A stretch of 61,723 nt of DNA, counting the filler. It is 6 parts of 6 records of this genome, joined end to end, with 100 filler letters (N's around TTAATTAATTAA, not from the genome) between each part and the next. Parts side by side here need not be neighbours in the genome. Positions count along the whole stretch, not along the records: positions 10,933 to 28,061 come from SRR31156797_16439; 5 more parts are not named here. One strand, written 5' to 3'. Positions 1-61,723 of the stretch are shown piece by piece. The stretch's first letter is position 1. Each line of letters opens with the position of its first letter. The position numbers were made by a program, and so were the translations under genes. The notes below the pieces were generated by a model that did not search any database, was not told the origin of the DNA, and saw only the letters and a program-made list of their open reading frames with translations.

Positions 1-74
1 TGAAGATAAAACGTTTTCACCTTAGTTTGCCGCGTAGGCAAGGTTTTAAAATATAAATAACGGAGGAAAATTTA

Positions 75-1376
75 ATGACATATACAACACAGATGGATGC
101 AGCCAGAAAAGGTATTTTAACAAAAGAGATGGAAGATGTACTAAGAGATGAGGTTATTACAAAAGAAGAGTTAATGGAAAAAATTGCATGTGGTAAAATC
201 GTTATCCCTGCAAATAAAAACCATAAGAACCTAAGAGGAATTGCAATAGGTGAAGGGCTTAAAACGAAAGTTAATGTTAATCTGGGTGTATCAGAAGATG
301 CATGTAATCCTGAAGGAGAGCTTGAAAAAGCTAAGATGGCTATTGAAATGAAAGCTGACGCTATTATGGATTTAAGTACTTTTGGTGATACAGCAAAACA
401 CAGAAAAAAATTAGTTGAAGATATTCCTGTAATGCTTGGAACTGTACCAATGTATGATGCTGTTGCAAAGTATGGTAAAAATATCGGAGACATGACCGTA
501 GAAGATCTATTCGAAGTTGTAGAACAACACGCACAAGAGGGAATTGATTTCTTAACTATTCACGCGGGATTCACTAGAGTAGCTGCTGAAAGAGTTGATA
601 AAAATCCTAGACTTACTCATATTGTAAGTAGAGGTGGATCTATTTTATATGAGTGGATGAAACTTAATAACAAAGAAAATCCTTTCTACGAGTATTATGA
701 CAGACTTCTTGATATATGTGTAAAATACGATGTTACTTTAAGTCTTGGAGATGGGCTTAGACCTGGAAGTATAAAAGATTCAACTGATGCACCTCAAATT
801 CAAGAGTTAATTTTATTAGGTGAGCTTACTAAAGAAGCATGGAAAAAAAATGTACAAGTTATGATCGAAGGACCGGGACATGTTCCTTTACATGAAATCG
901 TAACTAATATGCAAATCCAAAAGAAACTATGTCACGGAGCGCCTTTCTACGTTCTTGGACCAATTGTAACTGACGTTGCTCCTGGATATGATCATATTAC
1001 ATCTGCTATTGGTGGAACTTTAGCTGCTGCTAATGGTGCTGACTTCTTATGTTACGTTACACCTGCTGAGCACCTAAGATTACCTGATATTGACGATATG
1101 AAAGAGGGACTAATGGCTTCGAGAATCGCTGCACATGCTGCTGATATTGCAAAAGGTGTAAAAGGAGCTATTGAATGGGATAATAAAATGAGTGAAGCTA
1201 GAGGAAACCTTGACTGGAAAACAATGTTTGATCTATCAATAGACCCTGTAAAAGCAAGAGAGTACAGAGCTTCGTCTATGCCAATCGATGGTGAAGTATG
1301 TACAATGTGTGGAGATTTATGTCCTATTAAGAGAATGGGTGGAGGAGCATCTGCTCATAAGCAAACTGCACAATAA
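75..1376 (+). CDS. thiC: Phosphomethylpyrimidine synthase ThiC (short form)
   Basis: Motifs [39 protein letters not shown] and [11 protein letters not shown]-terminal CTMCGDLC (CX2CX4C Fe-S motif); SD GGAGG upstream. Confidence 0.92.
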
Positions 1377-1400
1377 AAATATATAGTGTCATTATCTCAA

Positions 1401-1432
1401 AAGAAGCGACTAATTAATGTTAGTCGCTTCTT
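1401..1432. terminator. Bidirectional intrinsic terminator between convergent genes
   Basis: Perfect 13-bp stem AAGAAGCGACTAA/TTAGTCGCTTCTT with a 6-nt loop. Confidence 0.8.
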
Positions 1433-1444
1433 TCTCTGTTTTAT

Positions 1445-1885
1445 TTACGAAACTCTTTTCTTTATTTCGTGATAAAGGGAGTCACTTCTCTTAATATATA
1501 ACAAATTAAACCACGGAACTAACATAAATATCGGACCAATTAGGATTCCCAGTGGTGCCATTGCAAATGTTATAAGTAATCCAAATAAAGTGGTAAATGC
1601 AAGAGACGCAAATATTATCTTCATTTGAAGTGGTTTTTCACTTATATTCCCAACTAAATAAATTTCACCATTTTCTTCAATTACGGAACCTGTAAATTGA
1701 AAAATTCCACTGCCTTTAGTTTTACTGCTCAAAACAAATTTACCATCATCAGTCATTATTCCACCTATTCCACGTGAATAAGTAGAGAAAATCCGTGATT
1801 CTCCATGATAATCCATGCAATTTTGTACACACTCTTCTACAGAGCTATACTTAGTTTTAATTTTTACATTTTCTCTATATGCCAT
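1445..1885 (-). CDS. Hypothetical membrane protein (two C-terminal TM helices)
   Basis: 146-aa ORF with SD-like AAGGGGG upstream and a hydrophobic C-terminal hairpin. Confidence 0.65.
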   Translation of the reverse strand: MAYRENVKIKTKYSSVEECVQNCMDYHGESRIFSTYSRGIGGIMTDDGKFVLSSKTKGSGIFQFTGSVIEENGEIYLVGNISEKPLQMKIIFASLAFTTLFGLLITFAMAPLGILIGPIFMLVPWFNLLYIKRSDSLYHEIKKRVS

Positions 1886-1905
1886 AATTTGGGCCCCCTT
1901 ACGAA

Positions 1906-2292
1906 TTAACTCTCACACAATTCCAATGGCAAATTATCTGGATCTTTAAAAAATGTATATTTTTTTCCTGTCAACTCATCTACACGAATATTTTCTACTT
2001 CAACACCATTTGATACAAGATATTCAGTAGATTCTTCAACAGAGTCAACTGAAAAAGCTAAATGCCGTAAACCAAGTGCCTCAGGATTATTTACACGTTT
2101 TGGCGGATTAGGAAATGAGAATAGCTCAATTTGAGTTCCATCAGCTAAAGCCAAATCTAACTTATATGAGTCTCTTTTTTCTCTATAAGTTTCAGCTATT
2201 GTTTCCAGTCCCAAAATCTCAGTATAAAATTTCTTTGATTTCTCATAATTTGAGCATATTATAGCAATGTGGTGAGTTCCTTTTAATTTCAT
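1906..2292 (-). CDS. VOC/glyoxalase family protein (YaeR-like)
   Basis: Motifs HHIAIICS, IELFSFP, GLRHLAF and FFKDPDNLPLEL. Confidence 0.9.
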   Translation of the reverse strand: MKLKGTHHIAIICSNYEKSKKFYTEILGLETIAETYREKRDSYKLDLALADGTQIELFSFPNPPKRVNNPEALGLRHLAFSVDSVEESTEYLVSNGVEVENIRVDELTGKKYTFFKDPDNLPLELCES

Positions 2293-2410
2293 ATAATTTT
2301 TCCTCTCTATCTGTTTTATTTATTATAATAGATAAATAAGAAGCTTTCCACTCTAATTCACGGGTAAAAAATATAAACCATCAGTTAATCTTTTTAATTT
2401 ATTCGCTAAC

Positions 2411-2560
2411 TTATTCTTTCAAGTTACTTTGTTCCTCTTTTTCTCTTTTTTCTATCACAATTTGCTTTTGCTGATTTTTTGCAATAAGTGATTGAGAAAC
2501 TAAATAATCATTAAACATTAATAACGAAATTAACTCTTTTCCTTCGATTTCTTTTTTCAT
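2411..2560 (-). CDS. Small hypothetical protein (49 aa), not in the ORF track
   Basis: Hand translation MKKEIEGKELISLLMFNDYLVSQSLIAKNQQKQIVIEKREKEEQSNLKE*; SD GAGGGGG before the ATG; co-oriented with its neighbours. Confidence 0.5.
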   Translation of the reverse strand: MKKEIEGKELISLLMFNDYLVSQSLIAKNQQKQIVIEKREKEEQSNLKE

Positions 2561-2596
2561 CGTGGCCCCCTCTATTGAGTATTCTTAATCAAATAA

Positions 2597-2950
2597 TCAC
2601 TTATCATGATTAAAAAATTCAGCCAAATATGCAAATATATAGCCATATAAGATTGTTATTAATGCAACTGCCATTTTTGATGCTTGTTTTGCGATATCTG
2701 TATCAAAAACACCTAAAACAAGTATAAGACCAATTAAAAAACCAAGCCATCCGGCAAAGATTACATTTTTTTTAATGCTCATTATTAAATCATTTCTAGT
2801 AAAATCTTCCTTATACTCAATTAATGTAATACTTCCTCCAATAAGAGTAACAAATAGAAATGAAGGAGCATCTAAAAAAGGTTTCAAGTTAAAACCAATT
2901 GCAATGGTAATTCCTAAACTAAATAAAATTAATCCAATTATTCTTTTCAT
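2597..2950 (-). CDS. Miniature MotA/TolQ/ExbB-like membrane protein
   Basis: FLDAPSFLFV..GG, GWLGFLIGLILVL and MAVALITILYG resemble the TM segments of MotA/PomA; no large cytoplasmic domain; SD AGGAGG. Confidence 0.6.
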   Translation of the reverse strand: MKRIIGLILFSLGITIAIGFNLKPFLDAPSFLFVTLIGGSITLIEYKEDFTRNDLIMSIKKNVIFAGWLGFLIGLILVLGVFDTDIAKQASKMAVALITILYGYIFAYLAEFFNHDK

Positions 2951-3070
2951 TTATTTTCCTCCTGCTAAATATTCTTTTTTGATATTAGAATTCTAAATCT
3001 ATTACAATCATACTCCTCTAATGTTATAATTCCTATTCCGAAAACGGGTAATTTTATAAAAAAAGAAAGA

Positions 3071-3086
3071 TACTACTAAAGTAGTA
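3071..3086. promoter_or_regulatory. 7-2-7 inverted repeat, putative LuxR/NarL-family operator
   Basis: Perfect TACTACT-AA-AGTAGTA between the LuxR gene end and the promoter region of 2597..2950. Confidence 0.6.
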
Positions 3087-3117
3087 CCTTTTTTTATTCA
3101 ATAAAATCAATATGTTA

Positions 3118-3675
3118 TTAGTGTTGCGTTATTTTATAAATCAATTCAATTTTATTTTTCACACTAGCTTTTGAATAAATATTCGAAATATGTTTCTTTA
3201 CAGTATTTTCAGAAATAAATAATTCAACTGCAATCTCTTTATATTTAAAACCTTTTATTAGATACTGTATCAATTCTTTTTCTCTTTCCGTAAAGTTAAA
3301 CCTATCTAGTTTAACTTGAGTCGAGATATCATTTTCAGAAATATATTTTCTCTTCATAATGAACTGTATTAGATATGATAATAGTATGAATATAGAAATA
3401 TTAATCATATTATATAGTGTATAATCAAATTCTGTAGACATAAGTATCAATTCTATAGAGGCTATAATCCATGTTGCAATAACAATATTGTCAATGAAAA
3501 AAGAAAGCGCTTCTTTAGATAATAATTTTTTGTAAACTCCTCTAAACAGTACCAATGATGCAAACAATAAAAACAGTAATATCTCTAGTTTAAGAAGCAA
3601 AAATAACTGTAAAGTAAAAATCAACGTAAAAAACAAAATTGCAAAACCGATTGCTTTAAGTAAATATTCTTTCAT
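3118..3675 (-). CDS. Membrane-anchored LuxR-type HTH transcriptional regulator
   Basis: About four N-terminal TM helices, then FTEREKELIQYLIKGFKYKEIAVELFISENTVKKHISNIYSK (GerE/LuxR HTH). Confidence 0.88.
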   Translation of the reverse strand: MKEYLLKAIGFAILFFTLIFTLQLFLLLKLEILLFLLFASLVLFRGVYKKLLSKEALSFFIDNIVIATWIIASIELILMSTEFDYTLYNMINISIFILLSYLIQFIMKRKYISENDISTQVKLDRFNFTEREKELIQYLIKGFKYKEIAVELFISENTVKKHISNIYSKASVKNKIELIYKITQH

Positions 3676-3691
3676 TTTTCACCTTTCTAAA

Positions 3692-4447
3692 TTATGAATA
3701 ATTTTCTATCAGGAAATCTATCCATTCATTATATATTTTTTCAAAACTCTTATGAAATATTTTTTCATAATCCTCGTTTGCAGATAACTCTAATACAGAG
3801 TCCCAACCATAATTTTTATCAACAAATTCAATAAAGGTATATGAAAATGTATAACCACCTGTATTTCCAAACTTTAATTGATTTTTAATACAAAAGTAAT
3901 CCATATCAGGCGCTATAAAATCAAGTGACTTAAAAAAATCTTTTCTTGGACTTGGATGTGACAGATATTCCGCTATACCATTATCGAGAAAATATGATAA
4001 ATTTGGATTCTTGAGGTAGTTCATAGCATGTACAATTTCATGATTTGCTGCACCTAATAGACTCTCTTTACTATGAGGGCTTGTTTGAATATTCGGTGAA
4101 ACAATCAATGCTTTATCTCCTTTATTATCACCAATATACCAATCTATGTTAAAAAGAAGCGTGCAGTATCCAAGTTTCCTTATCTGAAAGTCCTTTTGAG
4201 TTGAATAGCAATATACTTCTATTTGTCCCTCTGTATAACATTCTAATTTATCTCTTAATCTATCAAACGAACTATTAATTGTATTAAATACTTCTTCTGC
4301 TCCGGCTTTATCATCTATATCGTAATGTAAAATAATATTTTGATTTTCTATTACCCCCATTTTTATATTTTTTAGAAAAAATACTGGGAGAGATTGCAGT
4401 GTTATTATAAAAAATAAAAATATCATTAAACTTATAAATTTCCTCAT
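3692..4447 (-). CDS. Exported peptidase MA-like (HEXXH) protein
   Basis: N-terminal signal/anchor; HEIVH followed by LDNGIAEY. Confidence 0.7.
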   Translation of the reverse strand: MRKFISLMIFLFFIITLQSLPVFFLKNIKMGVIENQNIILHYDIDDKAGAEEVFNTINSSFDRLRDKLECYTEGQIEVYCYSTQKDFQIRKLGYCTLLFNIDWYIGDNKGDKALIVSPNIQTSPHSKESLLGAANHEIVHAMNYLKNPNLSYFLDNGIAEYLSHPSPRKDFFKSLDFIAPDMDYFCIKNQLKFGNTGGYTFSYTFIEFVDKNYGWDSVLELSANEDYEKIFHKSFEKIYNEWIDFLIENYS

Positions 4448-4631
4448 TCTCTTTCCCCCGTGTAGTTTTTAAAGTTAAAAAACTCCAAGCATAATTCAAG
4501 TAAAACGCAATTATCAACTCTGTACTTAATTTCACATAACTTGTTTCGTATTAATTAAGCTCTATTTTATACAATATATAAATTCTTTAGTTTCTTCTTT
4601 CCATAAATTCATTTTAAAATCTCTAAGTTAA

Positions 4632-5387
4632 CTATTTTATCTCCTGATTATTGACAACATCATCATATTTTAACTTTCCACCAAATATATCAAGTGCACT
4701 TCCAACTGTAAAATGGATATTTCCATTTCCAAGTCTATTTATTTTTTTTATATCATCAAAAGATTTAATTCCACCGGCATATGTAACAGGTATTGAGCAA
4801 AACTTAGAAAGCATCTCAACAAGTTCTTCCTCAATTCCTTGCTGCATCCCTTCTACATCCACTCCATGTACAAGAAATTCATCACAATATTCTTCAAGAA
4901 GTTTTATATTTTTTTCATTCACTTCAAAATCAGTAAATTTTTGCCATCTATCAGTAACTACAAAATATTTTCCATCTTTTTTTCTACAACTAAGATCAAT
5001 TACAAGTTTTTCTTTTGTCGTTGATTTAACTAATTTATCTAAATTTTCAAAATTTATCTTTCCATCTTTAAAAACATATGATGTAACTATTACATGGCTC
5101 GCTCCGTTATCAAGATATTTTGATGCATTCTCAGCTGTAATTCCTCCACCTATCTGTAATCCTCCAGGATAAGCTTTTAATGCCTCTAACGCTACCTCTT
5201 CATTTCCCTTTCCAAGCATAATAACATGCCCACCAGTAAGTTTATCTTTTTTAAAAAGTTCTGCGTAAAATGAAGTGTTTTTTTCAGAAACAAAATTCTC
5301 TACTGTATCTTCTCCTGAGTCAGTTAAGGTTCCTCCAACAATTTGTTTTACTTTTCCACTATGAATATCTATACAAGGTCTAAACAT
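4632..5387 (-). CDS. hisA: ProFAR isomerase, His6/eukaryote-type HisA
   Basis: [49 protein letters not shown] and TVGSALD are typical of the His6-like subfamily. Confidence 0.9.
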
Positions 5388-5502
5388 ATATTTTCCTTTC
5401 TTAATAAGCTTATTTTTGATCTGTTATATTGTAAACTTTCTTTTAAAAAAAAGCAATAGATAAGAGATCTATAAAAATTGGATGCCAATAAGCATCCAGT
5501 TT

Positions 5503-6018
5503 TTATAAGTAATAATTCATAACAATTATTCTATTATATTTCTCTCCAAATTTAATTGGCTCGATTATTTTTATTTTTTCATAACCTATTTTACTCCAAA
5601 ATTTCAATGCTAAGTGATTATCTTCAACTACACCAATTCTTAGTTTTTTTGCCCCATGCTTCTTTGAGAAAGTTATTATTTCATTATGAATAGTTTTTCC
5701 TAAGCCACTTTTTCTATATTTGGGATTGATCAACAATAACCCAATTATCCATTCTTCAGAGACAGGGTAATCACGAACTAAGTCAACAGCAGCTATTAGT
5801 TTATTTGCATCAAATACTCCAAACAGAAATTTCTCTTCTTGAATTTTACCTGGTGGTAAGTCATTAAAAAATTCATCTGTATTAACATTTGTTTTTCCCT
5901 CTGTTAATATAAAATAATCTTCACATGCAGTAAAAAGTTGTATTACACTCTTTTTTTCCGTTGAATCAATTTTTTTAATTACATATTCTATATTATCTAA
6001 AAAAATTACTTTTCTCAC
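5503..6018 (-). CDS. GNAT family N-acetyltransferase
   Basis: Acetyl-CoA motif YRKSGLGK; N..ALKFWSKIGY. Confidence 0.85.
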   Translation of the reverse strand: MRKVIFLDNIEYVIKKIDSTEKKSVIQLFTACEDYFILTEGKTNVNTDEFFNDLPPGKIQEEKFLFGVFDANKLIAAVDLVRDYPVSEEWIIGLLLINPKYRKSGLGKTIHNEIITFSKKHGAKKLRIGVVEDNHLALKFWSKIGYEKIKIIEPIKFGEKYNRIIVMNYYL

Positions 6019-6821
6019 TTCACTTTATCCTTTTTAGCCATTACCCAGTTATCAATCGATTCAAAACCTAACTTATGATAAACACTACCGGCTTTTGGAT
6101 TATCATAAAATAAGCACAGTGTTTTTCCTTCATCAAGAGTATCAGAGCAAAGCTTCGATAAACACTCAGTCATATATCCCTTACCTCTTTCAGATTTTTT
6201 CGTTGCTACTCCTACAACCATTGCTGATTTTGAATTTTCAGCTACAGTTTGACTTACTGAGATTATTTGATTCTCAGAATTTTCCATGAAGTATATTTTT
6301 CCCGTTTTAGTTTCCAGAACATGTTCTAATCTTTCAGGTTTTGAGCTCAGTCCAGCAAACTCATCGATTTCATTAATGAACTCTGACACAGCTTTGCAAT
6401 GTTTTTTCTCAGCTCTAACTATTTCAGATGTTCCAAATTTTAAATTTAGTTTATCTTTCAATTCACAAAAGAACATTTTACTTCTTTTGTAGTCAGGTAA
6501 GATGTCATTTAGTTTATTAATTACTTCTTCTTTTCCTGATAAAATTAATTCTTCATTATAGCTATTGATAATTTTTTTAAATTCAGATGTGTCAAATTCA
6601 TCATGTTTCCAATAAGGAATAAAACTTTCATTATATCTTAATAAAACTCCTTCTAAACTATTATCAGAGTTATATTGTCCCCATAACTCTTGAAACTCAG
6701 AATCAAAACCAAAAGCTTCAATATCACCGATAATAAATAGATTAATTGCTGGTTCCTCAGCTAAAAAATTTAGTGTATTTTCTCTATCTTGTTCAGTTAA
6801 TTTTCTAATCATTAATATCAA
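6015..6821 (-). CDS. GNAT family N-acetyltransferase (C-terminal GNAT domain)
   Basis: VVGVAT..SERGKGY and LFYDNPKAGSVYHKLGF; overlaps the next gene by 4 nt. Confidence 0.85.
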   Translation of the reverse strand: MILMIRKLTEQDRENTLNFLAEEPAINLFIIGDIEAFGFDSEFQELWGQYNSDNSLEGVLLRYNESFIPYWKHDEFDTSEFKKIINSYNEELILSGKEEVINKLNDILPDYKRSKMFFCELKDKLNLKFGTSEIVRAEKKHCKAVSEFINEIDEFAGLSSKPERLEHVLETKTGKIYFMENSENQIISVSQTVAENSKSAMVVGVATKKSERGKGYMTECLSKLCSDTLDEGKTLCLFYDNPKAGSVYHKLGFESIDNWVMAKKDKVK

Positions 6822-6828
6822 CTCCGTT

Positions 6829-7191
6829 TTAATCTATTGTTGCTCCGAATGGAATAAACCCTAATTTCGCAAATTTAAAATGTTGTAATCCAAAAGGTAT
6901 TCCAATAATTGTTAAACATAAAGTAATTCCAGTAAAAATATGTGCAATAGCAAATTCCCAGCCAAAGAAAACTATCCAAATAATATTAAACAGAAGGCCT
7001 CCCGCGCCAAAATTTCCTATTCGTATATCTCTTCCAAATGGAGATAATAAAAATATTGCTATTTTAAAGCACTGAATTCCAAAAGGTATTCCTATAAACG
7101 TCAGACAAAGAATTAATCCGGCAAATGCCCAAGCAATAGCCATTAATAAGCCACCAAAAATTAACCACAATATATTTCCTAATAAACTCAT
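6829..7191 (-). CDS. YccF-domain inner membrane protein
   Basis: Duplicated GNILW..FGG ... LCLT.IGIPFG.Q.FK.A ... PFG repeat. Confidence 0.9.
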   Translation of the reverse strand: MSLLGNILWLIFGGLLMAIAWAFAGLILCLTFIGIPFGIQCFKIAIFLLSPFGRDIRIGNFGAGGLLFNIIWIVFFGWEFAIAHIFTGITLCLTIIGIPFGLQHFKFAKLGFIPFGATID

Positions 7192-7334
7192 TTTTTCCCC
7201 TCCCGATATTTTATCAATTCACAGTAATTTTACAGTTAACGTCTTATAAATTACTTAAAGTCAAATTACACACTTTGTTAACTTGGATAATTATAACATA
7301 TCATTTTTGAGAAAAAAAGAACTTTATTTTTAAA

Positions 7335-7817
7335 TTAATCAAATAGAAGCTCAAATTCTAATTCATGCATAATAGGAATATTATTATAACCAAATAAAGG
7401 TATTTCGGGTTTTATTTTCCGTGATTCTTCAATTTGATTTCTATTAAATTTACACATATTAAAGCCTAATTTTTGATAATAAGTAATTGCATGAGTATTG
7501 TCGTTAGTTGTAACCGCGCAAATTCTTCTTATCTCCTTCTCTTTCGCAACATCTACTACTTTATCAATAAGTGAAGTTGCAACGCCCTGCCCTTCGAAGA
7601 AACTATTAAGTGATACTATTTCACACTCCTCACGTTTCATGTCAAAAGTGATTATTCCCTTAATATTATTATTTAATTCTGCTACAAATCCCTTTAAATC
7701 TTTTATCTTATGAACTTTTCCTCTTGAAACAATAGTTGATGAAAACCAATTTTTTTCAACTATTTTATGAATGTCAACTTCCTTATACTCTTCAATAGCC
7801 TTTATTTGAATCATCAT
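7335..7817 (-). CDS. GNAT family N-acetyltransferase
   Basis: EGQGVAT and TTNDNTHAITYYQKLGF; start moved to the ATG at 7817, after SD AGGGG. Confidence 0.85.
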   Translation of the reverse strand: MMIQIKAIEEYKEVDIHKIVEKNWFSSTIVSRGKVHKIKDLKGFVAELNNNIKGIITFDMKREECEIVSLNSFFEGQGVATSLIDKVVDVAKEKEIRRICAVTTNDNTHAITYYQKLGFNMCKFNRNQIEESRKIKPEIPLFGYNNIPIMHELEFELLFD

Positions 7818-8010
7818 TTCAGCCCCTTTTGATTTTTGATTATCATAAGTAATCATCGATGTAAGTGTTTATTTCCTTTAATTACTGATATTTCTAATAA
7901 AAAATTTATATCTCTTGATTCTAAAGTTATTTTAAAAAAAGTATTCAACATTTAGTTACAAGAGTTATTAGTTTTACACTTATTGCTCAATGTATTTTTT
8001 TAGTAAAAAC

Positions 8011-8742
8011 TCAAACTATTTTCATTATGTTAATAAATGAAATCAAAATTAAAAGCCCTAAAATTATATTTCTAAAATATTTTTCGTTTAATTTTTTAAC
8101 CATCTTAATTCCACTAAATGAACCTATTATCAATCCAAATAAAGCTAAAAAAGTAATTTTCATTACACTAAATGTTAAAAGATCATTTTTAACAAATACT
8201 ATAATAGTAATGAAATTAATAATTATTGCTGAAAAACAGATATTTGATCTAAATTCATCTTTTGAATAATTTTCATTCATTAAAAATAATACAACAGGAG
8301 GCCCACTCATAGATATACTTCCGTTCAATATTCCACTAAAGAAACCGCTTATGCTATATGAAAAAATCTCATTCTTGAATTTAATTTTCCTCCCACTTAT
8401 CATTAAAAATACTGTTATAATAATTACAGTATTTAGAACTAACTTTAGAGTCTCAGTACTTACACTTTTAAGCATTATTACACCAAAAGGTATTCCAATT
8501 ATTCCAAAAACTATCAGATACTTTATCCTTTTAAATCTAATTTTATCATAAGCAGAAGCTATTACTATTATATTGCTTATGTTACTAATTATTACAATTA
8601 ACGGAACTATCACTTGTAATGGTAAAATATTACTAAGTAAAGGAACAGCTATCAATGCAAATCCAAATCCTGCCGTTGATTGAATAAAAGAGGCCAAAAT
8701 AATTATCAAAGTTAAATAAAACAACATTTCATTATTGATCAT
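8011..8742 (-). CDS. Sulfite exporter TauE/SafE family membrane protein
   Basis: QSTAGFGFALIAVPLL and SGILNG..SMSGPPVV; multi-TM. Confidence 0.85.
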   Translation of the reverse strand: MINNEMLFYLTLIIILASFIQSTAGFGFALIAVPLLSNILPLQVIVPLIVIISNISNIIVIASAYDKIRFKRIKYLIVFGIIGIPFGVIMLKSVSTETLKLVLNTVIIITVFLMISGRKIKFKNEIFSYSISGFFSGILNGSISMSGPPVVLFLMNENYSKDEFRSNICFSAIIINFITIIVFVKNDLLTFSVMKITFLALFGLIIGSFSGIKMVKKLNEKYFRNIILGLLILISFINIMKIV

Positions 8743-9344
8743 AGAAAAACTCCTTTTGTTTTTTTAATTAACTATACTTTGATTTTAAAATTCAATCAAT
8801 ACAACTTTACCATCTTTAATTATGCTTAATTAACTTTGTACTTCCGAAACTAAGTTCTATCAAATATTTCTAAATATTTTCAAAACTTAATAAGACTTTA
8901 TTAACACCATTAACTATCTTTTGGAAATATTTTTTGTATTTTTATTAATAAATCTTTCTTTTTCACTCTCTGAACTTTTTCCGAACCCAGACAGATATTC
9001 CGTACAAAATACTAAATTATGACTAGCAGCTCCACAGTGATTTTTTAGTGATTTTTCACCATACACTTTTTTTCTTATCCAAATAATTAATTCCCTTTGT
9101 TTTCTTTTAAAAACTCGTAATTCATGAAACATTAAAAAGTTACTTTAAAATCATTTATAACCATACAAATCTTTTTACACACGAATATACTTACCCTAAA
9201 AATCGGATACCTTTTTACAGCTTACTTTTGTTTGCTTTCAGAATTTTTTTCTGGTTTTTGACATATTTTTTACATTCAGTTATTTTGTACATAAAAGCAT
9301 TTAACATTCACTGCTTTCCACTCTTATTTCAACAGAAATTGTTA

Positions 9345-9373
9345 TTGACACATAGTTTAAAAAATAATATAAT
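9345..9373 (+). promoter_or_regulatory. Consensus sigma70 promoter for the chemoreceptor gene
   Basis: TTGACA-N17-TATAAT. Confidence 0.7.
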
Positions 9374-9511
9374 TAGCATAAGGTGTATATAAAAGTAATT
9401 TTTTAGTAACTTTTTTTATTGTTTTACTACTTATCTTGTAAAGATTATAAAAAAGCCACATCTAAAAACAACAACACTTAGAATCACCGAATAATCACAG
9501 GAGGTAGAGAG

Positions 9512-10832
9512 ATGAAGTTAAAAGCTAAAATTTTATCGTTAAATCTTTCAAGTATAATAGCATTAGCTATATTAATTGCAGCAGTTAATGTATACTTTGC
9601 AGGAAAACAGATAAAAGAGATATCTTCAATGGCACGGGAAACCATTATCGCAGAAAAACAGGGTGAACTAAAACACCTGCTAGCAATCACAGAATCACTA
9701 ATTGACAGTATTTCTCATAGTCCGGAAGATGAGGAAACAAAGAAAGACCTAATACTTACAGAATTAGAAGCTCTTAGATACAGCGAGAGCGGATATTATT
9801 TCGGTTTTGATTTAAGTAGTTCTGATACAAAGTGGCTTTTCCACGGAGTTTCTACAGAGAGAAGAGGAACGAAAGCTGACCTAAATGCAACAACAGATGT
9901 TAATGGAAAAAAATTCGTTAAAGAGATGGTTGAAGGAGCTAAACAAAACGGTAATCAATTTGTCACTTATGTTTACAACAATCCTGCAACTGGAAACGAT
10001 GACGAAAAACTTGCTTACGCAATATACATAGCAGAGAAAGATTGGGTTATTGGTTCAGGTGTCTATATTCAAGATATCAATAAAAGTCTTAGTGTTTTAA
10101 GTGTTAGTTTAAAGAAAATGTTTGGATACAAAACCTTAATTACAAATATTATCTTTGTAGTAACTGCTATTATTCTAGCTTTTGTTTCAATAATATTTTC
10201 TAGTAAAATAACTAAACCAATTACAATTCTAAAAAATGGACTTGATAAAATCGCAGGCGGTGAATTAAATGTTGATATCACTGTTAAATCAAATGATGAA
10301 ATCGGTGAATTAAGTAATACTTTCTCTGATTTTGCAGGTAAATTACGTGAAACAATCTCTAATATCAAAATTATGTCTTCAGAAGTTGAAGATCAAAATA
10401 TGCAATTATTCAAAATTATGGAAAATATCGTTTATGGTGAAGATGCTAAAGTTTATAAACATGGTGAGGGTTTCCTTGAAAAAGGTATCATTCAGTTAAA
10501 TCACTCAATTACAGAAGTCCTTGATAATGTAAGAAACCAAACTGCATCTTCTGAAGAATCACTTGCTTCACTTGAGGAAATTTCAGCAACTAGTGATAAT
10601 ATGGCTGCCAGCACAAAAGAAGCCGCTGATGCATTTGACATTACTTCTGATCTAATTAGTAGAAACTTAGCTGATATTGAGAATATGAGTGAAGGAATGC
10701 AAAGTATCAATAACAGTGTTGCTCAAACAAATACTGAAATTGAGAAATTAAAAATATTATCAGTTGATATTGAAAATATCTTAACTGCAATTAATAGCAT
10801 TTCTGAACAAACTAATTTATTAGCACTAAATG
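9512..10832 (+). CDS. Methyl-accepting chemotaxis protein (Cache-HAMP-MA), 3'-truncated at contig end
   Basis: TM, single Cache-like domain (DVNGKKFV, DWVIGSGVYIQDI), TM, HAMP (SNDEIGEL), then signalling motif ISEQTNLLALN cut by the linker. Confidence 0.9.
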
Positions 10833-10932
10833 NNNNNNNNNNNNNNNNNNNNNNNNNNNNNNNNNNNNNNNNNNNNTTAATTAATTAANNNNNNNNNNNN
10901 NNNNNNNNNNNNNNNNNNNNNNNNNNNNNNNN
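10833..10932. other. Artificial contig linker
   Basis: N44-TTAATTAATTAA-N44 (stops in all six frames). Confidence 0.98.
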
Positions 10933-10987
10933 AATTTGTTTTGTAGGCGAAGCCCTTTTTTAGGTAAATGGATATAGATTTTTTATA

Positions 10988-11010
10988 GGGCGTATGGCGT
11001 CAATACGCCC
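10988..11010. repeat. GC-rich REP-like hairpin / possible terminator of the cyclase gene
   Basis: GGGCGTAT-N7-ATACGCCC in AT-rich DNA near a contig end. Confidence 0.45.
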
Positions 11011-11020
11011 CTGATTTTAT

Positions 11021-14000
11021 TTATTTGCATATCTGATATAACATGCTACAATTTCTTCCATTTTCTTTTCCCAGATATAGAGCCTGATCAGCCCGGTTAA
11101 TGTTCTCATCAATGTTAACAGTGGGATTATATTCTGTTATTCCAAAAGTCATTGTGACATTTAAACATTCGTTTTCTTTAGTTTGGCAAATCATGTTTTC
11201 CAGTTTTTTTCTGAATCTCTCTATGAATAACAGAGCATCCTCTTGTGTAGTATTGGGAAGTATAATTAAAAACTCTTCTCCTCCCCATCTGGCACAAAAA
11301 TCTCCTTTTCTAATTTCTGATTTGATCAAAGACGCTACATTTTTTAGTACTATATCCCCTACTTCATGTCCGTATGTATCATTGAATTTCTTGAAGAAAT
11401 CTATATCAGAAATAATAATGGAAAATGGAGAGTTATGAATGGAGTAACCTGCAATTTCACTCTCTATTTTTTCTCTTGCGCATCTTCTATTAGGAATTGC
11501 TGTTAATGAATCAGTTTTTGATATTTTATCAACTTCGTTTAGAGCAAGTTGAAGTTCCAGATTTTTCTGCTCTATTTCGTTTTTTATTACTTCAAGTTCT
11601 TTGTTTTTTTGGATGATTTTCTGTGATCTGATCTGAACTTGCTCTTCCAGTCTTTTTTTAGCTAATTTAATACTTCTTACACGATATTGATAAATCAAAT
11701 ATAATAGGATCAGTGTTAATAGAAAAATAAACGTTCTAAACCATGTTTTACGCCAATATGGAGGTAAAACAGTTATTTTAATTGCCAATGCCTCGTCTGT
11801 CCAGATTCCATCATTGTTTGCAGCTCTGATTTTAAGAGTAAAGTCACCATCAGGAATATTTGTATATGCTCCAAATCTTCTACTGCCGACATAATTCCAT
11901 TGTTTGTCCAAGCCTTCTAACATATATGCATATTGATTTTTATTACTTTGGATAAAATTTAAACCTGAGAAGTTAAACTCAAAGTAGTTATTACTCCAAT
12001 TTAGAGTAAGGTGATCCAGTTTATCCAGATTGTTATCTTTTAATAGATTATGCCCGTCTTGTTTTAGCGAAGTTAATACAATTGGAGGTTGATAATAGTT
12101 TTTTCTTATATTATTAGGATTAACTATATTGAAACCATTTACCCCGCCAAAATAAAGATTACCGTTTTTGTCTTTAAAATTGGCTCCTTTTATAAATTCA
12201 TTATTTTGTAATCCGTCACTTAAACCATAAGTATCGATTAATGATAATTCATAATTAAATTGCATAATTCCGTTTGTAGTACTAAGCCAAAGCCTAGAGT
12301 GTCTGTCCTCCATAATTGCTGTAATGCTGTCTGATGAAAGTCCGTCCGCTGTAGTAAAGGCTTCAAAAGTCATATCGTCCCTATTGAGTCTGTTAAGACC
12401 TCCTCCAAATGTTCCAATCCATAAATTACCTAATTTATCTTCGTATATATCCGAAATCGAATCAAAACTAATAGAGTTTTTATCTTCTGGCTTACTTTTG
12501 AAAACCTGAAATGAATTTGTTTCTCTGTTATACAGATTTAAACCATTAACAGTTCCAATCCATATATTCCCTCTGCTGTCCTCGAATAATTTCCATGTTT
12601 TGTTAGTTGACAAGTTAGAGTTCTCAGTACTGTAGTGTGTAAAATTCCCGGTTTCAGGATTTAATCTGTTAACTCCCCCGTCCCATGTAGCTATCCATAT
12701 TTCACCAAAACTGTCTTCTGTTATAGCATATACCCTGTCATCACTCAAACTATTATTGTTAAGCAGTTTATTTTTATACATTCTGAAATCATTTGTATCT
12801 TTTTTATAAAGGGCTAATCCGCCATCAGTACCTACCCAAACTCTGTTTTTTGAATCCCTATAGATGCACCGGACTATATTATTTGGTAATGAGTTCATAT
12901 TAATCGGATCGTTTTCAAAATGTATCAATTCATTATTTTCTAATTTGAATTTACTGAGCCCTCCACCAAGAGAGCCTGTCCATATATATCCGTCGTTATC
13001 TTTAATGATGCTTGTAACTATATCATTACTTAGTTTACTGTTTTGGAGTTTTGGTATTTTGATATGTTTGAATAAATTATTTCGCCAAACATATCTGTTA
13101 AGACCGTTCCCCCATGTACCTATCCATACTATGTCAGATCGATCAACTAAAATTGACCATAAAATATTACTTCCCAGAGAATTTGCTTCGTTAGGGTTAT
13201 GAAGATAATTAACAAAATTATCATAATGAAATGAGTATTTTAGAACTCCCCCGTCATATGTTGCAATCCACAGATTATCCATGCTGTCTCGCGAGATACT
13301 TCTAACTGTATTAGTTGTCAGCTCGCTATTATCCTTTGTATAATGAGTGAAACTCTTAGTTTGTTTATTAAATCTATTTAGTCCACCATCCCAAGTTCCT
13401 ATCCATAGATCGTTGTTATGATCCTCATGAATAGTATTTACAGTATTACCTGATAAAAAATATGATTCATCAATTTTATTACTTGAACTTACAAGGTGTG
13501 GATATCTTATTATTTTGTTTTCATTTTCAATATACTGATTTAATCCTTTTCCTTCTGTTCCTATCCAGATGTTACCCTGACTATCTTTAAATAAGACATT
13601 TATCGTATCACTGCTTAGGGAGTTTTCGTCCTCTTCGCGATATCTTAAATATTCGAAATTCTTAGTTTTTTTATTAAGGATATTGATTCCGCCACCATAT
13701 GTTGCTATCCATATATTGCCCTTTGAATCCTCCAGTATTGATTTGATTATGCTGTGATTGATGCTATTCTGCTTGCTTGATGGCAGATAATTCTCAAAAC
13801 GTTCACTTTTTCTGTTGAATTTACTTAGTCCTTTACCTTCTGTTCCTATCCACAGATTTCCTTCGGAATCCTCAAAAATAGTTTGGATAACATTACCAAC
13901 GATACTGTTAGGATCATTGGGATTATTTTTGTAAACTTTGAATTCATAGCCGTCATACCTGTTTAGGCCGTCGTGGGTACCGAACCACATATAACCTATA

Positions 14001-14143
14001 GAATCCTGAAAGATACACAGGATGTTATTTTGTGAAAGACCTTTGTTCGTTGAAATTTGCTCGAAATTAATCTTTTGATTTGCGAAGACTACTAAATTAA
14101 TAAATAAAAAAATAAAATAAAATATACTTGATCTGTACCTCAT
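11021..14143 (-). CDS. Sensor diguanylate cyclase: periplasmic Reg_prop beta-propellers + Y_Y_Y + TM + GGDEF
   Basis: Signal peptide; many ED..GNLWIGT.GGGLN repeats; Y_Y_Y (QYAYMLEG, YTNIPDGDF); TM after PPYWRK; DIDFFKKFNDTYGH, I-site RKGD and RWGGEEF. Confidence 0.92.
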   Translation of the reverse strand: MRYRSSIFYFIFLFINLVVFANQKINFEQISTNKGLSQNNILCIFQDSIGYMWFGTHDGLNRYDGYEFKVYKNNPNDPNSIVGNVIQTIFEDSEGNLWIGTEGKGLSKFNRKSERFENYLPSSKQNSINHSIIKSILEDSKGNIWIATYGGGINILNKKTKNFEYLRYREEDENSLSSDTINVLFKDSQGNIWIGTEGKGLNQYIENENKIIRYPHLVSSSNKIDESYFLSGNTVNTIHEDHNNDLWIGTWDGGLNRFNKQTKSFTHYTKDNSELTTNTVRSISRDSMDNLWIATYDGGVLKYSFHYDNFVNYLHNPNEANSLGSNILWSILVDRSDIVWIGTWGNGLNRYVWRNNLFKHIKIPKLQNSKLSNDIVTSIIKDNDGYIWTGSLGGGLSKFKLENNELIHFENDPINMNSLPNNIVRCIYRDSKNRVWVGTDGGLALYKKDTNDFRMYKNKLLNNNSLSDDRVYAITEDSFGEIWIATWDGGVNRLNPETGNFTHYSTENSNLSTNKTWKLFEDSRGNIWIGTVNGLNLYNRETNSFQVFKSKPEDKNSISFDSISDIYEDKLGNLWIGTFGGGLNRLNRDDMTFEAFTTADGLSSDSITAIMEDRHSRLWLSTTNGIMQFNYELSLIDTYGLSDGLQNNEFIKGANFKDKNGNLYFGGVNGFNIVNPNNIRKNYYQPPIVLTSLKQDGHNLLKDNNLDKLDHLTLNWSNNYFEFNFSGLNFIQSNKNQYAYMLEGLDKQWNYVGSRRFGAYTNIPDGDFTLKIRAANNDGIWTDEALAIKITVLPPYWRKTWFRTFIFLLTLILLYLIYQYRVRSIKLAKKRLEEQVQIRSQKIIQKNKELEVIKNEIEQKNLELQLALNEVDKISKTDSLTAIPNRRCAREKIESEIAGYSIHNSPFSIIISDIDFFKKFNDTYGHEVGDIVLKNVASLIKSEIRKGDFCARWGGEEFLIILPNTTQEDALLFIERFRKKLENMICQTKENECLNVTMTFGITEYNPTVNIDENINRADQALYLGKENGRNCSMLYQICK

Positions 14144-14648
14144 AATTTCCCCTCCGTTTTTACCCCTAATAAAATAGAACCATCAATTCCTTACAATTAA
14201 TATCAATATAGTACAAAAAACATTTTTAGTAAACGCTATACCGAGTATTGGTACCAAAACTAAAAAATAGATACCAAGAATTGTAAAATATGTGCCTATA
14301 TTTTATTGTCTAAATATTTATGTTAATTAAGTGTGAAAGTAGAAAACTATTGAAAATATTGGATTAAATAAAAAATAATCACTATAGAACTAAAGTATAG
14401 GAGATAATTTTTTATTAAAAAAAGGTACCTAATTTTTAAATAACACCTGTAATCTAAACAATGGATACTATTTCCGAAAAAATCGATCTTTAAACAAACA
14501 GATAAGCGAGATATAATATATCGTAAAGTAAAAGTACTCTGAAAAGGTACAAGGTGATTAGTTTAAATACAAAACGACTTCTTAATGGCGTTGTTTAGTC
14601 AGTGAAGGAGTTGGAAGATGATTTTTTATATTTTAAGGAGGATGTTTT

Positions 14649-17078
14649 ATGAAGAAATTATTACTTTTAAGTTTAATTCTATTTTGTTCTTGTTCAACAG
14701 TGGAGAAAGCAGATAAGAACGAAATGGCAGCAACAACTCAGACAGCAAAAGTAGAAACTCAAGAAGTTGTTCCTTTTGAATCAGAAGAGTTAGAAGAGAG
14801 AGAGTTTTATAATGAAAAGTTTGATGAAAAGTGGAATCTAGTTTGGGCAGATGAGTTTAACGGAAAGAGACTAGATCCAAATAAATGGCAATCTCAAACA
14901 GGAAATGGTTTCTGGGCAAATGGAACTTGGATTCAAGGTTGGGGAAATGAAGAACTTGAATTCTATACTGATAGAGAAGAAAACTTAAGATTAGAAGATG
15001 GAATGTTAGTACTTGAAGCTAAAAGAGAAAAATATGAAGGTCAATATGGAGACGGAACAAAAGATTATGAATATACTTCAGGAAAAATAACAAGTAAAGG
15101 TCTTTTTAGTAAAAAATATGGAAGATTTGAAATGAGAGCTAAATTTCCTGTAGGAAAAGGAATATGGCCTGCAATGTGGATGTTAGCAGAAGAGGATATC
15201 TACGGTGGATGGGCATCATCAGGAGAGATAGATATGTTCGAAGGTTGGGGAAGTAAACCTAACACGGTATCTGGAACACTTCATTATGGAAGTACATGGC
15301 CAAGCAATGTTCATACCGGAGATGAGTACGAAGTAGAAACTCCAATCTCAGAATTCCACGACTATGTAGTTGAATGGTTACCTGGTGAGATTAGATGGTA
15401 CATCGACGGAGATCTTTATCAAGTACAAAATGACTGGTATGCAAGAAACAAAGATGAGGCAGTTAACTACACATACCCGGCTCCGTTTGATCAGGACTTC
15501 TACTTCATATTTAACCTTGCAATAGGTGGTTGGTTCGATGGTAATCCTGATGCGAAAACAAAATTCCCTGCAAAAATGGAAGTTGATTATCTAAGAGTAT
15601 ATGACTTAGAGGGTGGATATGATGAAGATATCGCTAAACCTGAAACAGTGAAAGCTGATATTCCATCTAATATAAAACAAGCGGTTAATGGAAACTATAT
15701 ATATAATGGAACATTTGCAGAAGAAAAATCTGAGTGGGCACTTATGAGTCACTTTGGTGGATCAGCAAACTACAGTTTTGAAGATGTAAACGGATCAAAA
15801 CTTCTAAAAGCAGCTATATCAAATGGAGGAGAACAAACATACTCTATACAGGTTATTCAGGAAGCACCGGTAATGAAGGGGCACTGGTATAAACTTACAT
15901 TTGATGCAAAATCAGAAAAAGATAGACAGATTGCTGTAAAAGTAGGTGGAGGAGAGTCAAGAGGATGGAAAGCATACTATGGTAATGATTTCAATCTAAC
16001 AGATTCAGTAAACACGTATTCAGCAGTTTTCCAAATGACTGATGATAGTGATCCAAATGCTAAAGTTGAATTCCAGGCAGGACTTTCAACTCTTGATGTA
16101 TGGTTAGGGAATGTTTCACTTGAAATTGTAGATAATCCTGAAGAAGAGATTAATAACATGGGTAAATTACCATTAGCAAATGGAAATCAAATCTATAACG
16201 GTACTATCGATCAAGGTGAAACTAGCAGAATGCAGTTCTGGATGTTTGATGCAGAAGATGCAGCAACTGTTGGTGTAAACAGTGAAAGACAATTAGTTGT
16301 AGAAGCAGATGGAAACAATGCTGAAGTTTATCAAACTAATTTAGCTTTACTTGAAGATTCAACTTATAAGTTGAAATTTAAAGCTTCAGCTGAAAATGCT
16401 GATACAGTAACAGTTAAATTAACTAATGAAAATGGAACAAAAGTATATGATGCTAAAGAAGTTGAATTAGCTAAAGATGTTAATGAATATAATGTTGAAT
16501 TTAAATATGATGCTCCAACAGATTTAAGTGCAAAATTTGTTATTGATGTATCTGATAATAAAGGTTTAGTTGCATTTGATGACTTCTATATGAAAAAAGC
16601 AGTAGATTATTCTAATATAGAAACAACATTAATTAATGATGAATTCTCAGATAAGAAATCTATAAATAACTGGACTGCATGGATGGGGAAAGAGTATGGA
16701 CATGGTGGAGAATTTGGTTTCTATGTTAGCAAAGGAAAAGCTAAATTATCAGTTAGAGATCTTGGAAATGAATTCTGGAGTAACTTTATATTCCAAAATG
16801 TAAATCTTGTTAAGGGAATTAAATATCAACTTAGTTTTGATATCAGTAGTAGTAGAGAAAGAGAAGTAACGGTTTCACTTGAGAACTCTTCTTATAATAG
16901 AAAAGCAGGTGGAACACTGAAAACGACTAAGAAAAATAGACATGTAGAGTATGAATTCGTTGCAGATAAATCAGAAGAAGTTGGATTAAAATTCCTATTT
17001 GGAAAATATCCAAAAGCTTCTAAAAGAGCACATGATATCTATTTAGATAATGTTAAGTTGGTAGTTGTTCAAGAATAA
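14649..17078 (+). CDS. Lipoprotein GH16 beta-1,3(4)-glucanase with about three CBM4/9-like modules
   Basis: Lipobox (LILFCSC); WADEFNG, GIWPAMWM, catalytic EIDMFE and FNLAIGG; repeated galactose-binding-like modules (IYNGTF..., YKLTFDA). Confidence 0.9.
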   Translation: MKKLLLLSLILFCSCSTVEKADKNEMAATTQTAKVETQEVVPFESEELEEREFYNEKFDEKWNLVWADEFNGKRLDPNKWQSQTGNGFWANGTWIQGWGNEELEFYTDREENLRLEDGMLVLEAKREKYEGQYGDGTKDYEYTSGKITSKGLFSKKYGRFEMRAKFPVGKGIWPAMWMLAEEDIYGGWASSGEIDMFEGWGSKPNTVSGTLHYGSTWPSNVHTGDEYEVETPISEFHDYVVEWLPGEIRWYIDGDLYQVQNDWYARNKDEAVNYTYPAPFDQDFYFIFNLAIGGWFDGNPDAKTKFPAKMEVDYLRVYDLEGGYDEDIAKPETVKADIPSNIKQAVNGNYIYNGTFAEEKSEWALMSHFGGSANYSFEDVNGSKLLKAAISNGGEQTYSIQVIQEAPVMKGHWYKLTFDAKSEKDRQIAVKVGGGESRGWKAYYGNDFNLTDSVNTYSAVFQMTDDSDPNAKVEFQAGLSTLDVWLGNVSLEIVDNPEEEINNMGKLPLANGNQIYNGTIDQGETSRMQFWMFDAEDAATVGVNSERQLVVEADGNNAEVYQTNLALLEDSTYKLKFKASAENADTVTVKLTNENGTKVYDAKEVELAKDVNEYNVEFKYDAPTDLSAKFVIDVSDNKGLVAFDDFYMKKAVDYSNIETTLINDEFSDKKSINNWTAWMGKEYGHGGEFGFYVSKGKAKLSVRDLGNEFWSNFIFQNVNLVKGIKYQLSFDISSSREREVTVSLENSSYNRKAGGTLKTTKKNRHVEYEFVADKSEEVGLKFLFGKYPKASKRAHDIYLDNVKLVVVQE

Positions 17079-17097
17079 AAAAATGAAATACAAATTA

Positions 17098-17125
17098 GTA
17101 TGGGTGTTATTAATAGCACCCGTAC
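17098..17125 (+). other. Intergenic stem-loop without a U-tract (mRNA stabiliser / partial terminator)
   Basis: GTATGGGTGTTAT/ATAGCACCCGTAC stem with G-U pairs on the + strand. Confidence 0.5.
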
Positions 17126-17220
17126 AATAAATAAAATTATTTATAATAACTGAAAAAAATTGTTAATTGATGTTTAAAAACTTATAAGCATTTTTTAACG
17201 ATTAACTTAAAGGAGGAATT

Positions 17221-19098
17221 ATGAAGAAATATCTTACTACAGCGTTTATGCTATTTTCTATTATTGCAACAGCAGAAACCCAGCTAAATATTGGTGGACA
17301 GATATCTGTTGAATTAAATGAATACACAGAGACAGATGGTAATGAATACTACTCAACAAATGGAACTGGTAATATCTTTGGTACTGATGACTGGAAAGGC
17401 TCAACTATGGATAACATAGATGATACAGCTGAAAAATTCCAAGCAACAGTTGATTTAAATATGGAAGCAATTGTTAATGAGGATGTAAAAGTTTACCTTT
17501 CTCTTGAGTCATTGACAGAGAACTTTACAGGTACAACTACAGGAGATGAAGAAACTTCTGTTCAAGAGAGTTCAACTGTTAGAGATAATGAATATCTTTA
17601 TTTAAAAGAATTAAGAGTGGAACTTGATACAGAAATTGCAGAATTTACAATAACAAATGACTTCAACTATAGCTTTAATCCTAGAGTGTTATTTAAGCAA
17701 TTAGATGATAATGATGGAGAACCAATTGCATATGGTGAAGGTATCTATGCAAAAGGAAAAACTGAATTAGTAGATGTACAGGCATTTTTATTCCAGTCAT
17801 CAGATTTAGGTTCTGCTGACGATGATGATCAAGCAGATTATGAATCTGATTACATGGTTTATGGTATCGATGTAGAAAAAGAGTTCAATATTGCAAAGGT
17901 AGGTTTCTTGGCAGTAAATACTCATGATAAAAGTACTGATGTAGAAGGTGACTCATATGATGAAGATAGAGATGTACAACATTATGCAGTTGATGCAGAA
18001 TTTAATCCTTTTGAACTAATAACTGTAAAAGGAGAATATATTACAGCAATTTATGGAGATGACGTTACAGAGGTAGATAATTATATTTCAAATGCATTAA
18101 GTTGGTATACAACTAGTTATGATGTTAGTACTGATGAAGCTAAAGAGGATAATAGTATCTATGAGGGAAGTGTAATAATCAGACCAATGTTAGATGTTGA
18201 AATTACAGCTGGATACAAAAATGTTGGAGAAGATTATTATGCGGTATTAGGAAATTCACATCAAATGAACTATTGGTTCGGAGATGCAGAATTTGATGCA
18301 CATGAGGGGCTAGGATATGAAAAAGGTGCATATGGAAGTATTGCTTATTATATCCCATTCATTCCTATTGATGTTAAAAATACAATTACTTATGAAGATT
18401 TTGAAAATACAAGAAGTGCTGTAAATGATGATGAGGATACTACAACTCAAGAAATTGAAGCCTTATTTGAAATGGGAGATAAAGAAGGTTTTGCTGTTGA
18501 AGCTTCATATAGAAGAAACGAACAGGAAAATGGAGGAACTGGAAGCGTAGATATCCTTAATTACGTATTTAATGACTATAATGCAAATGCTAGTTATAAA
18601 ATGTCGATTGGAGCGAGTGCAACAAATACATTTGCTTTAGACCTAAATTATTATACAGGTCAAGATGAGATATTGGAACAAAACTTCTCAAATGAAAAAA
18701 GATTAAAAGCTTCTTCGATTACTGAATACAAAGTTAATGAAAAGTTAACAGCTAAAGGTATTTATAGATTCGGGATGGCAACAGAAAATAATGATGTAAT
18801 ACAAGATGCCGTTGGAACACAACATATTGTAAAAGCTGGTTTTACATATGCTTTAGCTCATGATTGTACTGTTGATCTTTTCTACAAATATGATGCATAC
18901 AGTTTAGATAGAGAGGCAACAGCTGAAGATTTAGAAAATTCTGTTTATAAAAAAGAAGCTTCTCATCAATGGTATGATGGTGCAGAAAGTTGGCAGCACT
19001 CAGGGGACACTTGGGATGACTGGATGCAGCATGTAACACCTGATTACGATGGTTACATAACTCATGAATTATGTGCAAAATTAACTGTAAAATTCTAA
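17221..19098 (+). CDS. Predicted outer-membrane beta-barrel (porin-like) protein, very acidic
   Basis: SPI signal peptide; many alternating-hydrophobic strands; C-terminal ELCAKLTVKF ending in Phe (beta-signal-like); no TonB plug recognisable. Confidence 0.65.
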   Translation: MKKYLTTAFMLFSIIATAETQLNIGGQISVELNEYTETDGNEYYSTNGTGNIFGTDDWKGSTMDNIDDTAEKFQATVDLNMEAIVNEDVKVYLSLESLTENFTGTTTGDEETSVQESSTVRDNEYLYLKELRVELDTEIAEFTITNDFNYSFNPRVLFKQLDDNDGEPIAYGEGIYAKGKTELVDVQAFLFQSSDLGSADDDDQADYESDYMVYGIDVEKEFNIAKVGFLAVNTHDKSTDVEGDSYDEDRDVQHYAVDAEFNPFELITVKGEYITAIYGDDVTEVDNYISNALSWYTTSYDVSTDEAKEDNSIYEGSVIIRPMLDVEITAGYKNVGEDYYAVLGNSHQMNYWFGDAEFDAHEGLGYEKGAYGSIAYYIPFIPIDVKNTITYEDFENTRSAVNDDEDTTTQEIEALFEMGDKEGFAVEASYRRNEQENGGTGSVDILNYVFNDYNANASYKMSIGASATNTFALDLNYYTGQDEILEQNFSNEKRLKASSITEYKVNEKLTAKGIYRFGMATENNDVIQDAVGTQHIVKAGFTYALAHDCTVDLFYKYDAYSLDREATAEDLENSVYKKEASHQWYDGAESWQHSGDTWDDWMQHVTPDYDGYITHELCAKLTVKF

Positions 19099-19128
19099 TT
19101 AAATCTATTTAAATGGAGGAAAGAAATT

Positions 19129-19893
19129 ATGATAAAAAAATTATTAAGTATTCTTTGTTTAATATCAATGACTATCTTTTTTACGTCATGTACGGACGAA
19201 GGTCAAACAGAAGTTGAAGGTGTGACATTTACCAATAGTTCCAGATTAATGGAAATAGGAGAAGTTTATGAACTATTTGACGAAGTAACTGTTTATCCAA
19301 GCGGTGTTGAATATGATGTAGTAAAATGGCAAAGCTATAACGAAGACGTTGCGACTATTGATAGTACAGGTAGAGTAACAGCAGTATCGAATGGAGCTGC
19401 TACTATAATGCTTTCTGTAAATGGAAATGTAGCAAGTACAAATATTATTGTAGATAAAGCAGGCGAATGGACGTTGTTCTCAAGTGTTTCCGGAGCATCA
19501 ACGACTTACACAATGTGGACAATAAACGAATGGAATGTATCAAATGGAGCTGTAGGAAATCTTACGGAAATTTCACTTGATGGATATGATTCAGTTTTAA
19601 GTATAGAAATTACTGATGCGGGAACATGGGCTCATGCGGCTTTCCCTGGAATTGAAGCAGGAGTATATGAACAAATAAAATTTAAAGTAAGAGCAGATGA
19701 TATTGATGAAATGGTATATATATGGACAGGGACAGAATATACTATAGCAGAGAGTGTTGAGTTAGATAATGATTGGGTTGAAGTTACAATTGATTTTTCT
19801 TCAACTGCTGATAATGTAGTACTGGGACTTGACGGGTCTGCAGGAGATACAATTTACTTTACAGATATAACTTTAATTGATACAGACGCATAG
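19129..19893 (+). CDS. Lipoprotein with Ig-like (Big_2) domain and a putative carbohydrate-binding module
   Basis: Lipobox FFTSC; WQSYNEDVATIDSTGRVTAVSNGAATI; C-terminal WVEVTIDF...IYFTDITL. Confidence 0.75.
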   Translation: MIKKLLSILCLISMTIFFTSCTDEGQTEVEGVTFTNSSRLMEIGEVYELFDEVTVYPSGVEYDVVKWQSYNEDVATIDSTGRVTAVSNGAATIMLSVNGNVASTNIIVDKAGEWTLFSSVSGASTTYTMWTINEWNVSNGAVGNLTEISLDGYDSVLSIEITDAGTWAHAAFPGIEAGVYEQIKFKVRADDIDEMVYIWTGTEYTIAESVELDNDWVEVTIDFSSTADNVVLGLDGSAGDTIYFTDITLIDTDA

Positions 19894-19968
19894 AATATTC
19901 AGAGAGTGTAAGGAGTAATTTTAAAAATAAGTTTTGATTTTATTTAATTATTGAATTTAGGAGGTTTT

Positions 19969-22900
19969 ATGAAAAGAGCAAGAATATCAAAAAAAGCTAA
20001 AAGATTTATTAATTCTTTATTGATTATCGCTGCAACTGTTACATTAACAGCTTGTAGAGATACTGAAACAAGTGAAACAGGGCATACTATAGGGGATGGA
20101 ACTGTTACATTTTCTGGAAGCTTAACAGAAAGTAATGAGAGCTCATCGGTTTTATATGCTACTTCTGGAGATTCAGATTCAGAAGTAGATCAAATGGAGT
20201 ATATTTCAGCAATTCCTACTGATGGAACAACTGATCCAGTTGTTGGAGAAATAAATGATTCTGGTAATTTTGAGATGGTGTTAGAAGCGAATACGAGTTA
20301 TATTTTTAAACTGTTAAATGAATACGGATTACCTGAAAAAGAATTAAATTTTAGCCTGACTTCAGATGCATCTGTGGTTAGTTTAACTGAGGATTTAAAC
20401 CTTACTCTAACAATAGATGAGACAGATAGAGTAGATATAAGCGGAGCCAGTGTAGCATCACAAACAAAAGATAATGTAGATGCAGATATTATTAATACGG
20501 GGCTTATTACTGCTATTCAAGGTGTATTAGAAGCTAATCCTAGTAAAGGAACAATTACACAAGATGAAGATGGAGATTATGTCTTAACACTTAATTTAAC
20601 TAGTTCGGATGACATAACTCAACAAGCAGAATTGACAATTTGCTCAGAAGCTGATACAGATACAGAAGCAGGAGATTTAAACTTTGATGAAACTGAAGGG
20701 GTAAAAGTAACAGCAATAACAGCAACAGGAACAGTTACAGAGAATTATACAATTGATTCAGATGAAGATGCATTAAATACTTTTATAGCTGTAGAAGAAA
20801 TAGCAGAAGAAGTAGCAGAGGCTCCTGAAACAGCTGAAGCAGCATTTGATGATGCTGCGATAGAGACGAAAAAGGAAGAAATAAGTGAAGAAAGAGAAGC
20901 AGATGAGTTATTACCAGAAGGTGAATGGAGTTTAGTTTGGTCAGATGAATTTAATGGAACGAGTATAGATACATCTGTCTGGACTTATGAAACTGGTTAC
21001 GGAGATAACGGCTGGGGTAATGGAGAATGGCAAAACTATACCAATAGTTCTGATAATTCGTATATAGAAGATGGAAACCTTGTAATTAAGGTAAAAGTAG
21101 ATGGAACTGCAGCAGAAAGAGATGGAAGTGTTACTTCTGCTAGAATGATTTCACGGGATAAATATGAGTTTACATATGGTAAAGTTCAAGCTCGTGTTAA
21201 AGTACCAACAGGTCAGGGAATTTGGCCGGCATTCTGGATGTTAGGTGCAAACTACGAAAGTGCAGGTTGGCCAGAATGTGGAGAGATAGATATCATGGAA
21301 AAAATCGGTGGAAGTGATGAAAAAGAAAAAACAGCTCATGGAACTGTTCACTTAACAGGTGCAAGTGGTTCAGGAAGTTTAGGAGGAAGCACAACTATTT
21401 CTGAATATCTTTCAAATGATTATCACGTATATGAAGTTGAATGGTATGAAGATTTAATTATCTGGAAATTAGATGGTGAAGAGTATCATAGGCAGGATAT
21501 GACTGAGTCAAATTTTGATTCTTTTGAAAATTCATTCTTCTTACTATTAAATGTAGCAGTTGGAGGTAATTGGCCAGGATCACCTGATTCAACAACTGTA
21601 TACCCTCAGGAAATGTTAGTAGATTTTATAAGAGTTTACCAAGGTGGAAATGAAAATAGTGAATTTGACTATAGTGAAATAACAGATACAGATGACAATG
21701 GAGACGACAATACTGTTACATTCCAGTTGATAGGTTCATCAACAGACTATAGTGTAGGTGCTGAAGATGGAAGTAGTGTAAGTATGTCAGCTGAAACTTA
21801 TAATGGTGAAGAAGTTGTTGCTATTGATTATAGCTCTATGGGAGCTTGGGGGGGAGGATATTTTGCTCCTTCAGAAGGAACAGCAGCAGAAGATTTAACT
21901 TCTTATTCAGATGGGCAGATAGTATTTACTGTTGATTATTCAGAGTTAAGTGACTTAACGAATCTTGGCGTAAAAGTAGCATCAGGGATATATCCGGATG
22001 AAGTAGGTGGAGAAATTAACTTACTTTCGTTAACACCTGTTTCAACTGATGGAAATTGGAATACATTTGAAGTACCATTGGCTAATTTTACATCATTAGG
22101 TTCAGAAGCAGATTACTCAGCTCTGACAACTTACTTAGGATTCTGGAATCCAAATGACAAAACTGGTAAAATTTACTTGAAAGATGTTTATTTTGAGACG
22201 GATAGTAATGGAGATTCTGGAGATGATGATGACGATACAGGAAGTATAGCAATAACTTTTGAAGGTGGAGCGACATCAGCAACTATGGAAATTGGAGATA
22301 CATTAGTAATTCCAGGACCAGTTGTAACGAATAGTGATGGTACAACAGATGCTTTAGCACCAACAGCAATAGAGTGGACATCAAGTGACTCGTCAGTTGC
22401 AGATGTAAATGTAGCATTTTGGATGGAAGCTTACGGAGCAGGAACTGCAACAATAACTGGAACATATAACGGAATTTCAAGTACTTTAGAGGTAACAGTA
22501 AATGGTTCGGATGATGGTGGAGACGATGACGATGACGATAATGATAACTCGGACATATCTGGTACAGGATTATTAAGTTATGACGATTTCACATTTCCTA
22601 CAAATACAGGTTCTACATATGCAGTAGAAAATGGAGTAATAACATATACAGTAACAGAACTTGGTGGTCAATGGGACAATCAAATTCTAAATGAAGTATC
22701 GATTACAGCAGAAGGAGACTACTTAGCTAAATTTACTGCGAGTTCATCGGTAGATAGAGATTTGTTGTTTAGAATTGATAAAATAGGTTGTGTTGGAACA
22801 AGTGGTGATAATATTATTAGTTTGACAAGTACACCAACAGAATATAGTATAAATGTTACTGATGTTTCGGCAATAGCAGATGGAAAACTAAAAATAGTTA

Positions 22901-24048
22901 TAGCTCTTGGTGATTTAGAAGGAGATTCAGATACAAGTGTACCTTCTACAGTAACATTAACGGATTTTTACTTAGATTTAGATGAAACAAGTGATGGCTC
23001 AAATGATGATGATGACGATTCAGATGACTCAGGAGATGCAAATGCACCAACTACATTAGCGGCAACTCCTACAACAGATTCTAGTAATGTTATTTCCCTG
23101 CATACAAGTAGTGGAACTTACACAAATATTAATGTAGGAGAATGGAATCCAGGCTGGGGTCAAGCGGGAACATTAACTGACGCAACAGTGGATGGAAAAA
23201 CAGTAAAATTACTTGACCTTCAAAACTATCAAGGGATCGATTTTTCTGGAGACATTCAAGATATTACGGGTAAAACTACACTTCATATGAGTGTTTGGAC
23301 AGCAGATGGAGGAGCGTTCAATGTATTTGCTGTTAATGAAGCAGATTCAAATGGAGGAGTTTCAACAGGATCATTAACTGCTGGGGAGTGGAATGAAGTA
23401 GAAGTAACAGTAGATGTAAGTGGATCAGCAAATGATATTAAACAAATCAAATTTGATGGTGGTACAGGATCAAATTACTATTTAGATAACATATATTTCT
23501 ATGGTGATGGAAGTTCAGATAGTGACGATTCTGATAACGATGATTCATCTGATGATGATACAGGTGGAACAGTAAGTTTACCTGTTTTATACACAATAGC
23601 AGATGGAGCAGCTCATACAGATATAACAGAATCAGGTTGGGGTTCGGGATCGTCACTTGTAACTCTAAATAATACAAGTGAAGGAACATATGCTAATGTA
23701 ATGGAATGGCAAATGGGAACTGGCTGGGGAGGACCGGCAGTAGCTTGTTCTTATAACAGTTTATCAGGTTTAGACAGTTATACAACTTTTAATGCTAAAT
23801 TTAAATATACTGATACAAATGCAGCATCACCAGCAACATTCGAAGTTCAAATGGATGGAGCACCTACACAAAGTGTAACTATTTATGGAACTGATGCAAG
23901 TAATTGGACTGAATTAAGTAATGGATGGATTCAAATCTCACTTCCACTATCTAGTTTTGGTTCATTAGCTTCAGTTAATAAAATGGTATTAATTGTTAAA
24001 GATGATGCTTCAAACCCTGTATACTTTACAGATATTTATTTTGAATAA
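19969..24048 (+). CDS. Multimodular acidic lipoprotein GH16 glucanase (unknown N-domain, GH16, CBM-like and Big_2 modules)
   Basis: SD AGGAGG then ATG at 19969; lipobox TLTAC; WSDEFNG, GIWPAFWMLG, EIDIME and LNVAVGG; D/S/G-rich linkers separate the modules. Confidence 0.88.
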   Translation: MKRARISKKAKRFINSLLIIAATVTLTACRDTETSETGHTIGDGTVTFSGSLTESNESSSVLYATSGDSDSEVDQMEYISAIPTDGTTDPVVGEINDSGNFEMVLEANTSYIFKLLNEYGLPEKELNFSLTSDASVVSLTEDLNLTLTIDETDRVDISGASVASQTKDNVDADIINTGLITAIQGVLEANPSKGTITQDEDGDYVLTLNLTSSDDITQQAELTICSEADTDTEAGDLNFDETEGVKVTAITATGTVTENYTIDSDEDALNTFIAVEEIAEEVAEAPETAEAAFDDAAIETKKEEISEEREADELLPEGEWSLVWSDEFNGTSIDTSVWTYETGYGDNGWGNGEWQNYTNSSDNSYIEDGNLVIKVKVDGTAAERDGSVTSARMISRDKYEFTYGKVQARVKVPTGQGIWPAFWMLGANYESAGWPECGEIDIMEKIGGSDEKEKTAHGTVHLTGASGSGSLGGSTTISEYLSNDYHVYEVEWYEDLIIWKLDGEEYHRQDMTESNFDSFENSFFLLLNVAVGGNWPGSPDSTTVYPQEMLVDFIRVYQGGNENSEFDYSEITDTDDNGDDNTVTFQLIGSSTDYSVGAEDGSSVSMSAETYNGEEVVAIDYSSMGAWGGGYFAPSEGTAAEDLTSYSDGQIVFTVDYSELSDLTNLGVKVASGIYPDEVGGEINLLSLTPVSTDGNWNTFEVPLANFTSLGSEADYSALTTYLGFWNPNDKTGKIYLKDVYFETDSNGDSGDDDDDTGSIAITFEGGATSATMEIGDTLVIPGPVVTNSDGTTDALAPTAIEWTSSDSSVADVNVAFWMEAYGAGTATITGTYNGISSTLEVTVNGSDDGGDDDDDDNDNSDISGTGLLSYDDFTFPTNTGSTYAVENGVITYTVTELGGQWDNQILNEVSITAEGDYLAKFTASSSVDRDLLFRIDKIGCVGTSGDNIISLTSTPTEYSINVTDVSAIADGKLKIVIALGDLEGDSDTSVPSTVTLTDFYLDLDETSDGSNDDDDDSDDSGDANAPTTLAATPTTDSSNVISLHTSSGTYTNINVGEWNPGWGQAGTLTDATVDGKTVKLLDLQNYQGIDFSGDIQDITGKTTLHMSVWTADGGAFNVFAVNEADSNGGVSTGSLTAGEWNEVEVTVDVSGSANDIKQIKFDGGTGSNYYLDNIYFYGDGSSDSDDSDNDDSSDDDTGGTVSLPVLYTIADGAAHTDITESGWGSGSSLVTLNNTSEGTYANVMEWQMGTGWGGPAVACSYNSLSGLDSYTTFNAKFKYTDTNAASPATFEVQMDGAPTQSVTIYGTDASNWTELSNGWIQISLPLSSFGSLASVNKMVLIVKDDASNPVYFTDIYFE

Positions 24049-24166
24049 TTAAACAAATTAAGATTGTTTTAGTCTTCAATCTTAATAAAAAATAGAATAT
24101 CTCTCCTTTAGAATAAGTGGTGGATATAAAGCTTACATAAGTTTTAGACACTTGTTCGAAATTATG

Positions 24167-24197
24167 AAAATGACCTCTTAATTAAGGGGTCATTTTT
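24167..24197 (+). terminator. Intrinsic terminator
   Basis: AAAATGACCTCTT-AATT-AAGGGGTCATTTTT. Confidence 0.75.
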
Positions 24198-24471
24198 GCT
24201 ATTTTAGCAAAAAAATAAAAAAAGTATCTGTATTTTGTATTTGATGGTTAAAATATATAAATTCCAAAAAAATGACACTAAATCCAAAAAAAGACTCCTG
24301 TATTAATTTATATAAAAAAAGTATCATGTAATAGTTGGAGGTTTTAAATAAAACGTTATTTACAAAAAGAGGACAAAATGCTTAAAAGTCAGGCGTAAGT
24401 ACTTAAAGTTGATGTGGTTGGTAATATTGGCACAATTTTTTACTAAGTTATTTTGAAAGGAGCTATAAGCT

Positions 24472-27400
24472 ATGAAAAAAAAGAAAATACTGGGAATTCT
24501 ATTACTAGCAGCTTTGAGCCTAGGATTAAATGGATGTTTTGAGGATAATAGTAGCAGTTCAAAATCAGCTGAGAGTGTTGTCGAAGATAGTAGTATAATG
24601 TTTTCTGGTGAATTAGTTGAGAGTAATGTTAATTCAAATGTTTCAGCAGATACTGTAGAAGCAGATGATGAAAGTGAAATTGAAAAAATGCAATATATTG
24701 CTGCAATACCAACAAATGGTAGTAATCCAGTTGTTGTAGAAATAGATGAGAACGCATCATTCGAGTTGCCACTTGATGATGACCTTTACTATTTATTCAA
24801 ATTGTTAGATGAATATGGTCTTCCCGAAAAAGAGTTAAACTTTAGTATAAGTGGAGATTCAGCTATTGCAAATATTCAGGATGATTTAGATTTAACAATA
24901 ACAATTGATGAATCAGAAAGAGTAGATATAGAAAACTCAAGTATTGTTACTAATTCGAAAGATACTGTTAACGCTGATATTGTTGGAGCAGGATTAATAA
25001 CTACTGTAAAAACTATCCTTAATGATAATCCTGAAAAGGGAACTTATACAGAGAATGAAAATGGAGATATAACTTTAACATTAAAACTTGCAGGATCTGA
25101 CTCTGTTGAGCAAGAAATGGAATTTACAATTTTATCCGCAAGTGATGAGAATACAGAAACAGGAGATTTAAATTTTGATGAAGAAGCAGGAATTGAATTA
25201 ACGACAATAATTGAAGGTGGAGAACCAACAATATATAAATACGATATAGAATCAAATGATGACGCTTTTTCAACAGTTCTAGCTATTGATGAAGTAGCAG
25301 AAGATGTTGCAGGTGACCATTCTTTAGCGCAGGAATCATATAAGGATTCAGCAATTGAAGACAAAGTGTCGCAAATAACTGATGAGAGAGCTGTTGAGGA
25401 AAACACAGGTAATGATGATAATGATCAAAATTTAGATCAAGACTCAGATGATGATTGGACACCAGGAGATGGATGGGAGTTATCTTGGGGAGATGAATTT
25501 AGTGGAAGTACTTTAGATGATGCTAATTGGACACATCAAATTGAAGCTGCAAGGAGATTTAATAATGAACTTCAGGCATATACAGATAGCATAGAGAATA
25601 GTTATGTTCAAGATGGAAGCATGGTAATTGAAGCTAAAAAAGATGGTGATTCGTATACTTCCGCAAGGATGATTACTCACGGGAAAGTAAGTACTCAATA
25701 TGGAAAAGTAGCTGCAAGAATTAAAGTTCCATATGGTCAAGGAGTATGGCCTGCATTCTGGATGTTAGGTTCAAATATAGATGAAAATGACGGTGGAACA
25801 GTTGCATGGCCATATTGTGGAGAGATTGACATTTTAGAGAAAAAAGGTGGAACCGAGGTAGAAGAAAAAACATTAATGGGGACTATCCATTACTGGAAAG
25901 ATAGTGGTAATTACAAAACTCATGAAGGTGGATCTATCCAAATGGATGAAGAGTTAAAAGATGATTATCATGTTTATGAAGTTGAGTGGAGTGATGATTT
26001 AATAATTTGGAAAATTGACGGAGAACAATATCATGCAATAGATACTAGCAGTTCTGATTATGATGAATTTGATGAAGATTTTTATATATTACTTAATTTA
26101 GCAATAGGTGGAGATTTTGATGGAGCTCCAGATGAAAATACTATCTTCCCTCAAAAAATGTTGGTTGATTGGGTAAGAATATATGAAGGCGGAGAAGTTG
26201 TAGATACTGGAAATATAGAAGGAAATGGTACTGATGGAGAAATTGAATTTGATGGTGATATATGGACACTTTGGTCAGAAGGAAGAACAACAGCTACGAT
26301 AGAAGATGGAATGGCTAAACTGGAAACAACAGATTTAGGAGATGTATGGTGGAAAACTCAATTTTATCAGGAAATAGATTTTACAAATAAAGAAGAGGGT
26401 TCATATCAATTATCATTTGATGTAAAAGCAGAGGACGCAACAGATATGGTAGTCCAGTTTAATTGCTTACTTATGGCAACAACTTTGCCTGTTGATTCTG
26501 AATTCTACGATGGGCTAGATTCTCAAATAAGATATGATGTTTCGACAGAAATGGTAACTATAACACAAAATGTTGAATTATTTGGATTTGATCCGGGTGC
26601 AACTTTGAAACTTAACTTTGGATTTGGAAATGTAAGTGATTCATCAGTGCCTACTACTGTTTATCTTGATAATGTGTCATTAACAAAATTAGGAGCAGAT
26701 GGAACACCAGACACTGATAACGATAATGATGATTCAGACGATACAGATAGTCCTTTATCTATAATATTTGTAGGAGGATCAACATCTGCTGAAATGAATG
26801 TAGGAGATGTTAAAGAATTACCGGCTCCGTCAATGACGTACAGTGACGGAACATTTGAGTCAATTGCACCACCGTTTATTAAATGGACTTCAAGTGATTC
26901 GTCAGTAGCTGATTTAAATCAAGCTTTCTGGCTAGAAGCTTATGGAGCAGGAACTGCAATAATTACAGGAACATATGCTGATGCGGACGGTAATACATAT
27001 GCTGATACATTAGAAGTAACAGTAACAGGTGATGAGGAAAGTTCAGATGACAGTGAGGATTCTAACGATTCAGGAGATACTGAAGATTCAGACGACTCGG
27101 GAGTTCCTGTAAGCGGAACGCTATACTCAGTGACAGACGGAGCAATTTACACAGATGTATCAGAACCATCTTGGGGTCCGGGTTCATCACTAGTGGCTTT
27201 AAATAAGACAGATGAAGGAACTTATTCGAATGTTATGGAGTGGTCAATGGGGACAGAATGGGGAGGAGCAGTAGCTTGTGGTTTTAATAATCTTTCAGGA
27301 CTAGGCAGTTATACAACTTTAAATGTAAAATTTAAATATACGGATACAGAAGCAGCGTCACCAGGAACATTTGAAGTACAAATGACAGGTGCTCCAACTG

Positions 27401-27582
27401 TATCAGTAACGATTTATGATACAGATACAGGTAATTGGACAGATTTAAGCAATGGCTGGGTACAAGTTTCTATACCGCTTTCAAGATTTGGCTCGTTAAC
27501 AGGAGTTGAACAAATGGTATTCATAGTTAAAGATCCAGATACTTCAAATCCAGTGTATTTCACAGATATCAATTTTGAATAA
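24472..27582 (+). CDS. Paralogous multimodular acidic lipoprotein GH16 glucanase
   Basis: Lipobox LNGC; WGDEFSG, GVWPAFWMLG and EIDILE; shares the N-domain, Big_2 and C-terminal module with 19969..24048. Confidence 0.88.
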   Translation: MKKKKILGILLLAALSLGLNGCFEDNSSSSKSAESVVEDSSIMFSGELVESNVNSNVSADTVEADDESEIEKMQYIAAIPTNGSNPVVVEIDENASFELPLDDDLYYLFKLLDEYGLPEKELNFSISGDSAIANIQDDLDLTITIDESERVDIENSSIVTNSKDTVNADIVGAGLITTVKTILNDNPEKGTYTENENGDITLTLKLAGSDSVEQEMEFTILSASDENTETGDLNFDEEAGIELTTIIEGGEPTIYKYDIESNDDAFSTVLAIDEVAEDVAGDHSLAQESYKDSAIEDKVSQITDERAVEENTGNDDNDQNLDQDSDDDWTPGDGWELSWGDEFSGSTLDDANWTHQIEAARRFNNELQAYTDSIENSYVQDGSMVIEAKKDGDSYTSARMITHGKVSTQYGKVAARIKVPYGQGVWPAFWMLGSNIDENDGGTVAWPYCGEIDILEKKGGTEVEEKTLMGTIHYWKDSGNYKTHEGGSIQMDEELKDDYHVYEVEWSDDLIIWKIDGEQYHAIDTSSSDYDEFDEDFYILLNLAIGGDFDGAPDENTIFPQKMLVDWVRIYEGGEVVDTGNIEGNGTDGEIEFDGDIWTLWSEGRTTATIEDGMAKLETTDLGDVWWKTQFYQEIDFTNKEEGSYQLSFDVKAEDATDMVVQFNCLLMATTLPVDSEFYDGLDSQIRYDVSTEMVTITQNVELFGFDPGATLKLNFGFGNVSDSSVPTTVYLDNVSLTKLGADGTPDTDNDNDDSDDTDSPLSIIFVGGSTSAEMNVGDVKELPAPSMTYSDGTFESIAPPFIKWTSSDSSVADLNQAFWLEAYGAGTAIITGTYADADGNTYADTLEVTVTGDEESSDDSEDSNDSGDTEDSDDSGVPVSGTLYSVTDGAIYTDVSEPSWGPGSSLVALNKTDEGTYSNVMEWSMGTEWGGAVACGFNNLSGLGSYTTLNVKFKYTDTEAASPGTFEVQMTGAPTVSVTIYDTDTGNWTDLSNGWVQVSIPLSRFGSLTGVEQMVFIVKDPDTSNPVYFTDINFE

Positions 27583-27658
27583 CTTGCAAGTAAAAATAAA
27601 TAATTTGAGATTGTTTTAGTCTTCAATCTTAAGAAAAATTAACATCTCCCTTTTAACT

Positions 27659-27693
27659 AATGGATTGCCGATAATTTTGGCAGTCCATTTTTT
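27659..27693 (+). terminator. Intrinsic terminator
   Basis: AATGGATTGCC/GGCAGTCCATT stem followed by a T-tract. Confidence 0.75.
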
Positions 27694-27721
27694 ATTTTAA
27701 CTGAACTTGATTTTTTAGACA

Positions 27722-27947
27722 TAAAAAAATATAGGAGAAGCTCTTGTCTTAACAAAAGCTTCTCCTATATTTGAAAAAAATCTTTTAACCGCATAATGAA
27801 AGAAAAGAGTTTGGGGGGGATTACACTTAAATCTAATTTTTTGAAAGAGTACTCTTTTCCTTCATCATATGGTTAATATTAGTGATGGTCTGTTTGGTAA
27901 AAAAACATTTAATGAACTTAATCGAATCAATAGTTTTAATACGATAC
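27722..27947 (-). ncRNA. Candidate small RNA (~225 nt) with a long hairpin and C-rich loop
   Basis: Minus-strand TATAAT at 27954-27959; 26-bp imperfect stem (27785-27810 / 27851-27876); terminator at 27723-27772; no credible ORF. Confidence 0.45.
27723..27772 (-). terminator. Strong intrinsic terminator, U-tract on the minus strand
   Basis: AAATATAGGAGAAGCT...AGCTTCTCCTATATTT with a flanking A-run. Confidence 0.7.
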
Positions 27948-28061
27948 AAATACATTATACACTAAAAAGAATAAAAGTTAAATCATATCACAATAAGAGA
28001 CACTAAAACAATAAATTGATGCCTAGTTTTGTAGTTATATAAATTTTAGTTTCTTTTTGAT

Positions 28062-28161
28062 NNNNNNNNNNNNNNNNNNNNNNNNNNNNNNNNNNNNNNN
28101 NNNNNTTAATTAATTAANNNNNNNNNNNNNNNNNNNNNNNNNNNNNNNNNNNNNNNNNNNN
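28062..28161. other. Artificial contig linker
   Basis: N44-TTAATTAATTAA-N44; GC content jumps across it. Confidence 0.98.
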
Positions 28162-28683
28162 ATAGGCTGCGGTTACGGGTGCCTGACAAGTGAGCTATAC
28201 GCTCAAGGATATACCAATACGGTGGGCCTGGATTTTTCAGAAAACATGATTGAAGAGGGGCTGCGGCTTCACCCGGAATGCGACCTTAGGATATGGAAGG
28301 AAGAAGCTCTTCCTTTTCCTGATGGAAGCGTTGATGCAGTGATTCTGTTTGCTGTTTTGACCTGCATTCTGGAAGACTTTAAGCAGGATAAACTGATTGA
28401 AGAAATAAAAAGGGTTCTCAAGTTCGACGGCGTGCTTTACCTGAGCGACTATTATTTACAGGCTGATGAAAGGAACCTCGATCGTTATCGCTCATTTGAA
28501 AACAAATACGGGCAATACGGGATTTTTGAAACTTCGGACGGGGCTGTTGTCAGACATTTTTCCAAGGACAGGATAGCCGCGCTAATTACCGATTTTAAAC
28601 TACTACAAAAGGCTACAATGGAAGTAGAGACGATGAACGGCAACCGGGCCGATATCTTTCAAATGCTTCTAAAGCCCGAATAA
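28162..28683 (+). CDS. Class I SAM-dependent methyltransferase, 5'-truncated
   Basis: Frame is open from the contig start: IGCGYG (motif I), GLDFSENMI, LPFPDGSVDAV and RVLK.DG. Confidence 0.85.
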   Translation: MGCGYGCLTSELYAQGYTNTVGLDFSENMIEEGLRLHPECDLRIWKEEALPFPDGSVDAVILFAVLTCILEDFKQDKLIEEIKRVLKFDGVLYLSDYYLQADERNLDRYRSFENKYGQYGIFETSDGAVVRHFSKDRIAALITDFKLLQKATMEVETMNGNRADIFQMLLKPE

Positions 28684-28781
28684 TGGAAGTCGCCGCGCCA
28701 GACGCCCTGGCGCCGGAACAGCGGCCTGGTATGTTATTATTTAAGCGTGACCTTAAAACCGGCGCCGGAGTCCGATTTCGA

Positions 28782-29306
28782 TCAGGCGCCGTCCAAAGAA
28801 GACCTTTCCAGGGAAGCAAAATATGATTCGGGATCCGTAAAAAAAGTTTCCGCCTTTCTAAGGGCCAGTAAATGCTCCCGCTCTATTCCGGCCAGAAGCT
28901 TGAAGAAATCCTTTACATCGGGTTCATCCGAATCATCGGAAAGCTTTTCATAAAAAGCCACTCCCTTGGATTCAAAATCTATGGCTGTTTTTATGGCCGA
29001 GAAATCGTCGTCGTCAGCCTTGGGCATATCCCTTACTTCCTGAATGGCCGATTCCAGAATGGTTTTTATTTCCGTGTCCTTGACAACCGGAGGAACGGTT
29101 TCCGTCCATTTGCCTGTTTTGGAAAGCTTTTGATGAATATCCTTGAGTCTTTCGTAATGGTCCAGTTCATCTTCAGCCAGCCTGATGAAAACCGCCCTGC
29201 CCAACGGATTGATGGTCCTTTCGGCATTTTGTAAATAAAATTGCCTTTCTTTCATCTCATTGTCCAAAGCGACCTCAAGTGCATTCAAGCGATTCTGTTC
29301 AGCCAT
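28782..29306 (-). CDS. Rubrerythrin/ferritin-like diiron protein
   Basis: Duplicated A...E....FY ... LA..E..H motifs (EDELDH, IEREH). Confidence 0.85.
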   Translation of the reverse strand: MAEQNRLNALEVALDNEMKERQFYLQNAERTINPLGRAVFIRLAEDELDHYERLKDIHQKLSKTGKWTETVPPVVKDTEIKTILESAIQEVRDMPKADDDDFSAIKTAIDFESKGVAFYEKLSDDSDEPDVKDFFKLLAGIEREHLLALRKAETFFTDPESYFASLERSSLDGA

Positions 29307-29640
29307 ATTGCCATCCTTTCCAAAATTATTTTATTATTTCCGGTTAATGGTCAGATTAATTTCTAGGGCCGAGACTCATATGGAAAGCACTTTTGTAGTC
29401 CGGGCGTCAATTCATGGCAACTAAGAAAATCCCCGCCTTCTCAGGTAATTATACACCATGGCGGAATGGTTTCAATGCTTGCCGCCGGCCCGAAAATGTT
29501 CGTTTTTCTTAACTCCAGGTCGGGCCGGGGCGATAGACGCCTCTTCAGCAAAGGCGTCAATTCCGTATTATCGTCATGTTCCTTTCAAATTTGAATGAGC
29601 GACGTCCCGCATCATACGATTTCGACATCCGCATTCAGCC

Positions 29641-30993
29641 TTATACCTTTTCCGGGCCGGCCAGTTTGAGCGGGCGGTTGGCGCTAAGAAAAGCAAAGGC
29701 AATAAAGAAAGTAACCAACTCCGCTATTGGAATTGCTGCATATATGCCTGTGTCACCCATAAAATTCGGAAGCACGGCCAGCAGGCAGACAGGCAGGATG
29801 AGGCTGCGTGAAAGCGACACCACCGCCGACGGCAATGGCTTTTGCATGGAAGTAAGGTAAGATGAAATTACAATATTGATTCCGTTAAATATGAATGCCG
29901 GCCAGAATACGGTCGAGAATTCCACGGCGATTTCCAGGGCCCTTGTTTCACCTTCCTTTAAGAAAAAATCGATAAGAAATTCAGGCGCCATAAGAAGGAG
30001 TCCAATAAGGATAAACCCGATAGTAACAACCGAACCGGATGCTATGGTAACGAAGGACTTGATCCTTTTTGCATTACAGGCGCCGAAATTCGTGCTGACC
30101 AGGGGTTGAAGGGAATCCGCTATTCCATAGCTGAACATCAAGCCCAGGAACAATATGTAATGAATGATGGTGAACGCGGCCACGCCGTCCACTCCCAACC
30201 GGGCTATCATAATCCGGTTGAATATCAGCGTGACGATGCCTCCGGACATTTCACTGGCAAATTCAGATACACCGTTATAGGCGGCCATCCCGACTTCCCG
30301 CCAGGAGCCCATTTGCCGGGTTAATTTCAGCCGGGAGCCATTGCTGAAAAAATGAGACCCCAACAACATGAAGCCTATAGTATGAGATATGCCCGTGGCC
30401 AGGGCCGCGCCCTTAATTCCCATATCAAGATGAACAATGAACAGCCAGTCCAGAATAATGTTAAAAACAGCGCTCGAAATCATTACTCCCGAAGCGAATA
30501 CCGGCCTGCCGTCCAATCGCACGAAATAAGACAGGCATGTGTCGCCTATAAAAAAGACGCTGAATATAAATATGACGACCAGATATTCGCCCGTGGGGCC
30601 GGCCAACTCTTCATTCGCTCCTAGCGCGGCCAGCACCAGGTCCTTGAACAAAATACCGAACAGGGTGATCAGAAGACAGAAAACGATTATGGTAACAATG
30701 GTCTTGGTAAATATGGCGTCGGCGGCTTTTTTATTGCCTTCTCCGATATACTTGCCGCACATAACGGATCCGCCCACGGAAAGCATTATGCCGATTCCGA
30801 AAAGGAGGGCGAGAACGGGCATGACCAGGGTGACCGAGGCCAATGCCTTTGATCCGACATAGTTGCCTAAAAATATTCCGTCGACTATTCCTGCGGAAGA
30901 CAGGGCGACCATTCCCAAAACCCAGGGCAGGGTATAATAGAAAAAAACGGGAACAGTCTTCCCGTGTAAAATATCCAGGTTTACGTTTTTCAT
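29641..30993 (-). CDS. MATE family efflux transporter (MepA-like)
   Basis: IVDGIFLGNYVG, NIILDWLF..GIKGAALAT and QPLVSTNFGA; about 12 TM. Confidence 0.9.
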   Translation of the reverse strand: MKNVNLDILHGKTVPVFFYYTLPWVLGMVALSSAGIVDGIFLGNYVGSKALASVTLVMPVLALLFGIGIMLSVGGSVMCGKYIGEGNKKAADAIFTKTIVTIIVFCLLITLFGILFKDLVLAALGANEELAGPTGEYLVVIFIFSVFFIGDTCLSYFVRLDGRPVFASGVMISSAVFNIILDWLFIVHLDMGIKGAALATGISHTIGFMLLGSHFFSNGSRLKLTRQMGSWREVGMAAYNGVSEFASEMSGGIVTLIFNRIMIARLGVDGVAAFTIIHYILFLGLMFSYGIADSLQPLVSTNFGACNAKRIKSFVTIASGSVVTIGFILIGLLLMAPEFLIDFFLKEGETRALEIAVEFSTVFWPAFIFNGINIVISSYLTSMQKPLPSAVVSLSRSLILPVCLLAVLPNFMGDTGIYAAIPIAELVTFFIAFAFLSANRPLKLAGPEKV

Positions 30994-31013
30994 TGTTGTT
31001 ACTTTCTTAATAT

Positions 31014-31553
31014 TTATGACAGGCCTTTGAGGAAAGTTCTGACAACCAGTTCCGGCGCCGAATTCGGGGCTATGTCGCCGTCATGAATGCTGTTCCAGGT
31101 AGTGAATATCATTGCTTCCAAAATCGAGGCCGCCCAGGCAGTGGGCGCATCGGGAGCGATCACGCCTTCGCTTTTCAGTTTTTCAACCAGCTTTTTCCAG
31201 TCCTGCATTTGACGTTGATAAACTCCATCGATTATCGGATCGCCCGTATGAAACGGCTCGTAGTTCAAAAAATGAAATCCGTCGCCAATGGGAATCAAGG
31301 CGGCGACAATAAGTTTCAGCGTCTCAAGGGCATCCAGGTCCTTTTCCAGAATCGGCCGGACCGCGGCTTCATATCTTCGTTCAGCCTCGAGGTTAAGCTC
31401 CCTCATAAGCTCTTTTCTCGACCTGAAATGCCTGAACAGCGTAGCCCGGCCGACCTGTGCTGCTTCGGCAATGTCATCCATTGAAGCCCTGGGTTTTTTG
31501 GCCAGAACGGTCAAGGCCGCTTGAATCAATCGTTTTTTAGTGTTGGCGCTCAC
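31014..31553 (-). CDS. TetR/AcrR family regulator
   Basis: ASMDDIAEAAQVGRATLFRHF HTH; directly upstream of the MATE gene. Confidence 0.9.
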   Translation of the reverse strand: MSANTKKRLIQAALTVLAKKPRASMDDIAEAAQVGRATLFRHFRSRKELMRELNLEAERRYEAAVRPILEKDLDALETLKLIVAALIPIGDGFHFLNYEPFHTGDPIIDGVYQRQMQDWKKLVEKLKSEGVIAPDAPTAWAASILEAMIFTTWNSIHDGDIAPNSAPELVVRTFLKGLS

Positions 31554-31563
31554 ATTTCACCGC

Positions 31564-31611
31564 CAGTATCATTTGAGACATTATAGTATCACTTGATACT
31601 GCACCTGTCAA
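31564..31611 (-). promoter_or_regulatory. tetR-MATE promoter with overlapping inverted repeats (putative TetR operator)
   Basis: Minus-strand TTGACA (31606-31611)-N17-TACTAT; palindrome AGTATCA-CT-TGATACT (31585-31600) and a variant AGTATCA-TT-TGAGACA. Confidence 0.6.
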
Positions 31612-31778
31612 GCCGCAAGCCTCCGGCAAAACCAAAAATAGTGACAATTATTTGGAAATCGGATAAGTTGAAAGCAGGCGTCTAAATGAAGGACTTCTGG
31701 AATCAGGACAAAGATTATTCTGAATTTTTCAAGTAATAATATTAAAATAGCGCGCAATCCCATCAACAGGAGGAAGTC

Positions 31779-33224
31779 ATGGCTGACCAACTGACCGGCT
31801 TTGATGCAATCGCCCTTGCACAATTGATTAAAAATGAGGAGATAACTTCTGCTGAACTGCTGGAAATCGTTATCGGCAGGATAGAAAAGGTCAACCCGGA
31901 AATCAACGCCGTAGTAATTTCCATGTACGAGCAGGCCGGAGCTGAAGCCGGGAATTCATCGGAAGGCATCTTCGGCGGCGTCCCATTTCTCCTGAAAGAC
32001 CTGATCGCCGAATGCAAAGGAGTCCTATTTCAGGAGGGATCGAAAGCGCTTAAAGGGCATATTTCAAAAATGGACAGTGAAATTGTACTAAGGCAAAAAA
32101 GAGCCGGCCTGATAATTGTCGGAAAAACAAGTACGCCGGAATTCGGCATCCTGCCGGCCACGGAATCAGCCCTTTATGGAGGAACCGCCAACCCATGGGA
32201 CGTAAGTCTCAGCCCGGGGGGTTCAAGCGGAGGCGCCGGAGCGGCTGTGGCTGCCGGAATCGTCCCCATGGCCCATGGCAACGACGCCGGCGGCTCCATT
32301 CGGTGCCCGGCTTCATGTTGCGGTCTATTCGGTCTCAAGCCGACAAGGGGTCGAATATCCTTGAGCCCAAACTACGGGGACGTAATTGGAGGAATAGCCT
32401 CCGAACACGCGCTCACAAGAACGGTTCGGGATTCCGCCGCTCTCCTGGATGAAACCGCGGGCCCCGGCTTGGGGGATCCATATTGGGCCCCGCCGCACGA
32501 AAGATCATTCCTGGAGGAAGTCGACCGAGATCCCGTCTGGTTAAAAATAGGCATTTTGACAACCATCCCCGAAGGCTGGGGAATCAAAAACGATATTCAC
32601 CCTGATTGCCGGGAAGCAACCATTGACGCCGCGCGTCTGTGCGAGAGCCTTGGCCACGTTGTTGAAGAGGTCGACCCGTCCCGGTTGAGTTATCCTAATC
32701 TATTCAAGCACTACGGTGTATTATTCAGTTGCGGCGTCGGACATTTTATCAAGTACTGGGAAAATGAAATGGGTAAAAAGATCGGAGCGGATGACGTCGA
32801 ATCCATGACCTGGACCAGCTTTCAAGCCGGTTTGAAATGGACCGGAGCCGATTATCTGACGGCGCTCGGGAAAATCCAGGAGTTTTCCCGCATGGTGGCC
32901 GGTTGGTATCACCAGAGCGGCTGCGATCTGCTTTTAACCCCGACTTTAAGCATCCCTCCGGTAAAGCTTGGCTCAATTCAAAATGCTGTAGATCCCATGA
33001 CCGGATTCAAATTGACCAATGCCCTGGTGGCCCTGACCTACATTCAAAACATGACGGGCCAACCGGCCATGTCCGTTCCTCTGTATTGGAATGAAAACAA
33101 TATTCCAATTGGAGTGCAATTCGCGGCCCGTTATGGAGAAGAAGGATTGCTGTTCAGGCTGGCCGGGCAGTTGGAAAAGGCTCGGCCCTGGAAGGATAGG
33201 ATTCCGCCTGTTAATTGCCTTTAA
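31779..33224 (+). CDS. Amidase-signature family amidase
   Basis: [25 protein letters not shown] and [13 protein letters not shown] (Lys-cisSer-Ser triad). Confidence 0.92.
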
Positions 33225-33382
33225 TAATAACCGGGCAGTTTTATTCAAGCTGAACATTTTAACTTTTTAATACGGAACGCATATCTAAAATACCGTACAG
33301 GAAATATTTTCCCACAAATTACACACCTATCTTTTTTGATTTATTTCTACTATCATTTTAAACAGTTACGGGACCGGACAAA

Positions 33383-33398
33383 TGGCACGAGAAGTGCA
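33383..33398 (+). promoter_or_regulatory. sigma54 (-24/-12) promoter
   Basis: TGGCACG-AGAA-GTGCA; GG-N10-GC spacing. Confidence 0.7.
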
Positions 33399-33405
33399 AA
33401 AGCTT

Positions 33406-33433
33406 TGAAGTATTTATGACCTTATGCCGATAA
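33406..33433 (+). promoter_or_regulatory. sigma28 (FliA)-type promoter
   Basis: TGAAG-N15-GCCGATAA; the -10 element is a perfect match. Confidence 0.6.
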
Positions 33434-33469
33434 GGTACGGTAGTGATAGGCGACTTGGAGGAGACAAAA

Positions 33470-34417
33470 ATGAGCGTCAGTGAAATTAAGGCCGATAGAG
33501 CTTTTCATAATTGGGGACACGGCCGCAACCGTATTAAAGACAAGCCGTCCGATAAACCGGAAGAATCGACAAGCGAGATTAAAACCGACGCTCAACCGGA
33601 ACAGGCAGGCGAACAAAATCGTGAAGCCCGAGGCGTTATACGCCTTCTTCAGGAAGGTCATTTTAAAGGCGTGGCCGATATACGCCTGCGCATTAACTTT
33701 TTTGACGAGCTTAATGCCCTAAATGAATCCGCCAGACAGGAAGTTGAACAGGCGGGCGCGGCTGAAATCGAGGAAACCATATCCGGACGCATCAGTTCTT
33801 TACTGGATGAAGAAAAATTGTCCGAAGAAGAAATCCAGGCTGTAACAGAAGCTCTCGGCAACTTTCAGAACGCTCAGGAACCCGGCGGCGGCGAAGCTTT
33901 AGCCGGTTTGCTGGATAGGTTTGAATCGTTGCGTGACGCCTTGGCCGCATTGGCCCCTGTTTTGGAGGAGACAACCGAAGAACCAGGCGCCTCTGAACTG
34001 GTTCAACCTGTTACGACGGAAGAAACGCCTGCGAATGGTTTTGTCCCGGTTAGCGACGCCCCGACTGAACCATTGGAAGAACCCACGGACGCCGCCCCGG
34101 AATCAGGCCTTCAACCCATTTTAGAAGAAGCTCCGGCTGAAACACCTACAACACCCGTCATGTCGGCCGAGGAAGATGAAACTGAAGATTCATTCGACTG
34201 GGCTGCTTTTGTCGACCAATTGTCTGCTGAATTCAATGAATTAGTCGGAGAATTGGAAGAAGAAATGTCCACGACAAGCGTCCTGCCCGAACTTTCGCCG
34301 CCATCCGGCCGGGGCAGAGCTTATGACAAGTTTTTGGCCATCTACCAGAATCTGTATAACACAGGCGCCGAGCTGCAAAATGAACCCGCGGACGCCGGCG
34401 TGGAAGTAATGGTTTGA
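33470..34417 (+). CDS. Hypothetical acidic protein with a Pro/Glu/Thr-rich linker
   Basis: SD GGAGGAG before the ATG at 33470; ordered-looking blocks GVIRLLQEGHFKGVADIRLRINF and LPELSPPSGRGRAYDKFLAIY flank a low-complexity region. Confidence 0.75.
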   Translation: MSVSEIKADRAFHNWGHGRNRIKDKPSDKPEESTSEIKTDAQPEQAGEQNREARGVIRLLQEGHFKGVADIRLRINFFDELNALNESARQEVEQAGAAEIEETISGRISSLLDEEKLSEEEIQAVTEALGNFQNAQEPGGGEALAGLLDRFESLRDALAALAPVLEETTEEPGASELVQPVTTEETPANGFVPVSDAPTEPLEEPTDAAPESGLQPILEEAPAETPTTPVMSAEEDETEDSFDWAAFVDQLSAEFNELVGELEEEMSTTSVLPELSPPSGRGRAYDKFLAIYQNLYNTGAELQNEPADAGVEVMV

Positions 34418-34561
34418 AGATGATGTTCTAATGGATTTTACTCCAGATGTAAGATACCGCATTAAACCGGGCGACTGATAGACGCAGGCGCGTACGCAAC
34501 CTTGGAAGGAATAGAAAAAAGGTCTTATAAGCGGGGCCGGCTAAAAAAAGAGGAGCCCGCG

Positions 34562-35242
34562 TCAGGATTCAGCTTTACCTCGGGCCTTCAATCGGGCGAT
34601 CATTGCCTTATAGTTTTTTACTGCTTCGAGTTCCTTGTCATCCAGTGGTTCAACCCATGGATTAGTCACGCGCCAGGTGATTTTGCCGCTTAGAGGCGGT
34701 TCAGGATAGGCGCCAATGTCATACAAAGAATAACCGCGAAAATCAACCGGGCTCTCCTGATAACAGGCCCAGACGGCCTTTCTGATTAATTCCGGGTCTC
34801 CCTCGAACTGAAGGTCAATCAAAGAAAGCTGATTTCGGAAACGCTCGATCGACTCATTCTGTAGATTGTAAAGATATGGGTGGGGCGCATCTGTTCCTAT
34901 AATACGTTTTTTTTCGTCAATCCCTTGATGAATCAAAGCTTTCATCGCCTCCCCGGTCAAATGACCTTCCGATTCAGGCCCTCCGAGGATCAAGTATCTG
35001 ATATTTGGATTGGCAATGATATTACATACTATTTTTTCAAAACCTATATTCTCTGTTTGCACTGTTCCGGAGAGCGCCGCGCCGCTTTCTATTCCAGTCC
35101 TCACCAGCATCTCAAGTTCGAGCGGTATCTTGTCCCCATCGCTGTTTAATATAATAGCCACACAAACCGGTGAAAAGTCATTTCCCCTTAGATACCTGCC
35201 TTCTTCCGGGGGGTAATCCGGATGAGGATTGACTTTAAGCAC
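34562..35242 (-). CDS. MtrA-like (methyl-H4MPT methyltransferase subunit A) corrinoid-binding protein, soluble
   Basis: YPPEEGRYLRGN, GAALSGTVQTENIGFEKIVCNIIANPNIRYLILGGPESEGHLTG, IIGTDAPHPYLYNL and IERFRNQ; no C-terminal TM. Confidence 0.8.
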   Translation of the reverse strand: MLKVNPHPDYPPEEGRYLRGNDFSPVCVAIILNSDGDKIPLELEMLVRTGIESGAALSGTVQTENIGFEKIVCNIIANPNIRYLILGGPESEGHLTGEAMKALIHQGIDEKKRIIGTDAPHPYLYNLQNESIERFRNQLSLIDLQFEGDPELIRKAVWACYQESPVDFRGYSLYDIGAYPEPPLSGKITWRVTNPWVEPLDDKELEAVKNYKAMIARLKARGKAES

Positions 35243-35405
35243 ATTTCACCTCCTTGCCGAAAGGATCCATACTTAAAAGCCAACTTCCTTGTATTATACA
35301 CCGGCCTGTAAGTTTTGAATTTTAACAGGACGGAATTGTGTCGGACTTTAAAGGGAGAAAACCATGAATTGCCCGTATAAATGATTTTTGACCATATGCC
35401 GGGCA

Positions 35406-35447
35406 TAAATAAAGCTCCCCACAGCAAGCTGCGGGGAGCTTTATTTA
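35406..35447 (-). terminator. Long hairpin directly after the extended barrel ORF (terminator/REP-like)
   Basis: TAAATAAAGCTCCCCACAGC-AA-GCTGCGGGGAGCTTTATTTA; the single mismatch is a G-U pair on the minus strand. Confidence 0.6.
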
Positions 35448-35456
35448 GTATTTTCA

Positions 35457-36272
35457 TCAAAAACTGAAACCGAATCCGATCATTGGGCCTTGAGCGGTCA
35501 TGTCCCACACAAAGTCGTCCTTCTTATAATCCTGGTACAGATAGCGATACATGAACTTGGCTGAAACAAGCTTTGTGATTTGCTATCTTACGCCGGCGAT
35601 CACCTGGTATGTAAAATCCGAACCTACGGTGAATCCGCCCAAATCTCCGTACCCGACAAAAGACCATTTTTCTGAAAATGGAGCAATGACCCGAAAGCCG
35701 ACGACCGGGTCAAACCAGTCTTCCGTTCCGCTCATACTGCGCACGCCGCCGGGAAATAATATACCGCTCGTGGTTATGGCCAGCTTCAGGTCGATATCCA
35801 GACGGGTGTAACGAACACCGCCGACCAGGTCCAACTTGGTGCGTTGGTCATGCAAACGATAGCCCGCGGAAAGCTGGTACATTTGCTGGGTCATTGTTGC
35901 TTCCAAGGCCCCCCGGAGAGACACTTTACCAAGAGGGCCCTGCCAGGATTTAGTCTGTTCGCCGGCCAACCGAAAATACAAGCCGTCGAATGACACAATC
36001 CACGGCCCCTTGCGCGCCTCCACTGATGCCATAAAACCAATATCAAGGTTTTCCCAGATATCGCTGAAGCTCATGTCGACTTCACCTGTCACCCTGCCGA
36101 CTCCAGTATCGCCGCTTAAACCGGACGCGAAAAAATACGGCGTTATTTCGAATCGCCATTTACCATCCTCGACGTCGTCTTGCGCAAGCACCGCCGGGGA
36201 AGCAGTCAATACAACCAGCAAACTAAAGGCAAAAATAAACACCGAATATCCAATCCTGAGCTTGTTCTGCAT
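35457..36272 (-). pseudogene. Outer-membrane beta-barrel gene interrupted by an in-frame TAG (nonsense allele or recoded)
   Basis: Signal peptide and barrel strands; TAG at 35583-35585, then 41 more in-frame codons QITKLVSAKFMYRYLYQDYKKDDFVWDMTAQGPMIGFGFSF* ending in Phe. Confidence 0.7.
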
Positions 36273-36616
36273 TATCCCAACTCCTCTTTGTCCCTTGCTA
36301 TGCTATTATTGCCTAACATCTTAGCCTGAGAAACTCATTTCAGGTCAAATCAGCGCCGTATAAAACAGACGCTTGCGGCAACACTTCATTATTGTGGGTA
36401 CAATTCATTTATATCATGATAGAAGCCAAATCTGAACCGTTCGCTTGTATTTATTTTACTGTTCCGTTTTAAGATGCCGGCTCATTCCGCTTGTGTTTTC
36501 GCAACCTCCAATATAGTATTTAATTATGTGTAATAACTAAACACGTTATAAGGATAAATAGAAAATCCGCAGTTTAGTATTTCATATATAGTTCAATTGA
36601 ATTTTCCGGAGGCATT

Positions 36617-37348
36617 TTGATGCTAAGATTGAAAATGCGCGACCTGGTTCAGAGAACAGGCGTGACCAAGGAAACAATCCATCATTTCAGAAGAAGGGGA
36701 TTGCTGCCTGTTTCCCAGAAAACCAGTCCCAACCAAGCCGTGTACACCGAAGAACACGTGGAGCGAATCCTGTTCATCAAGAAACTGCAGGAACAGTATT
36801 TCCTGCCGTTGACGGTTATAGAAAAGATAATTGACCGGCAGAAGGAGTCGCTGCTTGATGATGAATTAATGCAGATAAAAAGCGATTATTTCAAGCCCAC
36901 GGATCATCTGCTTCCTGAAAAAATAGTTGGTGAAGAAAAATTTCTCGATTTTGTCGGGCTTACCCAAGACAGGCTGATCTTTTTCGAGGAACACGGCATC
37001 ATAGAGCCCGAGATCAAAGATGGAAAAAAAATCTATAACCATGACATGGTGAAAATAGGGAAACTGATCGGCGATCTGAGGCGCGTCGGACTTTCATACG
37101 AGAACGGTTTTGACAAATTTGGCTTGAAAGAACAAAGGGACCTGCTTATGCCCGTCCTCGACCACATGGACCGCACGTTCAGGCAGGGATTGGAATCGAA
37201 TGATTTTACGAGGGAAGAAATTAAAAAACTGGCGCAAGCGTCTGTCGAGCTGATGCCCCTTTACGTGTTTTACATGGTTCATGTGCTGAGTACAAAGAGG
37301 CTTGCCGCTTATATTCATGACGAGCTTGAAAATGACAACCCGGAATAG
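36617..37348 (+). CDS. MerR family transcriptional regulator
   Basis: LKMRDLVQRTGVTKETIHHFRRRGLLP...YTEEHVERILFIKKLQ. Confidence 0.88.
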   Translation: MMLRLKMRDLVQRTGVTKETIHHFRRRGLLPVSQKTSPNQAVYTEEHVERILFIKKLQEQYFLPLTVIEKIIDRQKESLLDDELMQIKSDYFKPTDHLLPEKIVGEEKFLDFVGLTQDRLIFFEEHGIIEPEIKDGKKIYNHDMVKIGKLIGDLRRVGLSYENGFDKFGLKEQRDLLMPVLDHMDRTFRQGLESNDFTREEIKKLAQASVELMPLYVFYMVHVLSTKRLAAYIHDELENDNPE

Positions 37349-37465
37349 CTGGATTCGGCTATCACGCCTGTAGTTATATATTGAATGCACTGGCTTGGGG
37401 GATGTAAGAAAATCTAAACTCCTAAGGGCATAAACAGGGTGAATTGACGAAACTGCCATTAAATT

Positions 37466-37487
37466 GTTGGGTTACGCTGCGCTAACC
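37466..37487. repeat. Truncated REP-like palindrome at contig end
   Basis: GTTGGGTTACGCTGCGCTAACC, cut by the linker. Confidence 0.4.
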
Positions 37488-37587
37488 NNNNNNNNNNNNN
37501 NNNNNNNNNNNNNNNNNNNNNNNNNNNNNNNTTAATTAATTAANNNNNNNNNNNNNNNNNNNNNNNNNNNNNNNNNNNNNNNNNNNN
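37488..37587. other. Artificial contig linker
   Basis: N44-TTAATTAATTAA-N44. Confidence 0.98.
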
Positions 37588-37659
37588 GTCGCGTGTAAAA
37601 TCGTCTTCGTAACCGTAAGGTACTGCTTTCCCGTGTCGAACTATTACTACTCGTTTCAT
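37588..37659 (-). CDS. 5' fragment of a SixA-like histidine phosphatase, not in the ORF track
   Basis: Hand translation MKRVVIVRHGKAVPYGYEDDFTRD| with the RHG motif. Confidence 0.75.
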
Positions 37660-37768
37660 AACCTTGAGATATTAAATATTTTGAACATGTTGTGTATAAT
37701 TCTTTTACCAGAAATATTCGCAAATAGAAACAAATTTAGCTTAATTTGCGCGAATAAGACAAATTAAA

Positions 37769-38260
37769 ATGACGCGAATTGGTCTGTTATCTGACACGCA
37801 TGGATATATTCATCCCAGACTTTATACATTTTTCGAAAACGTTGATGAGATTTGGCATGCAGGTGATTTTGGCGATATAAAAACAGCAGATGAACTTGCC
37901 GAATTTAAACCAATAAAGGGAGTTTACGGAAACATTGACGGGCAGGATGTTCGTATTGTACACCCGCTACACCAACGGTTTAAGTGCGAAGGGGTAGATG
38001 TTTGGATGACGCACATTGGTGGTTATCCTGGACGTTACGAGCGTTATGTAAAACCCGAGATATTCAAAAAACCACCAAATCTTTTTATCAGTGGGCATTC
38101 GCATATCCTAAAAGTAATTTACGATAAAAAACTAAATTTTCTTCATATGAATCCGGGCGCGGCAGGGTACAAAGGCTTTCATAAAGTGTGCACTGCGCTG
38201 CGTTTTGTAATTGACGGAACGGATATTCGTGACCTGGAAATATGGGAGCATCAACGTTAA
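37769..38260 (+). CDS. Metallophosphoesterase (YfcE/MJ0936-like)
   Basis: SDTHG, HAGD, GNID, GHSH and NPG motifs. Confidence 0.9.
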   Translation: MTRIGLLSDTHGYIHPRLYTFFENVDEIWHAGDFGDIKTADELAEFKPIKGVYGNIDGQDVRIVHPLHQRFKCEGVDVWMTHIGGYPGRYERYVKPEIFKKPPNLFISGHSHILKVIYDKKLNFLHMNPGAAGYKGFHKVCTALRFVIDGTDIRDLEIWEHQR

Positions 38261-38334
38261 AAATAAATTAAAATATTGTTAAGCGCGCAACCCTTTAAGG
38301 CATTCTTTTATCTTCAAGAAAAAACTTATCTGAA

Positions 38335-38832
38335 ATGAAAACACTTAAGCAATTTGTTTTCTTCCTATTAATTTGTGCAGGGCTGGGTACCAGTGTAGAT
38401 CCCTATTATGGCACCTACAAACCCATTTTTATGTTACGTGAAGAAATGGAGAAAAACGTAAAGTTAAACGGACCTCAAAGTATTTTGAATCCCGGAAAGA
38501 TTTACATTAAAGACAAAATTATTTTTATCAATGAAAAATACCGGGGAATTCATTTAGTCGATAATACAAATCCTGAGGACCCTACAAATTTTGCATTTAT
38601 AAACATTGATGGATGTATTGACATGGCTGTTAAAGGAAATGTTTTATATGCCGATAACGCCGTTGATCTGATTGCGATTCAACTGGATGATAACCTAACC
38701 GATATTCAGGTTTCGCGACGTATAAAAAATGTGTTTCCAACTTTGATCTCGCCAGATGGTGAAGGGCTTACCTGGAAAGAAAAGCAAGCTAAACCAGATG
38801 GGGCTATACTGGTTCGCTGGGAAGAGCGATAG
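38335..38832 (+). CDS. Exported hypothetical protein (LVIVD-like repeat)
   Basis: Signal peptide; PGKIYIKD, GIHLVDNTNP and LYADNAVDLIAI. Confidence 0.7.
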   Translation: MKTLKQFVFFLLICAGLGTSVDPYYGTYKPIFMLREEMEKNVKLNGPQSILNPGKIYIKDKIIFINEKYRGIHLVDNTNPEDPTNFAFINIDGCIDMAVKGNVLYADNAVDLIAIQLDDNLTDIQVSRRIKNVFPTLISPDGEGLTWKEKQAKPDGAILVRWEER

Positions 38833-39059
38833 CAAACAAACGCTTTCAGTAATAATCATACAAATTTAAGAAGATGATGGGAGCATGGAACAACATTTTG
38901 GGTGTGTGCCCAATTAGAATATTAATGCAGGTTCCATGTGATTCCTCTAAAACAAACAATACAAATAAAATGAAACGAGCATGGTAAAACTTTGTCACAC
39001 AGGAGAAGGACTATCGTGCGAGTTACATGAGTCACTTTATAATAAACAATTATAGACGA

Positions 39060-39800
39060 ATGAAAATAAAGAATTATTTATGGATAGTACTGCTTCCTGT
39101 TCTTTTTGGGTCATGTTCCGATAATGATTCAATAGGGAGTAATCTGGAATCGGGACAGGGTGGATCGATGGCAAGATTTACCATTGTTGGCGACCACTTG
39201 TTTACCGTAGATCAAACCAACTTAAAGGTATTCGACCTTGACCAGGTGTGGTACCCCAGATACGCAGCCGATGTTTCGGTTGGTATTGATGTAGAAACTA
39301 TTTCTCCTTTTGGAGACAAACTTTTTCTGGGTACCAGTAGTGGAATGTATATATATGATATACAGGATCCGGAAAATCCTTCGCAGGTTTCGTTTTACGA
39401 GCATGTTGTGTCATGCGATCCTGTGGTTTCTGACGGCGAATATGCTTATGTAACTCTGAATAACTTAAGTGAAAGTTGCTGGAGGGCGGTGAACGAACTA
39501 CAAATTGTAAGTCTGGAGGATATGAGCAATCCCAATTTGGTGGCTCAATACGAAATGACAAATCCACAGGGACTGGCCATTAAAAACGATATCTTATGGG
39601 TATGCGATAATGGATTAAGGATTTTTGATGTTACAGAAAAGAACAACATAAAGGAGCTTTATCATTTTACTGATCTGGAAGCCTATGATATAATCCGCGA
39701 TGAGGATAGAGCGCTGGTAATAGGGGAGAGTGGTTTTGTACAATACAAAATAGAGGTAGATACTATTAGAAAACTTAGCGAAATTAAAGTTGGATTGTAA
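39060..39800 (+). CDS. LVIVD-repeat lipoprotein
   Basis: Lipobox LFGSC; GQGGSMARF, SCDPVV..EYAYVTL and repeated IYDI.DP.NP. Confidence 0.8.
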   Translation: MKIKNYLWIVLLPVLFGSCSDNDSIGSNLESGQGGSMARFTIVGDHLFTVDQTNLKVFDLDQVWYPRYAADVSVGIDVETISPFGDKLFLGTSSGMYIYDIQDPENPSQVSFYEHVVSCDPVVSDGEYAYVTLNNLSESCWRAVNELQIVSLEDMSNPNLVAQYEMTNPQGLAIKNDILWVCDNGLRIFDVTEKNNIKELYHFTDLEAYDIIRDEDRALVIGESGFVQYKIEVDTIRKLSEIKVGL

Positions 39801-39894
39801 ATAAAGGAAAACGAAACGCGTATGGTTCTGTTTGTTATACACGCAAATGACTAAGTATACAATCTACATCACTTTCTTTTTAAAATTGAAACAA

Positions 39895-40530
39895 ATGAAA
39901 AGATTAATTATATTATTGATTTTTGTGCCATTATTCACGATGGCTCAAACCGAAGAAACAAAATTGAATACATCGGGATTTAACTTTGGTGTAGTGCCAC
40001 AATACGCCATTATTAGTGGCCTACGAACAGATTTTGACTTGAAATTAAACGATAAAAATCATTGGTTGGTGTTGGCACCTCAGTTTTTTGTTAGCAATGA
40101 AGCAAGACTGGACTGGGATTACAACAGCATGTTTGGATTTGGTTTAGAAGTTCAGCATAAAATATTTATAAACAGAACTCAGATCGGAAAGGGAGTTTAT
40201 CTGGCATATGGGCCAACTTTTAATTTTTACTCGGTAAAGGACGATGGCCTTTCTGCGTATAATTTTGAAGAAGACGGAGGAAATTATATTGGATTAGAAG
40301 ATACGGAGATTACAACCAATATTTATAAACTGGGAGCCAATGTAATTGTTGGCGTTAAAAAAACCATAGCCGACTTTATGTATATCGATCCGTATATTGG
40401 TGTAGGAGTGAGGTTAAGTTACGATAACAAAACATCTGGCTTACACGATTATTATAACGAGTGGTGGGCTGATATGGGTTATTCCGGTACCCTAATGGTT
40501 GCCGGAGTAAGATTTGGAATAATGTTTTAA
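39895..40530 (+). CDS. Predicted outer-membrane beta-barrel protein
   Basis: Signal peptide MKRLIILLIFVPLFTMA; ends GVRFGIMF. Confidence 0.65.
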   Translation: MKRLIILLIFVPLFTMAQTEETKLNTSGFNFGVVPQYAIISGLRTDFDLKLNDKNHWLVLAPQFFVSNEARLDWDYNSMFGFGLEVQHKIFINRTQIGKGVYLAYGPTFNFYSVKDDGLSAYNFEEDGGNYIGLEDTEITTNIYKLGANVIVGVKKTIADFMYIDPYIGVGVRLSYDNKTSGLHDYYNEWWADMGYSGTLMVAGVRFGIMF

Positions 40531-40536
40531 CCTTAA

Positions 40537-41199
40537 CTAAAAATCAAACAGATTTGCCCAAAGCCGCTCAAATTCGTTTTTGTATTGTTTTACAATTTCA
40601 AATTTTGATGTGGCTAAAAGGTTTTCCTGGTTGTGTTTGGTAGCCGTATAGGTCCAGTTAAAACTGCCGGTAATGGCAACCCGGTTGTCAATAACTCCAA
40701 ATTTGTTGTGCATGTGGTATTGTGAATGGTCGATTTTTACCGAGATACCTGCTTTGGCCAGCCTGGCAATTTCCGAACCATTGTCGGTTGTCTTTTCATC
40801 GTCGGTTATTATTCTGACTTTAACCCCACGTTTATGGCAGGCTTTTATTTTTCGTGAAAGTTCGTTGTCGGTTATGGTAAAAATGCAAAGGTCAACTGTA
40901 TTTTGTGCATGTTCGAGTAAATACTTAATTTCATTTTTTATTTCGTTTCCGGGGCTAAAAAAAACACGATTAAAATGAAAAGCATGTTCATTGATGATTG
41001 AAATACATGTTTCGAGCCAGTCAATAGCCTGACTTTGGTCAAGATCATGCAATCCTTTAGCTTTTTCAATAAGCATCGATTTAAGTTTGTCCCTATCATT
41101 ACGGTTAAGTTTATTGATTTGAACCTTTACCGTTTTCGGAACATGCTTTTTGTTTAGCGAAGCACAGTGATTGACAAAGTAATTAAAAATTTCCTGCAT
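40537..41199 (-). CDS. Single-HKD phospholipase D-fold protein (Nuc/Zucchini-like)
   Basis: FFSPG, HMHNKFGVID, TGSFNWT and NQEN; start at 41199 avoids overlap with prmA. Confidence 0.85.
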   Translation of the reverse strand: MQEIFNYFVNHCASLNKKHVPKTVKVQINKLNRNDRDKLKSMLIEKAKGLHDLDQSQAIDWLETCISIINEHAFHFNRVFFSPGNEIKNEIKYLLEHAQNTVDLCIFTITDNELSRKIKACHKRGVKVRIITDDEKTTDNGSEIARLAKAGISVKIDHSQYHMHNKFGVIDNRVAITGSFNWTYTATKHNQENLLATSKFEIVKQYKNEFERLWANLFDF

Positions 41200-41200
41200 A

Positions 41201-42037
41201 TTATTTGGAAAAGGAGTACGCCACCCAATTGTTTTTTTCAACAAAACCGGCATCTTTCAAACCCAGGTTTTCGGCTTTTGTTTTAATCTCAGGTATATCT
41301 TCAGTGTAGAAACCACTTAAAATTAAAGTACCGCCCGGATTCAAAACATTCCGGTAGGCCTCCATGTCGTTGAGTAATACATTTTTATGAATGTTGGCAA
41401 AAATCAGGTCGTATGTTTCGTCTCCAAGCAAAGCTGCGTCTCCAAGTTTAGCCACAATATTGGTTATATTATTTAATTCTGCATTTTCCAGCGTTCCTTC
41501 ATACGACCATTTGTCCATGTCGATGGCCGTTATCTTTTGAGCACCTTTCAAGGAAGCCAAAATGCCTAATATCCCAGTTCCGCATCCCATGTCAAGTACA
41601 GCTTTTCCCTCTATATCATTCATTAAGATGGCTTCAATTATCGATGCAGTTGTTTCATGGTTGCCAGTTCCAAAGGCCATATTGGGTTCGATGACAATCT
41701 CGTATTTTGCTTTTGGATATTTTGTGTGAAAAGGTGCCCTGATTAAAAGTTCGTCTCCAATTAACAAAGGTTTGAAATAGTTTTTTTCCCATTCCTTGTT
41801 CCAGTTTTGTCCTTTAATAAGTTCTGTATCAATCTTAAACGAGAACTGGTTTTTATAAATATCGAGAATCTGTATCAATGCGTCTTCTGAATAATTAGAG
41901 GCTGGAATAAAGGCTTCAAAACCGGTTTCGGTTTCCATAAAACTCTCGAAACCAATGGTTGCCAGTTCTGCATTTAATACATCGCCTAACCATTCTTGAA
42001 AAGGGCTGAATTGAACGTTAACTTTTTTGTAATCCAT
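41201..42037 (-). CDS. prmA: Ribosomal protein L11 methyltransferase
   Basis: NWNKEWEKNYF, IEPNMAFGTGNHETT, LDMGCGTGIL, ANIH and SGFY. Confidence 0.93.
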   Translation of the reverse strand: MDYKKVNVQFSPFQEWLGDVLNAELATIGFESFMETETGFEAFIPASNYSEDALIQILDIYKNQFSFKIDTELIKGQNWNKEWEKNYFKPLLIGDELLIRAPFHTKYPKAKYEIVIEPNMAFGTGNHETTASIIEAILMNDIEGKAVLDMGCGTGILGILASLKGAQKITAIDMDKWSYEGTLENAELNNITNIVAKLGDAALLGDETYDLIFANIHKNVLLNDMEAYRNVLNPGGTLILSGFYTEDIPEIKTKAENLGLKDAGFVEKNNWVAYSFSK

Positions 42038-42206
42038 AAGCTTGTATGTTTGGCGCTAAGTTAAAAAAAAACGGCCATGCTGTAATGAACGACCATTACT
42101 TGTCCCAATTCCCGTTAGCGAAAGAACTTATTCGGGAGAAAGTTAGCGGCAATAAATAATATCTTGATATTGCTTTTCTTAATTACACTAATTTGTTAAA
42201 AATGAA

Positions 42207-43802
42207 TTAAAAAATATACCCGATACTTACAGACAACTTTTTATAAGAATCGCCAATGTAGGTAATATCAAGAGCTTTTGTGTAGCTGTATTTCAGAGCA
42301 CCATATAGTCTGTAATTTCCGGGAAAAGCTTTTGTATATCGGAATTCAATATCTCCGCTGACCCGGCTTGTTGTTAAGTATTCATATTCACGGAATAAAT
42401 AGTGGTCGAGAGTGGCATAACTTTCAGAAGCCAAAGAATAGCTGCCGTCTTCTTTCTCCGTTCCGCTACCTGAACCATAAGAGCCGCCCAATGCAATACT
42501 GTACATGTTGTTTTTGCGTATGATATTCTTTTTAAGCGATGCCCTTGCTTGCATCTGTTTCACGTCTTGTTTCCGGTAATACGGATAGAATATCGCTACT
42601 TGGTCTCGTCGCCATAACGAAACTCCAGCATCAATTATCCATTCAGGATTATTGTCTATCACATTTATATTACCCGTATATGCGAATGATACTTTTGATA
42701 ATACTCGATCTAATACCTCATTTTTACCGTAATAGATGATGGTTGTGTTTCCCCCTTCGGTGGTTGATTCTTTATACGAATTCTCATAATTAACCAGATC
42801 CTTCCGATTAAAATTAATGGACAACTGGTGTAAGGTTTGAAGCCTTTTTAAAGTTAATACTCCTTTATAGTGAAAGATATTCGCTTCGTGTGTGGTATAC
42901 TGAATATCTACCGATGATTTTTGCCCGAAATACCCGTTTCTCCATTTCATTCCCACTTCATTAAAAAAGTGAATGTTTTTTTCCGGGAATAAATCAATTT
43001 GGATGGTTGCCCCATGAACATAATCGACAAATGGATTATTGTCATCATCTCCTGTGATGCCATCCAAACCAAATTTCTCTTGTTTGCCGAAAAAAGAACC
43101 ATAGCTAATTAGAGAATTAAATTGTTGGTCAGTATTGCCCTCTGCCTGAAAGAGGGTATTCTCTACACGTTTTCTGAAATAGAAACTTGATCCTATTTCA
43201 GCAATTTCGCCTAAAGAATAAGATAGACCTACAGTAGTTTCTAAATTCATTAGATCATTTGTATGCCTTAGGTCTTTTGTTTTATAGTAGCCAGCAGTTA
43301 TATAATTTGCCTTAAATCCCATCCGTAAATTTTTATAAAGAGGCAGGCTAAAAGCTCCGGTAAGGTTATAAGTTTCCATGTTTTTCTTTCCGGCAGTACT
43401 ATCGGCAAATTCAACAATATCGAACGAAGAAAAATAGGGATCGAGCAAAGCTGATCCGCCCATGTTTTCGCCTGAGAAATTGGAATATCTCATTTTTCCG
43501 TAAAAAACAACTTTTTTTAAGCGATAAAACGATTCGGTTACTCCACCAAAAGAATAGCTGTTATTCGACTGGTAGAAATTTATAAAATCTCCATTTCCTT
43601 TATTGTAGAATGCCTCGATAAATGAAATTTTTTCTGTGCTTAATTTATCCAGTCCGGCAGCATTTTCGCATGTTAACCAGGAGTTTGAGTTTTTTACATA
43701 CTCGAAGTCAGTCCAGTTAATCTGTTCCTGGGCCAATAATCCGGCAGAATAAAACATTCCTCCAATAAATAATAACCACGTTATATAAATCTTTTTTATC
43801 AT
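42207..43802 (-). CDS. Outer-membrane beta-barrel protein (DUF6850-like)
   Basis: Signal peptide; N..AGL and KTKDLRH.N; ends SVSIGYIF; lies downstream of the DUF4876-like gene. Confidence 0.65.
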   Translation of the reverse strand: MIKKIYITWLLFIGGMFYSAGLLAQEQINWTDFEYVKNSNSWLTCENAAGLDKLSTEKISFIEAFYNKGNGDFINFYQSNNSYSFGGVTESFYRLKKVVFYGKMRYSNFSGENMGGSALLDPYFSSFDIVEFADSTAGKKNMETYNLTGAFSLPLYKNLRMGFKANYITAGYYKTKDLRHTNDLMNLETTVGLSYSLGEIAEIGSSFYFRKRVENTLFQAEGNTDQQFNSLISYGSFFGKQEKFGLDGITGDDDNNPFVDYVHGATIQIDLFPEKNIHFFNEVGMKWRNGYFGQKSSVDIQYTTHEANIFHYKGVLTLKRLQTLHQLSINFNRKDLVNYENSYKESTTEGGNTTIIYYGKNEVLDRVLSKVSFAYTGNINVIDNNPEWIIDAGVSLWRRDQVAIFYPYYRKQDVKQMQARASLKKNIIRKNNMYSIALGGSYGSGSGTEKEDGSYSLASESYATLDHYLFREYEYLTTSRVSGDIEFRYTKAFPGNYRLYGALKYSYTKALDITYIGDSYKKLSVSIGYIF

Positions 43803-43822
43803 ATTGCCTTAGTACTTACATA

Positions 43823-45157
43823 TTAATCGCGCAAAGAAGCCTTTGCTCTTTGGTGGAAATCATTTGTTGCATTATTGGTGTCGCTGTATATTATACGTGC
43901 TCCGTTTGCAATCGAAGCTTCTGCATCTATTCCCGAGGGATCGGTACTTCCATCTATTAGATCGGTTGTGCCACCTGAATAATTGTAAATAAGTTTCCCT
44001 GTATTTTCTATTAATGCCTCTGTTGCTTCCTTGTTTACGTTGCGGTACAATGTATAGCCCAAATTATTACTCAGATATACATAGCCTGCATCAATAGCCG
44101 ATGGTAATCTTTTTTGATTGTCGTATCCCTGGCGGTAGACTTCAATGCCGTCAAGCACCCAATCCATCGGAACTTTAGAATAAATCATGGTTGATGAACC
44201 ATTGTAGTTCCCAAGATTATTAGCATTATTAGCAAATTCAGCAGGAGTTTCACCTTCTGTCTTAAAAATAAAAAATGCCGGAGATGAAACGCTAAAAGTC
44301 CAGGCAGAACCAGCTCCGTATTTTACTGCCGAAAGATAATGCGAAGTTGGAATAAGTGAAGATGGAGCCGGATAATACAGCTCGTGACTATAAATGTTAA
44401 TGTCATAAGCAGCATAATAATTGGGATTGGCAAAATTAATAGACTGACTGTAAGTAACCGTATTATCAATAGCGCAGTTTATTGCAACCACAATTTGTTC
44501 ACCCGGAGCTAAACTAATTCCATCAGGGAAATACCAAATTCCCATCGCTGCTGGAATCCAGCCTTCAGCTACAAACGAAAGCTCTCCATTTTCGTAAAAA
44601 TAATTTGTTTGATTTGAATTATAAGGGAAAGCAGCACCGAAGCTAAAGTTATCCAAAGAAACAGAACTTTCGGAGTTGTTGTATAAAATGGTATACTGCC
44701 CCCGGTTAAAAGAACCGGACCCATCGTCTTTTTGACAACCTCCGTTATATAATTCCTTTATAATAACGGCAGCTGTTTGAGATACAGACAAGTTTATGGT
44801 TGTTACATCCGAATTTTCACCTGATTCAGTTATGCTGAGGCTTGCGTTGCCCGTGAAAATATATGAGGTTGTAGATATGGTACGCATTTCAGAAACTGTA
44901 GCCTCGTAAATACCAAAGGGAACATCAAAAGTAGCAATTCCATCGACAGTGGTACTGTCGGTATAAGTAATATTATTTGTGGTATTAACTAATGTAACTG
45001 TTACGTTTTCAGTCGCTTCAAAATCATCAGGATAGTTTAACTGTACACTAACAGTTTGTGTCTGGTAAAAATGATCATAGTCGTTTTTGCACGACTGAAA
45101 AACCAACGATATTATTCCAATAAAAAATAACAGATGAAAGTTGATTTCCTTACTCAT
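43823..45157 (-). CDS. DUF4876-like lipoprotein
   Basis: Lipobox VFQSC; IIKELYNGG, ILYNNS, WVLDGIE and DTNNATNDF. Confidence 0.75.
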   Translation of the reverse strand: MSKEINFHLLFFIGIISLVFQSCKNDYDHFYQTQTVSVQLNYPDDFEATENVTVTLVNTTNNITYTDSTTVDGIATFDVPFGIYEATVSEMRTISTTSYIFTGNASLSITESGENSDVTTINLSVSQTAAVIIKELYNGGCQKDDGSGSFNRGQYTILYNNSESSVSLDNFSFGAAFPYNSNQTNYFYENGELSFVAEGWIPAAMGIWYFPDGISLAPGEQIVVAINCAIDNTVTYSQSINFANPNYYAAYDINIYSHELYYPAPSSLIPTSHYLSAVKYGAGSAWTFSVSSPAFFIFKTEGETPAEFANNANNLGNYNGSSTMIYSKVPMDWVLDGIEVYRQGYDNQKRLPSAIDAGYVYLSNNLGYTLYRNVNKEATEALIENTGKLIYNYSGGTTDLIDGSTDPSGIDAEASIANGARIIYSDTNNATNDFHQRAKASLRD

Positions 45158-45192
45158 AGCCTAATTCTAATCATTTATAATTTAACTCTTAA

Positions 45193-45292
45193 NNNNNNNN
45201 NNNNNNNNNNNNNNNNNNNNNNNNNNNNNNNNNNNNTTAATTAATTAANNNNNNNNNNNNNNNNNNNNNNNNNNNNNNNNNNNNNNNNNNNN
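45193..45292. other. Artificial contig linker
   Basis: N44-TTAATTAATTAA-N44. Confidence 0.98.
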
Positions 45293-46434
45293 TAATCAAT
45301 TATCAGCATATTTAATGCTCTGGTGATACTTTTGGTTGTTGCAAATACAAGTCCGGCTAATAAGAAATTAAGTGGTATCAATTGTGCTGAGAATTTATCG
45401 GCATATGTTTGAATGTGAGCTTTTCTATGACTGGCTTCCTCAACCATATTGATAATTCTCGATACAGCAGTTTCATCTCCTACTTTAACTGTATCAATAG
45501 TCAAAGTACCGCTTTTTACAACAGTTCCCGCATATACATGATCACCGATTTTTTTGGATACAGGGAAAAATTCTCCTGTAATTGATGATTCATCTATAAC
45601 TCCTTCACCATTTGAGACAGCTCCATCAACACTTATTTTTTCTCCTGTATGAACAACAAGTTGATCACCTTTTTCAACTAATTCTACTTTAACCTTTACA
45701 ACTTTTCCACCTTCAAGTTGTTTCCATACATAATCCTCCCCTGTAGAGAGCATTCCGCTAATTGCATTTCTAGTTCTTCTCATAGTATAAGCGGTTAATA
45801 ATTCGGCAATTTCATGAAGGAAAACTACTGCTAAAGCGGACACATCTCTTCCTGCAAGCAAACTGGTAACAATAGCCATAATACTTAGAGTATCAGCATT
45901 AGGTTTGTGTGATTTTCTAATAGAATCAATACCACTTTCGAAGATAGGCTTAGAAGCAACTAAAGTTATTACAGCTGGAACTGTTAGAAATCTCCTTAGG
46001 ATAGATGTCGGAATTATTCTATTTCTTTTAAAGAATATTGAATAAAGAACAGCAGTTCCTAATAGAGCAACTTCTTTCACCATTGATGAGATAGATTCTT
46101 CTTGTAATCTTCTTTCGTTAACAGTTAATTGATTATTAGATTCTCTTTCAGCTTTGTACGCTATTAAAGAATAGTTTGAAATAATTGTTTCTAAGTATTC
46201 TAAAATATCTTCTTCTGAAAAGAAATCATCTTCTTGATAATGTATTAAAACATTTTTTGTCATAATATTAATTTTAGCAGAAGTAATTGAGAATGATTTT
46301 TTTATTTGTTTTTCCAAGTCTTTTGCATATTTTTCTAAGTAGTAGAGAGCTCTACACCCGACTCTGATCCTTCCGGGAAGTTTATGTATAACAAAACATG
46401 TTAAAAGAGGTTTTTCTCTCTGAATAGATAACAT
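45293..46434 (-). CDS. Heavy-metal P1B-type ATPase with N-terminal HMA2 domain (P1B-6/FezB-like), 3'-truncated
   Basis: HKLPGRIRV; actuator GEKISVDG and DESSITGE; ends RALNMLIID followed by a partial TA codon, consistent with DY(SC). Confidence 0.85.
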
Positions 46435-46806
46435 TTAATTTCCTCCCGTCATTTCTTGCATAAGCTTATTATGAAAAAATTCAATAGTAGGTTTCAATGT
46501 TTTTTCGTTTAGATTTTCAAGTTTATTAACATTATCAAGCATTACATCTTCAATTTTATTGATCCAAGCCATTATTTGCTTATCATCAAGAATATTTGTA
46601 TCATAAAAAATCAAAACTTTTTCAGTTATTTTTGAATATGATAGAGAATTAACTCCAGGGAGCATCTTAATAAAATCCATGATATACTCCTCATTTTCAG
46701 TAATAACATCAGGTAAGTCCTTTAAGCCCGGAACGAGGATTCTAACTCTACCGGGAATAGAATGGACAATTCTGACTTTTTTGATTAGTTTAAATAGAAA
46801 CTTCAA
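46435..46806 (-). CDS. HMA2-domain protein
   Basis: IVHSIPGRVRILVP...TEKVLIFYD. Confidence 0.75.
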   Translation of the reverse strand: MKFLFKLIKKVRIVHSIPGRVRILVPGLKDLPDVITENEEYIMDFIKMLPGVNSLSYSKITEKVLIFYDTNILDDKQIMAWINKIEDVMLDNVNKLENLNEKTLKPTIEFFHNKLMQEMTGGN

Positions 46807-46808
46807 GT

Positions 46809-47363
46809 TTATTCACTCCTTCGATTTTTAAGTAAAAGTTCATGTGCCCACCAAAGAAGAGTGAGTCCATTAGGTAATATAGGGCCTTTTATCATACTAT
46901 AGACACCAGTCCCTAATAGTAGTAAAATTACTACTGAATATAGATCAACAAGTCCGTGAGACTTTTCATTTATTGCTCTATTTAATGATTGTTCATATTC
47001 ATTAAATTCTTTAGAGAGTCTGCTTTCAGGAATCTTATGTATATCTTTTTCTAGATTAAGAAGTTTTAGAACAGCACTAATTAGAATAATTGCTTCAATT
47101 TCTTCTTCGTCATAAACGAAAGTGATACTTCCTGTAGTAGGATTTATTGTAATATTTTCAATTGCAGGAATTTTGCTTAATTCCTGTTTGATTATATCTT
47201 GTGCTTCTATACTAACCATAATTAAAGGAACTTTGATTCTAAGTCTTCCCTTGATATAATGTTTTACTTCTAATATTCCTCTAAAAGATGGCAGTAGGTT
47301 TTTCTTTTTTATATTATTTTTTATTGTTAAGCCGGCTAAAATCATATTGATAATTCCTAACAT
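46809..47363 (-). CDS. HMA2-domain membrane protein
   Basis: VKHYIKGRLRIKVP and INPTTGSITFVYD; C-terminal TM followed by LPNGLTLLWWA. Confidence 0.75.
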   Translation of the reverse strand: MLGIINMILAGLTIKNNIKKKNLLPSFRGILEVKHYIKGRLRIKVPLIMVSIEAQDIIKQELSKIPAIENITINPTTGSITFVYDEEEIEAIILISAVLKLLNLEKDIHKIPESRLSKEFNEYEQSLNRAINEKSHGLVDLYSVVILLLLGTGVYSMIKGPILPNGLTLLWWAHELLLKNRRSE

Positions 47364-47451
47364 GTTTCCTCCTTCAAATTCTGCGCATTTATTATATTTT
47401 ACTATATATTATATTAGTTTACAATATAAATAAAGAATGGGGGATTACATT

Positions 47452-47481
47452 AAAACAGCTGTAAACATAAGTTTACAGCTG
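47452..47481 (-). terminator. Intra-cluster hairpin (partial terminator)
   Basis: Perfect CAGCTGTAAAC-ATAA-GTTTACAGCTG with a short U-run on the minus strand. Confidence 0.55.
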
Positions 47482-47525
47482 AAATAATTAACGAATTAAT
47501 TTTTTCTCAATAACAAGAGTTAAAA

Positions 47526-47816
47526 TTATTTTTCAGCAATAGCTTCTTCAAGAAGTTCTTTTTTTTCCAATAACTCATCAAGGCTCAGTTCTTTAAAATT
47601 ATTCCCACAAGATGATTTAATATTTATTCCATGTTTTCGCAACTTGTCATCAATCTTCTCTTGGTTTTTCTTGTACAGATAATAACCAGCAGCAGTAACA
47701 CTAACTCCGATTAAAGCACCATATAGGAATTGACCAGTTCGCGGACATCTATAACCAGCCGGACAATTAGCAACTCTACCTAAGCCTCTACCCCATTTGT
47801 AAAAACTCATTATCAC
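47526..47816 (-). CDS. Small GXXXG membrane protein (FezA-like)
   Basis: FLYGALIGVSVTAAGYYLYKK TM and C-terminal helix ELLEKKELLEEAIAEK; SD GAGGGG. Confidence 0.65.
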   Translation of the reverse strand: MIMSFYKWGRGLGRVANCPAGYRCPRTGQFLYGALIGVSVTAAGYYLYKKNQEKIDDKLRKHGINIKSSCGNNFKELSLDELLEKKELLEEAIAEK

Positions 47817-47946
47817 ACCCCCTCATCATAAATTTGTTAAAAAAGTGTAAAAATTACTCAAATAAATTATACTCTATCTATTGAGAAATTTCACTTGTTT
47901 TTTCTACTTTAATTTAAACTATGGAGATATTTTGACACTTAAAACA

Positions 47947-48333
47947 TTAGCGGTTTAAATGATTAGTTCTATTATTGACTTCTTTAATTGCAGCTGTTTT
48001 ATTTTTTTCAGTATGTGATTGAGAGGAGCTGTTTAGTGGAGATAGTGAATTTTGATGCTTAATTTTTTGTTGTAAACGAATTCCTATTTTTTCCCAAAAA
48101 CATTTATTTCTACAAGTTTTAATCAATATTTCTTTAGCAATAACTTTGTCTAATGTTAGTTTGGCATTTCCAATTTTTAGGATATATTTGTCTGTAAAGA
48201 CAGCTAATACTTCGAATTCTTTATGAGCGTAAAAACCTTGACCAAGTAGTCTAGAAAAGTGTTTAGAGTTTGGTTTTATACTTTCTACAATATATTTTCC
48301 TTTTGAATTAATATCAGATAAATAGTTTTTCAT
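47947..48333 (-). CDS. FeoA-like (SH3-fold) protein with a C-terminal extension
   Basis: RLLGQGF...FEVL...ILKIGNAKLTLDKVIAKEILI. Confidence 0.6.
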   Translation of the reverse strand: MKNYLSDINSKGKYIVESIKPNSKHFSRLLGQGFYAHKEFEVLAVFTDKYILKIGNAKLTLDKVIAKEILIKTCRNKCFWEKIGIRLQQKIKHQNSLSPLNSSSQSHTEKNKTAAIKEVNNRTNHLNR

Positions 48334-48435
48334 GGAATAATCACACCCTTTATGAGTTTAGGCTATAACTATTATACTTTAAACTACATAAAATTCCCAA
48401 TAATTTTATTTTGAAAGACAAAATAAAAAGTTTTT

Positions 48436-48466
48436 AAAAAAGGAGAAGTATTTAAACTTCTCCTTT
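48436..48466 (-). terminator. Terminator of the feo operon
   Basis: AAAGGAGAAGT/ACTTCTCCTTT stem with a U-run on the minus strand. Confidence 0.7.
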
Positions 48467-48470
48467 AAAA

Positions 48471-48629
48471 TTATTTTTTCTTTATTGAATGACATGTAGA
48501 TTTTTTATCACTTGGACAAGAGCTGCATGAGCATGCTGTTTCATCACCTTTTAAAAATCTAATTAGTTGTCTAAATGCAAACCATCCAATTACTGCAATT
48601 ATTGCAATTATTATAATAGTTTTTACCAT
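48471..48629 (-). CDS. FeoB-associated Cys-rich membrane protein
   Basis: TM helix then ACSCSSCP...CH; start after SD AGGAG. Confidence 0.8.
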   Translation of the reverse strand: MVKTIIIIAIIAVIGWFAFRQLIRFLKGDETACSCSSCPSDKKSTCHSIKKK

Positions 48630-48707
48630 GAGATCACTTCTCCTTTTAAACATTATATTCTGATTCAAGGTCAAAACACAATAAATATTTTTTTAGTTAA
48701 AATTTAC

Positions 48708-50906
48708 TTATAAAAATAATCTTCCAATTTGATAGATAAGTGTTGAAGCTACATACGGTACAAATAAATATACTCCGATTACTATTCCGAATAATTGCCA
48801 TCCAAATTCTTGTTGGATAGCTCCTAATGTAACAACACAAGGAATAGTTAATAAGATAAATACCATATAAGAGAATGCTTTAAGTGGTGCTTCTTTATCG
48901 CCTTCCCATAGTCTTTGAAGTGCGTTGATTACTCCAGAACCGCCCTCTTCTTCTAGTTCTTCTGCACTAGGAGGAGCAAATAGTCCTGTAACATTGAAGC
49001 TAACCATCTCTTTAATTGAATCAATTACAGAATCTTTTAGTAAAACTATTTGGTTAATTGTATCTTGTCCAAATGTTGTTACTTCTTCCTCTTCTTCACT
49101 TTCTTCTGCTTCGATATAAAGAGCCTGTCCCATGAATCCAACTACGATCTCTTTTGCGATTAATCCAGGAGGAATAGCTGCTACAGTTTGCCATCTGTCT
49201 CCAAAACCAGTAGGTTTGAAAATAGGAGCTACAGCTTTACCAACAGTTCCAACGAAAGATGTTTCAGTATCTCCATGATTAGGGAAATACATTAATGCCC
49301 ATAGAAGCATTAACATAGCTAAAATAATAGTACCGGCTTTTTTAACATATTCTCCTGTTTTTCTCATTGAAGATAAGAATATTAGTTTCATACTAGGTAA
49401 TCTATATGGTGGTAATTCAATTAATAATGCTTTTTCCTGAGTTTTGAAATATGGATGGCTCTTGAACGCATATCCTACTCCGATTGCTACGACGATACCA
49501 ATTAGGTATAATCCCGCAATAACTAAACCAGCTTGTTGTCCGAAGAACGCAGCTGTAAATAGTGCATAAACCGGTAATCTAGCTCCACAAGACATAAATG
49601 GTGTCATTAAAGCTGTAAGTCTTCTAGAGTTTTCATCTTCTAGAGTTCTAGTAGCATAGATACCTGGTACTGAACAACCAAATCCAAGAATCATTGGTAA
49701 GAAGGCTTTTCCATTAAGTCCAATTTTTCTCATAACTTTATCCATTAAAAATGCAACTCTTGACATATATCCACTCTCTTCTAAAATAGCTAAGAAGAAA
49801 TATAACATAACGATTAGAGGAACGAATACCAGTACTCCACCAAGTCCGCCGATGATTCCATCAAGAATGAATGATTGTAACCAGGCAGGTGTTCCTTCAA
49901 TCATTAAGGCAACATATTTAGCAATATAGTCAGCGATAAATTGATCTGTATAATCGATTAACGGACCTGAACCATTGAATGTCATAGTGAATATAAGTAA
50001 CATGATTCCGACAAATGATAATGGACCTAAAAATTGATTTAGTAAAATTTTATCGATCTTATCCGTAACATCAAGTCTATTTTTCATAGATGATGTAAAT
50101 GTTTTAGCTAAGATTCCTTTAATGACTCCATATCTTGCTTCAGCGAAAATTGTTTCAATATCTTCATCAAAGTGATGTTCAATTTCAATTCTGGCTTTTC
50201 TAGCTTCAACTTCACAAATATCATATATAGCAGGAACTTTTTCTAAAGTTAACTTATCTTTTTCAATAAATTTAATTGCTAAATAATCACTATGATAAGT
50301 TTTGTTAATAGCGTCAAACTCTTGGCTCTCTTCAATTAGTTTCTTTACTTTGCCAAGTTTATTCTCAATAATGTGATCAAATCCTAAATTATACTCTTTA
50401 TGATGTTGTTCCTTATGTTCTTTTGCTGTTGCGATAGCTTTTCTTAATAAGTCCTGAACACCTTCACCAGTTTTAGCACTTGTTTTAACACCTTCAACTT
50501 CAAACATTTTATAGAAATCATTCTCGTTAAGTTTGTAACCTAATTTAGAAAATTCATCATGGAAGTTTAGTGCTAATACCATTGGTTTACCAAGTTCTTT
50601 AAGTAATAGAGATAAGTATAAGTTTCTCTCTAAGTTTGTTGAATCAACTGCGTTAATGATAACGTCAGGTTTTTCATTTAAAATATAATCTCTTGTAATG
50701 ATCTCTTCCATTGAGTATGGACTTAAGCTGTATACTCCCGGTAGATCAATTAGATTTATCTCTTCACCTTCAAATGTGAAAGTAGCTTCTTTCTTTTCAA
50801 CTGTAACCCCTGGCCAGTTTCCTGTTTGCAGTTTCGATCCTGCGATTGCATTGATAAGAGCTGTCTTACCAACATTTGGGTTACCTGCAAATGCAATTTT
50901 TATCAC
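48708..50906 (-). CDS. feoB: Ferrous iron transport protein B
   Basis: GNPNVGKT, GNWPGVTVE, DLPGVYSL, LEESGYMSR, GFGCSVP, FMSCGARLP and ELPPYRLP. Confidence 0.96.
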   Translation of the reverse strand: MIKIAFAGNPNVGKTALINAIAGSKLQTGNWPGVTVEKKEATFTFEGEEINLIDLPGVYSLSPYSMEEIITRDYILNEKPDVIINAVDSTNLERNLYLSLLLKELGKPMVLALNFHDEFSKLGYKLNENDFYKMFEVEGVKTSAKTGEGVQDLLRKAIATAKEHKEQHHKEYNLGFDHIIENKLGKVKKLIEESQEFDAINKTYHSDYLAIKFIEKDKLTLEKVPAIYDICEVEARKARIEIEHHFDEDIETIFAEARYGVIKGILAKTFTSSMKNRLDVTDKIDKILLNQFLGPLSFVGIMLLIFTMTFNGSGPLIDYTDQFIADYIAKYVALMIEGTPAWLQSFILDGIIGGLGGVLVFVPLIVMLYFFLAILEESGYMSRVAFLMDKVMRKIGLNGKAFLPMILGFGCSVPGIYATRTLEDENSRRLTALMTPFMSCGARLPVYALFTAAFFGQQAGLVIAGLYLIGIVVAIGVGYAFKSHPYFKTQEKALLIELPPYRLPSMKLIFLSSMRKTGEYVKKAGTIILAMLMLLWALMYFPNHGDTETSFVGTVGKAVAPIFKPTGFGDRWQTVAAIPPGLIAKEIVVGFMGQALYIEAEESEEEEEVTTFGQDTINQIVLLKDSVIDSIKEMVSFNVTGLFAPPSAEELEEEGGSGVINALQRLWEGDKEAPLKAFSYMVFILLTIPCVVTLGAIQQEFGWQLFGIVIGVYLFVPYVASTLIYQIGRLFL

Positions 50907-50907
50907 T

Positions 50908-51135
50908 TTAGTTACCCCTTTCGATTTCTATATTTAGTGCGTCTTCTTTTCTGATAGCAATAGCAGTACCTCTAAGTACATACTCTTGTGGATCTCCTAA
51001 TGGTGCATTTCTCTGGAAAGTAATAGTCTCTCCTGAAGTAATTCCCATTGCTGATAATCTTTTCTTTAATTCCCCAATGCTTCCAATTCTCACTATTTTT
51101 GCGCTCTCTCCACGCTGTAATTCGTTTAAAGTCAT
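50908..51135 (-). CDS. feoA: Ferrous iron transport protein A
   Basis: KRLSAMGI...APLGDP...IAIRKEDA. Confidence 0.93.
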   Translation of the reverse strand: MTLNELQRGESAKIVRIGSIGELKKRLSAMGITSGETITFQRNAPLGDPQEYVLRGTAIAIRKEDALNIEIERGN

Positions 51136-51432
51136 GATTCCTCCTAAATTGTTTGACTTTGGTTAGAAAAGTAATATTTACTTTCTATCCGAAGACCTAG
51201 CATTACCCACTCTTTGTTTTGAAATATCAAATATTTTGATATACGAAATATTTCTGAAAATGAATTTGTGAATTCAACACAAAGAAAAATAAATTTTCTG
51301 TACGATAAAATTCACAATGTGTTAACTCAATTTCATAAACACATAAATTTTGACAATCAAAGTATATCAAACTAAAAAGAGTTTGTCAAACAATTTTTTA
51401 TTACTAAAACAATAAGGAAATTGGTTTATACT

Positions 51433-51463
51433 AAAAAACTCCGTCTAAAATCAAGGCGGAGTT
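51433..51463 (-). terminator. Terminator of the Fe(III) ABC operon
   Basis: AACTCCGTCT/AGGCGGAGTT stem with a U-run on the minus strand. Confidence 0.65.
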
Positions 51464-51490
51464 AATAAATATTTATTATAATAACGAAGA

Positions 51491-52219
51491 TTAATTACAA
51501 AATAGATTTTCAACATAAGTATTTATAGGATTAGAATAAATCTCATGTGGCGCCCCATGTTGCACAATTTTACCTTTTTCTAAAATAATAGCCTTATCAG
51601 CGATTTTTAATGCATCTTCTTTATTATGACTTACAAAAATAGTGGTAGTTCCGGCGCTTTTAATAATATTTTTTAGGTCCTCTCTTATATTATTTTGCAA
51701 GTTAGTGTCCAGATTAGAAAAAGGCTCGTCAAGTAATAATAGCTCCGGGTTAGGTGCAAGAGCTCTGGCTAATGCTATTCTTTGCTGCTGTCCTCCACTA
51801 AGTTCATGAGGGTATTTTTTCTTATGTTCACTAAGCTGAACCATATCAAGTAAATTATCAACTATGGAAGTATGTTTATTTTTATTCTTTTTTGGAAGCC
51901 CGAACTTAATATTTTTTTCTACTGTTAAATGAGGGAATAGTGCATAATCTTGAAAGACCATTCCAATATTTCTTTTCTCAGTTAGAATATTTTGCCTAGC
52001 CTCAGTACAAAAGATATTTTTTTCTCCAATTTTAATTGAGCCTGTACTGGGAGTCTCGAAACCACAGAGAATCCTAAGGAAAGTTGACTTACCACTTCCA
52101 CTTTCACCCAGTATTGCTACTATTTCACCTTTTTCTATTTTAAAAGAAAAATTATCAATTGTATTTTCATTATTATTTGGATATTTAAAATTTATATTAT
52201 TGAATTTAATTGCTGCCAT
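51491..52219 (-). CDS. fbpC: Fe(III) ABC transporter ATP-binding protein
   Basis: GESGSGKST, VFQDYALFPHL, LSGGQQQR and LLLDEPFSNLD. Confidence 0.85.
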   Translation of the reverse strand: MAAIKFNNINFKYPNNNENTIDNFSFKIEKGEIVAILGESGSGKSTFLRILCGFETPSTGSIKIGEKNIFCTEARQNILTEKRNIGMVFQDYALFPHLTVEKNIKFGLPKKNKNKHTSIVDNLLDMVQLSEHKKKYPHELSGGQQQRIALARALAPNPELLLLDEPFSNLDTNLQNNIREDLKNIIKSAGTTTIFVSHNKEDALKIADKAIILEKGKIVQHGAPHEIYSNPINTYVENLFCN

Positions 52220-53843
52220 TTTTTGTACTCCTTTTTTTCTTACGGTTTATGTTATTAAAATATAATATACCTAAGAAACATATAAATATTATTACCAGTG
52301 ACGGTATTGCACTATGATAGATCATCTCATCTTCTGCATATTGTTTAGTCATAGTTGCCAAAGTATTGAAATTAAAAGGTCTAAGTATAAGTGTTAATGG
52401 TAATTCTTTTATAATTTCAATAAACACTAATATAAATGCAGATATAACAGATGATTTAATAAGTGGAAACTCAACTTTAAAAAAGCTTTTTGTAATATTA
52501 TTTCCTAAAACTCTGGAAGCTTCATGGTATTTTAAACCAATTTTATCAAAACCACTTTCAATTGAGTTATATGAAACTGCTAAAAATCTTATTACATAAG
52601 CAGTAATTAGCATTATAAATGTTGTACTAAGATAAAGTCCGTTTAGATTATATTTCATATAAAATTTATCAAGTTGATTATCAGTCCCGATGAAAAACAT
52701 AAGTACACCGACAGCAATTACTGATCCGGGAATTGAGTAACCAATTGATGAAAACTTTGCAAAACTCTTTATACCTTTAGTTTTACTTAACCTTGCAGTA
52801 TTAACTATAACTATAGAAACTATAATAATTAATACAGAAGCAAAAGCTGCAGTTGAGAATGAGTTTAAAATTAATTGAATTAATTCTAAATTAAACATCT
52901 CTTTGTATGTCCAAGTACTCCAATAAAATAACTGGATAATTGGAAGTAAAAAACCTAAGAAAAAAACTATAAAACATAGGAAAATAGCGATTAAAGCATG
53001 TAGTCCATTTAATTTTGTTCTTTGAATTGGTCTGATTTTAGTAGATGCATAAGCGAAGCTTTTTCTTCCTCTAAGTCTTTTTTCACCTGTTAATACAATA
53101 AAAGTAAGAAGCATTAGAATTGCGGCTAACTTGATAGCAGAAGCGCTATCACCTAATGAAAACCAGGTTCTGAAAATACCTGTACTAAATGTGTTTATCC
53201 CGAAGTAACTAACTAAACCATATGAATTAAATACTTCAAGAATAACCAAAGAGATACCTGAAACCAAAGCACCTCTGGATAGAGGCATTAACACTGTATA
53301 AAGTATTTGAAAATTTGATTTACCAAGAGTTTTAGCAGCTTCAATAACAGAAACAGAAATTTTTGATAAAAATGACTTTGATATCAAAAATACATAAGGA
53401 AAAAGAAATAGTGTAAAAATAGCTATTGTACCCTTTGTATTCATAATATCTATGTTTAATCCAAATTTCTCAGTAACTATTCCGGTAAATGAAAATATAT
53501 CAGCATAAACAAATCCTGCTATATATGTTGGTATAGTAAGTGGTAAAACTAAACTCCACTCAAAAAAACTTCTTAACGGAAAATCATAGACTACTATCAA
53601 CCAGGCTAAGAAAAATCCAATAATTCCGGCAAATACGGAACTAAATCCGGCAATAATTAATGTATTTGATATATATTCGGGTAATAGAGTTTTAGATATA
53701 TGTATGAAGTTTTCGTTTATAGGGGAAAAAACGTTGAAGCCTATATAAAGTAAAGGTATCGCAATAAAGGATACCAAAATTACGGTTAAATACAGCCAGG
53801 AATCCAAATTTGGATTCCTGTGTATGTTAAGTATTTTTTGCAT
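52206..53843 (-). CDS. fbpB: Fe(III) ABC transporter permease
   Basis: Duplicated permease (EAAKTLG / EASRVLG); KELPLTLILRPFNFNTLA. Confidence 0.88.
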   Translation of the reverse strand: MQKILNIHRNPNLDSWLYLTVILVSFIAIPLLYIGFNVFSPINENFIHISKTLLPEYISNTLIIAGFSSVFAGIIGFFLAWLIVVYDFPLRSFFEWSLVLPLTIPTYIAGFVYADIFSFTGIVTEKFGLNIDIMNTKGTIAIFTLFLFPYVFLISKSFLSKISVSVIEAAKTLGKSNFQILYTVLMPLSRGALVSGISLVILEVFNSYGLVSYFGINTFSTGIFRTWFSLGDSASAIKLAAILMLLTFIVLTGEKRLRGRKSFAYASTKIRPIQRTKLNGLHALIAIFLCFIVFFLGFLLPIIQLFYWSTWTYKEMFNLELIQLILNSFSTAAFASVLIIIVSIVIVNTARLSKTKGIKSFAKFSSIGYSIPGSVIAVGVLMFFIGTDNQLDKFYMKYNLNGLYLSTTFIMLITAYVIRFLAVSYNSIESGFDKIGLKYHEASRVLGNNITKSFFKVEFPLIKSSVISAFILVFIEIIKELPLTLILRPFNFNTLATMTKQYAEDEMIYHSAIPSLVIIFICFLGILYFNNINRKKKRSTKNGSN

Positions 53844-53849
53844 TTTAGA

Positions 53850-54878
53850 TTACTTCCATCCAGCTTCGTCAGCTAATTTAACTGCTGCTGAGTTGTATTC
53901 TCCTAATTTAGTAAGATCTAAAGTATCAGCCTTGAAAGTTCCCCATGACTTAACAAGTTCAGAAGCTTCAACTTTTGGATTTACAGGATATTCATAATTT
54001 GCTTCAGCAAATAATTTTTGAGCTTTGTTTGCTGATAAGTATTCGATGAACTTAATTGCATTCTCTTTATTTTTAGCGTATTTAGTTACAGCAATTCCAC
54101 TAACATTAACATGCGCTCCTCTATTATCTTGATTAGGGAAGAATACTTTTAATGTTTTAGCAACTGCTACTTCTTTAGGATTAGATGAGTTCATCATTTT
54201 ACCCATATAGTAAGTATTTAATACTGCTACTTCTCCAACACCAGCCATTACACCTTTAGCTTGATCTCTGTCGTTACCTTTAGGTGATCTTGCCATGTTT
54301 TTAACCATACCTTCTGCCCATCTTTTTGTAGCAGCTTCACCGTCATTAGCGATCATAGATGCGATTAATGATTGGTTGTAGATATTAGATGAAGATCTGA
54401 TTAATACTTTACCTTGCCATTTTGGATCAGCTAAATCTTCATATGTTGATAATTCCGCTGCTGATGTCTTAGATGGATTATATGCGATGATTCTAGCTCT
54501 AACTGTTAACCCGTACCAATAATTATCTCTGTCTCTTAAATTTGTCGGGATGTTTTTTACTAAATCTTCTGAAACAACAGGTTGTAATAATCCTTTGTCT
54601 TTTGCTCTGACTAATCTACCGGCATCTGCTGTGATTAATAAATCCGCAGGTGTATTTTTACCTTCGATTTCTAATTTTTTAATAAGTTCATCCGCTTTTG
54701 CTTTAACAACATTGACTTTGATACCAGTTTCTTTTTCAAACTCTTTAATGATTACTTTATCAGTATCATAATGTCTATGAGTATAAAGATTTAATTCTTT
54801 ATTTGATTTTCCTCCAAAAGCAAACATAGTTGCCGAAATTGCTAAACTTAAAATACCTGTAACTAATAACTTCTTCAT
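53850..54878 (-). CDS. fbpA: Fe(III) ABC transporter substrate-binding protein (FbpA/FutA type)
   Basis: LYTHRHY, ADLLITADAGRL, RSSSNIYNQSL and NTYY iron ligands. Confidence 0.9.
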   Translation of the reverse strand: MKKLLVTGILSLAISATMFAFGGKSNKELNLYTHRHYDTDKVIIKEFEKETGIKVNVVKAKADELIKKLEIEGKNTPADLLITADAGRLVRAKDKGLLQPVVSEDLVKNIPTNLRDRDNYWYGLTVRARIIAYNPSKTSAAELSTYEDLADPKWQGKVLIRSSSNIYNQSLIASMIANDGEAATKRWAEGMVKNMARSPKGNDRDQAKGVMAGVGEVAVLNTYYMGKMMNSSNPKEVAVAKTLKVFFPNQDNRGAHVNVSGIAVTKYAKNKENAIKFIEYLSANKAQKLFAEANYEYPVNPKVEASELVKSWGTFKADTLDLTKLGEYNSAAVKLADEAGWK

Positions 54879-55175
54879 AACAAACTCCTTTATTTTAAAT
54901 TATTTTGAGACTCAAAGTACTCGAGAATAGTTATACCATTTATTACTGAACTGGTCAAGAAAAAATATTTTGAATTACAAAATAAAAGTTTTAACAATTT
55001 AAACAAAGCATTGATTTTATTAAGCATAATTGTGTGAAAAAAATGTGAAGTTTTTTTATAATTTTTATAAAGAATTTGCTTCTATTTGGTTATGAAAAGT
55101 GAAAAAAGAAAATTAAAAGAAAAAAACTCTGATAAAATTATTTAAATATCAGAGTTTTTTTTATTTTTCAAATTA

Positions 55176-55766
55176 TTATTTTTCAAGTATTTCTTTCATT
55201 TCATTATACTCTTTTTTAGTAATTTCACCATTAGCATATCTTTTTCTAAGTATCTCAAGAGCTGAATCACTTGAATAAGAGGTTTCGCCACCGAAGCCTC
55301 TGTTACCGCCTCTACCGAAGCAAGACCCTCTGCCACCAAAGAATCCTCTTTTATTAGCTCTAGAGTTTGAACGTCCATATCCCATCATACCATAGCCATT
55401 TAGGTAATTAGCAGACATATATCTATATGTATCTTTTAAGTCTTTTGAACCATCACCACCCATACGACTTTTCATAAATTTAAGTTGTTCATCATCGACT
55501 GCATGTGAAGCCATTAGTAATGCACCTAATTCTTCAAGTTCGTTATTATTTAACTTATCTGCATCCAATTCCTCTTCTTCTGTAAGTGAATACTTTTTTT
55601 TCAAGTTGTTTATATAGCTTGTTACCTCTTTACTCTCTTCAAAACGAGAATATCCACCTTGTCGATATCCCATCATACCCTGATTGTTAGCTCTGCCAAA
55701 TCCCCAAAATGAATACGCACTCATACTAATTATTAAAATTAGCAATAATAATATTACTTTTTTCAT
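55176..55766 (-). CDS. Exported Gly/Met-rich protein with a C-terminal SHOCT domain
   Basis: Signal peptide; GMMGY repeats; ALEILRKRYANGEITKKEY. The start could also be 55778. Confidence 0.75.
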   Translation of the reverse strand: MKKVILLLLILIISMSAYSFWGFGRANNQGMMGYRQGGYSRFEESKEVTSYINNLKKKYSLTEEEELDADKLNNNELEELGALLMASHAVDDEQLKFMKSRMGGDGSKDLKDTYRYMSANYLNGYGMMGYGRSNSRANKRGFFGGRGSCFGRGGNRGFGGETSYSSDSALEILRKRYANGEITKKEYNEMKEILEK

Positions 55767-55819
55767 TTTTAATTCCACCTCCGTATTTTTTATAATTACT
55801 TCTATATCTCTATGTTGTA

Positions 55820-55933
55820 ATTATATATTAATAAAATGGCAGTTTTGTGACAAAAGAGGGAATCTTATGGGAAAATAAAGTAAATTAACTCTATTTGTTT
55901 TGTCATTTGTTTGTCACATTTATAAAGTATAAT
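55820..55933. promoter_or_regulatory. Divergent promoters, each with an OmpR/PhoB-type 11-bp direct-repeat box
   Basis: Plus: TTGTCA-N5-TTGTCA (55900-55916)-N11-TATAAT. Minus: TTGTCA-N5-CTGCCA (55853-55837)-N11-TATAAT. Confidence 0.65.
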
Positions 55934-56008
55934 ATACTAAATAATAAAATATTTGTTATGTTTGAAATGTTTTAAGGAGCTGAGTTGTATTGAATAGGAG
56001 GTTTTCTG

Positions 56009-56182
56009 ATGTTTATTTGGTTGATAATTTTAATATTAATTGTTATTTATATTTTTGGGAACAATAGTTCGAAATATAATCTTTCTCAACGAGAGACATC
56101 TTTAGATATTTTGAAAAAAAGGTATGCAAGAGGTGAGATTTCGAAAGAAGAATTTGATAATATTAAAAAAGATTTAGAATGA
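56009..56182 (+). CDS. Small SHOCT-domain membrane protein (57 aa), not in the ORF track
   Basis: SD AGGAGG; MFIWLIILILIVIYIFG...SLDILKKRYARGEISKEEFDNIKKDLE*. Confidence 0.85.
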   Translation: MFIWLIILILIVIYIFGNNSSKYNLSQRETSLDILKKRYARGEISKEEFDNIKKDLE

Positions 56183-56207
56183 TGTGCGTAAATTTTGGCA
56201 AAATATA

Positions 56208-56307
56208 NNNNNNNNNNNNNNNNNNNNNNNNNNNNNNNNNNNNNNNNNNNNTTAATTAATTAANNNNNNNNNNNNNNNNNNNNNNNNNNNNNNNNNNNNN
56301 NNNNNNN
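56208..56307. other. Artificial contig linker
   Basis: N44-TTAATTAATTAA-N44. Confidence 0.98.
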
Positions 56308-56359
56308 GTATCAAAAAGAAACTAAAATTTATCTAAAATTATAATTAAGGAGTGATATT

Positions 56360-57655
56360 ATGCGATTAAGAGAAAAATTATTATTAATTTTTGTACTCAG
56401 TTTATTTAACGCATGTGCTAAGGATAACTCAACTTCATCATCATCAGCTTCCACAACAGCCGATACAAACTATGTTGATAATACGTTGGAAGTTACAGGT
56501 TATTCAGTAGTAGATACCGGACAAACAAATTTTTATGGAAATACAGATGAAATATCTGAACCTGAATCAGGAGATGATTTTTTTGGTCAGGATGCAAACT
56601 ATATTGGTAATGAGTTTAATTATACGAATAATGAAGATGGTACAATTAATGATAATGTAACAGGACTTATGTGGCAGGATACAGCTGACACTGATGGAGA
56701 CGGAGATATCGATTCAAATGATAAACTAAGTTATGATGAAGCTATAGAATATGCAGAAACTTTAACCTTAGCAGGTTATACAGATTGGCGATTACCGACG
56801 ATAAAAGAGTCTTACTCGCTTATTAGCTTTGAAGGAACAGATCCAAGTGGTTATGAAGACACTGATATTTCAGACTTGATTCCCTTTATAGACACAGATT
56901 ATTTTGAATTTGAATATGGTGATACAGATGCAGGGGAGAGAATTATTGATTCTCAATATGTTTCAGAGACTTTATATGTTGATGAAACTTATAATGATGG
57001 CGGAGCAACAATATTTGGAGTAAATTTTGCTGATGGTCGTATAAAAGGATATGGTTCAACACTAAATGGAAGTGATAAAACCTTTTTCGTAATGTGCGTA
57101 CGTGGAAATGATGATTATGGAATAAATGATTTCATCGACAATGAAGATGGAACAATATCTGATGATGCAACAGAATTAATGTGGTCCCAAAATGACAGTG
57201 AAGAAGCTTTTAACTGGCAAGCAGCTTTGGACTGGGTAAGTACAAAAAACAGTGAGGAGTATTTAGGATATACTGATTGGAGATTACCAAATGCAAAAGA
57301 ACTGCAAAGTATAGTTGATTATAGCAGATCACCAGAAACAACAAATTCAGCAGCAATTGACTCTGTTTTTAATGCAAGTGAAATAACTAATGAAGCTGGA
57401 GAAAGTGACTACGCCTTTTATTGGACTGGTACAACTCATTTAAACTGGACGGATACTCCCGGAAATAGTGGAGTATATATATCTTTTGGTAGAGCAATGG
57501 GTTATCAAGACAGTTGGGTAGATGTGCATGGTGCCGGAGCTCAGAGAAGTGACCCGAAAGAGGGAGATCCTGATGATTATCCAACTGGAAATGGTCCTCA
57601 GGGAGATGCTATAAGAATATATAACTACGTGAGATTAGTAAGAGATATTAAATAG
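56360..57655 (+). CDS. Acidic lipoprotein with two DUF1566 (Lcl-like) domains
   Basis: Lipobox LFNAC; two copies of N.DGTI.D..T.LMW ... GYTDWRLP..KE; YVRLVR. Confidence 0.85.
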   Translation: MRLREKLLLIFVLSLFNACAKDNSTSSSSASTTADTNYVDNTLEVTGYSVVDTGQTNFYGNTDEISEPESGDDFFGQDANYIGNEFNYTNNEDGTINDNVTGLMWQDTADTDGDGDIDSNDKLSYDEAIEYAETLTLAGYTDWRLPTIKESYSLISFEGTDPSGYEDTDISDLIPFIDTDYFEFEYGDTDAGERIIDSQYVSETLYVDETYNDGGATIFGVNFADGRIKGYGSTLNGSDKTFFVMCVRGNDDYGINDFIDNEDGTISDDATELMWSQNDSEEAFNWQAALDWVSTKNSEEYLGYTDWRLPNAKELQSIVDYSRSPETTNSAAIDSVFNASEITNEAGESDYAFYWTGTTHLNWTDTPGNSGVYISFGRAMGYQDSWVDVHGAGAQRSDPKEGDPDDYPTGNGPQGDAIRIYNYVRLVRDIK

Positions 57656-57670
57656 AAGTATAAATAAGAA

Positions 57671-57710
57671 GCTCTGTAGATGGAATAGAAAATCTACAGA
57701 GTTTATTTAT
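57671..57710 (+). terminator. Intrinsic terminator
   Basis: GCTCTGTAGAT...ATCTACAGAGT followed by TTATTTAT. Confidence 0.65.
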
Positions 57711-57808
57711 TTTATGCTAGATTATATTATAAATATCAAAATGATAACTACAGCGTTAAATCAATAAAATAAAGGTTTAATAAGAATAATGTAAAAAAAA
57801 ACTTTGAA

Positions 57809-57862
57809 TTTACATAGACTTTACATAAAGTTTATAATCTTTTAACACACAGTCTGTATAAT
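57809..57862 (+). promoter_or_regulatory. Pho box (four TTWACA-like repeats, 11-bp period) and -10 element of pstS
   Basis: TTTACA 57809, TTTACA 57820, TTTATA 57831, TTAACA 57842; TATAAT 57857. Confidence 0.85.
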
Positions 57863-57920
57863 TCTCCTTGTAAGTCAAACAGGCAAAACAAAAAATTAAA
57901 ATTAAAAAATATCTGGGAGG

Positions 57921-58781
57921 ATGACTAAGAAAATGAAAAAGTTATTAGCAATCGGTTTATTAGCAGTTGCAGCATTCGCAACTATGTCACAGGAAGCACC
58001 AGCTTTCTTCGGGAAGAAGAAATCTAAATTAATCCAAATTAAAGGATCTGATACTGTATTACCTATCTCTCAAGGTGTAGCTGAAGAGTACATGAAAGCT
58101 AACAAAAAAGCAAAAGTAGCAGTTATCGGTGGGGGATCAGGAACTGGAGCAGCAGCTTTAGTTAATGGAACTGCAGATATCGCTCAAATGTCAAGAGCTA
58201 TGAAAGACAAAGAGAAAAAAGCATTAGCTGACAAAGGAACTCCTGTAAAAGAAATCGTAGTAGCTTATGATTGTATGTCAATTGTTGTTAACCCTAACAA
58301 CCCTGTAGATAACTTAACACTTGCTCAAGCTAGAGACATCTACTTAGGAAACATCACAAACTGGAAAGAAGTTGGCGGAAACGACGAAAAAATCATTTTA
58401 TTATCAAGAGATAATTCATCAGGAACTCACTCAAGTTTTAAAACTATGGTTTTAAGAAATGGTAACAAAAAAGGTCCTGAAGAATATACAAATACAACTA
58501 TCTTCTTACCTTCAAATGAAGCTATCAAGCAAGAAGCTAAATCTTCTACTGGAGCAGTTGGATATATTGGATTAGGATATGCTGATTCATCAGTTAAAGT
58601 ACTTAAAATCAATGGTGTAATGCCTTCATCTGCAACTGCAGCTGACTATGCATTAACTAGAAACCTTTACTGGTATGTAACTAACGAATTATCAGCTGAC
58701 GCTCAAAAAGTAGTAGACTTCATGATGGCAGATGCTGGTCAAGCAATCGTTAAAAGAGAAGGATATATCGAAGTTAAATAA
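57921..58781 (+). CDS. pstS: Phosphate ABC transporter substrate-binding protein
   Basis: IKGSDTV, GGGSGTG, DIAQMSR, SRDNSSGT and GAVGYIG. Confidence 0.92.
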   Translation: MTKKMKKLLAIGLLAVAAFATMSQEAPAFFGKKKSKLIQIKGSDTVLPISQGVAEEYMKANKKAKVAVIGGGSGTGAAALVNGTADIAQMSRAMKDKEKKALADKGTPVKEIVVAYDCMSIVVNPNNPVDNLTLAQARDIYLGNITNWKEVGGNDEKIILLSRDNSSGTHSSFKTMVLRNGNKKGPEEYTNTTIFLPSNEAIKQEAKSSTGAVGYIGLGYADSSVKVLKINGVMPSSATAADYALTRNLYWYVTNELSADAQKVVDFMMADAGQAIVKREGYIEVK

Positions 58782-58817
58782 TCTTTGATTAGACTAAAAG
58801 ACTAAAAAAATAATATA

Positions 58818-58850
58818 AAAAGAGCTATGGAAAATCTCCATAGCTCTTTT
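58818..58850. terminator. Bidirectional terminator between pstS and alkaline phosphatase
   Basis: AAAAGAGCTATGGA...TCCATAGCTCTTTT. Confidence 0.8.
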
Positions 58851-58853
58851 GTA

Positions 58854-60203
58854 TTATTCAGCGATACTTTGAATTATTCTGATAATTTCTATATTATTTA
58901 AAACTCCGTTAAATCTTTCTGCTTCAAATCCACTTGCGAATAAAGGAACCCAACCAGCTGTATGTCCACCAGTTTTACCGGCAGCTCTTAATGATCTATC
59001 CATAGAAGCAACTCCGTATTTTTTAGCAATTACAGTTCCGATTTCCCATCCAAGTTTGTAACCGTACATTTTAATTTCAAGATGCCCTTGAAGATCTATA
59101 GCTTCTTCTGTAGTTAAGTCAATATTAGCATACTCTTTAAATACTGCTTTGATACTCTGAAGAGTATAATCAGTTTCAGAAGCATTTTTAACAAGTTTTC
59201 CAGCCATATATTCAGGAGAAACTTCTATATTTTTTAAAGCTTCAATATTTAGAGTTTCAGAAGCACCAATAGACATAGTCTCATGGTCAGCAGTAACGAT
59301 AACTAAAGTATCATCTCTGTGTCTAGCCCACTCTAATACATATTCAACTGTTTCATCAAATTCGATAAGTTCTTTCCATACTCCGGTACCATCAGCAGCA
59401 TGAGCAGCGTGATCGATTCTAGCTCCTTCACTCATAAGGAAGAATCCATCTTCATCGTTTTCAAGAATTTCAATAGCTTTTTTAGTCATCTCTTTTAATG
59501 AAGGTTCTTTAGAGTTTAGTTCCTCTCTGTCAGCTTTATAACTCATATAATCATAGTGGAATAATCCTAAAAGTTTATCAGTTGTTCTACTGTCAACTTT
59601 ATCTAATTCCTCTCTGTCACTTACATATTTATAACCTTTTTCTTGGAACTTTTCTATATAATCTACACCTTTTTGTTTTTTAGCTAAGAAGTATTTTTGT
59701 CCTCCACCAAGAAGTACATCCCATTCATCATTATACATATCTCTTACGATTTCACCTTTATCATTTCTGTTACTTACACTTGCTCCGAAACCAGCCGGTG
59801 TTGCATCATAAACAGTATTTGTAGAAATAATTCCTATTTTTTTACCCATATCCTGGAAATAATCTGCCATAGAATCAACTTCAAATGCATTATGATCTAT
59901 TCCTATCCATTTGTTGTTAGTTTTTACTCCGGTTGCAATAGCTGTTGCCGCAGCACCAGAATCAGTAACAAGATTGTCGAATGAGTTTGTTTTAACGAAA
60001 GCAGTATTTTCAATAACTTCCATGTTAAGTTTACCGTTTTTACCATATTCCATAAGTCTGGCAAGTTCTAATTGACCGAAGCCCATACCGTCACCTATTA
60101 ATACAATAACATTTTTAACCTTTTCTTCAGCCATTGCAGTGAACGACATAAGACATAAAGATAATACTACTAATAATTTTGATGCAAGTTTTCTGTTTTT
60201 CAT
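58854..60203 (-). CDS. phoA: Alkaline phosphatase (PhoA family)
   Basis: KNVIVLIGDGMG, active-site VTDSGAAAT, EGARIDHAAH, VTADHET and GGHT. Confidence 0.9.
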   Translation of the reverse strand: MKNRKLASKLLVVLSLCLMSFTAMAEEKVKNVIVLIGDGMGFGQLELARLMEYGKNGKLNMEVIENTAFVKTNSFDNLVTDSGAAATAIATGVKTNNKWIGIDHNAFEVDSMADYFQDMGKKIGIISTNTVYDATPAGFGASVSNRNDKGEIVRDMYNDEWDVLLGGGQKYFLAKKQKGVDYIEKFQEKGYKYVSDREELDKVDSRTTDKLLGLFHYDYMSYKADREELNSKEPSLKEMTKKAIEILENDEDGFFLMSEGARIDHAAHAADGTGVWKELIEFDETVEYVLEWARHRDDTLVIVTADHETMSIGASETLNIEALKNIEVSPEYMAGKLVKNASETDYTLQSIKAVFKEYANIDLTTEEAIDLQGHLEIKMYGYKLGWEIGTVIAKKYGVASMDRSLRAAGKTGGHTAGWVPLFASGFEAERFNGVLNNIEIIRIIQSIAE

Positions 60204-60247
60204 TTTTTCCTCCTTGGGTTTGAATAATAATTTACATAATCGATCAA

Positions 60248-60259
60248 GAAACCGGTTTC
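60248..60259. promoter_or_regulatory. Perfect palindrome in the phoA leader, LacI-family operator-like
   Basis: GAAACCGGTTTC, downstream of a minus-strand TTGTAA-N17-TATACT promoter (60362-60334). Confidence 0.45.
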
Positions 60260-60748
60260 AAGATGTATTAAAAATAAAAACGTCAAAAGCATCACCATGC
60301 TAACAAAACGTTCTTTTTTATTACAGTAGACTAAGTATACTGCATAATTTGACTTTTTACAAGGGAATTTTGAGAAAAAAATCTGCTTTTAAAAATAGAT
60401 ATTCTGCTATTTTTATGACATTTTACATTTTAATTGTATTTAGAAAACGATTACATTAAGTAAAATTAGTAGTTTAGACAACTTAAATTTCTCGGAAAAT
60501 GAGTTTAAAACTAAAAATGTCTATGCAAATAGGAGTGAATTATTTTTTTAAGTAAAAGTTGCGTTTAAAAACCTGTAAATGTAAGTGAAAAAAACTAAAA
60601 GTTGAACAATTCAATTAAAAAATAAATTGAATTACTGTATAAATTTTTTTTAAGAAGTGATAGAAATATCATTGGTTTTTAACGACTTAAGCAAAAAAAA
60701 TCAAATTTATTTAAAACAGAACAGAGAGAAAACAGAGTTGTAAATCTT

Positions 60749-60802
60749 TTTACAATACTTTTACACTTAATTAATAAGCTGTTTACACAAGTCCTGTATA
60801 AT
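60749..60802 (+). promoter_or_regulatory. Pho box and -10 element of pstC
   Basis: TTTACA 60749, TTTACA 60760, TTAATA 60771, TTTACA 60782; TATAAT 60797; same geometry as the pstS promoter. Confidence 0.85.
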
Positions 60803-60850
60803 CTTCTTGTAAAATAAAAATAATTATTTATAAAAGGAGACGGGAGCAGT

Positions 60851-61723
60851 ATGGATATTAGAAAATTTAAAGATAAGTCGATGAAAAATGTCATCTTTGG
60901 AGTTGCAGGGTTTAATATAATTATAGTATTCCTTATATTTATGTTTGTTGTTACAAACAGTATTAAGTTCTTTGGACACTATTCACCAGCACAATTCTTT
61001 GGTGGGACACGGTGGATTTCATTATCAGAGATCTTTGGATTTTTACCTTTATTAACAGGTAGTTTATGGGTAACATTTGTAGCGCTTATAATAGCTGTAC
61101 CATTAAGCGTTGTGACAGCTGTTTACATTGCTGAATATGCACATAAAAAAACAAGAGATACACTTAAAATTTTAATAGAAACAATGGCAGCTTTACCATC
61201 AGTTGCATTAGGATATATTGGATTATATGTATTAGCGGGACCAATTAAAGATTTACTTAACTTAGACACTGGTCTTACGGCTTTAACAGGTGGAATTATG
61301 TTAGCGTTTATGTCAATTCCTACAATGGTAAGTATCTCGGACGATGCAATTAGAGCACTAGATAAATCATATAAAGAAGCTTCTTTAGCACTTGGAGCTA
61401 ATAAACTTGAAACTATAATAAAAGTATTGTTACCGGCAGCATTCCCGGGAATCTTTGCAGGGGTAATGTTAGGATTCGGAAGAATCATCGGAGAAACAAT
61501 GACAGTTTTAATGATCACTGGAAATTCACCTAATATCAAAGCCGGTGTACTTGATCCTGTTAGAACAATGACAGCAACAATCGCCGCAGAAATGGGAGAG
61601 GTTGTAAATGGTAGTGAACATTATTATGCATTATTTGCAATTGGTTTAGTATTGTTTATTATTTCATTTATTACTAACAGTTTAGGAGATTATTTCATTC
61701 ACAAATCAAGAAAAGCAGCTAAA
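60851..61723 (+). CDS. pstC: Phosphate ABC transporter permease PstC, running off the window end (not in the ORF track)
   Basis: Frame from the ATG at 60851: FGFLPLLTGSL, AVYIAEYA, IETMAALPSVALG, EASLALGA and GRIIGETM. Confidence 0.9.
   Translation, partial: MDIRKFKDKSMKNVIFGVAGFNIIIVFLIFMFVVTNSIKFFGHYSPAQFFGGTRWISLSEIFGFLPLLTGSLWVTFVALIIAVPLSVVTAVYIAEYAHKKTRDTLKILIETMAALPSVALGYIGLYVLAGPIKDLLNLDTGLTALTGGIMLAFMSIPTMVSISDDAIRALDKSYKEASLALGANKLETIIKVLLPAAFPGIFAGVMLGFGRIIGETMTVLMITGNSPNIKAGVLDPVRTMTATIAAEMGEVVNGSEHYYALFAIGLVLFIISFITNSLGDYFIHKSRKAAK

What the first reader, a model, noticed from the sequence alone, without database searches (positions are those of the whole stretch)
11021..27582. 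Sus-independent beta-glucan utilisation system: surface GH16 lipoproteins, an unfamiliar OM barrel and a glycan-type sensor wired to c-di-GMP
Seen: five co-oriented genes (GH16-CBM lipoprotein, acidic barrel ending in Phe, Big_2/CBM-like lipoprotein, two giant GH16 lipoproteins) with no SusC/TonB receptor or SusD in the contig, divergent from a propeller-Y_Y_Y-GGDEF gene. Known: GH16 enzymes with ExDxxE cleave beta-1,3(4)-glucans such as laminarin, and Bacteroidota PULs use SusC/D plus hybrid two-component sensors. Inference: this AT-rich diderm (possibly Fusobacteriota-like) has a parallel PUL design. Acidic surface glucanases and a binding lipoprotein would feed a porin, and the more Lys-rich GH16 (14649) would finish hydrolysis in the periplasm.
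Basis: partly seen in the sequence, partly recalled or inferred. Interest (0 to 1): 0.8.

Follow-up and report, generated by a model that had tools for sequence, protein, structure and literature searches.

The report
Beta-glucan gene cluster with new outer-membrane barrel
A 17-kb metagenome contig, probably from a Fusobacteria-like bacterium, carries three laminarin-cutting enzymes next to a large outer-membrane barrel of an unnamed family and a small sugar-binding lipoprotein, and this barrel always sits beside such enzymes in two unrelated groups of anaerobes, so it is probably their gate for importing beta-glucan fragments.

Summary
The six genes are real and as described. All three GH16 enzymes carry the E-I-D-x-x-E catalytic motif, and their nearest solved relatives are laminarinases.

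The 625-aa protein at 17221-19098 has no Pfam or NCBIfam family. It models as an outer-membrane barrel of about 24 strands without a plug. Its family is tiny: 8 representatives among 1.84 billion proteins. It occurs in 2 of 190 Fusobacteriota and 8 of 102 Halanaerobiia-class genomes. In all 16 related loci with flanking DNA it lies within 10 kb of GH16 genes. In 14 of 17 loci (window included) a lipoprotein follows directly.

I read it as a TonB-independent channel for beta-1,3-gluco-oligosaccharides that works with a surface glycan-binding lipoprotein.

Two corrections:
- **The window is not one contig.** It is six assembly contigs joined by 100-bp N linkers, from at least three phyla. The locus fills one 17,129-bp contig, so "no SusC/D in the contig" covers only that.
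- **The sensor link is weak.** The propeller-Y_Y_Y-GGDEF gene is an intact diguanylate cyclase of a known architecture, but only adjacency ties it to beta-glucan. Relatives elsewhere show 0 of 7 loci with a glycoside hydrolase.

The periplasmic role proposed for the first GH16 has no support.

The parts
10933..28061 (.). The 17,129-bp assembly contig that holds the whole finding. It is bounded on both sides by 100-bp N linkers.
   Evidence: N runs located. Record 1 of run X1 is 17,129 bp and lies on 10933-28061 with 0 differences.
11021..14143 (-). Membrane-bound sensor diguanylate cyclase (1040 aa). Order of parts: N-terminal signal or membrane helix, periplasmic Reg_prop propellers, Y_Y_Y, membrane helix near residues 805-825, coiled coil, then GGDEF with GGEEF and an RxxD site.
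   Evidence: Pfam. TIGR00254 GGDEF at 161 bits. Motifs and hydrophobic segments read from the translation.
14144..14648 (.). 505-bp divergent intergenic region between the cyclase gene and the GH16 gene row. No riboswitch was detected.
   Evidence: Sequence. Promoter-like sites at 14350-14379 and 14489-14517 (there are fewer such sites in the region than in shuffles, so they are not evidence). Rfam found nothing at gathering score and only a chance-level uxuA hit at E 0.31.
14649..17078 (+). GH16 laminarinase-like enzyme with three CBM_4_9 modules and a DUF642-like C-terminal module (809 aa). Its signal peptide has an ambiguous lipobox.
   Evidence: EIDMFE at residue 193. Nearest solved structures 4dfs and 3azx at E 9e-59 and 2e-58. 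The GH16 domain is 63-65% identical to the first gene of the Fusobacteriales loci L001 and L016.
17221..19098 (+). Outer-membrane beta-barrel of an unnamed family (625 aa, pI 4.08, about 24 strands, no plug domain). A conserved aromatic-rich segment at 565-610 precedes the last strand.
   Evidence: No Pfam or NCBIfam hit. Model pLDDT 76, pTM 0.71. Fold matches are only generic OM barrels. C-terminal Phe is invariant in 25 of 25 sequences.
19129..19893 (+). Small acidic lipoprotein (254 aa) made of a Big_2 Ig domain plus a CBM-like beta-sandwich. It starts 30 bp after the barrel gene.
   Evidence: Pfam Big_2. Model pLDDT 64. Best fold matches are Big_2-CBM56 (7quz, E 1e-8), CBM29 and CBM4. Its C-terminal half is weakly similar to two modules of the giant GH16 (E 3e-4 and 6e-4).
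19969..24048 (+). Giant acidic GH16 lipoprotein A (1359 aa from the ATG). Order of parts: unassigned N-terminal module of about 300 aa, GH16, then CBM-like and Big_2-like modules joined by poly-Asp/Ser linkers.
24165..24198 (+). Terminator-like hairpin in the 423-bp gap between the two giant GH16 genes.
   Evidence: 7 such sites found against 4.1 expected, so weak.
24472..27582 (+). Giant acidic GH16 lipoprotein B (1036 aa), a paralogue of A.
   Evidence: 45% identity over 582 aa and a shared C-terminal module. EIDILE at residue 451.
27659..27772 (.). Facing pair of terminator-like hairpins (27659-27689 on +, 27772-27727 on -) that appear to close the gene row.

Best explanation
This is a beta-1,3-glucan (laminarin) capture and uptake locus of a diderm anaerobe, most likely a member of Fusobacteriota.

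Proposed steps:
1. Cell-surface GH16 endo-laminarinases, anchored by lipid or secreted and extended by CBM modules, cut the polymer.
2. The small Big_2/CBM lipoprotein holds the glycan at the outer membrane.
3. The barrel encoded between them lets the oligosaccharides cross the outer membrane without TonB energy.
4. In related loci, an ABC importer and cytoplasmic enzymes finish the job: GH30, GH3, a GH94-type phosphorylase and a second phosphorylase-like protein of about 1084 aa. These genes are not on this contig.
5. The divergent gene encodes an intact periplasm-sensing diguanylate cyclase. It may couple a periplasmic signal to c-di-GMP, but its ligand and target are unknown.

Shown: the domain content, the catalytic motifs, the barrel fold and the strict barrel-GH16 linkage across two lineages.

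Inferred: the transport direction and substrate, surface exposure of the enzymes, barrel-lipoprotein binding, and any role of the cyclase.
For: 1. GH16 identity. All three enzymes carry the E-I-D-x-x-E motif. Their nearest solved relatives are laminarinases (4dfs, 3azx, 2vy0, 3iln) at E 1e-50 to 2e-64.

2. Barrel fold. The model has pLDDT 76 and pTM 0.71. I count 24 long strands in its DSSP string, and there is no N-terminal plug. Foldseek and VIA-align return only OM barrels: MtrB 6r2q_B at E 9e-10, TMq 0.43 and Z 13.9 with 417 residues aligned; maltoporin 1mpr at Z 16.3 with 304 aligned; PapC 7lhg with 394 aligned at rmsd 4.3. The protein has a signal peptide and an invariant C-terminal Phe.

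3. Linkage to GH16. All 16 related loci with flanking DNA hold GH16 within the fetched 10 kb or less on each side (Pfam checks). In five carrier genomes, 10 of 12 GH16 genes lie within 10 kb of the barrel.

4. Family size and spread. The family has 24 homologues at 35-66% identity among 5.8 billion clusters. A profile search found 8 representatives at E<=0.001 among 1.84 billion proteins, 4 of them full length. Carriers are 2 of 190 Fusobacteriota genomes and 8 of 102 genomes of the class of G002.

5. Partner lipoprotein. In 14 of 17 loci (window included) a lipoprotein gene follows the barrel. The gaps I measured are 28-122 bp. It is Big_2-type in the Fusobacteriales-like clade and CarboxypepD_reg-type in the Halanaerobiia clade. 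The P0002 model resembles Big_2-CBM56, CBM29, CBM4 and a Bacteroides surface glycan-binding protein B.

6. Complex prediction gave weak support. The score was 0.39 against a best of 3 controls of 0.00. The runs agree in at least 86% of contacts, and the partner's pLDDT is at least 72. The mark was reached by 51 of 78 solved complexes and 2 of 108 mismatched pairs. At 0.60 or under it was reached by only 5 of those 78 solved complexes and by all 4 mismatches that passed. Such a pass is more often wrong than right unless the guess was already likely.

7. Catabolic context. Related loci add ABC sugar importers and signal-less GH30, GH94 and a ~1084-aa protein. There are no glycosyltransferases.

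8. TonB-dependent receptors are few in carriers. Hits over the cut-off number 0-1 per genome in 5 genomes, and none lies at the locus.
Against: - No experiment or expression data exist. Transport, substrate and direction are inferred from neighbours only.
- About 24 strands is far larger than known sugar channels (14-18 strands). A plugless barrel of that size would be an open hole unless loops, the conserved 565-610 segment or a partner fill it. I could not inspect the lumen.
- Parts of the model are poor (pLDDT below 50 at 47-68, 100-123 and 347-364).
- The loci are not independent. L003, L008 and L012 are near-identical, as are L001 and L016. Real independence is a handful of lineages in two clades.
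- 3 of 17 loci lack the downstream lipoprotein (L027, L010, L014).
- This contig lacks the importer and the downstream enzymes, and it ends 480 bp after the last gene.
- The complex prediction is only weak.
- The P0002 model is of low confidence (pLDDT 64), so its fold matches are leads.
- 11 of 25 homologues hit the PelB C-terminal barrel (an exporter) weakly, with a best E-value of 2.8e-6.
Confidence: 0.6

Rival explanations
1. The barrel is not an import channel. It is a device that carries or anchors the locus's lipoproteins (GH16s and the binding protein) on the cell surface. The lipoprotein's N-terminal Ig-like domain would be held in or threaded through the wide lumen, as LptE sits in LptD or MtrA in MtrB.
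For: - The model aligns over the most residues with barrels of MtrB, usher and LptD size (417 residues aligned to MtrB, 394 to PapC).
- It has no plug domain.
- The lipoprotein gene is tightly coupled and always has an N-terminal Ig-like domain, whatever its C-terminal module.
- The barrel-lipoprotein prediction gave weak support: 0.39 against a best control of 0.00, with the calibration counts given under the best explanation.
Against: - 3 of 17 loci have the barrel without an adjacent lipoprotein.
- The linkage is specific to one substrate class (GH16). A general surface-display device would be expected beside many kinds of lipoproteins.
- Carriers hold one copy per genome.
Confidence: 0.17
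2. The barrel exports or anchors a polysaccharide, like the PelB, BcsC or AlgE barrels, or it is a general porin that merely rides in the operon. The locus would then have no dedicated outer-membrane import step.
For: - Weak Pfam hits of homologues to the PelB C-terminal barrel (11 of 25), Porin_4 (4 of 25) and DUF2490 (19 of 25).
- AlgE, PgaA, BcsC and PelBC appear among the fold matches at Z 12.7-15.3.
Against: - No glycosyltransferase or synthase appears in any of the loci scanned.
- All neighbours are catabolic or import genes.
- The strict co-occurrence with GH16 (16 of 16 loci) and the family's rarity argue against a general porin.
- The window's own protein hits none of these Pfam families, even at E 0.1.
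Confidence: 0.06
3. Concerning the sensor only: the propeller-Y_Y_Y-GGDEF protein binds beta-glucan oligosaccharides in the periplasm and raises c-di-GMP. This would tie laminarin availability to attachment or lifestyle, or indirectly to locus expression.
For: - It lies divergently next to the GH16 row on the same contig.
- The GGEEF and RxxD motifs are intact.
- The same sensor fold binds glycan fragments in Bacteroides hybrid two-component systems (established knowledge, recalled, not from a call).
- A 1058-aa protein of the same architecture lies about 10 kb from the barrel in G001 and G098.
Against: - The G001 and G098 copies are only 24-28% identical in the sensor. They are separated from the locus by pyruvate kinase, phosphofructokinase, acetyl-CoA carboxylase and a response regulator.
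- Other related loci carry LacI or histidine-kinase/AraC regulators instead.
- In 7 further Fusobacteriota loci with such sensors, 0 hold a glycoside hydrolase. The closest relative (47% identity) lies near glycogen-synthesis genes. Several of these contigs are short.
- No c-di-GMP riboswitch is present.
Confidence: 0.25

Closest known systems
SusC/SusD-type laminarin polysaccharide utilisation loci of marine Bacteroidota (example seen as a search listing and abstract only: PMC4069401)
   Same: - Clustered surface GH16 endo-laminarinases.
- A surface glycan-binding lipoprotein.
- A dedicated outer-membrane barrel.
- Downstream processing enzymes and an inner-membrane importer in related loci.
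   Different: - The barrel has no plug and no TonB-dependent receptor or SusC signature.
- There is no SusD-like protein.
- The binding lipoprotein is Ig-fold plus CBM-like, not a TPR fold.
- The hosts are Fusobacteriales-like and Halanaerobiia, not Bacteroidota.
- Uptake would be passive.
Substrate-specific outer-membrane sugar channels encoded in catabolic operons: maltoporin LamB (1mpr), sucrose porin ScrY (1a0s), chitoporin ChiP (5mdo, 7vu2), CymA (4d5b)
   Same: - A TonB-independent barrel encoded beside the enzymes and the ABC importer for one glycan.
- These are among the best fold matches (Z 14.2-16.3).
   Different: - No sequence family membership.
- About 24 strands and 625 aa against 14-18 strands and about 320-420 aa.
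- Only 250-300 residues align, at rmsd above 7 A.
- It is coupled to a lipoprotein gene.
Large barrels that house a partner protein: MtrB (6r2q_B), LptD/LptE (5iv9), the ushers FimD and PapC
   Same: - Size class. These give the longest alignments: 417 residues at rmsd 5.6 for MtrB, and 394 at rmsd 4.3 for PapC.
- Like LptD, it has an adjacent lipoprotein gene.
   Different: - No sequence relation.
- The context is electron transfer, LPS transport or pilus assembly, not glycan catabolism.
- Ushers have plug and periplasmic domains that are absent here.
Thermotoga Lam16A-type modular laminarinases (GH16 with CBM4 modules; 3azx, 4dfs, 1gui)
   Same: - The GH16 domains are closest to these (E about 1e-58 to 1e-64).
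- One CBM_4_9 module of the first enzyme matches the laminarin-binding CBM4 of Laminarinase 16A (1gui, E 1.2e-6).
   Different: The two giant enzymes add unassigned N-terminal and C-terminal modules and poly-acidic linkers, and they are lipoproteins.
Reg_prop/Y_Y_Y-GGDEF diguanylate cyclases such as Xanthomonas oryzae GdpX2 and GdpX3 (PMC6637768, passages read), and Bacteroides hybrid two-component sensors
   Same: A periplasmic propeller plus Y_Y_Y sensor. As in the Xanthomonas proteins, the output is GGDEF.
   Different: - The sensor function of the Xanthomonas proteins is listed as unknown.
- Bacteroides sensors have kinase, receiver and AraC outputs, which are absent here.
- Only here does the gene lie directly next to a GH16 row.

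Membership tests
Glycoside hydrolase family 16, laminarinase type | GH16 beta-jelly-roll domain detected by sequence profile | tested here: met
   PF00722 at 66.7-78.4 bits against a cut-off of 22, in all three proteins.
Glycoside hydrolase family 16, laminarinase type | Catalytic E-x-D-x-x-E motif | tested here: met
   EIDMFE, EIDIME and EIDILE lie inside the GH16 domains.
Glycoside hydrolase family 16, laminarinase type | Closest characterised relatives are endo-beta-1,3-glucanases; CAZy subfamily assignment | tested here: inconclusive
   The top solved relatives are all laminarinases or beta-1,3-glucanases. No dbCAN or CAZy subfamily model was available, so the subfamily number is not assigned.
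Glycoside hydrolase family 16, laminarinase type | Hydrolysis of laminarin | not testable with these tools
   Needs an enzyme assay.
Bacteroidota SusC/SusD polysaccharide utilisation locus | SusC-like TonB-dependent transporter with plug domain | tested here: not met
   No Plug, TonB_dep_Rec or CarboxypepD_reg hit in any locus protein. The barrel model starts directly with strands after the signal peptide.
Bacteroidota SusC/SusD polysaccharide utilisation locus | SusD-like lipoprotein next to the transporter | tested here: not met
   No SusD family hit. The adjacent lipoprotein is Big_2 plus a beta-sandwich.
Known sugar porin families (LamB, OprB, OprD/ChiP, KdgM) | Sequence membership in the family profile | tested here: not met
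   P0001 hits 0 Pfam families at E<=0.1 and 0 NCBIfam families at E<=0.01. Homologues hit only DUF2490, PelB_C, Porin_4 and similar families, and weakly.
Known sugar porin families (LamB, OprB, OprD/ChiP, KdgM) | Shared fold and strand number | tested here: inconclusive
   Maltoporin Z 16.3 and ChiP Z 14.2, but only 254-304 of 625 residues align, at rmsd 7.4-7.6. I count 24 strands against their 16-18.
Outer-membrane beta-barrel protein (BAM substrate) | Signal peptide, all-beta barrel, and a C-terminal signal ending in an aromatic residue | tested here: met
   Signal MKKYLTTAFMLFSIIATA and C-terminal ...LTVKF. F625 is invariant in 25 of 25 sequences. Barrel model. Of the 500 Foldseek matches counted, 327 have E<=0.001, and the listed top 50 are OM barrels.
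Diguanylate cyclase (GGDEF) | GGDEF domain with a GG[DE]EF active-site motif | tested here: met
   PF00990 at 151 bits and TIGR00254 at 161 bits. RWGGEEF, with RKGD five residues upstream, read.
Diguanylate cyclase (GGDEF) | c-di-GMP synthesis | not testable with these tools
   Needs an assay.
Bacteroides-type hybrid two-component glycan sensor | Periplasmic Reg_prop propellers plus a Y_Y_Y domain | tested here: met
   Reg_prop at 220 bits with 10 stretches; Y_Y_Y at 59.6 bits.
Bacteroides-type hybrid two-component glycan sensor | HisKA, HATPase, receiver and AraC-type output domains | tested here: not met
   None was found. The output is GGDEF only.

The most novel reading that the evidence does not exclude
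The barrel and its downstream Ig/CBM lipoprotein form a stable two-part outer-membrane machine. It would be a TonB-independent functional counterpart of SusC/SusD that takes up long laminarin fragments through an unusually wide lumen of about 24 strands, gated by the lipoprotein or by the conserved aromatic segment 565-610. The locus would have moved between Fusobacteriota and the diderm Firmicutes (Halanaerobiia). That would give these anaerobes a 'selfish' mode of glycan uptake that has been missed because the family has no name.
Probability: 0.25. Interest if true: 0.8.

Novelty: new variant of a known kind. Interest (0 to 1): 0.6.

Why it matters
Laminarin is one of the largest pools of marine organic carbon. 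Its uptake is understood mainly for Bacteroidota (SusC/D) and for Proteobacteria with TonB-dependent receptors.

This work points to an unnamed, rare family of large outer-membrane barrels. The family is wired to GH16 laminarinase loci in two unrelated diderm anaerobe lineages: Fusobacteriales-like bacteria and Halanaerobiia. It gives a concrete candidate for how glycan fragments cross the outer membrane in these little-studied envelopes.

Several cultured, named carriers exist, so the idea is directly testable. They are Hypnocyclicus thermotrophus, Halanaerobium saccharolyticum, Halanaerobacter jeridensis, Orenia marismortui and Halothermothrix orenii (names).

The work also shows that the window is a concatenate of unrelated contigs. 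Any reading that uses its flanks must allow for that.

Tried and rejected
- **Whole genome:** none is held for the window.
- **Exact look-up:** 10 window proteins were looked up and 0 of 10 are in the collection.
- **Earlier findings of this scan:** nothing by place, sequence or words.
- **Rfam:** no family at gathering score in the window. In the divergent intergenic region there was only a chance-level uxuA hit at E 0.31. The leader fold is not unusual (z -1.4). I therefore dropped the idea of a c-di-GMP riboswitch linking the cyclase to the operon.
- **tRNA genes:** none.
- **Genomic islands:** I first read the GC jumps at 28-45 kb and the Bacteroidota-like PrmA as islands or a chimera. The N linkers then showed that they are simply separate contigs.
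- **Expression:** no RNA holder is listed for the stretch. Only one DNA run holds it, and that run may be its source.
- **Protein atlas:** the barrel returned only unnamed hypothetical barrels, a cluster in which 13% of members carry Porin_4, and a DUF6029 cluster. The N-terminal module of the giant GH16 returned only scores of 0.90 or less.
- **Unassigned GH16 modules:** Pfam at E<=1 found nothing above the curated cut-offs.
- **Literature:** I found no paper describing this barrel family or a laminarin locus of this design in Fusobacteriota or Halanaerobiales. The searches were made, read as listings and abstracts only. I read passages of PMC13543919 and PMC6637768. One search served only to find the Xanthomonas paper.
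- **Rows left out of the linkage count:**
  - L013: 2.1 kb with no flank.
  - L006: the same place as L001.
  - L005 and L018-L025: short versions of regions fetched larger later.
  - L030: a weak partial barrel hit in G232 at E 1.6e-16, with no GH16 on its 11.4-kb contig.

Full report
**What is there**

Pfam gives the following.

| Coordinates | Strand | Domains |
|---|---|---|
| 11021-14143 | - | 10 Reg_prop stretches, Y_Y_Y, GGDEF |
| 14649-17078 | + | GH16, three CBM_4_9 stretches, a DUF642-like module |
| 17221-19098 | + | none |
| 19129-19893 | + | Big_2 |
| 19951-24048 | + | GH16 |
| 24472-27582 | + | GH16 |

- All three GH16 domains carry E-I-D-x-x-E.
- Their nearest solved relatives are laminarinases: Thermotoga 4dfs and 3azx, Pyrococcus 2vy0 and Rhodothermus 3iln, at E 1e-50 to 2e-64.
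- One CBM module of the first enzyme matches the laminarin-binding CBM4 of Laminarinase 16A (1gui).
- The proteins are very acidic: pI 4.05-4.08 for four of them and 4.69 for the first GH16.
- The two giant enzymes are paralogues, 45% identical over 582 aa. They are built from modules joined by poly-Asp/Ser/Asn linkers.
- Lipoboxes are clear for the small protein and the two giant enzymes.
- The first GH16 has an ambiguous lipobox, and its orthologues have Cys-free signal peptides.

**The window is a concatenate**

I first noticed that PrmA at 41201-42037 is 77% identical to Draconibacterium (Bacteroidota) PrmA. It is only 27-31% identical to PrmA of Fusobacteriota genomes. An amidase at 31779-33224 resembles proteins named as Deltaproteobacteria, Desulfobacterales or Thermodesulfobacteriota at 61-65%. 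ThiC at 75-1376 is 89% identical to three Fusobacteriota genomes. The stretch 48.8-61.7 kb matches the same genomes at the DNA level.

The explanation is simple. The window contains 440 N in five identical 100-bp linkers (44 N, a 12-base all-frame stop motif, 44 N). They lie at 10833, 28062, 37488, 45193 and 56208. The window is therefore six separate pieces with GC of 29, 33, 48, 37, 30 and 32%.

Piece 2 (10933-28061) is identical to a single 17,129-bp assembly contig of run X1, with depth 37.8. That run is probably the source, so this is not independent support.

Consequences:
- The finding's "contig" is 17.1 kb.
- ORFs that touch a linker, such as 9512-10888 and 45241-46434, are cut.
- The taxonomy of the locus must come from its own genes.

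**Whose locus is it**

- The barrel's named relatives are a Fusobacteriaceae MAG (47% identity), Hypnocyclicus thermotrophus (46%), Orenia marismortui (44%) and Halothermothrix orenii (35%).
- A maximum-likelihood tree of 19 barrels splits into two clades, each with 100/99 support (midpoint root, for drawing only). One clade holds the Halanaerobiia loci.
- The other clade holds the window, two unnamed close relatives (66 and 58% identity), the Fusobacteriales loci L001 and L016, and some metagenome loci.
- The gene order is GH16-CBM4, barrel, Big_2 lipoprotein, GH16. The first GH16 domain is 63-65% identical to its counterparts in L001 and L016. Both match the Fusobacteriales-type loci.

A Fusobacteriota-like host is therefore likely but not proven.

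**The barrel**

- The protein has a signal peptide and ends in ...KLTVKF. The final Phe is invariant in 25 of 25 sequences.
- With a 25-sequence alignment, AlphaFold2 gives pLDDT 76 and pTM 0.71. I count 24 long strands in its DSSP string. There is no N-terminal plug. A short helical, Trp/Tyr/His-rich and highly conserved segment (565-610) precedes the last strand.
- Foldseek and VIA-align return only outer-membrane barrels, and none stands out.

| Match | Score | Aligned |
|---|---|---|
| MtrB 6r2q_B (Foldseek) | E 9e-10, TMq 0.43 | - |
| Maltoporin 1mpr (VIA-align) | Z 16.3 | 304 residues, rmsd 7.4 |
| MtrB (VIA-align) | Z 13.9 | 417 residues, rmsd 5.6 |
| PapC 7lhg (VIA-align) | Z 12.1 | 394 residues, rmsd 4.3 |

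- The protein hits no Pfam family even at E 0.1 and no NCBIfam family.
- Homologues hit DUF2490 (19 of 25), the PelB C-terminal barrel (11 of 25) and Porin_4 (4 of 25) weakly.
- A profile search of 1.84 billion representatives finds only 8 proteins at E<=0.001, 4 of them full length.

**Linkage to GH16**

This is the main result. I collected related loci from four sources:
- Species-representative genomes (4 loci).
- Metagenome contigs (8 loci).
- All 190 held genomes of the phylum of G001 (2 carriers).
- All 102 genomes of the class of G002 (8 carriers, one of them a weak partial hit).

After dropping duplicates, one locus without flanks and the weak hit, 16 loci remain. All 16 hold GH16 genes within the fetched flanks (tblastn; Pfam).

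In five carrier genomes, 10 of the 12 GH16 genes lie within 10 kb of the barrel. Each carrier genome searched showed a single barrel match.

The loci are not all independent. L003, L008 and L012 are near-identical, and so are L001 and L016. Even so, they span two deep clades and several gene orders.

Recurrent partners are GH30, GH3, a GH94-type phosphorylase and a ~1084-aa protein with no Pfam family and weak similarity (23-25% identity) to the GH94 protein. ABC sugar importers and LacI or histidine-kinase/AraC regulators also recur. GH30, GH94 and the 1084-aa protein lack signal peptides. I therefore place them in the cytoplasm (inference).

None of these partners is on the window's contig. 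Its gene row ends with facing terminator-like hairpins at 27659-27772.

**The lipoprotein partner**

- In 14 of 17 loci (window included) a lipoprotein gene follows the barrel directly. The gaps I measured are 28-122 bp.
- Its N-terminal Ig-like domain is conserved: Big_2 in one clade and CarboxypepD_reg in the other. The C-terminal module varies.
- Two Halanaerobiia versions hit the xyloglucan-binding domain of a Bacteroides surface glycan-binding protein.
- The window's protein models at low confidence (pLDDT 64) as an Ig domain plus a beta-sandwich.
- Its best matches are Big_2-CBM56 of a Paenibacillus illinoisensis (Bacillus circulans) protein (7quz, E 1e-8), CBM29, CBM4 and SGBP-B.
- Its C-terminal half resembles two modules of the giant GH16 at E 3e-4 and 6e-4 in a pairwise comparison.
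- A complex prediction of barrel and lipoprotein gave weak support. The score was 0.39 and the best of 3 controls 0.00. Runs agreed in at least 86% of contacts, and the partner's pLDDT was at least 72. The mark was reached by 51 of 78 solved complexes and 2 of 108 mismatches. At 0.60 or under it was reached by only 5 of the 78 solved complexes and by all 4 passing mismatches. I treat this as a lead only.

**Mechanism**

The best reading has four steps:
1. Surface GH16 enzymes cut laminarin.
2. The CBM lipoprotein holds it at the membrane.
3. The barrel passes oligosaccharides without TonB.
4. Elsewhere in the genome, an importer and cytoplasmic enzymes complete the pathway.

TonB-dependent receptors are scarce in carriers. 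Hits over the cut-off number 0-1 per genome in five genomes, and none is at the locus.

The main doubt is the size of the barrel. About 24 strands without a plug is unlike any known sugar channel. It is closer to barrels that enclose a partner protein. The anchoring or surface-display rival therefore stays open.

**The sensor**

- The cyclase looks functional. It has a membrane helix after Y_Y_Y, a GGEEF motif and an RxxD site five residues upstream.
- The architecture is already known, for example in Xanthomonas GdpX2 and GdpX3, whose sensor function is listed as unknown.
- Its tie to beta-glucan is adjacency only.
- G001 and G098 have a 1058-aa protein of the same architecture about 10 kb from the barrel. 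It is 24-28% identical in the sensor and is separated from the locus by glycolysis and fatty-acid genes.
- In 7 further Fusobacteriota loci with such sensors, none holds a glycoside hydrolase. The closest relative (47% identity) lies near glycogen-synthesis genes. Several of these contigs are short.
- No riboswitch is present.

**Verdict**

The core of the interpretation, a non-Sus beta-glucan locus with its own barrel, is well supported by comparative evidence. The taxonomic guess is reasonable. The contig-level argument, the periplasmic role of the first GH16 and the sensor link are not supported.

I found no description of this barrel family in the literature searches (listings and abstracts only).

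It is a new family filling a known kind of role, with an unusual size and a co-conserved lipoprotein.

Noticed in passing
window 10833-10932, 28062-28161, 37488-37587, 45193-45292, 56208-56307: There are five identical 100-bp linkers (44 N, a 12-base all-frame stop motif, 44 N). The window is six joined assembly contigs with GC of 29, 33, 48, 37, 30 and 32%. By their genes they come from at least three phyla: Fusobacteriota-like, Desulfobacterota-like and Bacteroidota-like.
   Followed up: yes
window 9512-10888 and 45241-46434: Both ORFs run into a linker and are artefacts at that end. The first is an sCache_2-HAMP chemoreceptor cut inside its signalling domain at the end of piece 1. The second is a P-type ATPase cut by the start of piece 5.
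   Followed up: partly
window 42207-45157 (piece 4): A DUF6850 and DUF4876 gene pair lies next to PrmA, which is 77% identical to Draconibacterium PrmA. This piece is from a Bacteroidota organism, unrelated to the finding, and is cut at the piece end.
   Followed up: partly
L002:6245-9511, L003:120-3374, L007:6145-9399, L012:6137-9391, L010:14663-17800; partial in L001 and L016: A conserved protein of about 1084 aa has no Pfam family and no signal peptide. It lies next to the barrel in most related loci and is weakly similar (23-25% identity) to the GH94-type phosphorylase. It is a candidate beta-1,3-glucan phosphorylase.
   Followed up: partly
window 34562-35242 (piece 3): An MtrA-like (tetrahydromethanopterin S-methyltransferase subunit A family) gene sits on the 48%-GC Desulfobacterota-like piece, beside MatE, TetR and amidase genes.
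   Followed up: no
L031-L035 (genome handle G140): One Fusobacteriota genome carries at least five Reg_prop/Y_Y_Y sensor proteins with different outputs (GGDEF, histidine kinase, hybrid kinase). None is next to a glycoside hydrolase. The one closest to the window's cyclase (47% identity) lies near glycogen synthase and ADP-glucose pyrophosphorylase genes.
   Followed up: partly
window 19969-24048 and 24472-27582: Long runs of Asp/Ser/Asn/Gly (up to 26 residues) separate the modules of the two giant GH16s. Their shared N-terminal module of about 300 aa has no relative in any related locus fetched. Their C-terminal module recurs in the barrel-adjacent lipoprotein of L009 (38% identity).
   Followed up: partly
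L030 (genome handle G232, contig 72): A 679-aa open frame matches only profile positions 307-451 of the barrel family (E 1.6e-16). It has no GH16 on its 11.4-kb contig. It may be a distant relative with another partner set.
   Followed up: no
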